Shown one piece after another: positions 1 through 64,000 of a stretch of DNA of 64,000 nt (within the stretch, counting starts at the first letter, position 1; each line of letters starts with the position of its first letter). Made by a program: the position numbers and the translations under genes. Below the pieces are notes generated by a model. It was not told the origin of the DNA. It saw only the letters and a list, made by a program, of their open reading frames with translations, and made no database searches. Source of the stretch: Mytilus galloprovincialis (lineage: Eukaryota); the NCBI RefSeq assembly GCF_965363235.1, contig NC_134842.1, positions 20,157,521-20,221,520 of the forward strand, written 5' to 3'.

Positions 1-20
1 CTTTTTTCTGTAGTAAACAT

Positions 21-2096
21 TTAGTTACCTTCAGTTATGTCCTGATCAGAAGATACATGTCCCTGCTTTTTTCTCTCATCTTCTGTTCTACGTTTTGATA
101 TATTGTCTCTAAAAGGTGATGGACTAGTATTTTCATAAGAAATCAAATCACTCTTTGCTTTCATATAGCCATCATAATCAGATTTTGCCAACATCTCCAA
201 TCTTGAGCTCCATATTTTATCAGATCTTGAAGGTGAAAGTTCTGACCATCTTGATGATTGTCTTGTTCTGGATTTTGACCTTGAGATACTTCTGCTAGTC
301 ACTTGTGTCACTTTACTTAAGTTTCCTGAATTTCTTCTTGATTTCTTTTTTGGTGACCTTGATAAACTTCTGCTCATTAATCTTGAACTTCTCCTTGTTG
401 ACCTTGAAGAGGTTGTGCTTGATGACCTTCTCCTACTTTTTGACCCTGAAAATCTTCTCCTTCTGGACATCACATGACTTGATTGTTTACTTCTAGATCT
501 AGCAAGCTGCCTATCATGGCTACTGGTACTGATGTTGCCACCCTCTCCTTTATCTCGATCTCGATCTCTTTCTTTACTTATTGATCTAGAAAGCCTTCTC
601 TTTGAACTCAAAGATTTTCTAGATCTGCTTCTTCTTCTGTTGGGGTGTGATCTACTTCTTGATCTGTTATTTCTTCTGTTACGTCTTGATCTACTCCTAG
701 ATCTACTATATCTTTTGTAAGGTGGGGATCTACTCCTAGATCTAGTATATCTTTTGTAAGGTGGGGATCTACTTCTAGATCTCCTATGTCTTCTCAAGGG
801 AGATGATCTATCTCTAGATCTACTGAGTCTCCTGTAAGATCTACTTCTAGATCTACTGGGTCTCCTGTAAGAGCTTGATCTACTTCTAGATCTGCTAGCA
901 CTTCTGAAAGAAGGCGATCGTCTTCTAGATCTACTTTGTCTTCTGTAAGGAGGCGATCGTTTTCCTGATCTTCTATGTCTTCTGTTTGGAGGTGATATAC
1001 TCTTAGATTTCGATTTATCAGACTCTCTCTTATCTAAATGTTCATCAAATCTTCTATGACTTCTTTGCTCTTCTTTTCTTTCCATCGCTCTTATATCATC
1101 TTTCTGATTCCAGCCACTCTGAATATGACCTCTTGGCCCTTGACCAGTGCATTCCTGGCCTCTCCAGCTTTCTCCTCCTCTTCCATCGCTACCTTCTTCT
1201 GTCCTTCCTCTAACACTTCTCCATCCTCCCCTTCCTCTAACACCTCTTCCTCTGCCCCATCCCCTTACACTACTTCCTCCTCCCCTTCCTCTAACACTAC
1301 GTTTTACCACTGTTTCTTTCATTTTGCTAGTTTTAGGATCATAGTGAGACATATTCCCATCTTGATTTTGAATATATTCAGATGCTTTTACAGTAGATCT
1401 TTCAACCTTGTTTGATTTCATTCTATGTGATCTTACAATGGCAAAACTTGTTGGTTCGAAAGATGGTGATGTTGGACTATAACTTGGTGATGTCGGTTGA
1501 TACTCTGGGATAGGATGGCTTGAGCTTAAAGATTGTGGTAAGTTAATTGGACTATAACTTCCCAATGTCTGTTGATTCTTTTGGATAGCCTGGCTAGAGC
1601 CTAAAGATTGTGGTAAGCTAATTGGACTATAACTTTGCCATGTTGGTTGAAACTTTGGGACAGCAGGACTTGTAGGCTCGTAAAATGGTGATGTTGGCCT
1701 ATAATGTGGCCATATTGGTTGACACCCAGAGAAAGCCTGGCTATAGCTTAGAGGTTGTGGTAAGTGATTTGGTCCAGTTAGGCTACCTGCTGTATATGAA
1801 TTGTAGTCTAGAAGTGTAGGTTGAGTACTTGGTATATTGTCTGCTTCATACATGGATGTAGATAGATTAATTGGATAAGGTTGAATATCCACCACCAACT
1901 GAGATTGTACTGTTTTAGACTTCTCATTCGGTTTAAATGAAGGGTCAAAATCTGGAGCATAATACTTGTTTATTGTATTAACATTACTGTTAACAGCGAC
2001 TGCAGTGTAATATTTACCAGCAGTATCTTTAATAGAGAGATTGCTGTCTAAATCACTGTCATCTGGTGGCAAGGGAGGTAAGTCACTGCTAAAATA
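21..2096 (-). CDS. Large internal or terminal exon of an RS-domain, SR-related protein. It is N-terminally Tyr/Ser/Pro-rich with CTD-like YSPTSPS heptads, then an RGG/RG box, then a long RS/RD dipeptide tract. The listed ORF start is a TTG, not a real start codon. A splice acceptor ttttttcag lies at 2097-2105 on the minus strand. The reading frame is still open at the window edge, where a GTAACT donor at about 27 or the TAA at 21 may end it.
   Basis: A 683-codon open frame in about 65% AT DNA. Sequence features are YSPTSPSYSPTSPSFEPTS, RGRGGGSSVRGWGRGRGVRGRGG and RSRSRSRSPPYKRYSRSRSRS. Only this frame is open; the plus-strand ORFs at 305-1415 are low-complexity shadows. Confidence 0.6.
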   Translation of the reverse strand, partial: YFSSDLPPLPPDDSDLDSNLSIKDTAGKYYTAVAVNSNVNTINKYYAPDFDPSFKPNEKSKTVQSQLVVDIQPYPINLSTSMYEADNIPSTQPTLLDYNSYTAGSLTGPNHLPQPLSYSQAFSGCQPIWPHYRPTSPFYEPTSPAVPKFQPTWQSYSPISLPQSLGSSQAIQKNQQTLGSYSPINLPQSLSSSHPIPEYQPTSPSYSPTSPSFEPTSFAIVRSHRMKSNKVERSTVKASEYIQNQDGNMSHYDPKTSKMKETVVKRSVRGRGGGSSVRGWGRGRGVRGRGGWRSVRGRTEEGSDGRGGESWRGQECTGQGPRGHIQSGWNQKDDIRAMERKEEQRSHRRFDEHLDKRESDKSKSKSISPPNRRHRRSGKRSPPYRRQSRSRRRSPSFRSASRSRSRSSSYRRPSRSRSRSYRRLSRSRDRSSPLRRHRRSRSRSPPYKRYTRSRSRSPPYKRYSRSRSRSRRNRRNNRSRSRSHPNRRRSRSRKSLSSKRRLSRSISKERDRDRDKGEGGNISTSSHDRQLARSRSKQSSHVMSRRRRFSGSKSRRRSSSTTSSRSTRRSSRLMSRSLSRSPKKKSRRNSGNLSKVTQVTSRSISRSKSRTRQSSRWSELSPSRSDKIWSSRLEMLAKSDYDGYMKAKSDLISYENTSPSPFRDNISKRRTEDERKKQGHVSSDQDITEGN

Positions 2097-2399
2097 CTGA
2101 AAAAAAGTAAAAAGATATTTATCTCAAAATTAATTTACAATTGGTTTGGAAATACAGACAACGTTCAAGAAAACTTTAATTCATTATCATAGATTTTCTT
2201 ATCTGTTTTATAAAAGGAGAGACATTTAAAACAATCAGAAAAGCATTAATCTGACAAGATCACACAGGATACCATTTTAACTCCTTAGATCAAAATGGAC
2301 ATTACTTTTTTAAGACTCAATTTGTGAAAGTTTTATTCTAAAAATGTCCATGTTATTTAAGGTTTTTTTTTTGGTGCTGTTGTCTAAATAAGATATACA

Positions 2400-2570
2400 A
2401 CACATTAATCATAGAGATCCATGCAAGAGATCCATAGCTTGTTGTTCGGTGTGAGCTAAGGCTCCGTGTTGAAGGCCGTACTTTAACCTATAATGGTTTA
2501 CTTTTTAAATTGTTATTTGTATGGAGAGTTGTCTCATTGGCACTCACACCACATCTTCCTATATCTATAC
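2400..2570 (+). mobile_element. SINE family A copy (ggctccgtgttgaaggccgtactttaacctataatggtttac...gagttgtctcattggcactcacaccacatcttcc).
   Basis: Near-identical copies in this window at 47835-47990 and 47225-47340, and reverse copies at 45960-46100 and 53270-53420. Confidence 0.7.
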
Positions 2571-4277
2571 ACTTGTATTCAAGTTATTCCCTAGCTGAAA
2601 ACCAAATGTCTTCAGACTGGGATATAGCCTTAGAGTTGGGCTTGAAATTCCAACTGTGACTTGAAAAGGGAGATTATAATGACAAAATTGTTTGCCTGTA
2701 ACAAGCAACAAAAGGTTTTTCAACTGCCAGATAGTGGTGCAACCTTTCAACAGATGTAATTCATTTAAATAGACACGTTAAAATTGTTTTACATTGTCAT
2801 TTCGGGGCCTTTTATAGCTGACTATGCGGTATCTGCTTTGCTCATCATTGAAGGCTGTTGTAAATGTGTGTTTTGGTTATTTCCAAGTAAAGGAATATTG
2901 TTATTATTGTATTAAGAGAGTTTATATAAGTTGTCAGAAGTTATTTCTAGTATTTAGTATATTGAATGAGTAATTAACGTACGTTTTACTTTATGTTATT
3001 AGCTGTATCGATAACGTCGTATATGGCGCAACTTTGTCATGCATTGTTCAGAACGTTACCGTTGGGTCAATATTTTAAGCGTGAACCCAAAAGTGTACAT
3101 TTATGAGTTCTTAACTGGAAGAATTAATATGTCTAGATATGTTTATTTATAAGATTGTATTATTATAAGCATTTTGAGTCGAGGACTCCTATATTTTATG
3201 TAAGCATATTACGTTATGTTTTTCTTCCTGCTTAGAAGATTTACTTCCGGTAATTTGAAATAAAGACCAGTGCAACGTCACGTTCGTTAGTCTTTGCTGT
3301 GTTTACGTTTGGCTTGCAGCAAGGCTCATCCCGGGGGGTCCTAGAGGTAAGAAGCAGCGCATTAGCTGTATGCCTTGCATTTATTTACCGTAATTATCAT
3401 TGTAATATTTAAGATAATCCCAGTTGACCCGTACGAAAATACATGAGAAAGATTAATATTTAAGTATCTTCGACCCGTATGTTTATTATATATTATTGTT
3501 GGAATTTTGTACTTTTATGGAAATATATCGGCTGTAGCCTGTTTAATAAAAGTATCATTTTTACTATTGACTAGTTATTCACGCTACCAATGATGAGAGA
3601 GAGCAGACAACAGATTTGACGTCCGTATTTATTTATTACCCCGTGCATTTACTAGTTTTATGAGATATTCGTATTTGCTGGCTTTATAACTATATCAAAA
3701 CATAGCAAGAAGCAGAAATTACGACAAAGGCCATACAGTGACTTATAGTTGTTAATTTCTGTGTCATTTGGTCTCTTGTGAAGAGTGGTCTCATTGGCAA
3801 TCCTAGCACATCTTCTTTTTTATACATAATTGCGTAATCATACATCTCATACAACGAAATGGATACCCCTTTCTTAGAATAGACTTTACTGATTACCAGG
3901 GTAAGTCCAGGTTAGGTATTGTTATACCCCTGTCAAACTTGGGGTTGACATGTATTAATTTGCATGTTACAAATAATGGTCACTGTTATACAAAGAATTA
4001 AATCCTGCATTATGTTTCCATGAACAACCAGTAATTTTTCAACTAACACACAAACAATTGAACAATTACAACTATTTTGTGATAGAATATCCATATTCCT
4101 GGAATTGGAAAAAAAGAAAAAAAAAGTTTTTATCATGCCCCAATGAATATACAGGTCACCATATGATCTAAATTTTATAATTCTTCTCATACGAAAGCTT
4201 TCAAGATGCAGAGAAAAACTCTTGTAAAAACTTTTGATAAAGCTACTGAATAGAGTTTAAGAATAAATGTATCTTAC

Positions 4278-4368
4278 CTCAGCCTCCAAATGTTTTAACT
4301 TTTCCTCGTCAATTGTAACTTCTGGTGGCATAAGACTTGGAAATTCACCTGCAAAGTCATCCAGCTTG
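4278..4368 (-). CDS. Candidate upstream exon, possibly of the RS-domain gene. It encodes (x)KLDDFAGEFPSLMPPEVTIDEEKLKHLEAE, with acceptor atatttttcag and donor GAG|GTAAGA.
   Basis: Strong consensus splice sites flank a 30-codon open frame. Its phase (ends in phase 0) is compatible with the 2096 exon starting in phase 0. Confidence 0.4.
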
Positions 4369-4608
4369 CTGAAAAATATTATACAGGAGTTGAAAATCAT
4401 GGGGAAATTGTGGTTAATCTGTAAGGTTTTTAATATACTCAGTGTTGTTTTTTGCTGTTTATATTTTTTTTTGTTCATTGTTTTGTATATTTGTTTTGTG
4501 TTGTGCTGTTGCACCACTTTCAATGACTTTCCCAGATTACTGGGAGGGTTTGCCATCTAACAAGTTAATGTGCCTGTCCCAAATCAAAAGCCTGTAATAA
4601 AAACAATA

Positions 4609-4814
4609 CTGTAAATTCAGAAATTATTGCGTGCATTTATTATTGCGATTTTGTCATTTGAGACTGAAATGCGATTTTAACTTTTGCGATATTTTTTAAA
4701 ATCCTGTTTCATTCATATAAAAAATGAATAAATGCGAGTTTAAATTATTGCGGTTATAACCCTGTCGCATTTTTCGCAATAATAAAAACATCGCAATAAT
4801 TTCTGAATTTACAG
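4609..4814. mobile_element. MITE family copy with terminal inverted repeats ctgtaaattcagaaattattgcg / cgcaataatttctgaatttacag.
   Basis: Perfect roughly 23-bp TIRs. Related copies at 9658-9855, 44551-44752 and 49122-49330. Confidence 0.75.
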
Positions 4815-5179
4815 TACCACACTAGCTGGTTGAAAAAAATCTTAGTAATTCTGCTGAAACCAGTAAATAGAGCCAGTCTTAAACTTGCAGTTAACTCAGA
4901 TTTTGTGTCCCAATTCAAAGCTTGACCTCAAAGTGACTTTGACAAAAAGATCAGCAATGAAAGTGCTGTTCCTTTTCCATTAGGCTTTTTGTGTTTTATG
5001 CTGTTCATGTACTGATTTCGTGTTTTGGATATTCACCACATTCTCTTCTATTAATAGAACCAAAAACAACACTGGTGTGGAAAGGAAGTGATATAAAAAA
5101 GAAGTAAAATTAAAGAACCTTAGTGAGCACGCTCACATACCCCACGTCCCCACATTGTCATTGGAGAAATGTCATTGGA

Positions 5180-6075
5180 GAAATTAAATAAGTATAAGAA
5201 AAAAAAATTGTATTAGAAAAATTATTGAATAATAATTTCCTGTTAATATACACATCTACATAGTATGTCCTTATTATCTACAAAATTTCATGAAATTCTA
5301 TTGTGTGTTTTCAGAGGAGTTGAGATGACAAACTGTTGCAGAAGTACATTGAAGCAAATAAGTTCAAAGGGGCGTAACTCCTAGAAATAAAATTGAATCG
5401 TAATTTCCCCTCGATATGCACAACTACATAGTATGTCCTTATTATCTGAAAAGTTTAATGAAATTCTGTTGTGTTGTTTCAGAGGAGTTGCGATGACAAA
5501 CTGTTGCAGTAGTACATTGAAGCAAATAAGTTCAAAGGGGGGTAACTCCTAGAAATAAAATTGAATCGTAATTTCCCGTCGATATGCACAACTACATAAT
5601 ATGTCCTTTTCATATAAAAAGATTTCTTGAAATTCTGTTGTGTGGTTTGAGAGGAGTTGCGATGACAAACTGTTGCAGTAGTACATTAAAGTAAATAAGT
5701 TCAAAGGGGCGTAACTCCTAGAAATAAAATTGAATCGCAATTTCCCGTAGATATGCACAACTACATAGTATTTCCTTATTATCTGAAAAGGTTTCGTGAA
5801 ATTCTGTTGTGTGGTTTGAGAGGAGTTGCGATGACAAACTGTTGCAGAAGTACATTAAAGTAAATAAGTTCAAAGGGGCGTAACTCCAAGAAAAAAAATT
5901 GAATAGCAATTTCCCGTCGATATGCACAACTACATAGTATGTCCTTATTATCTGAAAAGGTTTCGTGAAATTCTGTCATGTGGTTTGAGAGGAGTTGCGA
6001 TGACAAGAAACAGGACTGACGGACGGACGGGTCAAAAACATTATACCCTTCGCAACTTCGTTGCGTTGGGGTATA
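5180..6075. repeat. Satellite-like tandem array, about 169 bp in 5 copies. It ends in a (GACGG)n microsatellite plus an imperfect hairpin (tataccc..ttcgcaacttcgttgcg..ggggtata).
   Basis: The motif gaggagttgcgatgacaaactgttgcagtagtacattgaagcaaataagttcaaagggg recurs at about 5313, 5481, 5651, 5821 and 5989. The minus-strand ORFs at 5549-6159 are repeat shadows. Confidence 0.8.
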
Positions 6076-6343
6076 ATTAGTAGTTTTATACATGTACCTC
6101 CTGTCCTCTGTATCTCTATATGTATCTTTCTTATAACGTCTGATTTCCCTCAGAGCCACAGTTCCAGGTGTATACCTATGAGGTTTTTTAACCCCTACTG
6201 GTGGTTCCTACAAGAAAGTATGTAAACAAAAAGTCATGTACATAGCATTTCTCTGTCATGACAAATAATTATATAATTTACAATCCGTTGAACATTAACA
6301 AATTATGGTTTAATTTCCCACAAAATCCCCAACATGTGATTAC

Positions 6344-6589
6344 CCTGAATATAAATGACTTCCCAGTACTATTATTTTTACTAACATCATTCTTGTCTTC
6401 TTCATCACTATCAGTTTCTGCTACTTCCATATCACAAAGTTCTTTTATTTCCTTTTCCTTTTCCTCATCAGCCACCTCCTCCGCCTCCTCCTCCTCATCA
6501 TCATCATCATCACTCCCCTCCTTATCATCATCATTATCATAATCACTACTTCCTTCCTTACTGGAACCTTCTGAATCTGGATTCCAGTT
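6344..6589 (-). CDS. Candidate acidic (D/E-rich) exon encoding NWNPDSEGSSKEGSSDYDNDDDKEGSDDDDDEEEEAEEVADEEKEKEIKELCDMEVAETDSDEEDKNDVSKNNSTGKSFIFR. Acceptor is cttcttatctttatag and donor is AGG|GTAATC.
   Basis: An 82-codon open frame between consensus-like splice sites. Part of it is a trinucleotide (gat/gag) simple repeat, so it could be non-coding. Confidence 0.25.
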
Positions 6590-6835
6590 CTATAAAGATA
6601 AGAAGATGTGGTATGATAGCCAATAAGACAACACCCCAACAGAGACCAAATGAAGTAAAAGGTATCATCTATAGGGCACCTTACAGCCTTCCACAAGCAA
6701 GATCCATACCACATAGCACACAAAAAATGCCCCAAAATGACAAATGTAAAACACTCAATGATAAAACACCCCACCAGAGACCAAATGATGTAGAAGTCCA
6801 CAACTATATAGGAGGGTACCACAATTTCTAGGGAA
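6590..6835 (-). mobile_element. SINE family A copy in reverse orientation (gagttgtctcattggca.tcacaccacatcttc family).
   Basis: Contains aagaagatgtggtatgatagccaataagacaac, the reverse complement of the family core seen at 2400-2570, 3725-3830, 47225-47340, 47835-47990 and 56150-56210. Confidence 0.7.
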
Positions 6836-6974
6836 CTCACAAGAACTGAATATTGACCCAAGACCGATAACTGTTACCCCCAAAACTTAATTTTATATGG
6901 AGTTATACTATTTTAACAGAAATTAAATTAATAGTTTTTAGATATAAGTCATTTTTACTCAATATAAAATAGTT

Positions 6975-8280
6975 TGCAGAGGGCAGCCTGATCCAACGGC
7001 AAAGGTTCAACCCTGAACAGTTGGGGTAAGTTTGAACTAAATATTCAAGGTTGATTATGTCTGAATTTAGATTGTAATCAATTTTTGACATAATATAGGT
7101 TTCTGACAAAAAATAAATGTGGTAAAAGATCATAAAAATTTGAAATGGGACATTTAATTTACCTAGTATTATGGTCTGATATCCAAAATCAGATTCAGCA
7201 TATAAAAAAAACCAAAATGTTTTAGTTGAAATTAATCAAACAAAGTTTAATTTTGGACCCTTTGGACATCAATGTAGACCAATTCAAAAGTGGGGTCCAA
7301 TATTAAAAATAGTAATACAAGGTTAAAACCTCCAAAAATTAAAGACTTTAAACTAATCCCATTGGAATTGGTTAAAAAATTGGTATTAATTTTCAATTGA
7401 AAATTTCTTGCTATTGTGCAATATTGTGCTATTAAAGATGTCTTGCTATTGCGCAATAATGTGCAATTGAAAATTTCTTTTTATTGCACAATACTGTGCT
7501 ATTGTGCAATACTTTGTGATTTAAGATTTCTTGCTATTGCTCAATACTGTGCTGTTGCACAATACTTAGTTAATCTGTTATATATAATAATTTACACATC
7601 CAGTTTGGTGTGTATCTCCTGTCATATTAGTATGTGTTGCTTTATATACAAATCAGAAAGAATCAGTGGAAAAATGGGGAAACAAATATAGGAAAAAAAA
7701 ATTCCAAAATTATGAGAAAAAAAACCCCAAAACATTTTTTTTAAAACTAGACCTTGGAGTTATTATCCCCAAACTTAATCCTAGCCATCCCTTAGTGGTA
7801 TGGCACCTACAATGTAGTACATGTAGTACAATTTCAGAAAGATCCATACACTTACACAAAAGTTATTGTCTGGAAACTAGAAAAATATTTGTTTTTGGCC
7901 CGTTTTTGACACTGAATTCCTGAACCTTTGGGGCAATTATCCCCAAATTCCATCCCAGCCTTCCCTTTGTAATATGAAAACTTGTGGTACAATTTCAGAG
8001 AGATCGATACACTTACACACAAGTAATTGTCCTGAAACTGCAGAAATACTTATTTTTGGCCTCTTTTTGGCCTAAAATTCCTAAACTGTTGGTTCTATAA
8101 AGTGCTATATCGATCTCAACTTTCCTTTAGTTGTATTGAACCTTTCTGGTTAAGTTTCATAGAGATCCATTCACTAAAACTTAAGTTATTGTCCAGCAAC
8201 CACGCCGACACTTGATGCCCTAAGACATGATAGCATCATATACAGTGCAAAATATTTTATGCGGCCATATAAAAAGTACA
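6975..8280 (+). mobile_element. Composite SINE-like element, copy 1. It has a tRNA-like head (cagaggttcaaccctgaacagttggggtaag) followed by a ttgtgcaata minisatellite (7380-7570), then a roughly 170-bp internal tandem array (7700-8210), then a hairpin tail.
   Basis: The same architecture recurs at 23935-25050 and 37955-39900. The shared unit is ttttggcccctaattcctaaactgtt.g.accaaaac.cctaaaatcaatcccaaccttcctttagtggt. Confidence 0.6.
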
Positions 8281-8439
8281 ATTTCACTTCAGGAAATAAA
8301 TCTGTGTGTCTTATATATAAGTTCTTGCATAACAATATGGCAGACCTAATCATTCAAGATAACTGTATCTAAATAAAAGAGTAAAAAAGTTCTGAAGGAT
8401 TAGTTTCTTAAGTTTAATACAGAGGTGAGAGAACCTGAT

Positions 8440-8860
8440 TAATAGTATTTATAAATATAAAATCCTTTTCAAAAGAAAAACTATATAAAAGCTTAGTTTG
8501 GACATTTTTATAGCAATTAAAAATAAAAAGGATTTTATATTTATAAGAATCATATATCATTTAAAATAATACATCATATATTCAGTAAAGTATGTGTGAA
8601 ATAACAATATGCTATTGATAAGTTTCCGTGTGGAGATAACCTAAAATACTATTCTTTTGAATAAAGATTTTTTGAAACCAAAAAAGATTATCTCCCCTTC
8701 CTACAAACATATTGCAATTTCACAAATATTTTACTGAATATGAAATGTTTTTATTCACATAATGTATGATTCTTATGAATAAGGAATACTTTTCGAAAGA
8801 AAAACTATATAAAAGCTTAATTTGGACATTTTTTATAGCAATTAAAAATAAAACAGTTCA
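8440..8860. repeat. Foldback (MITE-like) structure. A 50-bp direct repeat (aaaactatataaaagcttagtttggacatttttatagcaattaaaaataaaa) at both ends encloses nested inverted repeats.
   Basis: Inverted pairs are ttataagaatcatat with atgattcttatgaata, ttcagtaaagtatgtgtgaaat with atttcacaaatattttactgaa, and ggagataa with ttatctcc. Confidence 0.6.
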
Positions 8861-9504
8861 CCTTTAGTATGGTAATGGCTATAATATAACTATACAGATT
8901 GATAGACTGATTTAGTAATACCATCAATAAAGTGGAGTTAAAGTCTTATAGGATTGTAAGTATATTTTATTTTATTACCTTGCACTTTCACATTTTGACT
9001 GAACAATTTGTTCAATATTCTGACCAGTTGAACAATTTGATTTTATAAAACAAATTGCAATTTGGTCAAAATTTTGAATGAGTTGCAATTGGTGGATAGC
9101 AACACTAACAGTCAAGTCACTGTAAAACTTTAATTTATCATCTAAAAGAAATGCACGCTCTACAAAATAACTGTGTTCTCAGGCCAGAACATTTCAGAAT
9201 CCAAACAAGATACTCTGTCTATGCAATCTCCAAATATTCATTATGGTTACAAAGAATAATTTATGTCTATTATCTGTAGTGAATGGTTAAGAAAGCCATT
9301 GTATACCTGATCAAGAACAGCTGATGTAGGTTTTGTAATTGCTGGAGCTGATCCCCCTGTGGACTTCCCTGCTGTATTATAAGAGAATCCTGGACTTTTG
9401 TATACCTGATCAAGAACAGCTGATTTAGGTTTTGTAATTGCTGGAGCTGATCCTCCTGTGGACTTCCCAGCTGTATTATAAGAGAATCCTGGACTTTTGT
9501 TTAC

Positions 9505-9606
9505 CAGATCAAGAACAGCTGATTTAGGTTTTGTAATTGCTGGAGCTGATCCTCCTGTGGACTTCCCTGCTGTATTATAAGAGAATCCTGGACTTTTGTA
9601 TGTGTC
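9505..9606 (-). CDS. Candidate orphan exon encoding DTYKSPGFSYNTAGKSTGGSAPAITKPKSAVLDL. Acceptor is ctttctctttgtag and donor is CTG|GTAAAC. It is followed in the intron by two more in-frame 96-bp copies, each carrying a CAG|GTATAC donor.
   Basis: A superb acceptor and a strong donor flank the unit. The 96-bp (32-aa) unit repeats three times (9298-9600) with no stop in this frame. Confidence 0.4.
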
Positions 9607-10239
9607 CTACAAAGAGAAAGATAATGACAATCAGAAATCAGCCCTGAATTTGAGGTAATGTAAATTCTGAAATTATTGGGAGGTTTTTATTATTGCAAAA
9701 AATGTGACAGAGTTGTAAACGCAATAATTTAAACTTGCATTTTCAAATATTTTATATGAATTAAACACAAAATCTTTAAAATTAAAATTGCATTTTTAAG
9801 AAGTCTTAAATGACAAAATCGCAATAAATGCATGCAATAATTTCTGAATTTACAGTAAGTAAGTAAAATAAAATAAAACAATAAAGACAACAACACCCAT
9901 CAATAACCGCATGGTAAGAGTTTATTCTGGTCGACATGCTTAGCCAACAAGTAAGTAAGTAAGTAAGTTAGTTTTATTTAAAATACAAATTAACACAGTA
10001 AACATGAATTCTGTAGATCTCTTAGCCAAGGTGATTCCTCTTCTCATTTAGAATGCAAAAAAGACAATTAAAGAATATCAGTACCTTACCCTTGACATTG
10101 AAGTTTTATTTGACAAAAAGATTGATCTGAGTTCTTGTTAGTAGCATGGCTGTTTGGGACCATCAAAACTGTAATGTAAATTTACAACTTTTTATCTTTT
10201 AAGGTAATTTCTTTGAAAAATCATGAATCTCTAAATGAG

Positions 10240-11400
10240 TAGGTACGGTAAGGGCCGATTTTGGTCTCAAATGTCACTTTTCAGATGGTTTTTGTCAAAA
10301 ATAAAAGCGACTGCATCCATGTCCATCCTCAACCTTTAAATATGTTATGTATTATTATCGTCAAATACAACTTACATTTCAATATTAAGAAAAACACAAA
10401 TGCAGCCACTTTCATTTAAGACAGAAACCATTTAAAATTTAACACAAGAGGCTGTCACAACGACAGCAAACCGGATTTATTAACATTTATTTGTGTCCTG
10501 GCAATATCACAAGAACCATTACTGATGAATGGTGAAAGTGAAAATCGTCAATATCAAATTTGACCTCCATTTTGTCATCAGTATCAACATATTAAAATTT
10601 GAAAAGCTTAGATTGAATGGTTCATGAGTAAATGCAACAACCTGAATGGAAACGCCATTTTACGATCTTTCAAGAACCATAACTCCTGAACGGTAAAAGT
10701 CAAAATCGTCATTATTGAACTTGACCTCTATTTTGTCATCCATAACAACATATTAAAATTTCAAAAGCTTTGGTTGAATGGTTCATGAGAAAATGCACGG
10801 ACACGACGGGAAACACCATTTTTCAATCTTTCAAGAACCATAACTCCTGAACGGTAAAAGTCAAATTCGTCATTATTGAACTTGACCTCCATTCTTTCAT
10901 AAGTAACAACATATTAAAATTTGGGAAGCTTTGGTAGAACAGTTCATGCGTAAATGCACGGACAACTCCATTTTTCAATCTTTCAAGAACCATAACTCCT
11001 GAACGGTAAAAGTCAAAATCGCCATTATTGAACTTGACCTTCGAATAGTTGTCAGTAATAACATATTAAAATTTTAAAAGCTTTGGTTGAACGGTTCATG
11101 AGTTAATGCACGGACAACATTTGATTGCCACCCGCCCGCCCGCCCGCCGTACATCCCCAAATCAATAACCGACATTTTTGTCACAAAAATCCGGTTAAAA
11201 ATGCTAAAATTGTGAAGATTGTGCATTGTATTGTCAAAAACAGCCCATATTTATGTAGCAGAAGCATTCTACTTTCCAATAAATAACTAAAAGTTTACAT
11301 TTTAATAGTTTTGTAAAACTGCTATATTTTGGGGCCAAAAATGGGTCTTACTAGACCAACTTCGTTGGAGTGATCCCATTGCATAGATCCAGTATGGCTG
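10240..11400. mobile_element. Composite repeat element. The head is shared with 27440-27800, a 150-bp tandem array of about 4.5 copies lies at 10470-11140, a (CCCG)4 run follows, and the tail is shared with 27800-28030.
   Basis: The head agggccgattt.gg.ctcaa...tcacttttcagatggtttttgtcaaaaat.aaag and the tail gctaaaattgtgaagatt...ctgctatattttggggccaaaaa.gggtcttact both recur at 27440-28030. Confidence 0.6.
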
Positions 11401-12300
11401 AATAAAAAATTCAGGTATTTTCCAAATAAATAGAGGGATTAAAGCTGGTTTTATAGATAGCTAAACTTCCCACTTGTATGACTTTTTTAACAGAGTTATC
11501 TCCCTGTAGTGTTATATACCACTTTAATCTTACACTAGATTGTAGTTCGATACAGCCAGCTACTTGTATGATTTTTTTACAGAGTTATTTCCCCCTAGTT
11601 TTTTGTACCACCTTAACCTTACTTTTGATTGTAGGGTTGGAGACCACCACATGGCAAATTCTTCATTAGACATTTATTTCACATCTTTGGGCATTGGTTA
11701 ATTTCTTATGTTTAAAATCCTCCTTCTTAAACGGAAATGCATTTTTTGAAACCTATCATGATCTTTTGTTTATAGCACATGGTCTGGAAATTTAAATCTT
11801 TATTACATTTCTCAATATTTTATAATAATTACTTTACATATAGATATTAGATGAGATTCTATTATTTCATTTGGCTAACATCAATCACATGATAATTTAT
11901 ATGTCCCGATATAAAACTGAATATTTATGTCTGCATCTGGTCTCAGTAACTATGAAACACCAACTAGTAGGAATATTTGAAATCAAACAAGATTTAACTG
12001 AGGAGGCAGGGTCAAACAATCTCCTTTGAAATGAGATGTGCCAGTGTAAAATAATAGAACTTCAACCAAATACTTGATTTTACTTGTAAATTTCTACTTC
12101 AGCATTCAAGTATATATATAAGGATTAAATGTAATTTATTTTTGGAATTTTATAGGGTTGAAACAGTTTGACCACTGCACCATTATATACAGTATATACA
12201 CACTTGTGTTCTTCCAACAAAATGTGCTTCTATCAGTGGTTTTATACTGAAAATAAAATAAACAGTTATTAGAATTTTGAAGTGAACTATGAACTCACAC

Positions 12301-12445
12301 TTTTATGATCATCAGATGATTCCCCTAATGATTCTTCCTCAGAAGATGTATATGGTATATGAATGTCTTCCACTACAGGAGCACTCTTCCTTGGTCCATA
12401 CCTATCTGGAATCTTCTTTTGTTCATCAACTATTGAACCTAATGC
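12301..12445 (-). CDS. Candidate orphan exon encoding ALGSIVDEQKKIPDRYGPRKSAPVVEDIHIPYTSSEEESLGESSDDHK. Acceptor is ttattacgacag; the donor AAAA|GTGTGA is weak.
   Basis: A 48-codon open frame after a good acceptor. The parent gene is unknown. Confidence 0.3.
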
Positions 12446-13249
12446 CTGTCGTAATAATACAAGAAAGAACTGTTAGAACAAAGATATATCTAGCCATTTT
12501 TGTAATTTCAATAGTAAAATGCAAATGTTGAAATTAAAAATAGCAATATTTCTTCAACATTTATAAGTTATGCAAAATATTCAAAAGTCAATGAACCTTG
12601 ATTGAGGAGACTGGGCCAAAATCTCTGTGAAAATGAGATGTGAAAATGTTAATACAACTTCATATCAAATCAGGCCTCTACAATAACTTTTTTTTCAACT
12701 TGTCCTGTAGGACAAGTACATACCAACATTTACTTGTCCGAATGAAATTGTTACTTGTCCAAAAAATTTCTATTAAAAATAATCTTTTTACATTTTTAGT
12801 TGATTTAAGGAGCAAAACGAATTTAAACAATATAACAGAATTTGATTTATTTCTTTTGAAATACTTTTCAAAAATATGAGTCAAGTACAACTGCAAACTA
12901 GTCATGTCACAGGATTTAGGTTCTAGTTTTCATCAATGCCAGTCTCATCACACTCGAAACATGAGGCACAATCTCATAGGCCAATGTACACTCATTGGGC
13001 TTGTATCCTGTTTTTTTAAGTTGAAAAAGCTTATTCAAATGCAATCAATAAAAAAAAGAAGATAAGCCATCATAAGATCTGATGGCCAATGAGACAACTC
13101 TCTGCAAGATACCAAATTACACAGAAATTAACAGCTAGCAGGTCATCATATTGCAAGTATTGTTTTTTTCTCCTTATGATCAAATATGATTTTGTGAAAT
13201 TTATGGCAAATAAAAAAAAAATATTTAAAAAAAATTACCGGTATGAAAA

Positions 13250-13478
13250 ATTTTGTCCTGCATTTTTTTTTAGCTGTAATCTCTGTCCTGCCTTTTTATT
13301 TTTCAGTCTGTTCGGTCCTGCCTTTTTTTTTTTAGTTTATCCTGACTTTTTTTTACCTAAATTGTCGTCCTGAATTTTTTTTTGCAAGTGTCTCATCCTG
13401 CCTTTTTTTTTTACACAAAACTCCTGTCCTGCCTATTTTTTTCAAATTTCATCCTAGCCCCCCCCCCCCCCCCCCCCC
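13250..13478. repeat. Minisatellite (tcctgcc followed by 9-11 T, about 38-bp period, 7 copies) followed by a 21-nt poly-C tract at 13458-13478.
   Basis: Direct reading of the sequence. Confidence 0.85.
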
Positions 13479-15467
13479 TAAAAAAATAAATGGTAGCTCC
13501 CTAAAGTTGAAGAACGCTTTGCATTTGAATAAACAGAATACAGAAACTTGTCAAATTAATATTTGTTTTCTTGTTTTTTGTTTATAAATACTTTGTTCAT
13601 CAAAGTTGGATTAAATTTATTTTCTGCAGAATAATAATGTACTTGTCCGGACGGACAAGCTTGATACAGGTTGCTAATCAATGAATCTGACCGCATTTCA
13701 CACAGTAAATCATGTTCTTACTAAGACAGGCAACAAGTTTCAGAAAGCTCCTAGAAAAATGTGACGAATATTTCATTGACCAGCGGTATACTGCTATTGC
13801 CTTTATTTATACAGGACCATTACCCATGTGTGTTAGAAAATAAAAATATTTGTTTAATAGGAAGTTGATGAGCCATCAATCTGTAAACATATCAAATAAT
13901 AAAATTCTGAATGGAAATGGGGAATGTGTCAAAAGAGACAACAACCTGAATAAAGAGCAACCATATTTCAAGGCATAATGTGGTCTTTATAAGTATGCTT
14001 TTTTAATTTTAATTCATTTATATGTTCTAGCAGTTTAGTGTGATGTCCATTTTTGCTGAACTAGTATACACTTTTTTAAGGAGTTAGCTGAAGCCTGGCT
14101 GTCGGATGCTGGATTTTCTACCTATGTTGAAGACCAATTGGTGGCCTTCAGCTCTGATATGCTTTCTAGTTTGGTTGTCTGTTTGACACATTCCCTGTTT
14201 CTATTACCAATTCTTGTTTTCTGTGTATTACTATAAACCAACTAATTTTCGCCGGAGATGTCTTTTTGAGAATTCCACAAGTAGAAAAATAATGAGAATA
14301 TAAATTGTCTCGAAAATTTAAAACCAAGATCACTTCTTATAAAACAACATCCAGTCAATTTGAAAATCACAATACTAAAACTAAATTGCCACAAAGTAGG
14401 ATAGAAAGGGCTTAATTAGTGCGAAATAAAGTATCTGCGAAAATTACTTGGTTTACAGTAATTGGTATAATAACCACCTGACTGACTGAGGCAGATTGGT
14501 CATCTCTCAAAGCTTCTGTGGATGCTAGTTTACCAGTAACCTGTATTCTAGGACATTTACCACCAGTTGACTTTCTGGCTGATTGCTTTTTTCTTTTAAC
14601 CTTTAATAGTAATTATTTCATTCTTAATTCTCTAGTCTGTACAATTTTTAAATAAACATATGTTTAATGATTATCAGCAAATTATTCAAGCACTAAGCAA
14701 AAACTTCAAGGAAACAAAATTTTTCCAGTTAAATAGTGTTTAGTTATAGGATTCCCTGAATTGGAAAATCTCTATTTTCAGGCATAGGCTCATATAAATT
14801 TGACTTTGGAATAATTACAATACATCTGATAAATAAAATGAGTGTTCAGATGCTTATAATACTTAATATATAATATTCAAGGGCATTTAAAAGGCAAATT
14901 TTTGCAAAATTTCAAATTTTTAGGCCAAAATCTTGACAGTTGAAGATATTTAATTTATACGTCAAAAATAAAAATCCAAATGTCAATACTAAAATGACCC
15001 TAGTTTCTCTAATAATTGTCATATGGCCATGAAACTTGGCAAACTATCTCATAATTACCTAAGCTTAGGTTATTCAAAGTTTTATAAAGATTGGTCAAGT
15101 TTTTCTGTCCTATCAGGTCCAAGGACACAGTTATTGTCCTTTGATTTTCGTTGTCTACGAATATAGTCCCTAGTGTAAACAGACTTTACACATATGGCCT
15201 TTTTTGTGATAATTTTTTAGTACATATTTCCTTTATATTCATTTTCTCAGTTCAAACATGTCTAATGTCAAATCATCGCAAAAAAAAATGTTTTGTCTTT
15301 CAACATCAATTCTTTCTAAACTTATTAATCTCATGATCTTGTTTGTCTTTTTAAATGCTTTTATATTTTGTTATATTGCTGGTGTCAAAATGATATAGAG
15401 TTTGCATACATGTATATTTGACAAAACAATCAAATCAAATATCAATGAAAATGCAATTTTTCATTAA

Positions 15468-16810
15468 TCAATGAAAATTGGTATCCAAGAAAATAATGAA
15501 ATCCACAGTATCAGGATAGTCTACCTCTTTATATTCAAAGCCACCACTTGGCATGTCAGTTCTAAGAGGTAATACATCCTGGGCTGTTTTATCTTTATCT
15601 TGGTATGTATCTGCTGCTCTTTCACCTACTGGCTCACTCCCAAATAAGCCCCCATATGCCACATTAGAAGACTGAATTGAGTCAAAACTCGCCATTGATG
15701 GCGGTTTTAACTGTGGCTGCTGAAATCCAAAACTGAAACCACTTCCAAATCCACTTCCGACTTCACTACCACCACCTCCACCATATATATTTTGAGTTGT
15801 CTCTGCCTGGCTAGGAATCATCCCATATGATCGCACACTATCAAAATTAGAACCACTAAAAGGTGCACTAACACTGCTTGACTGTTGACCAAATAATTCA
15901 TTAGTTGCTGTAACCTGGCTCCCAAAACTAAAACCTTTTGGATTTAAAGGTTCATATCTCCTACTTTTAGTAGAACAACTTTTGGTAAAATGATATGGAC
16001 TAAAAGACCTGACACAAGCTGCAGATTGTTGTTGTTGTTGCTGAACCCATGGCTGAAACCTTTGCTCTTGTTGCTGAAACTGGGACTGCAACATTTGCTG
16101 TTTTTGCTTAACTTGTGACTGAAACATTTGCTGTTGTTGATGAATCTGGGGCTGAAACATTTGCTGTTGTTGTTGAACCTGGGGCTGAAACATTTGCTGT
16201 TGTTGTCGAACCTGGGGCTGAAACATTTGCTGTTGTTGATGAATCTGGGGATGAAACATTTGCTGTTGTTGTTGAACCTGGGGCTGAAACATTTGCTGTT
16301 GTTGTTGAACCTGGGGATGAAACATTTGCTGTTGTTGTTGAACCTGGGGCTGAAACATTTGCTGTTGTTGTTGGACCTGGGGCTGAAACATTTGCTGTTG
16401 TTGTTGAACCTGGGACTGAAACATTTGCTGTTGTTGTTGAACCTGGGGCTGAAACATTTGCTGTGGTTGCTGTACATTGGAACCCAACATTTGCTGTTGT
16501 TGTTGATAAACATTGGACTGCAACAAAGGTAATGGATCAGGTCTTGATGGTTTATACAAGGAATGGAGTTGCTCTACTACTAAATTTTGTTGTCGCTCAT
16601 CAAACACCTGTTGTCCTAGTTCTTGAACCTGATTCTGCACCACTTGTTGTTTTTCCTGAAACTTGGCTTTCAAATTTTCTTGTAGTTGCTGCTGAATCTG
16701 ACCCGGCAATGAAAGTGGTTGTGATCCTGATGATTGAAAAGTTGTAGAAAAAGGATCAGGTCCTCCTCTTAAACGTAATACCATATGAATTGAACTTTCA
16801 TTTGTTATTC
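15468..16810 (-). CDS. Large exon of the ubiquitin-like plus repeat protein. It completes the UBL fold (RITNESSIHMVLRLRGG). About 14 tandem 11-aa MFQPQVQQQQQ repeats (33-bp period, 16050-16500) follow, then a G/F/S-rich tail (GGGGGSEVGSGFGSGFSFGF). The TGA lies at 15468-15470.
   Basis: Acceptor is ttaattctattacag. Only this frame reconstitutes the ubiquitin C-terminal ...HMVLRLRGG. The overlapping ORFs 16115-16747(+), 16128-16532(+) and 15944-16513(-) are frame shadows of the tandem repeat. Confidence 0.6.
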
Positions 16811-17897
16811 CTGTAATAGAATTAATCATTATCTTAAACTTAATGACTTACACAACCAACGCTGGTTACTAAACATTTAGTTGCAAATTTCAAGCATACA
16901 CTAAGAACAAGAACCCTAACTAAAGAGGGTGCGCACAATTTTTCATGACGTCACAATAGGAGGATCTCAAGTTCAGAAGAAACCAAGAAGACTTCACGTT
17001 ACAATTGAATTTTGATCAACAGATATTATTAAAACTAGTGAGGAGAAATTTTTTTCACACACCAATCAAGAAATGTGTAAATAGAACAAAAATTAGAAAA
17101 TATACAAATGCATGTAGTCTATGGAAAGAATGTTATTTTCACAAATTGTTGTGTACTGACATCCTCAAAGAAATGTCACTTTGGTTGGGTTTTTTTCAAC
17201 ACAAAAAATGTGATATTTTACCAATTGCATTAAATTCAAATCTTATTTACATAGAAGTATCAAAAAATGTTTAATCTCTTTCCTTAGCTTGTTTTGAAAA
17301 AGCAATAAGTTTAATAAAACAGGAAAAGTGTCATTATCTCAAATTTTCCTGATGCAGTCATTAACACTTGCAGAAGATATTTTGTAGTTTTGGAATGAAA
17401 TCTAAGTTTATTTTTGTGACATCAATTGATAACTTTCTCTGGTCTAATGCCATAATCTTATCTTTTTGTTGATAATTAATCAACTTAGCAGACGTAATTG
17501 AATCCGTCAGGGACAAATATGGCATGAAGGCAACACCAATAAGGCCAATTGCCTAGCTTTAAAAATTATCATAAAATGATTATTACAGAGAAAATTAATT
17601 TTGACAGTATTTAACTTTTTTCTATCTGCACATTTTTGTTTTGGTCATGTCTGATCATGAATGTTTTTCTTTTTAGTGTTTAAGACAGATCTTTGACAGT
17701 AAAATATCAAAACTAACGAATTTCTAAGGAAAATTCAAAACGAAAAGTCTTTTATTAAATGGCAAAAGCTCAATTTATTTCAGAGGCTTTTGAGGTTGAC
17801 CTATATTTGAAAACTGTATATCATCCACGAAAATTTGTATCCAATGAACAATAATGAATCCACAGTAATATTAGTAGAAAACAAAATGTTAACTTGC

Positions 17898-18083
17898 TGT
17901 AATCCTCTAATGTACGACCATCTTCTAGCTGTTTTCCATCAAAAACCAATCTCTGTTGATCTATTGGGATCCCTTCTAATTCTTGTATCTTGACCTTGAC
18001 TTGTTCTATTGTATCAGAGGCAAGTAGTTCTACTCCTCCAATAGTTTTACCTGTCAGAGTCTTCACAAACAAACTTCTAGTGT
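17898..18083 (-). CDS. Exon encoding most of a ubiquitin-like domain: (D)[61 protein letters not shown]. Acceptor is tgattgtttattacag. The only frame-preserving donor is a GC donor, A|GCAAGT.
   Basis: Close match to ubiquitin [59 protein letters not shown], which is established knowledge. Joining through GC-AG to the 16810 acceptor gives DYRITNESSIHMVLRLRGG, the same length as ubiquitin DYNIQKESTLHLVLRLRGG. Confidence 0.6.
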
Positions 18084-19459
18084 CTGTAATAAACAATCAA
18101 TATACTTGTAGAAGGTCCTTTATACTTGTTTATATATGTGATATTTGTGCATATTGATTGGATGTTTATTATAAAGTCTCAAAAAAAAAATGGAAGGGTT
18201 CTGTGGAACCCAGTGTCTCGCTTTTGATCACAAACAAGCTTCTGTCCAAGTACAAATCCAGGCTAGTTTAAGAAAGTTATTAAAATTTTAAAAACTTTAA
18301 CCACAGAGTGAATGTAATGTTTCCTGGCAAAAAAACTAAGTCCATTTTTTAAGTAAAATACGGAAAAAATGTTGTTTTTTTTAAGTTTTACTTTTGGATA
18401 CTATATCTTATGATCATAAACAAGCTTCTGTCTAAGTTTGTTTGAATCCAGGCCAGTTAAAGAAAATCATTAAAATTTCAAAAACTTTAATCACAGAGTG
18501 GATATTTGTGGACGCCACCGCCGACAACGCCAAAGCCAAAGGGAATGTAGGGTCGCTATGTCTCGCTTTTTTCGACAAGTCAAAGGCTTGACAAAAAATG
18601 AGGGCAAAGCCCAGGATATCTTTGCAGTTATCATGCATTGAAATTAAAGGAACTTCATACTGTAATTTCATTGAGAGTACCCCTGGAGATAATAAAACTT
18701 AGGTAAAGGGATCTTAGTTCCATCTCAGTGGAAACATACAGTAGTGAACAAGCAAAGTTATTTGGATTGGAAGGGGTTCTAAAAAATTTCTAAACACTGT
18801 ATGCCCCTATTTTTGTTTAGGGGCCAGCTGAAGCTGAGTGCATGATTTTCTCTCTGTATTGAAGACCCATTGGTGGCCTTCGGCTGTTTTCTGCTCTTTG
18901 GTCCAGTTGTTGTCTCTTTGGCAATTTCCCATTCCATTCTTAATTTTATGTGATGTTAACAACAGCTACTATGCAAAATTTCGTTTCAAAGCACATAAAA
19001 ATAGAAAAGTAAGGAGCCGTGGTGAGATTCCAATGCGACAACTATCCACCAAAGTTCAAATGAAGTGTATGTAAACAATTATAGGCAACCATACCGTCTA
19101 AAACAATGAGAAAAAATCATACCATATAGTCTGCTATTAAAGACCCTGACATGAAAATATGAAACAATTCAACTGAAAAAACAGCCTTAGTTATAACAAA
19201 ACAATTGATAAAAAACAAATATGTTACTCAGCAACAAGCCAAAACTACAGACTTGGATAAGGCACATATGTGGCTGGGTTAGCACATACAGTTCTCATGT
19301 AAATGACTTCAAATTTCATTTTCCAATCAAACAAAGACTATAACTCCTGAATGGGAATAGTGAAAACCATCACCAACTTTAGACATCTCCTTAAATAAAA
19401 AAAACATATTTTCCCTCATTATGATATATAGTCCTTGTAATTGATATTAAACAGCTTAC

Positions 19460-19547
19460 CAGGAAATATATCTTTGAAAGTTTTCATGATGTCCATACTA
19501 TTCTCACTTCCACTCTTCTGACAAAACTTTACAACATTTTCCATTAC
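19460..19547 (-). CDS. Candidate exon encoding V-MENVVKFCQKSGSENSMDIMKTFKDIFP(G/D). Acceptor is tttattacag and donor is CCTG|GTAAGC. An ATG lies 3 nt after the acceptor. It ends in phase 1, matching the phase-1 start of the UBL exon.
   Basis: Only one of the three frames is open, and it is the one that is phase-compatible with exon 17898-18083. The splice sites are strong. Confidence 0.4.
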
Positions 19548-19834
19548 CTGTAATAAATGTTTTATCAATAGGTTTTGCCAAAACTGTCAAAACTTGAAGT
19601 GGTAAGAAGTAAGTGTTTTATTTTCCTGTTTTGTGTTGTTTAATGCTCATTTCTAAATATTTGTAAACTCTGTGTAAGTTTAAACAACACAGGAACATGA
19701 AATTTCAAAAGACAACATCCGACATAAACTAAGCATCTGCTGAACATTATAAACATATATCTATCCACTCAGCAAACCAAGCATATTTAATTTAGTGTGA
19801 CCTCCATTTTTGCCGAACTAGTATACATTTTTTA

Positions 19835-20000
19835 AGGTGGTCAGCTGAAGCCTGCATCTGGGTGTATGATTTACTCACTGTTTAGAAGGCTAGCTATAGG
19901 TTATTTGACCCATTGGTGGCCTTTCAGCTATTTTTCTGCTCTTTGGTTGGGTTGTTGCCTCTTTGACACATTCCCCGTTTTCATTCTCAATTCTATATGA
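19835..20000 (+). mobile_element. SINE family B full copy (ggtcagctgaagcctgcatctgggtg...cccattggtggcctttcagctatttttctgctctttggttgggttgttgcctctttgacacattccccgttttcattctcaattct).
   Basis: Copies also at 14075-14230, 18815-18950 and 43235-43380. Truncated 3' parts lie at 48245-48330, 50185-50270 and 55470-55520. Confidence 0.7.
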
Positions 20001-20945
20001 ACAACTACAGTAACAAATGAAGGCTGACATGCATACTCCTTAAAGTAAATGGCCATCAAATATCTATTTAATCATAAACATCAGACTGGAATGAACAATA
20101 TCCACAAGAAAATGTTCTATATCATATGTTAGCTCCTATATGTTCTGAAAGTAGGCGATATGGTCATAAAATGAAATAAACTCAAATACTTGGTTCATTA
20201 TTCAACAATATATGTTTTTTTTTTATTTCAAAACTTGTTGTCTTTGGCTTTTCTATGCCTATATCACCCATGGCCTAACAAGTCACTTCATAATTTTTAT
20301 ATCATAATTTTGCTAGAAGGACCAAACAATTCAGTGTTGATTGAAAGTCTTTAATAGTTTCTTATCAAATGATGAACAACTCTTTCAAACTTAGAGATTG
20401 ACATGTTTTAGACAAACTAACTATTGTTGAAGACTGTATGTTGATATCTAAATGTCTTGGGTTATTTGTGTTTTTGGGTTCAAGTCTTAAAACAATGAAT
20501 ACCATACATATCCTTTTATTCATACATATCCTTGTATTCATACATATTTGAGTATTTACTGCTATTTTACATTTAGTTTTTGATAAAAAGAACATCAAAC
20601 AGCTGACAGAAAACTTCAGAATCACATTCAATTTCTTATCAGGGAATGTTGTTGAATGTAAAAATAAATAAATTGGAAGATCCAAGAGAGTGGTGCTCAA
20701 ATAAATTTTGCATAGGTTATAGTATAGATTTCAATTACCTAAACAATTGTGAAGTAAAGGAGTACAAAAGTTGGCTCGTCATACCTTCTGCTCTAGATTC
20801 TTAGCAATCTAATTAAAATTAGTCCTCCACACTTACTACTCTTTGTTACAACGAGGAGCATATGCGCCAAAACAAATTTTAATTACATTGTTTTTTAGAC
20901 CTCATGTTTTTAAACATGGACATCACTTTGGTGATAAAAGAAAGT

Positions 20946-21119
20946 TTAATTATCACAATTAAGAATATTTACAGTAAATTTCAAATCTTTATTTTCTTCT
21001 TTTTTCAAATCATCAACATAGTCTAGTATTGATGAGTAACATCGCTCAGCCTCCATCTGGGAAAAAGTCTCAGCTATTGCTCCTTTACGTAATAATTCCT
21101 CAATAGCCACAACAGGGTC
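20946..21119 (-). CDS. PARP4-like last identified exon encoding DPVVAIEELLRKGAIAETFSQMEAERCYSSILDYVDDLKKEENKDLKFTVNILNCDN. Its TAA is at 20946-20948. An alternative in-frame donor ACT|GTAAAT at 20973 could instead splice onward.
   Basis: Acceptor is ccttttttag. The frame is continuous with the upstream exons, and an ATTAAA sits downstream on the minus strand. Confidence 0.5.
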   Translation of the reverse strand, partial: DPVVAIEELLRKGAIAETFSQMEAERCYSSILDYVDDLKKEENKDLKFTVNILNCDN

Positions 21120-22449
21120 CTAAAAAAGGTGACAATATTCAATCAATACATCTGTAAAAATCATTTTTATATTATAAAAAATAAATTGCTTTGCTGAGCA
21201 CAGTTATATTTCTATTATAAATTAGAAAATACGTGGAGCCACAAACGTCAAAATTATTTAATCACGTAGTGAAATGAACCATTTGTGGATTCTTATAAAT
21301 TCTATAGATATTTTGAACTATTTTAAATCTTGGTCTATTTCTGAAATTAATACTTACATACTTTTGATTTTTTAACTCTGTATGCTAACATTGCCCATGT
21401 GAAATTTTAGAGTTGTTTGTATAAACATTGAACGACAAAAATATGTGACGAATAAATTTTCTGACGTCAGACACGCGAAATTGTTTCTTTTAAAATTGAA
21501 ACACGATGATGACTGCTGTACCCGTATTTTGACTTTTTTGTTTATTATGTTTGTTTAGTTTATGCATCATTGTAAACATAATGGAATTTGATGAGATTGT
21601 CGTACAAAGTGAGAGGTTTAGCGCTATAAAACCAGGTTTAATCCACCATTTTCTACATTTAAAAATGCCTGTACCAAGTCAGGAATATGATAGTTGTTGT
21701 CCATTCGTTTTTGATGTGTTTTGTCATTTGATTTTGCCATGTGATTCGGGACTTTCTGATTTGATTTTCCTCTGAGTTCAGTATTTTTGTGATTTTACTT
21801 TTTTTCGGATACTTCCGCGGAGATCCAACCCTGAACAGTTGGGGCAAAAATGGACACAATATTTACTCTTGATACAGGTCCAAATTTGGGTTGTAATTAA
21901 AAATTTGACACATAATATGTTTCTTACACAGAATAACTGTGGTCAAAGACTTAGAATTGGTTATGTGATTTTAAGTCATATTCATTTTTTAGCTTTTGTG
22001 AAACCCACAATGCTGTTGCAAACCCTCCTCCCCCTAACCCCCTTTTATAAAAAAAAGTGTTAAAAGATCACCATAAAAGTTTTAAAATAACTATATTACA
22101 CATTCTCGTAGTTCTTGTTTCAGCAAGTAAGATTTACTCATCAAATGTAAAAAATGTGAGCTTATAATTGAATAGTGGTTAAGTTTAATCCCTTTTAGTA
22201 GGATTTCCCTGTTAGCAGACAAAATATAGCCTTATTGTAGGAATAACCTTTAGTCATTTTTTGTCTTAATTAGAAAAATATCATATTTACCATGTTCACA
22301 TATACATTTATATGTATTATTTCTGGGACATGTTTTAAAAAATAATTTGCAATTAGAATAATATAAGATCCCTTCCTAATTGATACCCATTACTGAAATA
22401 TGCACTGACGGTGTAACTGATAAAAATTAAATTAAAATAGGGACCACAC

Positions 22450-22557
22450 CTTCTCTTCAAACATGTCTGCATTCTGCCAGTCCATATAAGGCAAAACATT
22501 AACAGTCTCCTTGGCAACCAAATCAGCAATTGATGGTCCATCTGTCTTTTCTTCATC
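22450..22557 (-). CDS. PARP4-like exon encoding DEEKTDGPSIADLVAKETVNVLPYMDWQNADMFEEK.
   Basis: Acceptor is tttttttttatgtag and donor is AAG|GTGTGG. It matches the recalled human PARP4 ...IAKEDVDFLPYMSWQGEP. Confidence 0.65.
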
Positions 22558-23163
22558 CTACATAAAAAAAAATACCACACATTTTTTGGTATGTTACTTT
22601 GTATAAAAAAAAATGTTGACACAGAGATATGTCTCACCTGCATGAAATTTTGATAGTAAAATTCAAATGATGAAATAAAAATAGCAATAATTTAACAGTT
22701 TAACTTTGCAAAGCATACAAAGTTAATAAACCATGACTAACAATGCAGGCAGGGCAATATAATCTCTATTGAAATGAGATGTGCCAATTCTAATACAATT
22801 GCCTACCAAAATTCATTGACCTCCCAGTAAACATCCTATTCTTATAAACTGGTACTTTTTAAGGTGGTATGTAACACTACAGGGAGACAACTTTGTAAAA
22901 GTCAGATGAACATATTAATCATGTTCTATTGTTAAGAAACTTTCAAGATTCTCAATATCAAAATAAGTATTTGTAAAACTTCTATATATCCACGGATTTC
23001 TTTCGGATATTATAAAGCATATGTTCAAGATTTTTGAAATTTTTACATTTTTGTAAACGGGTCAACATACATATTTTCAAAATTTTATGAAAATTAAACA
23101 AACCCAATTAATATTAGTCATGGTGTTTGGTACCATATTAAAGGACACACACAATTGACTTAC

Positions 23164-23265
23164 TTTTTCTCTCTCTTCCACAGCTATAAAACTTGTATAG
23201 GGGGTAACTATAGAATACTCCTTGCTTAGATCTATGATGTACGATTTTTTCTCCACTTTCTGGAC
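23164..23265 (-). CDS. PARP4-like exon encoding VQKVEKKSYIIDLSKEYSIVTPYTSFIAVEEREK.
   Basis: Donor is AAAAA|GTAAGT. The TSFIAVE motif matches the recalled human LITQFTSFVAVEKRDE (ITIH/VWA5A/PARP4 family). Confidence 0.7.
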
Positions 23266-23934
23266 CTTTGAACATAATTATAATAAATTGAATTCATCAG
23301 CTTAAAAATTAATAAATGTGTTTTGTTTGAAAATACAGTTTATTCCTTTTACTGTGTCAAGCAATCTCATTAAAATGAGCTGTAACAGTTAATTTTTTTG
23401 CTACGATACTCTCCACCCAAACCACGGTAAGAGGAAGTGTATGTAGCGTATCACAATATAGGATTTTAATCAGATGTTTGTCAAGCTATAAAGTGTAATC
23501 CTTTTATATCTTAAAATCTACATGTGCTAACTTATAATTTGGACCTGTACACATGATAACCTAACATTGCATTCATTATTTTAAATATTCAAATAACATT
23601 AATCATATATCTTTTAAAATACAGCTAGTTCTTATTTCTTCCATTGGTGTCAAGTTTTTTTAATCTATCCATATACTCAAACTTGTTACAAAATTCCTAG
23701 GATATATTCAATTGTCTCTTTCAGGACCAATGATCATGACTCTTGTCCTCCCAGATGTTATGCAAGTAAAGATTACAAAGACAGGGGTCATAATCACTTG
23801 ACCTTCAACGGTGTTCACCTTCTTACAATAGCTATAGCTCTACCGGTATATACTGTGAATTCTTAACTCACTGCAAAGTTTTTATTGATGCAAATAATGT
23901 GCCTGAATGAGTATCACAATAATAACCAGGTACT

Positions 23935-25050
23935 CCGCAGGGCGCAGCTTTATAAGACCCCAGAGGTTGAACCCTGAACAGTTGGGGCAAGTATGGACAC
24001 AACATTCAAACTTGATACAGCTCTGAATTAGGATTGTGATAAAATTCTTGACATAATATGAGTTTCTGACACAAAACAAATGTCAAGATCTTACAAATCT
24101 ATTATGCAATAATTTCAAAAATTTGGAATTTGAGAAATTTGGGAAAAAATTGAAAACTACTACCACCCGCTTTTTTTTTGTAATAAGTCCAAAACCTGAC
24201 ATTTCTTTATACATAAATTACAAGTAGTGTGAGGGAGGTAAATCCGAACATACCCAACATTGTATGTTAACTGTTTTTGAATTACCTCCATTACACTGCT
24301 TTTAAATGTTTTAATTGTCCATTGACCAGAAAACCCTAGCTTTCCCCCTTTTTTGCCCCTAATTCCAAAACGTTTTGAGCCATAACCACCCAATGTCATT
24401 ACTAACCATCCCTTCATGGTATGGAAACTTGTGGTATAATTTCAGAGAGATTCATACATTAAAACACAAGTTATTGTTTGAAAACTACAAAATTGCTTAA
24501 TTTAGGTCCCCTTTTTGGCCCTAATTCCTAAACTGTTCGGACCATAACCCCTAAAATCTATCCCAACCTTCCTTTAGTGGCATTTAACCTTCTGCTAAAA
24601 ATTCATAGAGATCTATTTACTAATCTAAAGCTATTGTCCGGAAAACCTATTTCCCCCCTTTTTTGCCCCTAATTCCCCTTTTTTAGCCCCTAATTCCAAA
24701 ACATTTTGAGCCATAACCACCCAAAGTCATTACTAACCACCCCTTAACGTTATGGCAACTTGTGGTATAATTTCAGAGAGATTCATACACTTAAACACAA
24801 GTTATTGTTTGAAAACTACAAAAGTGCTTATTGGGCCCCTTTTTAGCCCCTAATTCCTAAACTATTTAGACCAAAACCCCCAAAATCAATCCCAACCTTC
24901 ATTTAGTGGTATTGAACCTTCTGGTAAAAATTTATAGAGATCCATTCATTTAATCCTAAGTTATTGTCCGGAAACTAAATGTGTCTTCGGACGACATACC
25001 ATAATACGACGCAAAATTTTTTTTGCGGTCGTTTAAAAATTTGCAAACTG
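23935..25050 (+). mobile_element. Composite SINE-like element, copy 2 (tRNA-like head gcagaggttgaaccctgaacagttggggcaag, 170-bp tandem units at 24280-24960, hairpin tail acgacgcaaaattttttttgcggtcgtt).
   Basis: Collinear with copies at 6975-8280 and 37955-39900. Confidence 0.6.
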
Positions 25051-25398
25051 ATATTCGATACATGTATCTGTATGCAGATTTTCCTGAAATCACAATACTT
25101 AATCTTACAAGATGTTCACAAATGTATCTTTCTTTGTGTCCATCAGATTATTGAAAACAAATACTCTAAAGACTTATTTTTAAAATCTTTGGTATGATTG
25201 TACTGTTTTCATAATATGGTCAGGGGCGGATCCAGCCATTTTAAAAACGGGGGATTCCCAACCCAGAACAAAAGGGGGGTGGGGGGAGGGGGGTGTTTCC
25301 AACTATATGTCCCCATTCAAATAAATTGATCGTCCAAAAAACAGGGGGTTCCAACCCCCAGAACCCTCCCCCTTGATCTCCCACTGATTTGGTCATAC

Positions 25399-25479
25399 CT
25401 GATCCTGTGTATTATTACTGGAGAACACCCCATCTTCATAATCTCTAATCACGGCTCTAGCTGTCAGCTGGTGTAACAT
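25399..25479 (-). CDS. PARP4-like exon encoding MLHQLTARAVIRDYEDGVFSSNNTQDQ.
   Basis: Acceptor is ctctttatcttgtttag and donor is CAG|GTATGA. It matches the recalled human IHKLAARALIRDYEDGILHE. Confidence 0.7.
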
Positions 25480-25857
25480 CTAAACAAGATAAAGAGTGGT
25501 TATAAACTTATCTGATAAAATATATACAACAAAAGATGAATGTTAGAAAAGTATTAACTTTTAAAATATGATGCTAATTACATATAAAAAGTTAGTCAAG
25601 GGCAAGGTTTACTGAGCCCTTCAAGATTTAGGTGCTGTAACATAAAAATGTATATATTTCTGATACTGACCTACTGATGAAGCCTTAGCAGTTTTAGTGA
25701 GTTTTCAGTGAAGACAAATTTGTGACCTTCAAATCAAAATTGATGGCCACAAATCTTCAAACACTGTATCAGAAGCAATAAAATAGGATAGATCTTCCAC
25801 ATAAATCACAGTTAGAAACATGATAGTTTTCATTAACTTCAATGTAAATAGACTTAC

Positions 25858-25938
25858 TTTGCCCTTGGTCATATTAAGTTCTGTGGTTGACACCATGGTA
25901 CAGAATTCATTACCATCAACTGAAGCACTTAACTTGGC
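25858..25938 (-). CDS. PARP4-like exon encoding AKLSASVDGNEFCTMVSTTELNMTKGK.
   Basis: Acceptor is ttttttag and donor is CAAA|GTAAGT. It matches the recalled human EKEFRTMVSTTELQKTTGT. Confidence 0.6.
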
Positions 25939-27080
25939 CTAAAAAATGGGAACAAAAATTATTCAAAAATCATTTTTTATCATTGCAGGTGACAATAGTC
26001 CATTTGCCAATTACCGATTTGATTCTGTTATTACATGAACACACTTTTAAAACAAATTACTTCCCTTTGTCAATTGTAGACTGGTTCCATACTGGACAAA
26101 ATTGGTTTTTGCTAATGCAAAGCATGATGAATTGAAAGTGATGTATCGGCGGTTTAACTATTCTTTCATGAAAACTAATTTCTGATGTCAAAGAATAAAC
26201 TAGAGAAATACTGGAAGAACCAACCAATGGTGTACAAAGACTATAAATCAAAAATCACCGGAAGTGGAGAAGATTTAGATATAAAGACTGATGAAGAGGA
26301 ACTTTAGTTCCTGTATCAGTAAAAGAACCTAAGTAAACCTAAGTAAGTAAAAGTATTTAGCTTAAGGATGTACTTAGGTGAGGTTAGGTGAAAATTAATA
26401 AATCAAGAATTTAAAATTGATATTATATAAGCTGGTAGAGCATCCGTTAAGGATAAAAATAAGCTAAAAATATTGATAGGTCATGGACCTCCTTTTCGAG
26501 ATATTTGGGATTTAAAATATGGCGGAAAAAGGCTGACTCTGATTTTTACCTTATATTTGAAAACCTTAAAGATGACTCACATTACACACAGGTAAATTTG
26601 CTCTTCCTGCTAGCTCTTCATTGTAAATAAAAACTAATGTCCCTCATAAGGGAGACAACGTATAAAGGGATCTCTAATTACAGGGTCAATTACGGGAATT
26701 GGCAAATAGCCTATTATTGGGTATAAAATTGTGAAAAATAAATCATGCAATATTTGAAAACAAGGTTGTATTTAGAACAACACAAAGGAATGGGAAATAA
26801 TTCTCAAAATAATAATTTTGAAATGAGAGAAAAAAAAATATCATGTTTTATTACCAAATCCTATTCTCCTTTACTTTTTTATAACAATTATTTGGTATAG
26901 AATGTGAATTAAATCGTGCAATATTTAAAAAGGTTGTACTTATAAGAACAACAAAAAGCAATGGGAAATAATTCTCAAATTGATAAATTAAAAATTGAAA
27001 ATGAACTTCACAATAAATATATGTTTTAAATAAACACATAGATTCATGAGCAACAAACACGATTTTATTTTAATTCTTAC

Positions 27081-27248
27081 CTGTGTACAATTTGGGACAA
27101 ACCCATAAACTACCTGGCGAGTACCATTAAACAGAGATGGGATTATACATGGAGCCTGGATTATATTACTGTGTTTAGCATAGTATATCCACTGTACACT
27201 GACCCCAGAAACACCTGGTTGACAAGCTCGCTCAGTCTGGCCTTCAAT
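27081..27248 (-). CDS. PARP4-like exon encoding IEGQTERACQPGVSGVSVQWIYYAKHSNIIQAPCIIPSLFNGTRQVVYGFVPNCTQ.
   Basis: Acceptor is ttttattccacag and donor is CAG|GTAAGA. It matches the recalled human LCSPSCHSVSVKWQQ...QVPSLFLNDRLLVYGFIPHCTQ. Confidence 0.7.
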
Positions 27249-27439
27249 CTGTGGAATAAAACCATGTGGAGCATTAAGAAAGATCTGCCCAAAATGTTTA
27301 CAGTCTAAATAGTTGCTTGATATTAAAATACACAGTCTTTTACATAAAACTAATGTGTTAAACAGATTGATTTAAATATTTCTCATTTCTAGTGAAAACT
27401 TTGTTCTCAGCAAATGATTGGAAATTCAATTACAATGTC

Positions 27440-28030
27440 AAAGGAGTAGTTCGGTCCAGTAAGGGCCGATTTCGGCCTCAATTTTCAAGTTCATCAAACG
27501 AAATATTTTTGACACTTTTTAAACACTTAAGTGTCTATTTCAATTGATTCAATTAGTTTATGTGAACTATTTTTACTGATTAAGTCATTAAAAACGCTCC
27601 AATTTAAGTTTAAATATGAAAAATCTATCAAATATGCCAAAAATCATCACTTTTCAGATGGTTTTTGTCAAAAATGAAAGTGGCCGCATCCGTGTTCATC
27701 GTAAAGCTTTATATATATTATGTATTATCATTAAATACAGCTAAAATTTCAATATTATGGATGAACACGAATGAGGCCACTTTCATTAAAGACGGAAACC
27801 GTCTGAAATTTAACTAAAATGCTAAAATTGTGAAGATTTCAGTAATTAAGCATGACTTAATGATGCTAGTACCTGATATATGTGCATTGTATTGTCAAAA
27901 ACAGCCCATATTTATGTAGCAGAAGCATTCTACTTTTGCATAAATATCTAAACGATTACATTTTCACAATTTTCTAAAACTGCTATATTTTGGGGCCAAA
28001 AAGGGGTCTTACTGAACCTACTCCTTTTCT
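27440..28030. mobile_element. Second copy of the head plus tail of the 10240-11400 element family, without the 150-bp array.
   Basis: The segments gggccgatttcggcctcaa...tcacttttcagatggtttttgtcaaaaatgaaag...ctgctatattttggggccaaaaaggggtcttactg are shared. Confidence 0.6.
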
Positions 28031-28629
28031 TGAAATCTAAATTTCCTACTGTGACTTCACCAAAAAGACAATGATAATGATGCCTGGTGACTTCACAAAT
28101 AAAGAACACAACTTTCTGCATATTTGAAATGAAAGGATAAACTCTGATTAAATATTATCTAAAAATCATTAGAGAAACAGATTTCACCACTACATCTCTT
28201 GTATTTTGATATTTCTCCACTATCAACAGTTAAAATTTTAAATATTATAAAGCTTTGCAATCAAACATGGTCAACATTTTCAATGTTTATTACCACAAGA
28301 GATTGTAACATAATAACAAAAGAACATGTACCACTCAAACAGATGAGTAATTTATCATTGAAAAACTCAAGTAAATTTTGCCAAACTTTTTTCATTTGTA
28401 AATTTTGCTTTCACACTTCTTATCATTTCCATGACATGTTAATGAACCTGCAGACATTTTTGTTTGCTGGTATTGTAAAGACACTTTGAGCAACCTTGGC
28501 TATATCAAGCCTGAGTACCCAGAAAGAATGACGATCATTGTAAATTAAGATCGGAGATTAACACATCTTGCCATAAGCTAGCTTTTGATTTAACATAAAA
28601 TACTGATACATGTAATGGTCAATGCTAAC

Positions 28630-28729
28630 CTTTGACTGCCAATTAGACTTAGTTTTGTTGTTGTAATATTGGTATGTTCCTCCACCAGATGTCGCTAGTG
28701 TCTTCATTAAGTGATGATTTACTGCAGGA
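28630..28729 (-). CDS. PARP4-like exon encoding (G)PAVNHHLMKTLATSGGGTYQYYNNKTKSNWQSK.
   Basis: Acceptor is ttatcttttttttctcag and donor is AAG|GTTAGC. It matches the recalled human GSTANRHVLRILSQCGAGVFEYFNAKSKHSWRKQ. Confidence 0.7.
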
Positions 28730-29601
28730 CTGAGAAAAAAAAGATAAAACATTATTTTATATTATACTAATTTAGATTCTTTAAAAATAATATTTAAGGT
28801 TCATCATAACCTTTTTAAAAATACATGATTGGCCATATTTACACCACAAAATTACACCAAGTACATGAAAACCTGTACACCTCATACATTTAAGTTTTAG
28901 AGGCATCCCAGGAACTATAGAACTAAATTTTAAAAGCAGTTTATATTTCAGAATCTTATAAGCTTTTATGGTTTTTGTACCTAATCCCTAAAATTTTGAA
29001 AAAATTAAAAGTTTGGAAAAATATTTTTTTATATTCCTTATTGAAATATTATTAGTGACTTGTATTTTAATTCCTTTTGATGAATTTTAAAAACAGTTCA
29101 TTTTTGGGGTCTTTTTTGTTGTAAAAGCCCAGATAATTTAGCAAAAAGCTGTATTTCAGAAATCAAGTGATAACACTGCATTAAGATCTATAATGATAAT
29201 ATAAGGACTAGAAATGCATTGTAATCTTCATGTTCTGAGAATCTGTCCATTCAACACAATGTGAGAGAACCAATTCAAAAATTCATATTTCAACCACTGT
29301 ATATAAATGATCTGCATAGTATCTGACATTTAGTAAATGACATTTTAGACTACTCATTGTTCTAAACACAGGGACATTACCATAATGTAATTCTATTCAA
29401 TATGTTTTTTTATTACCTAGTTTACAATATTCAATATTATATAATTTATTAAATGTTATGCAATACAAGTGTAACGCAAATGTTTCAATTAAATATTGTT
29501 AATGCATTCTTAGGGATCAGCTAAAGGTTAAGACCTTTAAAGAATAAAAGAGATGTTACTTAATAAGCAGCAGAGAATAAAAGATAGATTTTTATACCTA
29601 C

Positions 29602-29789
29602 CCAACTCCTGCAGTGAAAAGTCGATTCTGATCACTCATTTTTCTGACAAGTGATAAAGTTTCCTCAACACTAGTCATGTGACCATCTGATATAAGAATG
29701 ATACTCCTGCTGCCCTCTGGTGGACTGAGTAAGAACAAAGACTGTAACAAGGTTATGACAACTGTTCCTCCTTGGTCACATTCAGTTGA
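29602..29789 (-). CDS. PARP4-like vWA exon encoding STECDQGGTVVITLLQSLFLLSPPEGSRSIILISDGHMTSVEETLSLVRKMSDQNRLFTAGV(G).
   Basis: Acceptor is ttttttatttacag and donor is TGG|GTAGGT. It matches the recalled human GNTDFWKTLRYLSLLYPARGSRNILLVSDGHLQDESLTLQLVKRSRPHTRLFACGIG. Confidence 0.75.
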
Positions 29790-30302
29790 CTGTAAATAAA
29801 AAATGTTAGGATCAAAATCAAGCAGTTTTAAAATACTGTGTGGATTCATTATAAATCTTCGGATACCAATATTTGTGTAATTTGTGGGTACAGATAAACC
29901 ACGAAATTAAATGTTTAACAAAAAACCAATTTGAAACAGGTTTGTATGCAGACTTCTGCAAAACCACAAAATGAAATATCCATGAACACGTATGTTTTCC
30001 TTAATCCCCAGAAATAAGAAACAGCGAAAATAAATGAATCCACGGTGAAATACTTGAGAAAGTCCATCAAAATCAATGAAAGAGAAAGGATAAGAACAAA
30101 GGGTCAAGAAATTTATTGAAATTTATCTCTGTAATTTTTGTAAGATTTTATTCGCGTCTATATGGATTCATCCAATTGTCAATTTCTATATACTTTAGGA
30201 ATGAACTGCTTAAAAAAAAATATATTATCACTATTCTTGCATTTGTTAAGATTATTTTTCATAGAAATGAACCAATCTATATTAAGTTTAATATGATTTT
30301 AC

Positions 30303-30443
30303 CTGTATGAAGTTTGTAGCTTTTTGTACTGAATCTTTTGTTTTGAGTTGCGGTGATGGGAATAGCTCTTTAAATGTTGTACCAAACGTGATCACATTAA
30401 AACTGGACTTGTCAGGTAACTTTGTCAAAGACAAAAGGAAAAC
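30303..30443 (-). CDS. PARP4-like vWA exon encoding VFLLSLTKLPDKSSFNVITFGTTFKELFPSPQLKTKDSVQKATNFIQ.
   Basis: Acceptor is ttctattgtgtttcag and donor is CAG|GTAAAA. It matches the recalled human IALHALSLVGEKQKVNIIQFGTGYKELFSYPKHITSNTMAAEFIM. Confidence 0.7.
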
Positions 30444-30895
30444 CTGAAACACAATAGAAATAAATTATATAAAGAAAAGCATTTAAATATTTTTTTTCAA
30501 ATATATAGCTACATTTGTAGGTCAATTTAATGATAAAATACCAAATCTTTTTTTTTTACTATAGATGTCATCTCTTTAATTTGTAATAGAAAGCTACTGT
30601 CCAAGTTTTGTAAAATTCCATAAAAGTCTGACAAAGATCTTGTCTAAAAGGAACTTAAACCACAGACTGAACTTAATAGGTTGACAAAAAACTTAAACTT
30701 GAACATTTGAATGAGAAATTATGATCAATATTCTTTAGTAATCAAAGCTCTGTACACTCAACGTTTGTTATATTTGTAAAAAAACAATTAGATCCAAAAA
30801 GGTTTGGTTTAGACAAATGTTTTTGCTTTACTTTTTTTTAGCAAAGCTTCCTTATTTTTTTCTTTCATAGATTGATATTGTTTTTTATACATTAC

Positions 30896-31015
30896 CTTTT
30901 TAGCATCCCTCCCTGCTTGACCTTTCATAGAATTAGACATATCTAATAAATAGATAACTTCCTGTTGGGGGTCAAAATCTGCATCAAACTCCGGATAAAA
31001 TGTTAGCATGCAGGC
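30896..31015 (-). CDS. PARP4-like vWA exon, with a MIDAS-like DMSNSM motif, encoding ACMLTFYPEFDADFDPQQEVIYLLDMSNSMKGQAGRDAKK.
   Basis: Acceptor is aattattttttag and donor is AAG|GTAATG. It matches the recalled human EACMLVFQPDLDVDLPDLASESEVIICLDCSSSMEGVTFLQAKQ. Confidence 0.75.
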
Positions 31016-31696
31016 CTAAAAAATAATTATCCATAAATATTTAATGCATAAAAAGAAAAAGTAGTACATTCTAATTGTACAAATCAAGAGAAAATCAAAG
31101 TGCTTGTATGCTCTGGAAGTTAAAGTTTGCTGTTATATATCAGTGGGAAATAAATTTAAATATTGCATTGTATAAAGCATCGGTTGTAGTTGATGCACTA
31201 GTGCTACAATTCTTGACAAGGGAGGTAACTCCAATCTTTAAATGATGACTTTAACAATGACATCATTGATATTTTTAGAACAGATATTAGATTCCTGAAT
31301 CCTTGACAAAGTTATGTAATTTTCTTGACAAGTACAACATTATCTTGTGACTTCAATTTCAATAAATGAGTATACATATTTCACTGATAAATATCTGGAA
31401 ATTTTCATGGATGTATAGAATGTATATAATGTTGTGATAAATGAAATATATTTTGTGTATCTCAAAAGTAGTGATAAAACTTGGAAGATTTTGATATCAA
31501 GTCAATCCAATCAGGTTTTGACTGCATTTACATATACTGATCCTTATATGAATAAAAGTCAGACACAATATCGTGCATGACAATATCTTCTCTGTGCTTA
31601 GCACCATACCAAATACTACTTTTTATTAGAATTATTACATGAACTGCAGATAATGAAACTGAACTTAGTACCATTATTTTCTGTTACTATGGTTAC

Positions 31697-31831
31697 CTGA
31701 CTGTCCTTGTTAGGGTGATTTTCTACCCACATTCGTGGTACATGTATTTCTGCCATGGTGACCAATAGCTGAAAACCATCATCTAGCTGGCTATTTTTAG
31801 GTAACTCCACTACTGCCTTGGTGGCCGTTGT
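31697..31831 (-). CDS. PARP4-like exon encoding TTATKAVVELPKNSQLDDGFQLLVTMAEIHVPRMWVENHPNKDSQ.
   Basis: Acceptor is taatcttttttcag and donor is CAG|GTAACC. It matches the recalled human SGFSLHIGLSAAYLPRMWVEKHPEKESE. Confidence 0.65.
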
Positions 31832-33144
31832 CTGAAAAAAGATTAGTAAAGAGCACCACAAATACAAAACATTAATGAGAGGTGGCAACAAGGTTTACAA
31901 CCTGATTTTTCTTTAAACTTGTTAGTCAGTAGAAATTTCTGGTCAATTTTGATAATTTATAGGGATAACAAGACACAATCAAACCCGTTCTTATTAGTAT
32001 TACTTGACTTACAGAAAACTTGAAAATGGTTCTAAAAGTCCTAATTGACTAAAGAGCTACAATTCACAGGAATTTAAAAGTATACAAGGTAAACTATGTC
32101 ATACTGATTGGAATTTTCAACAAAATAATAAATCAAATTTACTTTTCACAATCTGGATTCTCTCTGATGTTAACCTGTTGGCTATACTGATCATACGCGA
32201 TATACCTTTGTAATATAACATTTAATGCTTCCTCAACAAATTTACAACGCAATGTAATGACTACTAATGTTTATTAATATGTTTTTCTGTATACCTTTGT
32301 TCAACTTAGGTGATACCAGAATAAAATAATTACATTAGATATATGTTTCATTATAATATGTTAATCTGATTGGCTACACTGCAATCTCGCGTTATTCCTA
32401 AATCAACTTCATTACACAATAAAATTTATCATTCATGATGACATGAGGTCCCACAATAAAGTGCACAGGTTAATTAGATAAAAACTTGATAAAAATCGGG
32501 TTTTCATGATCCTAGCTAAAAAAATGTAATTATAAGTATTGAATGCTTCTTTTTGTAACTTAATAGGGTTGTAATAGCGTTGACCGTGCGCACATATTTA
32601 GAATGAAGCGCTTCAACGCTTTACACCCCAATGGAGATACAAAAAGAAGCATTTAATTCTTAAATGCTATATAATGACAAAAAATATGTTCCACCCTGTC
32701 TCCCCATGACTTAGGGACAAAGGAAAGTAACTTAAATTATATGTATTAAATCTACACAAAAACTTTGCAATGATGGAGCAATTTTGTGTATCAGCAGTCT
32801 TTTTGTAAGTTTGTTTATGAGAGATTTTGTATTGCAAATCAAAGTCACATTTAGAAAGTGGGTCTCAATGGGATCTAAGGGTGACAAAGGATTAGCCGAT
32901 TTTTTTAAAGCATGACACATGAAAGTCGAATAATTAAGCGGGACACAGAAAAATTACATGCGCTGTTATGGCAACAAGAAGTGAGATGATAAAGGATTCT
33001 CACTAAACAATAAGCAGGATCTGGGATCAGACTACCCCCCCCCCCCCCCCTTTTGCCTCCGCAAATGAGACCCCTTAAAAGGAAAAAAATTCAATGGTCT
33101 GCTAAAAAGGAAACCCTCAAAAATCAATCTGACGAGTTAACTAC

Positions 33145-33267
33145 CTTGACTTTAATTCTGTGTGTTGGTGAATTAACATTTCTAATATCAAATGGCATTT
33201 CCATGGCAACTTGTAAAGACAGATCACATCTTCCAGTGTCCTTGACCTTCAAAGATGTTAGCTCAGA
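33145..33267 (-). CDS. PARP4-like exon encoding SELTSLKVKDTGRCDLSLQVAMEMPFDIRNVNSPTHRIKVK.
   Basis: Acceptor is atatactttctttgcag and donor is AAG|GTAGTT. There is a weaker match to the recalled human QSFSLTMSIEMPYVIEFIFSDTHELKQ. Confidence 0.55.
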
Positions 33268-33419
33268 CTGCAAAGAAAGTATATTAATGTATAATTTAAA
33301 TATCACAACTGACAACAGGACATTGCCTGCTTGCATTATGTAATTGATAGTCTATGCTTGTTGACTGTTGTACTGAAATCATGTCAAAACAAATTACATG
33401 CCCTGATCACCAAAAGTAC

Positions 33420-33900
33420 CTTTTCGCTCTAATACCTGTTAGCCCAGGGTTCATTCTCCCTGATTTTGATTTTTCAATTGTTGTCTAGTTGCATAACCTT
33501 AATTATTTGAACAGTGTATGCTAAAGTTTGTTGAAAAATTCAATGAGTAAAATTGAGAATGGAAATGGGGAATGTGTCAAAGAGACAACAACCTGACCAT
33601 AGAAAAAACAACAGCAGAAGGTCAGGAACAGGTCTTCAATGTAGCAAGAAATTCCCGCACCGGGAGGTGTCCTTCAGCTGGCCCCTAAACAAATATATAC
33701 TAGTTCAGTGATAATGAACGCCATACTAATTTCCAAATTGTACACAAGAAACTAAAATTAAAATAATACAAGACTAACAAAGGCCAGAGGCTCCTGACTT
33801 GAGACAGGAGCAAAAATGCGGTTGGGTTAAACATGTTTATGAGATCTCAACCCTCCCCCTATACCTCAAGCCAATGTAGAAAAGTAAACGCATAACAATA
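33420..33900 (-). mobile_element. SINE family B copy in reverse orientation, with an associated tail element that is shared with 35640-35830 and 46110-46300.
   Basis: Contains aatggaaatggggaatgtgtcaaagagacaacaacctgacc, the reverse complement of the family B 3' part seen at 14075-14230, 18815-18950, 19835-20000 and 43235-43380. The tail segment ggctcctgacttgagacagg...gggttaaacatgtt is also present. Confidence 0.6.
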
Positions 33901-35460
33901 CGCACATTAATATTCAGTTCAAGAGAAGTCCAAGTCTGATCTCAGAAGATGTAACCAAAGAAAATAAACAAAATGACAATAATACATAAATAACAACAGA
34001 CTACTAGCAGTTAACTGACATGCCAGCTCCAGACTTCAATTAAACTGATTGAAAGATTATGATTTCATCATATGAATATCAGGCACAATCCTTCCCGTTA
34101 GGGGTTAAGTATCATACCATCATAACATATATGAGAAGAACATAACCCGTGTTATGCCAACAACTGTTTTTTGAATAAAGGTGTTTTGTTCTGATGCGAA
34201 GACCCTATAAGTGAATCAATATTAATGCCAAAATATGCAATCTTTAATGACCTGACAACAGTATCGTAACTATATCCCTTCTTAATAAGTCTATTTAAAG
34301 GTTTTGTTAGCTTCTGAGGTGAATACTGACATTTTTGTGCTTTATAAAGAATATTTCCATAAAAAATTGGATGTGAAATACCTGAACGTATAAGAAGTCT
34401 GCATGATGAGCTATATTAATGAATGATGGCCTTATACCGATGATAAAATTTAGTAAATGTTTTGACTAGTTTGTGATATCGAAAACTCTGGTTTAATAAT
34501 TTTTCAGTAATACATAAATTTCTCTCGTTAAAATCTAAAACATTGTTACATACACGAGCGAATCGTACAAGTTGAGATTTTAAAAAGAGTATTTGTATTG
34601 CTGCAACCCAATTATTATTTTCCTTTCATTTCCACATAAACAAACTTATAAATTAATCCTTTTCATGTTTTTAAAATTCATTTATCATTGTTTTTACTCA
34701 TTATTACAAGCTGACTAGTTAATCAAATCAAAATATTGTATTTATTATAAATCCACTAAAGACAATTATTACAGCAATCAGTGAGAAATATTATTATGAA
34801 TTTATGCTCCAAAACATGACATCAATTTAAAATATTTCCATGTGTTTTTTTGAATTTCAATAATGTATACCATATAGATATCTGAATAAGTTTTTCTAGT
34901 TTTAATACCCTAAATACTTTTTTTTATATAAAAGTAGGAAGAATATATGGGCAACCAAACTCATAGACCCAATACTACCTTTGAAAACAGGGGAGATAAT
35001 TCTTAACTTGGTACATGTTGTAATTAAAAAAAAGATCATGATGTTAATTATAATTACTGAATGCAATTTATTTGAATAACAAACAAACTTTAAAATGTTC
35101 TGCTTTCAAACATGTACTGCAGAAGCAAATATTCAAAGCAGTATTTTTTTAAAAATAAAACAAAGGCATTTAGATTGAAGCAGCTACTAACATTATGTTA
35201 TGTTTGGACTGCACATATCTGTGATTTATGAGAGCATTGTTTACCTGTGTTTTCTGAGCCAGAGCTGTATCTGTATATTTTATGAGAGCATTGTTTACCT
35301 GTGTTTTCTGAGCCAGAGCTGTATCTGTATATTTTTTGAGAGCATTGTTTAACTGTGTTTTCTGAGCCAGAGCTGTATCTGTATATTTTATGAGAGCATT
35401 ATTTACCTGTGTTTTCTGAGCCAGAGCTGTATCTGTATATTTCATGAGAGCATTATTTAC

Positions 35461-35625
35461 CTGTGTTTTCTGAGCCAGAGCTGTATCTTGTATCCATGGT
35501 GCTACTGAAGCAGGTAAACTAAATGCTATGGCTTCATTCTCTGTTTGTAATTCTGATATGTATGTTATCTTAATCAAAACTCTCGCTTGTGGAGGTAAAT
35601 TCCCTACACTAACTGTAAACACATC
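35461..35625 (-). CDS. PARP4-like VIT-domain exon encoding DVFTVSVGNLPPQARVLIKITYISELQTENEAIAFSLPASVAPWIQDTALAQKTQ. It is followed by 4 more in-frame 54-bp copies (35215-35460), each ending in CAG|GTAAA.
   Basis: Acceptor is ttgttttttatcttacag and the first donor is ACACAG|GTAAAT. It matches the recalled human DVFTVSVGNLPPKAKVLIKITYITELSILGTVGVFFMPATVAPWQQDKALNEN almost residue for residue. Confidence 0.75.
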
Positions 35626-36826
35626 CTGTAAGATAAAAAACAATTCAAAGGAGAAAACTAACGGCCTTATTTATGTACAAAAAATGAGTGAAAAAACACA
35701 TATTAAAACAAACTACAACCACTGAATTTCAGGCTCCTGACTTGGGACAGGCACATACATAGAGAATGTGGTGGGTTTAAACATGTTAGCAGGATCCCAT
35801 CCCTCCCCTTACTTGGACGTCATAAACAGTCAGAGAAAAACATGACCTCGTGCAATGCCAAGATACAGGTATCGACAGATAGTAGATCCATGAATGTGTA
35901 TATGTATTTATAGATTATTACATGGCATTTTTCATATTGCCCTGGTATCAGCCCTAGACTCCCATATCAAGCCAGAGGGCTTTAGCCCGAGGGCTTGATA
36001 TGGGTCGTGGGCTGATACCAGGGACCATATGAAAAATGACATGTAATAATCTATTTATCACATATTTTTAAGCAAGAGAAAACAAATAGCTTACACCAAA
36101 TTATGTTTGATATTTCATCAAAAATCAAAAAGATATTTAACGAAAATAAAATAAAAAATGTATCACTGTGAGTTTAAAAAAGTTCGTATCACAGTAGGTA
36201 AACAACGTTTTGTGAAAAGTTTCAGAAATGATTAACAATAAATATATAAATTCTAAGAATTGCAAATATTAAACGACTTTAAAATGTTACATTACAAATG
36301 TTAAAAATGCTTAAGAAGAATCCTATATCGCTACTCATTCCAGTGTGGCGTCATATATTTTATAAATTCTTTATGACGTCAAAATTGTATGGGAACTTTT
36401 GTGATTTTCACTGTTGATTTCTACTTTTTTCTTCTACAGCAGATTCGTAACTTTCTAAATTTCTTTTCATTGTGTTCAACTTGTTTACAAATAGTCTTTG
36501 ATCGACAGTTTACCGGAAGTTAAACTCGGGGGCTTGATATGGATTTCGAGGGCTGATATCGATATCGGCCCCGAGGGCTGATAACCAACCTTGACTTCCG
36601 GCTATTATTGGCCATGCAAAAACGTACATATCAGTACAAAATATGTGATAAATAACAATAATATTTAGTTTACTTTGACACTACTGATAACCATATCAAT
36701 ATTAATACCAATAAAAACAATATTCAATGATCCTAATAATAGTGTTGGATTGGTAACCTTTTAGAATAAGTTTATTTAAAGGATTGATAAAGGATCGATA
36801 TCCTTTTCCCTGTTATATATACTTAC

Positions 36827-36918
36827 TGGTTCCTCTTCATCCATTAGGTATGCCCCATGTCCTTTACTAATGGCCTCTTTGTATTCCTTGTGAGCTGTTT
36901 CTTTTTCTTTTACCTCCC
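36827..36918 (-). CDS. PARP4-like exon encoding (G)EVKEKETAHKEYKEAISKGHGAYLMDEEEP.
   Basis: Donor is CCA|GTAAGT. It matches the recalled human GEIKEKEEAQQEYLEAVTQGHGAYLMSQDAP. Confidence 0.7.
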
Positions 36919-37118
36919 CTTTAATTAAAAAAAAAGTATACCATTATATTTCAGGTGCAATTTTCTGCTTTAACTTATCACTGCCAATCTTTTTTTTTAT
37001 AACAAAACCAAAAAATAAAACTATAACAAATGGAGATAAATGATGTAACAGGACTTTTCAGAACAAAAAAATGACTCTGATCTTGAAGTAAATTTTCAAT
37101 CCTTGTTATTAAAAATAC

Positions 37119-37245
37119 CTATGACATGTTTTCCATTGATGAATGCTTCAAACCCACATACAGCAGCTGTATCATCTAGTGGGAAGACATACTTAGCTTC
37201 AATAGGAACATTGTTGTCATTCTTGTATTCTTGTAATATAACAAC
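37119..37245 (-). CDS. PARP4-like exon encoding VVILQEYKNDNNVPIEAKYVFPLDDTAAVCGFEAFINGKHVI(G).
   Basis: Acceptor is gattattttttcag and donor is ATAG|GTATTT. It matches the recalled human VIVFQTYTNKSHVPIEAKYIFPLDDKAAVCGFEAFINGKHIVG. Confidence 0.8.
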
Positions 37246-37519
37246 CTGAAAAAATAATCAAAGTTTGTATTACTATAAGAGAGTTCAAAGAACTATTCTC
37301 ATGATGGCAAGGGGCCTTATAAAATGAAAACAACACTTTAGAAATTTTATTCGTTTGAAATGCTTTTTTGATTGACCTTGAGCCCCAAAGACAAATATTT
37401 AAAAGCCAAGGATGTATACGAAGCACAACAAGTGTAGATCTATAAATTCTGTTTAGGCTTGAATAGTGGAAATGTTTTTCCACATTAGAAACCAACTTAT
37501 AAGACCTACATAACCTTAC

Positions 37520-37650
37520 CTTTGCTACTAAGTCCAAAAGATGAGCTCTAATATGAACAGATTTGAGTGGAACTGATTGTTTTCCTTTTCCAATCAAGCC
37601 TGCAGTAACTTTGTTTAAAGGGTCAGGTACATCCTTCACATCTTGTAAAT
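37520..37650 (-). CDS. PARP4-like exon encoding (N)LQDVKDVPDPLNKVTAGLIGKGKQSVPLKSVHIRAHLLDLVAK. The in-frame ATG at 37658-37660 lies inside the acceptor tttatgtttacag and is not a start codon.
   Basis: Donor is AAAG|GTAAGG. It matches the recalled human SGNLVPLEDVHIKGRIIDTVAQ. Confidence 0.65.
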
Positions 37651-37954
37651 CTGTAAACATAAAATCATTTCTATATGTTGTAAAGAATATTTATATTTCT
37701 GTTGTCTAATACTTTAAATCTTAAGAGCAGAATACTTTCAATTTGTATATAATATTTAGATTTATTTAAAGTTGGCATGGTACATAAAACAAATACATAC
37801 CATAACTTTAGATTGGAAGTTGGTAAGCATTCAGCTATAGCCCAAGTTTATACAATGAAGAGTTTTTCCAACTGTATACTGGTTGTAATGTTTTAGAAAT
37901 GTCTTCAAATATCAATTTCCGAATCAACTAAAAAATTGAAGACTTTGAAAAAAA

Positions 37955-39900
37955 CAGATGCTCCGCAGGGCACAGCTTTATACGACTGCAGAGGTCGAAC
38001 CCTGAACGCTTGGGGCAAGTATGGACACAACATTCAAGCTAGATTCAGCTCTGAATTTGGATTGTGATTAAATAGTTGAAACAGCATAGGTTTCTGACAC
38101 AGAATGAATGTGGTCTAATGAACTTAAACATTTTTTTTTTTGCTTTTGAGCGATTCACTTTGCTGTTGAATATCAATCCTCTCAAAAAAAAAAATGTTTG
38201 AAGAAATTTTCTTTTTATTTCTGATATCTGAAAAATTGAACACCCCACGATTTTTTTTCATCTCCCCCTTTCCCTTATTCCAAAAATGATCTCAATTCAA
38301 ATTTCTAATGGAGTTTGCAACAATAACTACTCATTTAAATACATCATAAAATATTAAAATATAAAATGTCATGGTTAAAATTAATTTTAATTAATAGTAA
38401 CTTCTAGAAAAATAAATGTGGAATGTGTCCAAAGGGACACAGATGATGCTCCCACTAGCAAATAACATTAAAAAGGGACATAATTCAAGAACTGTAAAAG
38501 TGAAGCTGCCAAAAATTGAACTTGAACTGAGTTTAGAGGTACTAAGAATTCTATAAACATTTCATTAAATTTAGTTGAGACAATTTAAGTTAATAGAACA
38601 GAAACGAAAAAAATCTTCAATTTTTCCACTTGTAAAGGGGAATACCCCTAGAATGGTAATCAAAGTGCTTAAGCTTGTAATCACTGAATGGCAAAGATTT
38701 TAATTGTTTTAATTTATCAGTTGGTAGTAAAAGTGAATATTGCATTGTATATTGTATATAGCATTGATTTAAGTTGATTCAACAACTATTCTGGACAAAG
38801 AAAGATAACTCCAATTTTCAAAGAATAATAATCATGACTAAAAATAAACAAAAAAACTTCATCAGCAACATTTTATATTGGCAAATTTCCAATGAAGTTT
38901 ATTAAAATAAAGTTATTGGCAAATTTCCAATATACATAATTTAAAAGCAGTTTAGGTGAGATAAACAAAAAAGCTTCATCAGCAACATTTTATATTGGCA
39001 AATTTCCAATGAAGTTCATTAAACTAAAGTTATTGGCAAATTTCCAATGGAATTTATTAATAATAAAGTTTTTGGCAAATTTTCAATATACATAATTTAA
39101 AAGCAGTTTAGGTGAGATATTCAAATGAGTTTCAATTACCAACCGTACATTGCTTTTAAATTATGTTTTGTACTTAAGTAATTGTCTATTAACCTGGAAA
39201 CCCTTTTCCCCTCTTTTTTGCACCTTATTCCTTAACGGTTTGAGCCATAACTCCCAAAGACAATACTTACCATCCCGTTATGGTATTCCAATATCCAAAT
39301 TATAAATACATGGTTAGATTCAGCATATCAAAAAACCCCAAGAATTCAATTTTTTGATGAAATCAAATAAAGTTTAATTTTGGACCCTTTGGACCTTAAT
39401 GTAGACCAATTTGAAAAGGGACCAAAAACTAAAAATCTAAATACACGGTTAGATTCAGCATATCAAAGAACCCAATAGTTCAATTTTTGATGAATCAAAA
39501 AAAAGGTTAACTTTTGGACCCTTTTGGCCCCTAATTCCTAAACTGTTTGAACCAAAACTCCTAAAATCAATCCCAACCTTCCTTTTGTGGTCATAAACCT
39601 TGTGTTAAAATTTCATAGATTTCTATTTACTGATACTAGAGTTATTGTGTGAAAACCAAGAAAAATGTTTATTGGACACTTTTTTGGCCCCTAATTCTTA
39701 AACTGTTGGGACCAAAACTGTCAAAATCAATCCCAACCTTCCTTTTGTTGTCATAAACCTTGTGTTTAAATATCATAGATTTTTATTAACTTATACTAAA
39801 GTTATAGTGCCAAAACCAAATGTCTTCAGACAACAATGACAACGACGACAACAAGGACGACGACGACAACGTCATTCCAATATACGATTTGCTGTCGTAT
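37955..39900 (+). mobile_element. Composite SINE-like element, copy 3. It has a tRNA-like head, an extra 130-bp two-copy repeat at 38850-39130, 170-bp tandem units at 39180-39830, and a tail containing (gacgac)n plus a hairpin.
   Basis: Head is gctccgcagggcacagctttatacgactgcagaggtcgaaccctgaacgcttggggcaag and tail is aatgtcttcagacaacaatgacaacgacgac...tatacgatttgctgtcgtata. Confidence 0.6.
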
Positions 39901-40725
39901 AAAAATTAACCAGTCAGACATTTCATTTTGCAATTCTTGATCATCTGATTTGTTTTGTTAATAGAGGCATTCAAGCAAATCAAGGTATTGGGGATTAAGG
40001 TCAGAGAATAAGTTCACAACACATATAAACAATTATCTACATTTAATTGGTTTTGGTTATGGTTCTGTTAACTACCAGTAGCTTGTATCTGGATATGGGT
40101 TCCATATGGAATCCGTAAAGTGTGTCTACAGTAAGGTTTTTTACTAATTCATCTTATTTTTGACGAGCCTGCAACTTTTGTTGCAGAAAGCTCCACATAG
40201 GGATAGTGATCCGGGGGTGGCGGCTACAGCGGCTTGAGCTAGCTTCTTATTAATAGCTTTATATTTTAGAAGGTGGAAGACCTGGATGCTTCATACTTTG
40301 TATATAGATGCGTCATGTTACAAAGTTTCCGTCAGTCACATGTCCAATGTCATTGACCTCATTTTCATGGTTCAGTGACTACTTGAAAAAAAAGTTAAGA
40401 TTTTTTATAATGTTAAATTCTCTCTTATTATAAGTAATAGGAAAACTATATTTGGTATGTGCGTACCTTGCAAGGTCCTCATGCCTGTCAGAGAGTTTTC
40501 ACTTGACCTCGACCTCATTTCATGGATCAGTGAACAAGGTTAAGTTTTGGTGGTCAAGTCCATATCTGAGATACTATAAGCAATAGGTCTAGTACATTCG
40601 GGTGTATGGAAGGACTGTAAGGTGTACATGTCTAGCTGGCAGGTGTCATCTGACCTTGACCTCATTTTCATGATTCAGTGGTTATACATGTAGTTAAGTT
40701 TTTGTGTTTTGGTCTGTTTTTCTAA

Positions 40726-41892
40726 GGCCTAAAAAAAATAATGTTGTGTTTCCGGTCACCCGACCGACCGTCCTTCAGACCCCCCGACTCAAAAGTTTTT
40801 AAAGCTGATGTGGGAAAAAAAATAATTTGTATACCTACCGACTGTTTTTTCTGAAAAAAAATAAAAAATTCTAAGTCCCTCGATCTTTTTATCGCCCCAA
40901 AAGAAAACAACGCTAATTTTAAACTCGAGGCTTATTTTTAGAATGTACTGGAAAGTGGAATCTTCTTGGCTAATTATATATGCGGGAGCATGCGCAGTAG
41001 TTATTTTCATTTGTCAGTGTTTGAACATGGCAACATAACGCGTGCTATTCAATGTTCAACGCGGAAAGTGTGACCATTTCGTGGAGAAAAAAATATTTCT
41101 AAATTTTACAGAAAGTAACACCTTTTTTGACATTAGCAATGAAATTCATCCAATGTCTAACATCGATGAAAAAAATACACAACACAAATTTTGTGCTCGG
41201 CCACCGGTAAAAATGACTGTGGATTGATGACAATAACGTACACAACTGTTGGAACAATGCAGTCTTTTGGAATTAAATTTATCAAATTTTCATGCCAGAC
41301 CCTTCTTCAAAATGAACATGATATTAATCCATCTGAATCTGGTCAGCCAATCAACGCTTTAGACATTCTGATGAAAAGTCACAGATGCTTTGCCAAAAGA
41401 AAGTGTCCTGCCAGGAACAGTGTATATGATATATTTGTCTATCTGTAGGTTTGGGATGATGTTTGGTTCATGTTCCTATAAATGAATCTGCCCCACATCT
41501 TCTCAATTTCTTTCTCTGACAATCCCAAACTTTTGGTCCTGAAATATGGGAATTGGGTTTAAAAAGCTAATTTCCTAGGGGAAGTGCTGCTCAAATTTTT
41601 TTTAGGTTTGGACTTAGTTTTTTTTCAGGGGTATTTTAAAAGGGGGTAAACTAAAATTTATTTCAGGGGGATTTTAAAAGGGGTAAACTTAAAGTTATCT
41701 CGGGAAGATTTTTAAAGTGGGTAATCAATCTCTTTCTATTAAATCCCAAACTAGTGTCCATGCCTTTAAACAAAACCGAGACAGCAATGAAGCATAATAT
41801 TATAAAAAAAAAAAAAAAAAAAAATCCCTACCTACCGTCCCTTCAAAATTTCAAGGGGGTGATCGGAAACACAACATTATTTTTTTTAGGCC
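40726..41892. mobile_element. About 1.17 kb insertion bounded by roughly 37-bp terminal inverted repeats (ggcctaaaaaaaataatgttgtgtttccggtcaccc ... gggggtgatcggaaacacaacattattttttttaggcc). It interrupts a roughly 150-bp satellite-like unit. It is probably a non-autonomous DNA transposon, since its internal ORFs are at most 85 aa.
   Basis: The flanks (tctgtttttctaaggcc | taatactatttgcaataggt) rejoin into an intact repeat unit like the one at 42030-42075. A candidate target-site duplication (aggcct/ggcc) sits at both ends. Confidence 0.6.
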
Positions 41893-42281
41893 TAATACTA
41901 TTTGCAATAGGTTAACTATATTTGGTGTATGGAAATATTTTATGATCTATATATTAGTCGTGCAAGTTTTATTTGACCTTGACCTCATTTCATGGTTCAT
42001 TGCTCAGTGTTAAGTTTTAATGTTTTGATCTGTTTTTCTTAAGCTATAAGCAGTAGGTCAACTATATTTGTTGTATGGAAGAATTGTTAGCTGTCAAGTC
42101 TTCCTGAAATGTTTTATTTGACCTTGACCTTAATTTCATGGTTCATTGGTCAATGTTAAGTTTTCTTGGTCAATGATAAGTTTTCTTGGTTAATGTTAAG
42201 TTTATGTGACAGTTGTAATAAAGCTTTATATTTAGGACTATCAACATAATATCAATGATTAGTAAAGAAGGCGAGATATAT

Positions 42282-42409
42282 AGAATAATAGGTAGTTTCG
42301 TTTTTGATACTGACTATATCATGTGGAATATCTAGACGAGCCCGTTAGGGCGAGTTAAGATATTCCAAATGATATAGTCAGTATCAAAAACGAAACTACC
42401 TATTATTCT
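42282..42409. repeat. Near-perfect hairpin with 41-nt perfectly matching arms (agaataataggtagtttcgtttttgatactgactatatcat) that extend imperfectly to about 53 nt, and a roughly 22-nt core loop. A second 14-bp stem hairpin and a TGACGTCA palindrome lie 25-100 bp downstream.
   Basis: The right arm atgatatagtcagtatcaaaaacgaaactacctattattct is the exact reverse complement of the left arm. Confidence 0.8.
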
Positions 42410-42648
42410 GTTTATCGGTAATTATGACGTCACACAATGCATTGCCTAATATTTTCAGTGATACAGCCATTACGTTGATACAAGAAAATATTAGGCAGTA
42501 AGATCAAAGAGAAAATATACGAATTACCAATAAATTTCAGTGTGTGCACTTTTGTTTTTTTCTTGTGATGCTATCTGGACAAATAAAATAAAGAAATTTC
42601 TTCTTTATGAGATTTTTTTTAAAAACCTGTAAAGCTATTAAAACCTAC

Positions 42649-42802
42649 TTATTTCTTCAGAAATGTCTTGATCTGTAATTTCTTCTGACCTCAAGGTCAA
42701 TGCCATGTCAGTTAATGGGGTCACAGTATCCTCAGGAAGACATAGTTGAACTAAGTATTTCATTTTCTGTTGTCGATGGTTATAGATAACAAACTCATCA
42801 TC
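42649..42802 (-). CDS. PARP4-like exon (end of the PARP catalytic domain) encoding DDEFVIYNHRQQKMKYLVQLCLPEDTVTPLTDMALTLRSEEITDQDISEEI.
   Basis: Acceptor is ctctccttacag and donor is ATAA|GTAGGT. It matches the recalled human DDEFVVYKTNQVKMKYIIKFSMPGDQ. Confidence 0.7.
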
Positions 42803-43421
42803 CTGTAAGGAGAGTAGAAGATTAATCTTAAAACTTGTTTACATTGGTAGATAGCAATTACTCATTCTTTCAGTATAGTTAAAATGTTTAACTATGATTT
42901 TTTAGCTATAAACGATGGATAACAAATTCATGGAAGAAGAATATTAAACCGAATTTTAGTATATAATCATGCATGGACCCAATTTTTATGCATAAAATAA
43001 GAGTGTACTCGCTGAAATATCTTGTTGCTTTACTAATCATGATCCATCTCCATTAGAAAGTCTAAAAGATAGAAATTTTTCACATAAACTTAACATTATC
43101 CATTATTTAAATGAGGTCAAGTTCTGATGAATCCTATAAGATTGACAAGTAAACTTTACAATCATATACAGCTGACCAACTGCTTATAGTATCCAAAAAT
43201 ACCAGAATCTTCCAATGAATATGCTTTATACATTATTGTTTAAGGGTCAGCTGAAGCATCCCTCTGGGTGAGGCAGTTTCTTGCTGAGATTAAGATCTAT
43301 TGTTAGCCTTTGGCTGTTTTCTGCTCTTTGGTCAGGTTGTAGTGTCTTTGAAAAATCTTGTTTCCATTCTTAATTTTATAAAAACAGAAATATATATCAG
43401 TCTTTGCAAAAGTATACTCAC

Positions 43422-43608
43422 TATAAAGTCTGTTGGTTCACCTTCAGATGAAAATTTGACACCATGTACACTATCGTACCCAGATGGAGGCTCCATCAGG
43501 GAGTTATCTATTCTTGTGCAGTCCTTGACCTTACCCAAGCTAACATCACTAAGTAACAACAACCTTGATCCATGTGTAGTACTGGGACCTGAATACATCA
43601 ATGACTTC
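43422..43608 (-). CDS. PARP4-like PARP catalytic exon encoding (R)KSLMYSGPSTTHGSRLLLLSDVSLGKVKDCTRIDNSLMEPPSGYDSVHGVKFSSEGEPTDFI.
   Basis: Acceptor is ctttgttttcctttcag and donor is ATA|GTGAGT. It matches the recalled human SIKYSHPGETDGTRLLLICDVALGKCMDLHEKDFSLTEAPPGYDSVHGVSQTASVTTDFE. Confidence 0.8.
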
Positions 43609-43736
43609 CTGAAAGGAAAACAAAGTATCTAAGAGGCTACTATTTCAATGTTAAGTCTGAATAATATTGAACCTTATTGCACTGCGGGTAAAATATGATG
43701 TAGTTATTGCTTAAACACCATCACGTGCATCCATAT

Positions 43737-43925
43737 GGATCCGTAGGGGGTTAGTAAATTTCATAGGGGATTCATGACGTCACATCTACTGTTGGTGATG
43801 TCATCTATTGGTGTCATCTGCGGACCATAGACGGTGAGTAAAACTCATAGGAGATTGGGCTTCCAGCCTCAACTCCTTTGGATTTTACTAATCCACTATG
43901 GATCCCTTGTGGGTCACTCACCGTC
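43737..43925. repeat. Intronic inverted-repeat (foldback) structure that includes a TGACGTCA site.
   Basis: The inverted pairs are tccgtagggggttagtaaatttcatagggg with ttttactaatccactatggatccc, and gacggtgagtaaaactc with gggtcactcaccgtc. Confidence 0.5.
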
Positions 43926-44293
43926 AGTAGTGAACATATAACTTATATTTAGTGAACCAGAGACTTCTTGAGGAGTCAACTCTAAGATTGAACCAATCAA
44001 ATTACTCTGTGCCATACCTCTAATTTTCAACTCAACAAGTCAAATTTAGCATAACTGTAGAAGTATGAATGATATGTTAAATGTGGCTTGAATATTAAAA
44101 GAATATACTGTTCTTAAAATCAACATGTTTAAACCAAATTATTAGCCACTCAAAAGTATGTGTAAAACCTAAAACCCATGGTTGAAGTATACACATTTGG
44201 TAAAAATGCCTTCTTTTGTTCTTGTTATTATAAATTTAATTTACACTCCTCCTGGTATAATCCCCTACAAATTAAACCATGCATAATTCCTAC

Positions 44294-44392
44294 CTAGCTG
44301 TGTCGGAGAAGTATATACCACTACCCAGCAACCCTCCATCTGTTCTTGTTATGCCATGTTCATCTTCTACAAAGTTTGGCATCAGCAATCCT
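44294..44392 (-). CDS. PARP4-like PARP catalytic exon encoding (R)GLLMPNFVEDEHGITRTDGGLLGSGIYFSDTA(R).
   Basis: Acceptor is tactattttcag and donor is TAG|GTAGGA. It matches the recalled human RGLLLPKVVEDRGVQRTDVGNLGSGIYFSDSLS. Confidence 0.8.
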
Positions 44393-45420
44393 CTGAAAAT
44401 AGTATAAAATGTATCATAATACTTATCAAAGAAAAGTGAAATAATAATCTCCATTATACCTAAGAAGTATAGTATAATGTTTATATAAAGAAAGGAAGGT
44501 CGTGTCTCTTCTTACAGAAAATTACATTTGTAAACTATCTCCTAATGTATAGTTAATTCAGAAAGTATCACAATATTTTTATTATTGCGAAAAATGTGAC
44601 AGGGTTACATTGCAAAAATTTAAACTGGCATTTTGGATTTTTTAAATGAATTAAACAGGATTTTGATCAATATCATAAAAAATAAAATTGTATTTTAATA
44701 TGAAATGGCAAAATCCTAATAATAATTGCACACAATAATTTCTAAATTTACAGAATGCAAAGCATATATAAATATAGTATGTCAGAGAACAAGAGTTCTT
44801 TTTTTATTAGCTATTAAATTTTCATAAATAGGTCTATAAAAGTGACAATATTTCAACTATTTGATTGTTGATGAACTATTTAGCCTGTTCTTAAAAACTA
44901 CAGGTCCTGCCCCCACCAGATTTGAAATTGTTGTGTTCCTTATAGCAATTCACAGATATCATTTTGAGAGCATTCACTATAGTCAAATGGAAAATCAGAT
45001 TTATTAAAAAGCTCTGCCTCTTTCTAATGTGATTAAGCTTATGATTTGTTACTTGATGCTTTGATAACATTCTCAAATGCATGAGAATGATTTCAAGTAC
45101 AAATGTAAACAGACTAAACAGCTATTTTCCTAATGCTTGTAGAGTAAAACTTTGGCTGGCTTGCTTTGGTTGTTAAAACTTTAGCTCAAACATTGTAATT
45201 TAGATTGACATCTGCAAACAATATAGACAGGCATTATTAAACCTGTATGTATTATATTTAAATTTGATTAAAAGTTATCCCAATTACAAATGTCAATATA
45301 CAAACAAAGCAAGCAAGCTAACCAAAGTCTAACTCTACATGCATTAGGAAATTAGCTGTAAAAAGGAAAAGCTGTGGTGCACAATATGTTGAAATAAAAT
45401 ATCAACCAAAACATGTTTAC

Positions 45421-45549
45421 CTTGAAAGAATTCCAAGGAAGTTGTGGAACCCAGATGAGTGCATGAGTAACTGTATATTACCAACTTCTGATTGGAAACA
45501 TAAATCCTCCAATGTCCTCTCTAACTTGTATACATTCAGAAGTTCTACT
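45421..45549 (-). CDS. PARP4-like PARP catalytic exon (H-G-S region) encoding (K)VELLNVYKLERTLEDLCFQSEVGNIQLLMHSSGFHNFLGILS(R).
   Basis: Acceptor is atatattacag and donor is CAAG|GTAAAC. It matches the recalled human VDVLQIFRVGRVNETTEFLSKLGNVRPLLHGSPVQNIVGILCR. Confidence 0.8.
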
Positions 45550-45959
45550 CTGTAATATATACATCAAAATACATCATTTTGTTGTCGTAATACTTTTTAT
45601 TTATAAGTCAGATTTGAGTGCACTACAGCGCCCTCCACCAATTAAATCTTGCAGCTATATGGAATAGCGATAAAAGTGGCATTTGAACAACACTTATCAA
45701 TCATAATTGAAAGAAGCAATTTTAATCCTTAATTTTTTTCCAGATTTTTTCTATTTGTCATTAGGTTGCTTTCTTATCAATACCTTACAACTCCATTTAT
45801 CTTTAACAATTTAAAACCAGGAAAAATCATGCCCAATTGGTGACTTTTCCATAAAACTCTCGTGGCTTTAAATGTGATTGATAAATGCTTGAAATTTCAA
45901 AACATCAATTTCCTTTTTTTATTTACATTTATTGTTTACACTTTCAAGGTTATATATAA

Positions 45960-46300
45960 AAAAGAAGATGTGGTATGATTGCCAATGAGACAACTATCCA
46001 CAAAAGACCAAAATGACACAGACATTAACAACTATAGGTCACCGTACAGCCTTCAACAATGAGCAAAGTCCATACCGCATAGTCATCTATAATAGGCCCC
46101 GATAAGACAATGTAAAACAATTCAAACGAGAAAACTAACGGCCTTATTTATGTAAAAAAAATGAACGAAAAACAAATATGTAACACATAAACAAACAACA
46201 ACCACTGAATTACAGGCTCCTGACTTGGGACAGGCACATACATAAATAATGTGGTGGGGTTAAACATGTTAGCGGGATCCCAACCCTCCCCTTAACATGT
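45960..46300 (-). mobile_element. SINE family A reverse copy (45960-46100) joined to the tail element shared with 35640-35830.
   Basis: Contains gaagatgtggtatgattgccaatgagacaactatcc, then caattcaaacgagaaaactaacggccttatttatgta...ggctcctgacttgggacaggcacatacat. Confidence 0.65.
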
Positions 46301-46656
46301 ATATGCTGATTTTTCAAGCATCTTAATGCTGCCTCCTTTTGCTATTTGTTAATCAGTAGACAAATGGAATTTTTAAATGCAATAAAACTGATTGTTTACT
46401 AGCATTCAGAATTTATCTCCAATACCTAATGAAAAATACCTCAAAAATATTTCACAAAGACTTTTAAGAGTATAGAAATTGAAAACACCTTTTTGGAAAA
46501 GCCTCTACTTATGTTTATGGAATTGGTTTTAATTTTTAACGGTATATCAGCACACTTGTTTGCATTAATCTACTAACCCTGTACGTAATTGGTACAAGTG
46601 AAATATAAAAAATTTCCTGGACATTTAATTTCTAATCTTTTATAAACACATCTTAC

Positions 46657-46817
46657 TTTTCTGAAGTTGATTTCACTAATTTGGTCACATGATCAAATTC
46701 ATCAGTGGATGGATCAAGCTGTGTCACATGGCATTTCAAAGCTTTATATTTGGCAACAGTTGTAGCCTCATCAGACCAATCTGTGGCTTCTCCAACACTA
46801 ATTATATCTCTTATAAG
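46657..46817 (-). CDS. PARP4-like exon (PARP regulatory region) encoding LIRDIISVGEATDWSDEATTVAKYKALKCHVTQLDPSTDEFDHVTKLVKSTSE(K).
   Basis: Acceptor is ttttttttatttcag and donor is AAAA|GTAAGA. It matches the recalled human LIRDMVNVCETNLSKPNPPSLAKYRALRCKIEHVEQNTEEFLRVRKEVLQNHHSK. Confidence 0.8.
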
Positions 46818-48022
46818 CTGAAATAAAAAAAAAGTCTAATCAGCTGAAATAAAAAAAAACAAGAATGTGTCCCCAGTACACGAATGCCCCACTCGCACTA
46901 TCATTTTCTATGTTCAGTGGACCGTAAAATTGGGGTAAACCCTCTAATTTGGCATTAAAATTAAAAAGATCATATCATAGGGAACATGTATACTAAGTTT
47001 GAAGTCGATTGGACTTCAACTTCATCAAAAACTAGCTTGACCAAAAACTTTAACCTGAAGCGGGACAGACGAACGAACGGACGAACGGACAGACAGACAA
47101 ACGAACAGACGGACGAACGGACGCACAGACCAGAAAACATAATGCCCCTCTACTATCGTAGGTGGGGCATAAAAACATGGCCAATCAGTGGTTTTGAAAG
47201 AACATTGTTTTTAAAAGGTTAACAGTATAAGTCTTCATTGCTCATTGTTGAAGGCCGTAAGGTGATCTATAGTTGTTAATTTCTTTGTCATTTGGTCTCA
47301 TGTGAAGAGTTGTCTCATTGGCAATCACACCACATCTTCTTTTTCATATTTAACCAATCATTAGCTTTATATTCACTTATAATTATAAGTTCCATGCTTA
47401 TCAGAGCCATGAAAGTTATGTACCACTGTGGCCTTATCAAATTAAAATTTCAAATGAGCCAAATAAAAACAGAAAAGACTGAGCTTTCAGTTTGTTTGTG
47501 ATTTACCCCTCCAGAGCACCTGATATCACCATGTGTAGTTTTCTGTTGTGTTTTGTGTACTGTTGTTTGTCTGTTGGTCTTTTTCTTGTTTAGCAATTGT
47601 GTTGTCAGTTTAATATCAACTTATGAATTTGAATATCCCTTTGGTATCTTTCCCTATTCTTTTAAAACAGAACCTGAGTTCATTGATAAAAAGTTAAGAT
47701 TGAAAAGAACAAATATATGTTACACAAACTTTTGGAACACAGTGAAAATCTTAAAATTTTCTACTACAACATCATATAAATCATGTAAATCTTGTGGAGA
47801 GTCGTCTCATTGGCAATCATGTAATTGCATGCACTAGTAATTTTTAAGGCCTCTTTTAGTTTGCTGTCGGTGTGAACCAAGGCTCTGTGTTGAAACTACT
47901 TTGACCTAAAATGGTTTACTTTTACAAATTGTGACATGGATGCAGAGTTTTCTCATTGGCACTCATACATCATCTCCTTATATCTATATAAAAAATGCAA
48001 ATTAAAATTTTAAACAAAATAC

Positions 48023-48202
48023 CTGACAAAGATCCTGTTTAGCCGATATATCTGAGACACTGAGTTTGTCCTTCCTGTTCGACCTGTTATGAGGTATAGC
48101 TTTGTAAAACTCTTTGGTCAGTTCTGAACATTTCTCACTGTCAACCCTTCTTGTTTTATACAACTCCTTTAACTGATACAGCACTGCTTCTGCTTCCTCA
48201 AC
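48023..48202 (-). CDS. PARP4-like exon encoding VEEAEAVLYQLKELYKTRRVDSEKCSELTKEFYKAIPHNRSNRKDKLSVSDISAKQDLCQ.
   Basis: Acceptor is ctgtattatag and donor is CAG|GTATTT. It matches the recalled human ILLLVKAALKNGETAEQLQKMMTEFYRLIPHKGTMPKEVNLGLLAKKADLCQ. Confidence 0.75.
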
Positions 48203-49474
48203 CTATAATACAGTCACAGTGACCTCAATTAATGATAGCAACAATATAATTAATGAACTTGGTGGCCTTCAGCTATTATCTACTCTATGGTCGGGTTGTT
48301 GTCTCTTTGGCATATTCCCCATTTCCATTCTCAATTTTTATTATTTTATCATTACTCAAATTACCTTTTCATCTTTTAAAATAGCAGATAAAACTACTGT
48401 GGATTCATCATCAATCATGGGAGACCAATAGACAACTTTCGAGTTCGGTGCATTTCCGTCAAAAACTCTGGTTTTAGTGAATGTCATTTGTGCGTTTAGG
48501 GGCGTCGTCACTTCCATTCCAATGTTGAGCGAGTGGTTGGAAAACTATAATTCTATATTGTACGAATTATTCGGCAAATTGAATTCTCAAAATTGACAAT
48601 CAGCATTGCTGTCATTAGGGAATTGTCATAATGTACCTACAGAACAACCATTATTTCTAGTTTATCCTGCACAATGACGATCACTAAGACGCTTGATGAA
48701 CGTAAATAGTGCAGGGATACAGGCGACCCCTTCTATCTGGTAAATGACGTCATAAAGGCGCGTATAATTGACGAGTTTTTGCCGGTGACGGATGAACTCG
48801 AAAGTGGTCTATTTTCATGGATTAAATCAGTAAAGAGGAACCTTAACATATTTAAATGTTTAAGGAATTGCAAATTTTCCCTAGGCAAACTTGTGCAAAT
48901 CCAAAAAATAAGTTATCCTTGAAATGTTAATATCCCTCAATCAGGAAAAATTGTTCCCCACAAAAAATGAATGAGATCCATAGTACAATTATTGGATGTT
49001 ATGATCATGTTTTTTGGCATTAAATGAAAAGGGAAAACAGAATGATCACTATGATAACTAAGTTTCTGTATTTATTGGATTCTGGATATTCATCCAGATG
49101 TTGGATATTTTGGATAAAATTGGTAAATTCATAAATTAATGCAATGTTTTTATCATTGTGAAAAATGTCAAAGGGCTATAATTGCAATAATGTCAACTCG
49201 CATTTTGGAAAAAAAAAATTAAGAATTAAACAGGACTTTTTACAATATTGCAAAAGTTGCGATCACATTTTAGTCTAGAAGGACAATTTCACAATAATAA
49301 ATGCCTGCAATAATTTCTGAATTTAAAGTATGTTTCAATTGTTTGGATTCTACAAATTCCATTTATTTTACAAATTGTATTTAATACAGATATTTTCATA
49401 TAAATATTGACTGTAAAGTTCATTTGACTAGTTTTATATTCTAAATTTCTAATTCTAGGCTAAACAAAGTTTAC

Positions 49475-49612
49475 CTTAGATAGCTTAGTAAGCTGGGGAG
49501 GAGAAGATAACTCATTCTCTGCATTTTTAAGTGCATCAGACCAGATCAGTTCTACCAGCTGTCCAACAGGTTCAGATATCTCTATTGATGTGTTACATAG
49601 TTCTGATAATAT
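49475..49612 (-). CDS. PARP4-like exon encoding ILSELCNTSIEISEPVGQLVELIWSDALKNAENELSSPPQLTKLSK.
   Basis: Acceptor is cttttcag and donor is AAG|GTAAAC. It matches the recalled human LLLEEVMNSSTLSQEVSDLVEMIWAEALGHLEHMLLKPVNRISLNDVSK. Confidence 0.7.
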
Positions 49613-50008
49613 CTGAAAAGATAAAAACTAGAGGTAAAATTTGATAATTTCTTGAACAATAATATTGAAAAATGACTTTATCAGAGCTACTTCCCATTAT
49701 ATTGCAAAGTTAGAAAAATGAATTAGACATAAAGAAATATTTTATTAAAATTTTGTTATTTGTAAAAACTGTCTATTTAATATAATAGATTACTTATTAT
49801 TTTCTATGTATAAAAGAAGTCATATGCATGAACTGCCATCCTAGGTATCAAATAGTGCATATATAAATCAACACACAAGGTTATCATTAAATGTAATTGA
49901 TTATGTCCATTTGCTACTCATATTTTATTAAAAAAAGGAGTTTATTTCAATAGTAAACAAAATACCATTCTGGCTCTTGGTGACCCTAATTTATTACTGG
50001 AAAATGCA

Positions 50009-50128
50009 GGCTGTACCCATGGTAACATGCTGTATGGTGCTGTAGTGTACCGTTGATATAGCAGTTCATACCCACTCAATCCTTCTGCTGCTGTGTCTAA
50101 ATACCAAACGCTAGGATCTGACGTACTA
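50009..50128 (-). CDS. PARP4-like candidate exon encoding NIVSTSDPSVWYLDTAAEGLSGYELLYQRYTTAPYSMLPW. The donor TGG|GTACAG was chosen because it is the only frame-compatible one.
   Basis: Acceptor is ctcttttcag. It is a 40-codon open frame that is phase-consistent with both neighbours. Homology to the recalled human sequence is weak. Confidence 0.45.
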
Positions 50129-50899
50129 ACTATGTTCTGAAAAGAGAAAAACTAAAACTAATACCAAAGAGCTTCAGTATTCAATGGTGACATTCTGCTG
50201 TTGTCTGTTATATGGTCAGGTTGTTGTCTCTTTGACACATTCCCCATTTCCATTCTCAATTTTAATGTTTCTTTAGCTGATACCTAAAAATTATGTTTCA
50301 ATGTGGAAAAATGTAAAATAATAATTTTGACCTGAAAAGATTTTTTTGGACAATATGCGTGTTCCGGATATAGTTTTTAGTAAAATATGTCATGTGAGTT
50401 TCATCATCATGTGTGCAAATTGTAGGCATCCTCACTTCAAACACATGTTGAGCAAACAGCTGAAAAAGTTTGATTTTACACTGCATAAAATATTTGGGCA
50501 ATTATAATCTAATATTAAAGGTGGCCATCCTCCCTCAGTCATACGGGAATCAAGATTATGTACTTATGGAACATAAATTATTTCTTTTCTACCCTATAGA
50601 AGTGCTGGAAACTTTTAATAGAGCAGAGATACAGGCGAGCCTTCTATCTGGTAAATGACGTCATAAAAGCATGCAAAATTGACATTCTTTTTTTTGTAAA
50701 GACATTATTCCAGAAATGACATATGGATTAATTTTATTCAAAACAATCTATTTTTAGATGTTTTTTTGTTTTTTTAACAATGGATTAATGTTATTCAAAA
50801 CAATCTATTTCTCAATGTATCTTTTTTTTTGGACAGCTTCATTATGGATTAATGATATTCAAAATAGTCAACTATCAAACCTCAAAATTGACCTCTCAC

Positions 50900-50995
50900 C
50901 TTCTGCTCATCAATAGATCCTGCCTGACTGTGAAGTCTAAACACATCTTCGTCAGTTAATACATGGATCTCCATTATCTGTACTTTGTTTTTGTT
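50900..50995 (-). CDS. PARP4-like candidate exon encoding NKNKVQIMEIHVLTDEDVFRLHSQAGSIDEQK.
   Basis: Acceptor is gtctttacag and donor is AAG|GTGAGA. Both sites are strong and the phase is consistent with the neighbours. Confidence 0.5.
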
Positions 50996-51432
50996 CTGTA
51001 AAGACAATGCATTAATTATAATCGACTTCATTAATTTATATAACCCCATTCTTCTACTTTTTTTTTAAATTAATAGTTTATAAATCAGTAAATTTGCTTT
51101 ATGTAAATTTAGTTTTACTTTTTTCCTCAACTTTCTCAGTGATGTGTTGGTTGTACATTATGTCATTCAAACTTGTCATTTGTTAAAAGTAATATTAAAA
51201 TCACTGTGATTGATAATCAAATTAAACTTCATGTAAAATCCTCAATATTTTTCAACTTTGAGTATGCTATAATTCTAACTTAAAAAAACTTTAAACCACC
51301 CTTAGCCTACTGTACATTAGATAATAGCAATAAAAACTTGATTTCATAATTAAATATATTGAACATTTATTTATTTGACTAAATAATTGCCATTTTAGAC
51401 ATATAAAGTAAGCAATGTATACTAGTACATAC

Positions 51433-51578
51433 CTTTAGTAAAGTCCATTTAGCAAGGACATAAGGAATATCTGGATCATAAGGAGCCCCTGGATCTGTAT
51501 ATGTCCAACATTTCGTGTTATTCAGGTTAACTTGTATCTTTTTCTTTTTTCTTTTGATCAAACCTTGTGGATTTTTAC
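51433..51578 (-). CDS. PARP4-like candidate exon encoding (G)KNPQGLIKRKKKKIQVNLNNTKCWTYTDPGAPYDPDIPYVLAKWTLLK. The acceptor gactttcag is weak.
   Basis: Donor is AAAG|GTATGT. Its phase-1 start matches the phase-1 end of the upstream exon, giving ...KGKIVGKNPQ... Confidence 0.4.
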
Positions 51579-52032
51579 CTGAAAGTCATTTTTAATTTTA
51601 GTAATCAGATATAAATATTTGCAAAAAAATCTTTTGACTTATAAAATGACAGCATTCATCATTAGAACAGGAATAAGGTAATGTGCAAGTGCAACTGTTG
51701 GGAAAAAGGTTTTGAGTTCATTAGTATATTGATTTTTTTCTACTAACAGTTAAATCATGAGGACTTCATCCTCCAATCAATGTATATGTATTAAAAAGAT
51801 TATTATTACGTCATTACTTAAACATGCTAAACCGTTAGTATTGAGACAAAAATACACAGATTTAACCTCAGACAGCTTACAGTTCTCAAGCTGTATCTTA
51901 TTTGAAATTCATTTTAACAAAACTGAATTGCCTTCATGGCCTTATAACATTTCTCATGCTTGATTTATTTTCATAATAACAGAACAACACAACCATCCTA
52001 CATCAATATAATTTCCAATGCCTTCAACATAC

Positions 52033-52231
52033 CAACTATCTTTCCTTTCTTGAAGTTATCATTCTCTGGTAGTCCACTGACTATATATTTAATTTTTGTA
52101 AGAATTTTATTCTGTGACAGGCAGTTATCAACATACAGGCTCTGAACCAAGGGAATGTGATATTTCTGACATTGTCGAATCTTGTAACTTGACTTCTCAA
52201 CTATGTCTTCAAACACAACAACAAATGATAC
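52033..52231 (-). CDS. PARP4-like BRCT-domain exon encoding VSFVVVFEDIVEKSSYKIRQCQKYHIPLVQSLYVDNCLSQNKILTKIKYIVSGLPENDNFKKGKIV(G).
   Basis: Acceptor is aatattttag and donor is GTTG|GTATGT. It matches the recalled human CTHIILDNADVLSQYQLNSIQKNHVHIANPDFIWKSIREK. Confidence 0.55.
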
Positions 52232-52500
52232 CTAAAATATAAACAACAGATCTTAAAATAGAGGGTTGCCACACTAATACTACATGATTGTTTAAAAACC
52301 TTTATTTCTCCTTAAGTTCTGATTATAGTATGATAGTTGATGGGTGTTACATGATCTTTGCAAATTACAAGGCAATAATTTTGATAGCATTATATGAATG
52401 CAAATTTTTGATGGTCGTATAAAAACAACTTTTTTTAAATATTATGTTTAACAAAGTGATTTGAAATACAGAAAACACAATTATTCAAGTTTATTCTAAC

Positions 52501-52638
52501 CTTTTTAGTTACAATATATGACAGAGTTCCTCCATTTGAAGTAATTTTCTTCTTCCAAGACATTTTCTCCTTGAATGACATTGAAGATGGCAGTTGTAAC
52601 ACTACTGTATTGTTATGGAACAAACCTAACTCTCCCAT
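52501..52638 (-). CDS. PARP4-like first coding exon. The ATG at 52636-52638 sits in a Kozak-like context (caagccATGGga). It encodes MGELGLFHNNTVVLQLPSSMSFKEKMSWKKKITSNGGTLSYIVTKK. An acceptor atatttgcag at about 52663 suggests a spliced 5'UTR.
   Basis: Donor is AAAAAG|GTTAGA. It matches the recalled human N-terminus MVMGIFANCIFCLKVKYLPQQQKKKLQTDIKENGGKFSFSL. Confidence 0.55.
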
Positions 52639-53424
52639 GGCTTGATTTTCAGATTTACACACCTGCAAATATGATGAAAACAGTGGAATGCAATGATGAC
52701 CATAGAATCAATCCTTATCAAAATGTTGTCCTTTCTAGATTACATTTTGACCAGGAGCTCAACTGAATGCTATTGTTTAGACAAACAAACAAAACAAACA
52801 GCAATTATTTACTTATTTCAATTTTGAAAGGGAAAAAAATTATCGGTACTGGTTTTTTTCAACAATCAAGCAGATTTGTACCATTGGAACAGTAAAAGTG
52901 AAAATTAAAAAAATCAAATCTAATTGTCTTGAATGGTAAAAAAAACCATTCCATTAAAATGTAAATCAATTTCAAAAAGAGGTAATCCATTTATTATTAG
53001 AAAACAAAACAAATTGCAATGTTACAACTCTGAATGTCTGAAACAGTAAAAGTGAAAACAACAAAAAATCAAACTTAACATGGTTTTCATGGCTTTAGTA
53101 GCCATATCATTCCATTCAAATTTCAATATATATATTTCAAAAAGCATTTATCTTTTGATCATCTGGAATCCAAGAGTGTGACAGACTGACAAGATAAATT
53201 CAGTCTATCAAGGTCATAAAATCAAAATGTCTAACAATTAACAATTAAAACATGATATATATCTGTATATATAAAAAAGTAAAAAGATGTGGTATGATTA
53301 TTAATCAGACAGCTCTCCACAAGGGACCAAATGACACAGAACTTTACATGATGGTAGGTCACTGTATGGCCTTCAGCAATGAGCAAAACCCATACCGCAT
53401 AGTCAGCTATAAAAGTTATTTTCT

Positions 53425-54235
53425 ATTCATGCTATCATCAGTCAGGGAACTTACTGAAATAAGTGATTTTTAAATCACTTATTTAAGTAGCAAATTCAAA
53501 GTTTTGTCACAAATTGGGATTTTGTAGTTTTTTCAAAATTTTAAACACATAGGTTTAAATAATATCTTTTAATTAGTAAAATTGAAAAAAAATGAACTTT
53601 TTGCTTCTTTTAAGTAGCAAGGTTTATGCCTTTGATGCTATCATTTAGCTGAAAATTCTATTTTAGTTGAAAAAATGCTATAATAATGGCTTTACATAAT
53701 GAACTGATACTTTCTTAACAGATTTTTCCCAGCAGTGGGAGTATTTTTCCTGTAAAGTTCAAGGTTTCATCTTTCAGATTATGTAATAAAATTCTACTGT
53801 TCGCGATAAAAATTTCAATGTTCGGGGGTGTTGAAATTAGTGGGGGTTATTAAAATAATGATACTTAAATAAGTGATTTTTGGGAAGGAAATTGAGGTAT
53901 GATACTTAAACAAGTGATTTTTATGTCATTATCCTAGATTCAATACAAGGTCATCACCTGAAATGACCTGGTCATCCTATATATATAGCTAGACAACACA
54001 GATGTTGGTTCTGATAAGTTTAGAAACATAATTAGTCCCTGGATCATTTGTATTCTATATTTAAAGCTACAATAAGATTAAATCACTTCTAGTGATTAAT
54101 TTGTACTACTTAAATAGGTGATTATTAAAGAAAGACAACTCTTACTTGCAACTTTTATGGAAATAATGTTACTTAAACCAGTGATTTAGAAAATCACTCA
54201 TTTAAGTAAGTCCCCTGACTGATCATGGCTATTGG
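53425..54235. mobile_element. About 810 bp element with roughly 45-bp terminal inverted repeats (tgctatcatcagtcagggaacttactgaaataagtgattt ... aaatcactcatttaagtaagtcccctgactgatcatggctattgg). Internal short inverted subrepeats are cttaaataagtgatt / aatcacttatttaag.
   Basis: Direct comparison of the two ends. No ORF longer than 90 aa lies inside. Confidence 0.55.
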
Positions 54236-57200
54236 AATAGCATTTTTATTCTTTATTAAACAAGTGCACTGCATACTTTTTTTCGCACTCACATACAGAA
54301 ATAATTTTTTGAAAACTAAATGCCAATTTCCAATACACATTTTTGTACAATGTAGATTGTCATGATTGTATTTGTTTTCCCCCTCATTTTCAATGGAAAC
54401 ACACAATTTATTTTGAAAAAAGTCTGCCACCAAACCCATCCCTACCACAACCCACATAAATATACATATCTAGACAATCATTTAATTTTGATTCCATGGC
54501 GCCCCTTCCCAAGACATCAAGGTTCTTGATGAACATTCACAACCCACTAAAATTATACTAAACTTACAGTAAAAATATTCTGTTGACACGAATGACAGCA
54601 TACAGCAGTATTTCTCAACTATTCTGTCAAACCATGACGTTAAATTTTTAGGTGTCTCTAACTTATAAAGACTTTCAAATACATATTTTACAAGTTTTTT
54701 GCTGTTCGCAAAAAAATGTTTGTTTATTTTTATACCAGGAAGTAATTGAAAAGCTGTAAATTTACATCAAATACGGACTGATACAAATCCGGACCATTGA
54801 TTACTTCAGTTATTAGCTTTCATAAAAGCGTGTCTTACTTTAGCATTTATAAAATCAAATGTCAGTAGTCGAAGCGTGTTAGATTCTTCTACTAGACATA
54901 AATATCATATTGAAATTTCGAGAAGCAAAATAAAAAGATGCTGGCCTCAACCTGAGACTACTAGTGCTATACTGTTATAGAAGTCTCAGCCTCAACAAAA
55001 GCAAATTGACTTCACCTTAGTTTAAAATTATGCAACTTAGATTTGCCGCAAGCTTGCGGCAATTGTTTGTTACAAACTTGCGGCAAACTTGCAAAAACTA
55101 CACGTATACCAATGTCATGTGTGTAGACACATTCGATTTATTTTTTTCAAATTACACAGCAACATTTTTAAAAAGTCATTTCCTGTCTGTATGCAAACAG
55201 TTTTTGAACAAATTCTTGCAAACTTATGAGATTTAAGGAAATACATACATGCATTTGAGTTTTGAAAAAGGGGCAGGGGTCATTCTCAAATGACATCACT
55301 ATGCCTGTATTAAGAAATTGAAAAAGATAAATCTCAAATGTGTATTGAGTATAAAGCTAGGTATAATAATTGCATTACAGAATTGAACTTAATTTTAATA
55401 AACATGGTACAGTACATCAGTTACTAAATTCAAACTTATAATAGCTAAAGTTTTTCAAACACACATGCATGTATATGGTCGGGTTGTTGTCTCTTTGGCA
55501 CATTCCCCATTTCCATTCTCAATCAGTTTATAATATAGTTGCTTATATACTTAATTATGTATGATGATGACATTAATATTTTTTTAAAACATGCAGTTCT
55601 ATGAACTATTTGTACTTACAAAATTACATACGGAATATCCTATATTATTGAACCAAAATGCCTCCTAAGTGATCTCTTATTTGTGAAATGCATTTTCAAA
55701 ACACAACCAACATGACCTAGCCACAATTTCAAATTGTTAGCTTCCAGAAAGTGCCAACTAGGCATGCCCAGTCAATGTTGTGTAATTCTGGCAATGTTTT
55801 GGCAAATTAACATATAAAATGGTCAAAGTTTTCTGCAATCTTGCGGCAAACAGATAGAATGGTCAACTGTCATATTCCTGACTGAAAAGGCGTGAACTAT
55901 ACAGTATAACTTAATAAGTTTTTAGTGGTTGGTGGTCGCAGAAAACGTTGCATATGTTGTACATGTTGTATCAAACTTGTTATTAAAGTCCCTGCCATTT
56001 TGACCAAGGTACATAGCTAGGTTAAACTAGATAATTAAACCAAAGGCTTGACAAAGGGGTTAAAATATAACTTTAGGACGAAAAATAACCTACACACTTA
56101 TACACAATAAATAATAAGGGCGATGCCACTGATATGTCATTTAATTTTGTTAGTCTCTGGTTGAGAGTTGTCTCATTGGCAATAACGCCACATCTTCTTG
56201 TTTAAATACAGTTACTTTGTTTTTAAAACTGAGATTACTATATTTTAAGGATCCTAGGTAAATGATATTTTACCAAAATTTAAACAACAGAATCCTGACC
56301 GAGTTTGATACCTCCAAATGCACAATTAGACCTGTCTCGCTGCATTAGATTGGTTTTGAGTTGTGACTGTTTTAAAAAATGAATGTTGTTTATACTTACT
56401 TAGTAACTATCATTATTGTTATAATTTTAAATTTTAAATGTATGATATTTTTATTTTCGATTATTGCGTTTTATTTTGCAATATACATATTGTATAGTGT
56501 TCAGACGCTTGACGCTATTCATGGGTAATTAAACTATTGCGTTTTACAATTTTATATTTGTTATGATGTTTGGAAGTGCGTAACTAAAGCAAGGCGTTTC
56601 TTTTTTTCATGTCAGACATTGTTAAATTTGTGAAACTGCTGAGTCACTGACACATATCGTTTGAGGATCACATCAGCTATGATAACTGTTTGACTTATTT
56701 CATTAAAGCTTAAAATGAAATGGAGATTTCAGATCCCAAGATGGCACTTTGTTTAGTTCGTCTAAGAAGATTGACGTCTATTACTTTTACTTTTAGCGTC
56801 AGTGACTAAAATCATTACCATTAATTGCTTTTCAATCCATATTTAGCAATAAGCTTAAACGTCTGTTTATATTTAGGAAATGACAAGTGCTTCCCGAAAT
56901 TGACCGGTATAAACGAACAACGACTTTATAATATAATTGAAAGTTGAGTAAGTTTTACTTTCTGTTTCATGTAAAATTCAGTTCACATAATAATATTGAT
57001 TGGAGACCTTTGAACAATACGTTAACGTTACTCCTCCTAATTGTATTGTATCACTGTCATGCGCTAAACACCACTATTAAAAAAACCTAATAAAAATAGA
57101 AAAAGAATGCACATAGTATAGTACATCAGACATTGGTTAGTTGTATTTCATTATTATGATTTAAAAACTAAACCATCCTGAGTGTTAGTAGTAGATTGGT

Positions 57201-57774
57201 CAGTTTGTCCATTTGTGTAATGCTCCAACGGGGAACTAAAACAATACCTTTCATACAAATCTCGTTTTACTGTACACTCTATCATAATTTGATAGTTATT
57301 TGCCATCTAACTGTTCAGGATGAGATATAAACCCATAAGATTGCCTCCATTGTAAATATATTAAGAGACTTAGCTTGAATGTAGACTAGTGTAAAGTTAT
57401 TAGCTCCTTGGATGGCTTCCAATCTTAATATACCGGTATCAACGCTTTAAATGTCTTGCAGTGAACATATATACATTATTTAGATGATCTGCAGTGCAAA
57501 GATACAATTTAAACCGCTTAGATTACATCCAGTGTAAATGTTTATATGAACCTTTAATTTGACCTGCACTGTAAATAGATTCTATCTAAATCAAGCCATG
57601 ATTTGTTTAAATGTGAAATGTTGGTCCAAAACGGCAAAAACTGAAAACGCATTGCATTTTTACAACAGTCTTATCAAACACAATTATCTAATATCTTGGA
57701 TCCTCAATGCTCTTCAACTTTGTTCTTGTTTGGCTTTATAAATATTTTGATATGAGCGTCACTGATGAGTCTTA

Positions 57775-57912
57775 TGAAGACATGAATTCCCGAGGTCCCG
57801 AATGTAAAGAAATTTAAATCCCGACATCCCGAAATTTCGAAAAAAGATTTTCCGGATCCCGAATAAGACCAATCCCGAAATCCCGAGCTTAAAAACACCC
57901 GATCCCGACGTT
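57775..57912. repeat. Cluster of nine TCCCGA hexamers (tcccgag, tcccgaa, tcccgac variants) at 10-17 bp spacing.
   Basis: Sequence is gaattcccgaggtcccgaatgtaaagaaatttaaatcccgacatcccgaaatttcgaaaaaagattttccggatcccgaataagaccaatcccgaaatcccgagcttaaaaacacccgatcccgacg. Confidence 0.8.
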
Positions 57913-58917
57913 CTGAAAAAGGTCCTGTCTCCCTCTATAATAGGTAATAGGTGGTCAATACAATATTCCCAGGGTTTTTATTTTCTATCAAGAGTTTTGT
58001 GAACAGCTTTTTGTCTTTCTTATTTTCTAATTGGGACATGGTTTTATCTGTTTGATTTCACTTATGGATTTCGGTACTTTGCAGCCTATTATTTTTCTTT
58101 CTTTGATATCGGATTAGAATAGACAAGATATAAATTATCATGAACATACTCTACCAAAAAATGCTATAAACAAACCAATAAAAATCTGTGCATATCTTAT
58201 GATGATCATTCGTGTAGTTATTAATTCACATAAAAAGACACACGAACGCTAAACTTAATTTTGAGGTGGTACATTTTTGCAGCTGACTACATCATTATTT
58301 ATTTTCGGCAGTTCCTGATGTAAAAACAAATATAAGCAAAAGCTTTGAAATTATTTGAAAATTGCTTCCGAGTTATATGTTCATTCAGAGTTAGTTTCGT
58401 CTATATACAATACATTAGTTTTTAAAAATACAGATAATTGTTGATTTAGGATTTAACAGCTAAAACTTAAGAAGAATTATATTAAATTCGATTACGATTC
58501 ATATCCAAATTTTAATCATAGCTAGCCGTTTCTCTGAAGAGTTATTACAAAATGCTGAGTCACTATAATCACAAATTATCAACAGTTTATAAATCATTTC
58601 CAATAACATCGCCGCTATAATTCTCTCAAACTGGAAAGTGGAACGTTTTGTTTTAATTCCCATGATAAAACCATGGCTGAACGGACAATTAAAACAATAT
58701 TACTCTAAGATGCACGTCAATGACTAAGAAATGTGATAAAGTATTCGTTTTTTTCTTTATAACTTTTTTAAGACTGAACTTTCTAAATATGAGCATTTTG
58801 TAGACAAAAACATCATTAAACCCATGATCTGAAAAATCATACATTGTATTTCGGAGTAAACAACGACGCCACTATATTAATGGGATGTATTTTATTGGTT
58901 TGTTATATATATATATA

Positions 58918-59232
58918 TCCGAGGGAATCACCAGCCCAGTAGTCAGCACTTCGGTGTTGACATGAATATCAATTATATGGTCATTTTTATAAATTTTCTG
59001 TTACAAGTCCTTGAACTTAAAAAAAAAAAACTATGGATTTTTTTTCCCCAGGAATAGATTACCTTATAACCATATTAATTTGGCAGGACTTTTTGGAATT
59101 TTGGGTCATTAAAACTCTTCAACTTTGTACTTGTTTTGCTTTATAACTTTTTTGTTCTGAGCTTCACTGATAAGTCTTATGTAGACGAAACGCGCGTCTG
59201 GCGTATTAAATTTAAACTATTTATACATTAAA
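58918..59232 (+). repeat. Left arm of a long inverted repeat (about 315 bp, about 85% identity to the right arm at 63290-63600). A partial third copy lies at 57696-57790.
   Basis: Left arm is ccgagggaatcaccagcccagtagtcagcacttcggtgttgacatgaatatcaattatatggtcat...ggaattttgggtcattaaaactcttcaactttgtacttg...gacgaaacgcgcgtctggcgta. The right arm is its reverse complement. Confidence 0.75.
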
Positions 59233-59639
59233 TTTCGTTTGTATATTCAGCAATAACTAAACGAATCCGTTCTTCCATTCTCAGTATATCAATATAAAAA
59301 AACGCTCCTCCTTGGGAAGAGGCTTTGAAAAAAGAAGTAACATTTAAGGTCCTATCGAAAGGCTGAATTTGAAATTCACTGGTAACACTAGTTTACTGAT
59401 GTTCTAAATTTGTAAATCCATTTGGAACATATCAAACCAGGAACGCCCAAAGATGAATATTTTAAAGAAAAGGATGTATAAGAACCAAAACAATTAAAGA
59501 GCTATATAAACATAAAGATTCTTAAAAAAAACAATTCCATCTTAGGTCAAATTTGCCTGAGGTTGTTGAAACCTTAGTTTCTAACAATTTGAAACGGACA
59601 ATTTTAGAAAAGTTTGTTACAAATCATGTCAAGTCCAAA

Positions 59640-59960
59640 TAGTGAAATAGTAATCAATCCTTCGTAAATTTTACGGATTCCGTTATGAGTTGGTTAACCG
59701 GTACAGGTACCTGTAGGATTCCGTTATGACTTGGTTAACCGGTACAGGTACAGGATTCCGTTATGAGTTGGTTAACCGGTACAGGTACCTGTAGGATTCC
59801 GTTATGACTTGGTTAACCGGTACAGGTACAGGATTCCGTTATGAGTTGGTTAACCGGTACAGGTACAGGATTCCGTTATGACTTGGTTAACCGGTACCGG
59901 TACATGATTCCGTTATGAGTTGGTTAACCGGTACAGGTACCGGTATATATATCACGGATA
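59640..59960. repeat. Minisatellite of about 8 copies of ggattccgttatga(g/c)ttggttaaccggtacaggtac(ctgta), with a 37-41 bp period.
   Basis: Direct reading. The copies are near-identical, there are no unique spacers, and it is not CRISPR-like. Confidence 0.85.
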
Positions 59961-62900
59961 AAGACGAATATGCTCCAACTACAACCCCGTCCCTTATTTC
60001 TTAAATGTAATATACTTACATGAGCAACACAACACGACGGACGCCAAATGAGGAGCAGAATCTGCTTACACCTCCGTAGAACAAGCGATCAACTCCAGTT
60101 TTTAGTAGGGTTCGTGTTGCTCAGTTTTCAAATTTCTGTGTAATGTTTGTGTACAGTTATTTTTTTGTTTGTTTGTTTGTCTGGTAGTTTGTTAGCATTT
60201 TTCTTTTTCATCCATGAATTTTTCAGATTATATTCGACCCATGAGTTTTAATGTCCGTTTGGTATCTTTTGCATCTCTCTTATTATTGCGACTCCGTTAG
60301 TGAATCAAACATTTGTAGATTAAATGGGAAATTGCATACGGAATGCTTATTCTAAATACTAGTAGCGTATTTAATACATCGAAATGGGGTCCTTGTATGA
60401 GTCTAGCGTTGATAGGGATCGCAAGCCTGTGCGAAAGTTAAGCTTTTATAAACCTAAATTACAAAAGAGAGGCGAGATGTCCAAAGGTACATTCAAACTG
60501 ATTCAACTGACAACGCTATGGAATAAAACCAAAAATGACAATAAGAGAAACAACAGCATACAAAACATACCAAAGAACAGTGTCCGGAAGGGTAAGCTGT
60601 TACATGTGTTACACCTATCGTTTTGCTCATATGAGTACAAACCCGCTAAGTAGCTAGTCTAAATCGGACGATTGCATTCCGTAATAACAGTTAGGAATTG
60701 TGGTACGACTGAGCTTGTGATTGGTTCCATAAATAAAGGCAACAGTAGTATACTGCTGTTCAAAAGTCCTAAAGTGATTGAGAAATAACAAATATGAAAT
60801 ACAAACTTAAACCGAGGGAACACATCAACTTTAAGAGGAATTCCAAAGGATCACCAGCAACACTGAAGTGCAACAAAGACAGATTACAACATACATAGAA
60901 ACGAACTATCTGATAAACAACTGCCATATTCCTGACTCAGTACAGGTCATTTTAAGAAAAACATGGTAGATTTAACTGGTCTTAAAACTTACATATTAAG
61001 TAAGTTGGCCAACTATTGCTATTACTGAAAAACATGACTAATGATACACTAAATCAGTGCTCAAACAAAAAGAAACTGTTGGTTTGTTCATTATTGTCGT
61101 TTGCTTAACGTCCATGCAATGAAAAATACATAAGAACGATTAAAACAACTTTACTTATCTGTCACGCTTTTCATCTTGATATATCAAGTAAATGTCACTT
61201 GACAAAAAATTTTGTAGATAGAAGTGCTGACCCCAGTGTTACATTGGCATATAAGCTACTACTATTGCGAATTGCTGTTAATCTAATGCTTCAAATAGTA
61301 TTTTACGTTCGACATAGCGTACGAAATGGGAATTACTACGTTTACTTATCATTTTATCTAGTTATCAAAAAGTCATAAATCATGTGCTTTTAAGCATCTC
61401 ACGTGACAAAGTGATCTAGATAATCTACTTATGATTGTCTGAAACTATTAGAAGGACCACTTGCACAACAAAGATAAGGTGTCATCTCTCTAAATACTTC
61501 GTCATCAATCAAACTCTACTTATCTATGTGAAATAACCTAATTGATTGATGGGCGTTTTATCATACCAAAGGATAAAATCTAAAGAGTTAGATAAAAGTC
61601 ACTTGGAAAATTTTGAGATATATGCATATGCTAATATGCATTCAATTGTTTTGCTCTTTCGTAATGGCACACACCATTTTATACCAAGCTAATATTTAAC
61701 GTTTTAACGTTTGTTTTAATTACCTAGAATTTGAAAGTATATTATGAATTTCTTTCATAATCTACTATTATTATTCTGTCATTTGGCTTGTGAACTTATT
61801 TGGTTTTGTCCTTGGCGTAAAAGAACCCGCTCATGTTAGTATTTTAGACGCTAAAATCTACGGAACCAACCATTGTTTATACTAAGAAACTCAACTTTTA
61901 TTTCCCACCAAATCTGGAACAACTTATTACAGTTAATTGTGTAAATTTTCCATCAACACGCTTTATTAAAAAAGGCCAATATAGTTGACACTCTCCGTTT
62001 CCGTGTTGTAATATAGAAAATTAATTTAAAACTACTGTATAGCACATATCTCCATGGAACAATTAATTAACTCGCTGCTGCATACTGATATAAATTTGAT
62101 CAGTGAGCATTATATATTGAGAAATGATTGACAGTAAACATAATCCAATATTATCACAATTTACTGCCAGTGGGACATTAATCGTTGTACTTATTCAATG
62201 TGCGATTTTTTTTCTAATAATTTACATGTATTTATTCAAGTTAGTTAGTTATTTATTGAAAATATTCCAGCAGAGTCTGCACTATAATACTAGCTTAGCA
62301 CTAACTAACATCGGAAGACAATATAAGTTATGAATTTTATTTTCCTAATTTCACCGTACTATACACTGTCACAGTGTTAATTAATATTCCGATAACGAAT
62401 TTTGGGCATCGCACATATCGAATAATGGATCATTCATTGTTGGAGATCGTCTGTTTTGATTACCAAGACATGGCCATACAATATAGATCAACTTCTTTCA
62501 TCAATTGTAAGCGACTTTTTATTGACAGTACGGACAATCACTATAGAAAACAGAATACAATCAAAAAGCAATAAACTACAAAGAAGGACCTTATTATAAT
62601 TCAACCTTGGATAGGTTATGAAGCACACGTTACTTTATGTCAGTGCATTACATTGAATACCCAATATACTTGTATTGAAATGAACAGGTAGTCGACTATC
62701 AAGGTGTAGTCAGAAATCATACTTTTAAGAGGAGATATGCGAACTAGGGATATCAATAACACTATGTGATTTATTTGTACATTTAAGCTCGAATACAAAA
62801 CAGAGAAAAAGACAAGACAACTTAATAAGCAAGTGGTGAATCAACGATTAACAATTATAAAGACACAATTTTGAATACACTAATATCTTTCAAATTTTAA

Positions 62901-63289
62901 CCTCTTATAAAGAACCATTATATTAAAACTTAAAACATAAATTAACGACAAACTAATTGTATATGTATTCGTAATATAATAAAAGAAAATATGGTACATT
63001 GTAAAATTGATGAAAATATTAAGAACATCAAGATGCAATTGCGAACAACTGTATGACGGAAAGTTTGCTTGTAAGTAAGTACATATCATGTGGGTAAAAT
63101 CCAAGCGGACATTTTCAATGTAATATGTTTTGACGTGAGACTCGACTTACGTGAATTGGTACATACTTTACACTGTTAAAGAACGTTTGCAATAAATGTA
63201 CATGTTTTTTTTTTATTACACTGATGTATATTATAGATTATCTATATTAAATTACAAATCCAATTCATGTGAAAACTATAATGATATAG

Positions 63290-63600
63290 TTATCAAAAGT
63301 ACCAGGATTATAATTTAGTACGCCAGACGCGCGTTTCTTCTACATAAGACTCATCAGTGACGCTCAAATCGAATATTTATAAAGACAAACAAGTACAAAG
63401 TTGAAGAGCATTGAGGATCCAAAATTCCAAAAAGTTGTGCCAAATACGGTAAGGTAATCTATGCCTGAAATAAGAAAATCCTTAGTTTTTCGAAAAATTC
63501 AAAGTTTTGTAAACAGGAAATTTATAAAAATGACCAAATGATTGATATTCATGTCAACACCAAAATGTTGACTAATGGGCTGGTGATACCCTCGGGTACG
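63290..63600 (-). repeat. Right arm of the long inverted repeat. Its inner 40 bp are tandemly duplicated at 63640-63690.
   Basis: tacgccagacgcgcgtttcttctacataagactcatcagtgacgctc...gttgaagagcattgaggatccaaaattccaaaaag...atgaccaaatgattgatattcatgtcaacaccaaaatgttgactaatgggctggtgataccctcgg. Confidence 0.75.
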
Positions 63601-64000
63601 AAACGTCTACCAGCAGTGGCATCGACCTAGTGGTTTAAATAGTTATCAAAAGTACCAGGATTATAATTTAGTACGCCAGACGAAATGCATTCTACAGTTA
63701 TTTTGAAAAATAAAAATATGAATGTTTGACAAATTAAAACAAATCTTCACAACCATTTTTTCAAGTATAACAGAAAAAAAATCTGATATAGAAAAATATT
63801 TTTTTTATGTTTTTAAACTCTTCTGTTATTTCTCTATATAGATTATTTTCTTCCCTTCGGAAGATTTTTTTTATATGAAATACTGCTCATAAGACATTCA
63901 GACGGTTTTAGCGAACACAAACAATACTAAATCAACCAACTAATATTTTTTTGTTTGAATAAGTTTTTGTTACATACTTTCACTTTGGGATTTTCAAATA

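Follow-up and report, generated by a model that had tools for sequence, protein, structure and literature searches.

On the minus strand of the window (the whole 64,000-nucleotide stretch of Mytilus galloprovincialis DNA analysed here) we found a gene whose 28-exon core is, judged by its sequence, an M. galloprovincialis PARP4 paralogue, i.e. a vault-type PARP (PARP clade 5, vPARP). The best explanation overall, to which we assign a probability of about 0.75, is that this core continues into three further exons (E29-E31) and a long linker leading to a MINT-like end. The link from E28 into E29-E31 is strongly supported, and overlapping automated gene models point to continuity as far as the MINT-like end. 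The combination of PARP4 with a ubiquitin copy and histone H3-tail look-alikes is an unusual and undescribed architecture.

The core was rebuilt independently of the original prediction, by tblastn with Mytilus homologues and enumeration of GT/AG sites, and the same 28 phase-consistent minus-strand exons were recovered. They begin with an ATG at 52638, and the last one ends at 20973 (donor) or 20946 (read-through stop). Each of the 27 introns has GT-AG borders and no phases conflict; translated as far as the 20946 stop, the spliced product has 1275 aa (1277 with an alternative acceptor of E26), where ~1260 aa had been claimed. Aligned with 30 homologues, 18 of the 27 junctions show no gap within ±6 aa in 23 or more of them, the other nine lying in variable regions; all junctions at the locus rest on homology and automated gene models. 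The core is under purifying selection, with a pN/pS of 0.18 versus M. edulis (33 synonymous and 22 non-synonymous differences).

All exons described below lie on the minus strand. BRCT is divided between E1 (52501..52638; start codon and first half, 94-96% identical to P0001/P0002 in tblastn, donor AAG/GTTAGA, the slash marking the splice point) and E2 (52033..52231; second half), which aligns with the BRCT of 30 PARP4 homologues. Homologous sequence in other PARP4s is found for E3 (51433..51578; a variable linker with KKKK and a conserved AKW motif), E4 (50900..50995; tblastn and splice sites) and E5 (49966..50136), the last being regarded as a real exon because it aligns with the PARP4-likes of Ruditapes, Solemya and Pinctada (VWY..SGYE.LY). 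The alignment with human PARP4 begins at E6 (49475..49612), the start of a helical (PRD-like) domain that runs through E7 (48023..48202) into E8 (46657..46817), where the catalytic domain starts; E7 and E8 are backed by tblastn, splice sites and the human alignment. The catalytic domain proceeds with E9 (45421..45549; His of the H-Y-E triad in LLMHSS; splice sites and human alignment) and then, each placed by a located motif and the same alignment, E10 (44294..44392; Tyr, GSGIYFSD), E11 (43422..43608) and E12 (42649..42802; Glu, DDEFVIY).

VIT starts in E13 (37520..37650; Pfam and splice sites, alternative in-frame acceptor at 37641) and extends over E14 (37119..37245), E15 (36827..36918; splice sites and human alignment) and E16 (35461..35625; VIT core), whose donor at 35461 yields a gap-free alignment to human. 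The peptide located in E14 (VPIEAKYVFPLDDTAAVCGFEAFINGKHV), described as near-identical to human PARP4, indeed shares 26 of 29 residues with it. A 54-nt tandem repeat of five copies (35225..35493, minus strand; TRF, 96% matches) duplicates the end of E16 including its donor, and the motif ACACAG/GTAAAT or ACACAG/GTAAAC is found again at 35407, 35299 and 35245 but is mutated to TT in the copy at 35353; P0001 splices at the repeat donor 35407. E17 (33145..33267; tblastn with P0002) and E18 (31697..31831; tblastn), both covered by the human alignment, lead to the vWA domain, which comprises E19 (30896..31015; start, MIDAS DxSxS in the located motif LLDMSNSM, tblastn with P0002), E20 (30303..30443; tblastn and Pfam), E21 (29602..29789; MIDAS Thr and Asp in the located motifs GGT and ISDGH) and E22 (28630..28729; end, tblastn and Pfam). 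An ITIH-like region 3' of vWA follows in E23 (27081..27248; tblastn and human alignment), and then come E24 (25858..25938) and E25 (25399..25479; MLHQLTARAVIRDYEDG), both from tblastn and splice sites. In the M. coruscus models P0002/P0241, E25 is present in at least eight tandem copies. The located TSFIAVE motif lies in E26 (23164..23265), which has tandem acceptors at 23265 and 23259, both weak (23259 scores 2.2); 23265 is used by P0241 and also gives length parity with human. E27 (22450..22557; tblastn, splice sites and P0241) precedes E28 (20973..21119; tblastn, P0001 and P0241), the last exon originally predicted, with donor ACT/GTAAAT.

Searching Pfam with the spliced product gave matches to PARP (89 bits), VIT (129 bits), vWA (VWA_3, 84 bits) and BRCT (21.3 bits, and 27.3 bits for BRCT_2, both right at the cut-offs, over residues 6-90). 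No PARP_reg match was obtained at E<=0.01 on this product; the helical domain aligns with 8sx1, the helical plus catalytic crystal construct of human PARP4, with an E-value of 3e-72. Family and domain order agree with what had been proposed, the product being collinear with human PARP4 242-1212 (E 7e-256). Ten of the 11 peptides quoted at the outset can be read without interruption in the minus-strand interval 44325-23176, and the 11th (LLMHSSGFHNFLGILSR/GLLMP) arises via the E9-E10 splice. In the alignment the H-Y-E triad is intact and the MIDAS residues of vWA are conserved; from sequence conservation we predict an active NAD+-dependent ADP-ribosyltransferase for the mussel core, and the VIT-vWA module may bind partner proteins.

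A complete gene ending at 20946, as originally predicted, was not borne out, the TAA at 20948-20946 being reached only by reading through the donor at 20973. In two models, P0001 of M. edulis and P0241 of M. coruscus, 20973 is joined to 19547 and the next junction leads to 18083, i.e. into E29 (19460..19547; 100% and 97% identical to P0001 and P0241) and E30 (17898..18083; homologues and Pfam), which carries the N-terminal two-thirds of a ubiquitin-like domain and ends in a GC donor (CAG/GCAAGT). E31 (15525..16810; homologues, P0241 and P0391) holds the end of this domain (LRLRGG-P), a Q-rich 11-aa repeat (33-nt unit, 14.5 copies at 16029-16506, TRF) and a G/S-rich region. The domain is 74% identical to ubiquitin (Pfam ubiquitin family, 79.8 bits), and the profile is covered over 1-72 of 72 only if the GC-AG intron between E30 and E31 is spliced out. 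The intron position within it (DY[NS]/I) is common to the PARP4-likes of Mercenaria, Littorina, Nucella and Batillaria. Splicing of E28 at 20973 to E29-E31 would encode an in-line ubiquitin copy that looks uncleavable, Pro following LRLRGG.

That the 1275-1277 aa product is the sole one, with other genes downstream, seems to us very unlikely. It would accommodate the donor at 20973, which at 2.9 bits scores below every other donor of the gene, the in-frame stop 27 nt past it, which shares bases with a poly(A)-type ATTAAA, and the Pinctada model P0006, which ends at the homologous point. Against this, ATTAAA is expected by chance because the genome is AT-rich, two Mytilus models splice at this donor, the Ruditapes protein carries on with similar sequence past the point equivalent to E28, and six further PARP4-like models from molluscs have a ubiquitin domain after the corresponding region. 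A short isoform ending at 20946 and coexisting with the long one is conceivable, if doubtful. Still less credible, to the point of being highly improbable, is a decaying duplicate of the other mussel PARP4 paralogue with the exon chain as a relic: the core has no identical M. galloprovincialis entry in the protein collection that we searched, and the locus structure is unstable between assemblies, but 39 exons free of stops and frameshifts, the low pN/pS, the retention of all catalytic and MIDAS residues and the age of the clade, with orthologues in Solemya, Pinctada and Ruditapes (bootstrap 100), contradict decay.

The transcript most likely extends past 20946; it would then run through a very long, repeat-rich and fast-changing linker, to whose in-window part we assign the Q-rich repeat, the H3-tail copies, CTD-like heptads, an RS domain and a stretch of acidic residues. 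A2 (14478..14600; in P0391) is an H3 tail-like exon of phase 0-0 (KQSARKSTGGKCPR; 17 of 28 residues identical to H3 3-30), and A3 (12299..12445; in P0241 and P0391) contains RKSAP (H3 27-31). A4 (9307..9606; P0241 and P0391) consists of three 33-aa units (TAGKSTGGSAP; TRF 99 nt x 3.1), 9 of 11 residues being identical to H3 7-17, with an acceptor scoring 11.1 and a phase-0 donor at the end of each unit (9505, 9406 and 9307). The acidic exon X2 (6386..6589; in P0391) is 100% identical to P0242 residues 11-78, X3 (6098..6207) resembles H3 35-59 (22 of 25 identical; E 8e-7 versus PDB H3 chains), and X4 (4278..4368; DDFAGEFPSLMPPEV...) is taken from gene models and weakly matches the tail of the Ruditapes PARP4-like. 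The large exon X5 (29..2096) is SP-rich and encodes CTD-like heptads (PTSPSYSPTSPS) as well as RGG and a long RS domain; its donor AAG/GTAACT lies at 29/28, i.e. the gene exits the window within an intron. A phase-compatible chain of 39 exons reaches the left edge of the window with 2805 codons and no stop, the A4 to X2 junction being an assumed join at which the window lacks any equivalent of ~107 aa present in the M. edulis model. Along the linker the H3-tail-like copies span H3 residues 3-59, in order.

Beyond the window, the downstream model encodes a complete clathrin terminal domain and then a MINT-like domain, which would form the end of the protein. The C-terminus of P0242/P0391 has a weak similarity to MINT (24% identity), seen by blastp (E 3.8e-4), by hhalign (89.7% probability, E 1.9e-6) and with a MINT HMM built here (18.9 bits versus <=2.5 for 200 shuffles), and in cnidarian and placozoan PARP4 MINT is also at the extreme C-terminus. 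The 28 exons by themselves do not justify the vault label of the original prediction; the sole vault-specific feature is this domain, at the P0242 C-terminus.

Whether the whole locus is one gene is approached differently by three annotations, which break at different places and each span the breaks of the others. P0001 covers E1-E30, P0241 covers E25-E31-A3-A4, and P0391 (M. edulis, 2016 aa) starts at an ATG just upstream of E31 and includes E31-A2-A3-A4-X2-X5, followed by the clathrin and MINT-like domains. In the M. edulis annotation the locus is CAG2240013.1 plus CAG2240014.1; rather than awaiting annotation, as had been supposed, it is already annotated there and in M. coruscus, in broken or duplicated models. 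RefSeq assigns the last part to a gene of its own that starts at 7625 (LOC143077023, XP_076109027.1). A fission into a PARP4-ubiquitin-Q-rich-H3-like gene extending to ~9300 and a same-strand neighbour encoding an acidic, H3-like, RS, clathrin terminal domain and MINT-like protein is possible, though we consider it the weaker reading. XP_076109027.1 has its own ATG exon (7625-7596), M. coruscus P0241 stops shortly past A4, and the M. edulis exons joining A4 to X2 are missing from the window. However, that first exon is minimal (10 aa) and lacks a listed donor scoring above threshold, M. edulis P0391 crosses the supposed boundary, phase 0 is common to A4 and X2, the H3-like pieces keep their H3 order over it (3-30, 27-31 and 7-17 upstream, 35-59 downstream), and the MINT-like domain is elsewhere known only as a PARP4 C-terminus. 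We therefore somewhat favour a single gene, whose protein would have ~3,400-3,500 aa.

Bivalves have two PARP4 paralogues, and the window gene is one of them, falling in an NJ tree into bivalve clade A with Solemya, Pinctada-A and Ruditapes. A ubiquitin-family domain sits at the equivalent place, after the TSFIAVE region, in the PARP4-likes of Mercenaria (P0016), Littorina (P0018), Nucella (P0011), Batillaria (P0010) and Plakobranchus (P0020), four of the five having Pro after LRLRGG as in mussel, and those of Littorina (QTARMSTGGKAP) and Batillaria (QTARRSTGGRAP) share H3-tail-like peptides. These five differ in belonging to the other mollusc clade (B) and in having shorter tails with a ribosomal P-stalk-like 'EEMGFxLFD' motif, which was not found in the window. 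VIT, vWA and the region 3' of both resemble ITIH4 (E 1.9e-16) and ITIH1 (E 4.6e-14); ITIHs are secreted and have neither BRCT nor PARP, whereas the mussel VIT-vWA sits within an intracellular-type PARP.

Speculatively, the linker might be an array of baits or decoys, a reading suggested by the actin, 14-3-3 and calmodulin-like pieces seen in the PARP4 linkers of other invertebrates. Plant NLR-IDs and NLRP1/CARD8 are integrated-decoy or 'tripwire' immune sensors. The likeness would be one of logic, i.e. copies or fragments of pathogen-targeted host proteins fused to an effector scaffold, and extends to the positive selection on the PARP4 linker in mammals (PMC4038475). The mussel scaffold differs in being a PARP, not an NLR, and sensing, cleavage and signalling are hypothetical here.

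The MINT domain docks human PARP4 inside the vault cage. MINT binds MVP, whose PARP4-binding residues are reported to be conserved in vertebrates only (PMC12280208), and the gill of M. edulis is rich in MVP (PMC5302490); for the mussel protein we infer a putative vault association, as we do the role of its linker. Vertebrate PARP4 (PDB 9bw6, 9bw7, 8sx1) likewise has BRCT, helical, PARP, VIT, vWA and ITIH-like regions, a long linker and a C-terminal MINT-type domain, and identity to human PARP4 is ~44% over ~970 residues, including H-Y-E and MIDAS. Mussel has H-S-S in place of H-G-S, as is usual for invertebrate PARP4s. The largest exon lies within the linker in both; in human this exon is disordered, length-variable and positively selected in mammals (PMC4038475). 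The linker would measure ~2,000 aa in mussel versus ~360 aa in human, and the vertebrate one has no ubiquitin, H3-tail copies, RS domain or clathrin terminal domain, the folded or recognisable modules that the mussel linker would hold. On this view the mussel gene corresponds to vertebrate PARP4, and fragments captured from conserved cellular proteins would have lengthened the disordered 'exon 30' linker enormously.

The minus strand of the window carries the core of a PARP4 orthologue, an ordinary finding as originally stated and one that sister-genome annotations already contain in fragmented form; the unusual part is a giant, structurally unstable linker of conserved hub-protein copies, which lies downstream of the coordinates of the original prediction. 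The gene was rebuilt starting from open minus-strand segments roughly strung together; used as query, these retrieved PARP4 proteins from across Metazoa, with the best matches in two Mytilus models, P0001 (M. edulis) and P0002 (M. coruscus). Exon borders were set by tblastn mapping of both models onto the window and by enumeration of the GT/AG pairs at each junction. This independent rebuild returned the predicted chain of 28 exons, starting from the ATG at 52638, with 27 of 27 introns of the GT-AG type and all phases compatible. Ten of the 11 peptides originally quoted can be read without interruption from the minus strand between 44325 and 23176; the eleventh, from the 'H-G-S region', is present as well, but it is not contiguous and arises by splicing. 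If exon 28 is read through to the stop at 20946, the product has 1275 aa (1277 aa with an alternative exon 26 acceptor), close to the ~1260 aa expected. Thus the orthologue core stands, but the extent and product size of the gene had to be corrected, as exon 28 is spliced onward at 20973 in the Mytilus models. The splice junctions are mostly gap-free in most of 30 homologues, with the exceptions falling in variable regions; exons 3-5 are poorly conserved, yet have clear counterparts in other PARP4s. What the rebuild offers in practice is a clean exon map free of duplications, for a locus that all public Mytilus annotations seen leave broken.

Two exons of the core offer alternative splice sites. 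At exon 26 two weak acceptors lie in tandem at a distance of 6 nt (23259-23265, minus strand, AAAG/GTCCAG/A); the upstream one is used in M. coruscus and also brings the length level with that of human PARP4. At the end of exon 16, the final 18 codons and the donor are duplicated by a 54-nt tandem repeat (35225-35493, minus strand, 5 copies with 96% matches). Four in-frame candidate 5' splice sites result (35461, 35407, 35299 and 35245, the copy at 35353 having mutated to TT), of which the M. edulis model takes the second (+18 aa).

Matching the domain order originally proposed, a Pfam scan of the spliced product places the PARP domain (PF00644, 89 bits) at residues 395-569 of at least 1275, with VIT (129 bits, residues 628-738) and VWA_3 (84 bits, 875-1027) both C-terminal to it. 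The N-terminal BRCT (21.3 bits) and BRCT_2 (27.3 bits) score exactly at the Pfam cut-offs, a marginal but consistent match, and this region aligns along its full length with the BRCT of other PARP4s. PARP_reg was not reported in the scan of the spliced product; the helical domain aligns with the human PARP4 helical and catalytic construct 8sx1 (E 3e-72). The catalytic H, Y and E line up with their counterparts in human PARP4 and in 30 homologues, the vWA MIDAS motif (DxSxS/T/D) is conserved, and H-[AS]-S instead of H-G-S is the usual invertebrate PARP4 form in the homologue alignment. Human PARP4 (11jf/9bw6) is matched with E 7e-256 in a single collinear stretch, residues 242-1212 versus 239-1214. 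The defining domains of PARP clade 5 are BRCT, a central PARP domain, VIT and vWA (PMC2964712); the core has all four, and it is collinear with an experimentally characterised PARP4. Unlike the ITIH heavy chains, which are secreted VIT-vWA proteins with no other catalytic domain, the window product has BRCT and PARP before VIT-vWA, and its ITIH similarity is confined to residues 874-1184. A neighbour-joining tree groups the gene with proteins of the bivalves Solemya, Pinctada and Ruditapes (bootstrap 100) and puts the other Mytilus PARP4-like gene in a second, distinct mollusc clade; mussels therefore have two PARP4 paralogues.

The M. edulis contig is 96-98% identical to the window, introns included. 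A RefSeq protein of M. galloprovincialis matches at 100% identity, which assigns the window to this species. Across the 28 exons we counted 33 synonymous and 22 non-synonymous differences (pN/pS 0.18), hence the core is under purifying selection. For exons E29-E31 and A2 of the tail (0-2 differences) pN/pS is uninformative, and for tail exon A3 the value is 0.71, from about 9 changes. Around the gene, Rfam at gathering thresholds gave no match within the window, positions 52700-64000 hold no ORF of note, and no gene is annotated in M. edulis over the 10 kb that precede this one. A 37/78-nt non-coding repeat (59675-59945) lies upstream of the gene. Repeated element copies whose ORF reads 'LCPYLPQLFRV...' sit in introns at ~21862, ~24005 and ~38033 (minus strand); they do not belong to the gene and probably represent a dispersed transposable element.

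The transcript most probably runs on past 20946. This stop lies 27 nt into the intron that follows the exon 28 donor at 20973 (ACT/GTAAAT), the weakest donor of the gene, and both Mytilus models splice from 20973 to 19547-19460 (E29) and on to 18083-17898 (E30). A short isoform ending at 20946 is possible, because the Pinctada model stops at the equivalent point, but unlikely to be the whole story. An ATTAAA hexamer (20945-20950, minus strand) overlaps the read-through stop and could support such an intronically polyadenylated isoform, although it is also expected by chance in A/T-rich sequence.

Intron 30 (17898/17897 to 16811/16810, minus strand) is of the GC-AG type (CAG/GCAAGT) and splits a ubiquitin-like domain, which continues in E31 from 16810. 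Only with the GC-AG join does the E30-E31 product match PF00240 end to end (79.8 bits, profile positions 1-72 of 72). The domain is identical to ubiquitin at 55 of 74 positions and keeps K48, L8, H68 and the C-terminal RLRGG, while N stands in place of K63 and V in place of I44. The Gly-Gly is internal and followed by Pro (RLRGGPD) rather than forming a free or cleavable C-terminus. Ub-Pro junctions resist deubiquitinases; judged from its sequence, the domain thus looks like a stable in-line ubiquitin-like module and not a ubiquitin precursor. PARP4-like proteins of Mercenaria, Littorina, Nucella and Batillaria have the same ubiquitin domain after the TSFIAVE region, with an intron at the same position.

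The exons that follow on the minus strand are mostly of phase 0. E31 (16810-15525) continues into a Q-rich 11-aa repeat, QQQQMFQPQVQ (16029-16506, minus strand, 33 nt x 14.5), the copy number of which differs from M. edulis. Then follow, all on the minus strand, A2 (14600-14478), which encodes KQSARKSTGGKCPR and is identical to histone H3 residues 3-30 at 17 of 28 positions; A3 (12445-12299), containing RKSAP, a look-alike of H3 27-31; A4 (9606-9307), with three 33-aa units that carry TAGKSTGGSAP, a look-alike of H3 7-17; the acidic exon X2 (6589-6386); X3 (6207-6098), identical to H3 35-59 at 22 of 25 positions; X4 (4368-4278); and X5 (2096-29), whose donor is at the window edge and which is SP-rich with CTD-like heptads, an RGG box and a long RS domain (~300 aa). 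X5 includes two near-perfect Pol II CTD heptads (PTSPSYSPTSPS) and scores 18.6 bits against the Pfam Rpb1 repeat, under the 20.3 cut-off. A home-made dynamic-programming gene model of splice and coding signals for 16810-1 over-predicted small exons and was discarded; only its site scores were kept.

The H3 look-alikes are thus separate exons (A2, A3, A4 and X3), and only H3 residues 3-59 are represented. Lys4, Lys9, Ser10, Lys14 and the K27-S28 motif are each retained in at least one copy. No H3 match beyond residue 59, i.e. to the histone fold (alpha1-alpha3), was found in the window or in P0242, the RefSeq model XP_076109027.1 (LOC143077023) of the distal tail. An H3 gene was rejected for this absence of the fold, and the pieces are H3-tail-like peptides. 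With the tail pieces as queries against 1.84 billion representatives, HMMER returned two relatives, P0242 (100% identical) and the M. coruscus model P0241, and otherwise only H3 histones.

The A4 repeat (9299-9601, minus strand, 99 nt x 3.1) has its own phase-0 donor at the end of each unit and is read partly in another frame in M. edulis. Non-coding repeats occur in the A3-A4 intron (161/313 nt, 10510-11116) and immediately downstream of X3 (a 169-nt satellite x 4.6, 5224-6006). At positions 67821-69657 the M. edulis locus (L001) has exons for about 107 aa with two extra H3(18-35)-like copies (LLATKAARKSDPSTGDV and HLATKAARKSAPETGGV), partly conserved in M. coruscus; the corresponding window sequence (9123-6590) is unrelated and repeat-rich. 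The M. edulis locus also contains a second copy of exons 1-8 (P0001 residues 1-373 repeated) and an inverted copy of exon 1, and the M. coruscus models have at least 8 tandem copies of the exon-25 peptide, with single copies in the window. These exon duplications are assembly artefacts or real local duplications.

Past the left edge of the window, P0242 and the 2016-aa M. edulis model P0391 contain a complete clathrin heavy-chain N-terminal propeller, the terminal domain (E 7e-85 versus CLTC residues 11-334); the M. edulis annotation names P0391 'CLTC'. Their C-terminus, also outside the window, resembles MINT, the MVP-interaction domain that docks human PARP4 inside the vault cage (blastp E 3.8e-4; hhalign probability 89.7%, E 1.9e-6; 18.9 bits for P0242 with our own MINT HMM, where 200 shuffles reached at most 2.5). 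Cnidarian and placozoan PARP4s have the same MINT domain at their end.

The link from this MINT-like end to the PARP4 core rests on overlapping automated gene models, and three annotations cut the locus at three different places. In M. edulis the cut is inside the ubiquitin domain, exactly at the GC-AG intron 30 (P0001, then P0391 from an intronic ATG directly ahead of E31), probably owing to a predictor without GC donors. The M. coruscus cut is at the tandem copies of exon 25 (P0002 and P0241), and the RefSeq cut is at a 10-codon ATG exon at 7625 (P0242). The breaks of each model are bridged by the others, and the joined chain in the window runs to 2805 codons in one uninterrupted frame; L002, the M. 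coruscus locus, reaches no further than E29, short of the tail exons needed for an exon/intron comparison. From the sequence we estimate a probability of roughly 60% that core and tail form a single gene. Gene fission, i.e. separate genes on the same strand, is less probable, though a substantial alternative: the separate RefSeq gene may be RNA-supported, and the 107 residues that join A4 to X2 in M. edulis, two H3(18-35)-like copies included, are absent from the window. However, the H3-like pieces stay in H3 order across the RefSeq boundary, and the MINT-like end makes sense only as a PARP4 C-terminus. With core and tail as a single gene, in-line ubiquitin, H3-tail copies, RS domain and clathrin terminal domain before a vault-docking domain would be a new PARP4 architecture. 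Vault membership is defined by the MINT domain and physical association (PMC12280208), and the MINT part of this definition would apply to the mussel gene only indirectly; MVP itself is abundant in M. edulis gill (PMC5302490).

What such a linker might do in PARP4, a protein of still unknown function, we can only speculate. The linker between vWA and MINT in invertebrate PARP4s could be a fast-changing array of captured hub-protein copies that act as baits or integrated decoys, an idea that we regard as a long shot. In the mussel, a clathrin terminal domain would have been captured whole, together with ubiquitin, an RS domain, Pol II CTD-like heptads and several copies of the H3 tail. Host 'reader' proteins or pathogen effectors with affinity for these hubs would be brought to a vault-tethered ADP-ribosyltransferase, and the disordered, positively selected exon 30 of mammalian PARP4 would be a reduced vertebrate version of the same interface. 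As the captured modules occupy exactly the region that is positively selected in mammals, they would provide concrete, testable binding modules for the hypothesis of PARP4 and the vault in host-pathogen conflict. Within the partial literature covered, on PARP4 in connection with bivalves and other invertebrates, decoys, ubiquitin-like domains, clathrin or H3, no account of such tails came up; this does not prove novelty.

Comparable captures are found in the PARP4-like proteins of other invertebrates, other phyla among them (P0008, P0014, P0015, P0037, P0038, P0010, P0011, P0016 and P0018). An N-terminal actin fragment (residues ~3-65) follows the vWA region in Ptychodera, Saccostrea, Pinctada, the jellyfish Rhopilema and the Mytilus paralogue B; the linker of Ptychodera also holds a 14-3-3 fragment and that of Pinctada four calmodulin-like EF-hands. 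Littorina has H3-tail peptides, including a K9M-like ARMS form (QTARMSTGGKAP), and mollusc tails other than the present one contain ribosomal P-stalk-like 'EEMGFxLFD' motifs, which are absent from the window. In mammals, the linker is disordered, ~360 aa long, encoded by the largest exon and the sole target of recurrent positive selection, and its length varies among vertebrates (PMC4038475). The tail of the mussel gene, at the same position, is built of modules and measures ~2,000 aa.

Follow-up and report, generated by a model that had tools for sequence, protein, structure and literature searches.

A minisatellite that repeats the end of a coding exon together with its 5′ splice site raises the question of whether the additional copies act as alternative donors, lengthening the protein each time they are used, or are simply removed with the intron. 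We address this question for a PARP4-like gene on the minus strand of a 64-kb window (the whole stretch of DNA analyzed here, to which all positions refer unless another locus is named), where a 54-bp array straddles the 3′ end of the exon encoding the VIT region, and where a prior sequence-only reading had proposed "five alternative in-frame donors". The explanation we favor, to which we assign a probability of roughly 70%, is that the array is a lineage-specific, neutral minisatellite over the exon–intron junction, with the upstream-most donor being used and the downstream copies being spliced out.

Gene and Protein Context of the Array

The exons homologous to PARP4 map to the minus strand between positions 52629 and 23164 (tblastn with five proteins), such that a PARP catalytic domain, then VIT, and then vWA are found on a single strand. 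A spliced query assembled from minus-strand open stretches retrieved 122 proteins at E ≤ 1e-10, which bear the Pfam domains PARP, VIT, and vWA and are in many cases named PARP4, and human PARP4 (PDB 11jf, 9bw6, and 9bw7) matches the partial protein with E = 1.3e-98. This species' own protein was not found in the protein database, where the best match is 73% identical; when the query included the repeat peptide, the search of 5.8 billion proteins gave no match above 73% identity and none carrying the insert. We note that the closest homologue (P0002, 73% identity) is encoded at positions 10001–11596 of locus L001 (ENA ERZ25066847, contig ctg1160), in an intron-poor PARP4-like gene of a eukaryote, on a contig of 2.4 Mb on which reverse-transcriptase ORFs adjoin the gene. 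The VIT–vWA segment of this gene is a single uninterrupted ORF of 531 codons, and the locus is for this reason uninformative on intron position.

The VIT-region exon, the limits of which were set by tblastn with homologues, extends from 35625 to 35461 on the minus strand. It comprises 165 nt (55 codons), is in phase 0 at either end, and has a translation that opens with DVFTV and reads DVFTVSVGNLPP...APWIQDTALAQKTQ. Its acceptor reads ttatcttacag/GATGTG (here and below, a slash within nucleotides or between two peptides marks the splice junction), with 35625 being the first exon base and the intron lying from 35626 on, while its 3′ end reads ...GATACAGCTCTGGCTCAGAAAACACAG/gtaaat, with 35461 being the last exon base. 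The next exon (SELTSLKVKDTGRCDLSLQVAMEMPFDIRNVNSPTHRIKVK) lies at 33267–33145 on the minus strand, and its acceptor, ctttctttgcag/TCTGAG (cag/TCTGAG), is found at 33267, where it had been placed from sequence alone.

In the partial gene model, Pfam assigns residues 26–136 to VIT (E = 2.5e-39) and places the start of vWA (VWA_3) at residue 272. The junction corresponds to residues 168/169 of this model, 32 residues past the VIT match, in keeping with the statement that the array sits just past the VIT core, and ~100 residues before vWA. The AlphaFold2 model of the partial protein has a mean pLDDT of 79.8, with residues 160–179 falling below 50, and the junction is thus predicted to lie in a probably flexible loop between the β-strands formed by residues 146–151 and 184–192. 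Because of this predicted flexibility, an in-frame insert at the junction might be tolerated, and on the model it would not obviously break the fold.

Anatomy of the 54-bp Array

The array is detected by TRF at 35225–35493 (minus strand) as 5.0 copies of a 54-bp minisatellite, with a score of 494, 96% matches, and 0 indels; it spans ~269 bp in all and starts 32 nt inside the exon. The period, the head-to-tail arrangement, and the copy number are those originally described, and the array is present where it had been located, with TRF setting its limits at the positions given above instead of at 35215–35480. Each unit comprises 26 nt of exon tail (ATACAGCTCTGGCTCAGAAAACACAG) followed by 28 nt of intron start (GTAAAYAATGCTCTCATRAAATATACAG), with the authentic exon–intron junction lying inside the first monomer. 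There are exactly five occurrences of the 24-nt exon tail ACAGCTCTGGCTCAGAAAACACAG, all of them on the minus strand and at 54-nt intervals, with the copies ending at 35461, 35407, 35353, 35299, and 35245; the number expected from 100 shuffles is 0, and the rest of the 64-kb window contains no other copy.

Immediately after the tail, the five copies read, in order, GTAAAT, GTAAAT, TTAAAC, GTAAAC, and GTAAAC. Donor 1 (CAG/GTAAAT, 35463–35455, minus strand, last exon base 35461) and pseudo-donor 2 (CAG/GTAAAT, 35409–35401, minus strand) are identical in sequence from at least −24 to +17, and use of the latter would add 18 aa (VNNALMKYTDTALAQKTQ). Copy 3 (CAG/TTAAAC, 35355–35347, minus strand) is a dead donor, having undergone a G→T change at +1. 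Pseudo-donor 4 (CAG/GTAAAC, 35301–35293, minus strand) would add 54 aa, and pseudo-donor 5 (CAG/GTAAAC, 35247–35239, minus strand), which belongs to the last copy and continues into unique intron, would add 72 aa. The array thus holds four GT donors, at 35461, 35407, 35299, and 35245, corresponding to products of +0, +18, +54, and +72 aa, with a +36-aa product being unavailable because copy 3 (35353) has lost its GT. The read-through frame is open from the exon across all copies, up to a first in-frame stop (TAA, 35172–35170, minus strand) that lies 72 nt (24 codons) beyond the last donor. The sequence-only reading was correct in describing the copies as stop-free, and wrong in stating that every one of them keeps an intact CAG/GTAAA, such that the inserts of 18, 54, and 72 residues that it listed can be formed while that of 36 cannot, and its five donors overstate a set of four GT sites of which the downstream ones are putative. 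Its observation is therefore partly confirmed, in that the repeat is real and correctly located and one detail is wrong. A Pfam search with the 72-aa repeat peptide returned no family, and an exact-match scan of metagenome contigs with a 25-mer from the junction returned 0 matches.

Within the portions that can be compared, the copies differ from one another at four points, namely +1 (T for G in copy 3 only), +6 (T in copies 1–2 and C in copies 3–5), +17 (A for T in copy 3 only), and +18 (G in copy 1 and A in the other copies), with three of the changes being non-synonymous and one synonymous in the read-through frame. The exon-derived half of the unit has 0 variable sites in 26 nt, compared to 4 in 28 nt for the intron-derived half, and as this difference is not significant (Fisher p = 0.11), we dropped the idea of selection on the exon-derived half.

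This pattern of variation also bears on the concern that the array is an assembly artefact, with its repeat number having been expanded, or the repeat having been created outright, from a single-copy junction. The differences between copies are nested, with +6 splitting copies 1–2 from copies 3–5 and with copies 1 and 3 carrying private changes, and the entire array is just 269 bp long. Furthermore, there are 20 other minisatellites in the same window, and an analogous array is found in the independent assembly of another bivalve (discussed below). Taking these points together, and with no specific feature speaking for it, we consider an artefact to be very improbable.

Identity of the Ancestral Donor

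Judged by sequence comparison, donor 1 (35461) is the ancestral, canonical, and conserved 5′ splice site. Splicing from 35461 to 33267 yields ...APWIQDTALAQKTQ/SELTSLKVKDTGRCDLSLQVAMEMPF, which aligns without a gap at the junction to human PARP4 (...APWQQDKALNENLQDTVEKICIKEIGTKQSFSLTMSIEMPY; 11jf, 9bw6, and 9bw7). In a MAFFT alignment of 22 homologues, ...TQ is followed directly by (T/S)(D/E)(V/L)-type residues, and inserts of 18 aa or multiples thereof are found at the junction in none of the 22 aligned proteins. In Solemya velum (L003), the orthologous exon begins at the equivalent acceptor, cag/GATGTTTTT, and ends ...ACCATGACACAG/gtaacactc (ACACAG/gtaaca), that is, with the same phase-0 intron after TQ and in single copy, the 120 nt that follow being free of repeats and TRF detecting no array at this junction. 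Both the tblastn with homologues and this conserved intron position agree with the exon end and first donor originally read at 35461. The orthologous VIT-exon end is single-copy also in Tegillarca granosa (L002), and because the junctions of both Solemya and Tegillarca are single-copy, the array is best regarded as a lineage-specific expansion.

We note that, in Tegillarca, the intron after the VIT exon lies 2 codons further 3′ (L002 ~2115 and 2912, compared to 35461 and 33267 in the window), with 13 residues from APW to the intron, compared to 11 both in the window and in Solemya. The conserved Cys is nevertheless reached after the same total length, and the shift may represent an apparent slide of the intron by 6 nt or, alternatively, indels that compensate each other.

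The Solemya junction is also relevant to intron gain of the kind described by the Rogers AGGT model, according to which the GT of one copy would be joined to the ...ATATACAG/ of a later copy, leaving mini-exons of 26 nt. Every unit does contain the elements for this, with CAG/GT being accompanied by a YAG (tatacag/A) after a CTCAT branch-like motif; however, the intron pre-exists at the equal position in Solemya, so that no intron has been gained, the "intron" within a unit would be merely 28 nt long and would be without a polypyrimidine tract, and each 26-nt mini-exon would shift the frame. The pre-existing intron, the 28-nt spacing, and the frameshifting mini-exons led us to reject this reading, which we find scarcely credible.

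Predicted Competence of the Downstream Donors

We evaluated donor strength as the predicted duplex energy with the 5′ end of U1, and compared the values obtained with those for the gene's own donors. All four GT copies give −8.3 kcal/mol, compared to −1.6 kcal/mol for the TT copy, while values of −5.6 to −11.9 kcal/mol are obtained for the 15 other homology-supported donors of this gene that we could locate in the window, among them AAG/GTAAAC (45421) and CAG/GTAAAA (30303). The 301-nt array RNA is predicted to fold less stably than its shuffles (z = +2.75), which led us to reject masking of the downstream donors by RNA structure. As their U1 energies are within the range of the gene and there is no obvious masking structure, the downstream sites are competent on paper, and it is plausible that 35407, 35299, and 35245 remain putative 5′ pseudo-sites.

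The equal predicted U1 pairing of the four GT sites and the unstructured RNA, together with a stop-free unit whose length is a multiple of 3 and a junction in a low-confidence, probably flexible loop, are the points in favor of a reading in which the array supplies alternative 5′ splice sites. On this reading, donors 2, 4, and 5 would be appreciably used, generating PARP4 isoforms that are longer by 18, 54, or 72 residues, with the insert consisting of a repeated (V/L)NNAL(M/I/K)KYTDTALAQKTQ in the VIT–vWA loop. This has to be set against the homologues, which are without any insert at the junction, and against the array itself, in which one of the donors is dead and most of the changes that distinguish the copies are non-synonymous; moreover, use of donor 5 would require the exon to grow from 165 to 381 nt. 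Two further considerations, the likelihood of an open frame arising by chance and the behavior of comparable arrays in human genes, are taken up below.

Chance Expectation and Genomic Background

No selection is needed to explain the array, as chance suffices. A unit length divisible by 3 has a chance of 1/3, and 54% of the 27-nt windows in the introns of this gene are without an in-frame stop, giving a joint chance of ~0.18 for a frame-preserving, stop-free unit. An expectation of ~18% is high enough to count against taking the open frame as a sign of alternative donor use. In addition, we counted the inactivation of one of the four extra donors, and the preponderance of non-synonymous changes among the four variable sites, as signs of neutrality.

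The window holds 21 minisatellite arrays in total, which cover 7.3% of it, and among the ~36 splice sites mapped, ~2.6 would be expected to fall inside arrays by chance. Two are observed, the first being the donor at 35461 and the second the 3′ splice site of a PARP-domain exon, which lies inside a 26-bp × 2 tandem duplication (46859–46809, minus strand, 92% matches). This duplication reads tttttttttatttcag/CTGATTAGAC, then tttttttttatttcag/CTTATAAGAG, and since use of the upstream AG would include an in-frame TAG, the downstream copy must be the real acceptor.

Coding minisatellites are common in the window. Further arrays with periods divisible by 3 are found at 649–1008, 1203–1298, 1472–1665, and 9299–9601 (39/150, 27, 75, and 99 bp), and these sit in long minus-strand open frames, such as a 700-aa stretch at 24–2123, with 33-aa repeats (KSPGFSYNTAGKSTGGSAPAITKPKSAVLDQVY) being encoded in a minus-strand frame at 9250–9606. 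There are also ubiquitin-like open stretches on the minus strand (15471–16847 and 17824–18096, including ...IHMVLRLRGG), after which comes a Q-rich region encoded by a 33-bp × 14.5 in-frame array at 16029–16506 (QQMFQPQVQQQ repeats).

An array comparable to the one at 35225–35493 is present in Tegillarca granosa, where the orthologue of the next exon (33267–33145) carries a 95-bp × 5.2 array with 94% identity (L002 2946–3438; GCA_029721355.1 CM056596.1). This array repeats the 3′ part of the exon together with the donor AAG/GTAAGTC five times, placing donors at ~3022, 3117, 3212, 3307, and 3402, and it is out of frame, with read-through stopping after 9 codons. The two cases are alike in affecting the same gene family at adjacent exons and in extending five repeats of an exon 3′ end and donor into the intron; they differ in that the Tegillarca array arose independently, in another exon and another species, and in that its 95-nt unit is not a multiple of 3. 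Its presence suggests that events of this kind may not be unusual in genomes rich in minisatellites, of which boundary-spanning arrays seem to be an ordinary by-product.

Comparison with Arrays in Human Genes

Boundary-spanning arrays that repeat a donor have already been described in several human genes, and the PARP4-like case is a further example, from an invertebrate. In human F7, a 37-bp VNTR is present in 5–9 copies, the first monomer of which lies over the exon 7–IVS7 boundary (Borensztajn et al. 2006, PMC1557585). The upstream-most F7 donor alone is used, the pseudo-sites becoming active only once those upstream of them are destroyed, and even strengthened pseudo-sites are still silent (PMC1557585). 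The present array resembles that of F7 IVS7 in having a unit of 10–100 bp repeated head to tail in three or more copies, in having a boundary-spanning first monomer that holds the authentic junction, in its similar copy number (5, compared to 5–9), and in its near-identical intronic pseudo-sites, with three of the four downstream monomers keeping CAG/GTAAA(T/C). However, the F7 unit combines 4 exonic with 33 intronic nt, a length that is not divisible by 3, such that most of its pseudo-sites lead to premature stops, whereas the PARP4-like unit, made up of 26 exonic and 28 intronic nt, keeps the frame and contains no stop. Donor use was, moreover, measured in F7 and is predicted here, where one copy is without a GT.

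Other human arrays behave in both ways. In IFI6 (6-16) intron 2, the authentic site is used along with the two proximal of 25 pseudo-sites, and in CBS intron 13, which has 15–20 repeats, two pseudo-sites are used besides the authentic site, while LMNB2 (100-bp unit) and PDGF intron 4 (81-bp unit) are spliced from the authentic site alone (all summarized in PMC1557585). IFI6 and CBS share with the present array its boundary-spanning, donor-reiterating nature, and they demonstrate constitutive use of proximal pseudo-sites alongside the authentic one; unlike it, they are mammalian, have many more copies, and are backed by transcripts, the present case being read from DNA sequence. LMNB2 and PDGF likewise have long donor-reiterating units, and the authentic-site-only use seen there is what we predict here, bearing in mind that these are other genes, with other unit lengths and in other taxa, and that the behavior of the PARP4-like array is deduced by analogy.

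A 2007 survey by Zhuo et al. (PNAS 104:882) reportedly covered human alternatively spliced introns derived from tandem arrays, with EST support. Those arrays and the present one are alike in offering repeated splice signals from which alternative 5′ splice sites can arise, and differ in that we are comparing a genome-wide human survey with a single invertebrate locus known from DNA.

The precedents favor the upstream-most site, and mostly silent pseudo-sites are therefore the default expectation. The use of the first site only in F7, LMNB2, and PDGF, and the continued silence of the strengthened F7 pseudo-sites, count further against appreciable use of donors 2, 4, and 5. Weighing this together with the chance expectation for the frame and the insert-free homologues, and allowing for the predicted competence of the sites, we view a functional set of alternative donors as on balance improbable.

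Proposed Origin and Fate of the Array

An AGATA motif in the exon (35488–35484, minus strand) marks one array boundary and is matched by a second AGATA in the unique intron just beyond the array (35220–35216, minus strand), the distance between the two being 5 × 54 − 2 nt. In the neutral-minisatellite scenario that we favor, the founding duplication would have arisen through replication slippage or unequal exchange between an exonic and an intronic AGATA motif separated by ~54 nt, with later expansion to five copies. Because the distance between the present motifs falls 2 nt below 5 × 54, this founding event requires a later small indel. A recent slippage-type expansion across the exon–intron boundary, which was one of the two interpretations offered by the sequence-only reading, is supported both by the 96% identity of the copies and their AGATA bounds and by the single-copy Solemya junction and the insert-free homologues, and that interpretation as a whole is partly supported.

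As a result of the expansion, the intron contains four reiterations of the ancestral 5′ splice site (35461), one of which has decayed from GT to TT while three persist. The spliceosome would take the upstream-most site, yielding the conserved protein, and the downstream copies would leave with the 2.2-kb intron, such that the expansion would be silent, or nearly so, for the protein and would evolve neutrally. We infer exclusive use of donor 1 from orthology and from the mammalian precedents; counting against exclusivity are the identity of donor 2, the equal U1 energies, the unstructured RNA, and the flexible loop. By analogy with the human cases, predominant use of 35461 is most likely, possibly accompanied by a minor isoform of +18 aa through use of donor 2, which is identical to donor 1.

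Implications

The direct importance of this finding is small. It is of consequence for annotation, as gene predictors may choose any of the four equivalent donors and thereby invent inserts of 18–72 aa; the gene model most probably correct uses 35461. A larger significance would follow if the minisatellite were an exon extension in the making, with stochastic use of donors 2, 4, and 5 producing a ladder of PARP4 isoforms longer by 18, 54, and 72 aa, which we consider improbable. Were it true, it would suggest, together with the Tegillarca array, that minisatellite-rich invertebrate genomes routinely yield raw material for alternative 5′ splice sites. Under the neutral reading, too, the locus provides a natural test, outside mammals, of how a 5′ splice site is chosen among near-identical tandem sites. 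Isoforms carrying an insert would stay in frame and should escape nonsense-mediated decay, and because all products are in frame, any minor isoforms would not be hidden by this pathway.
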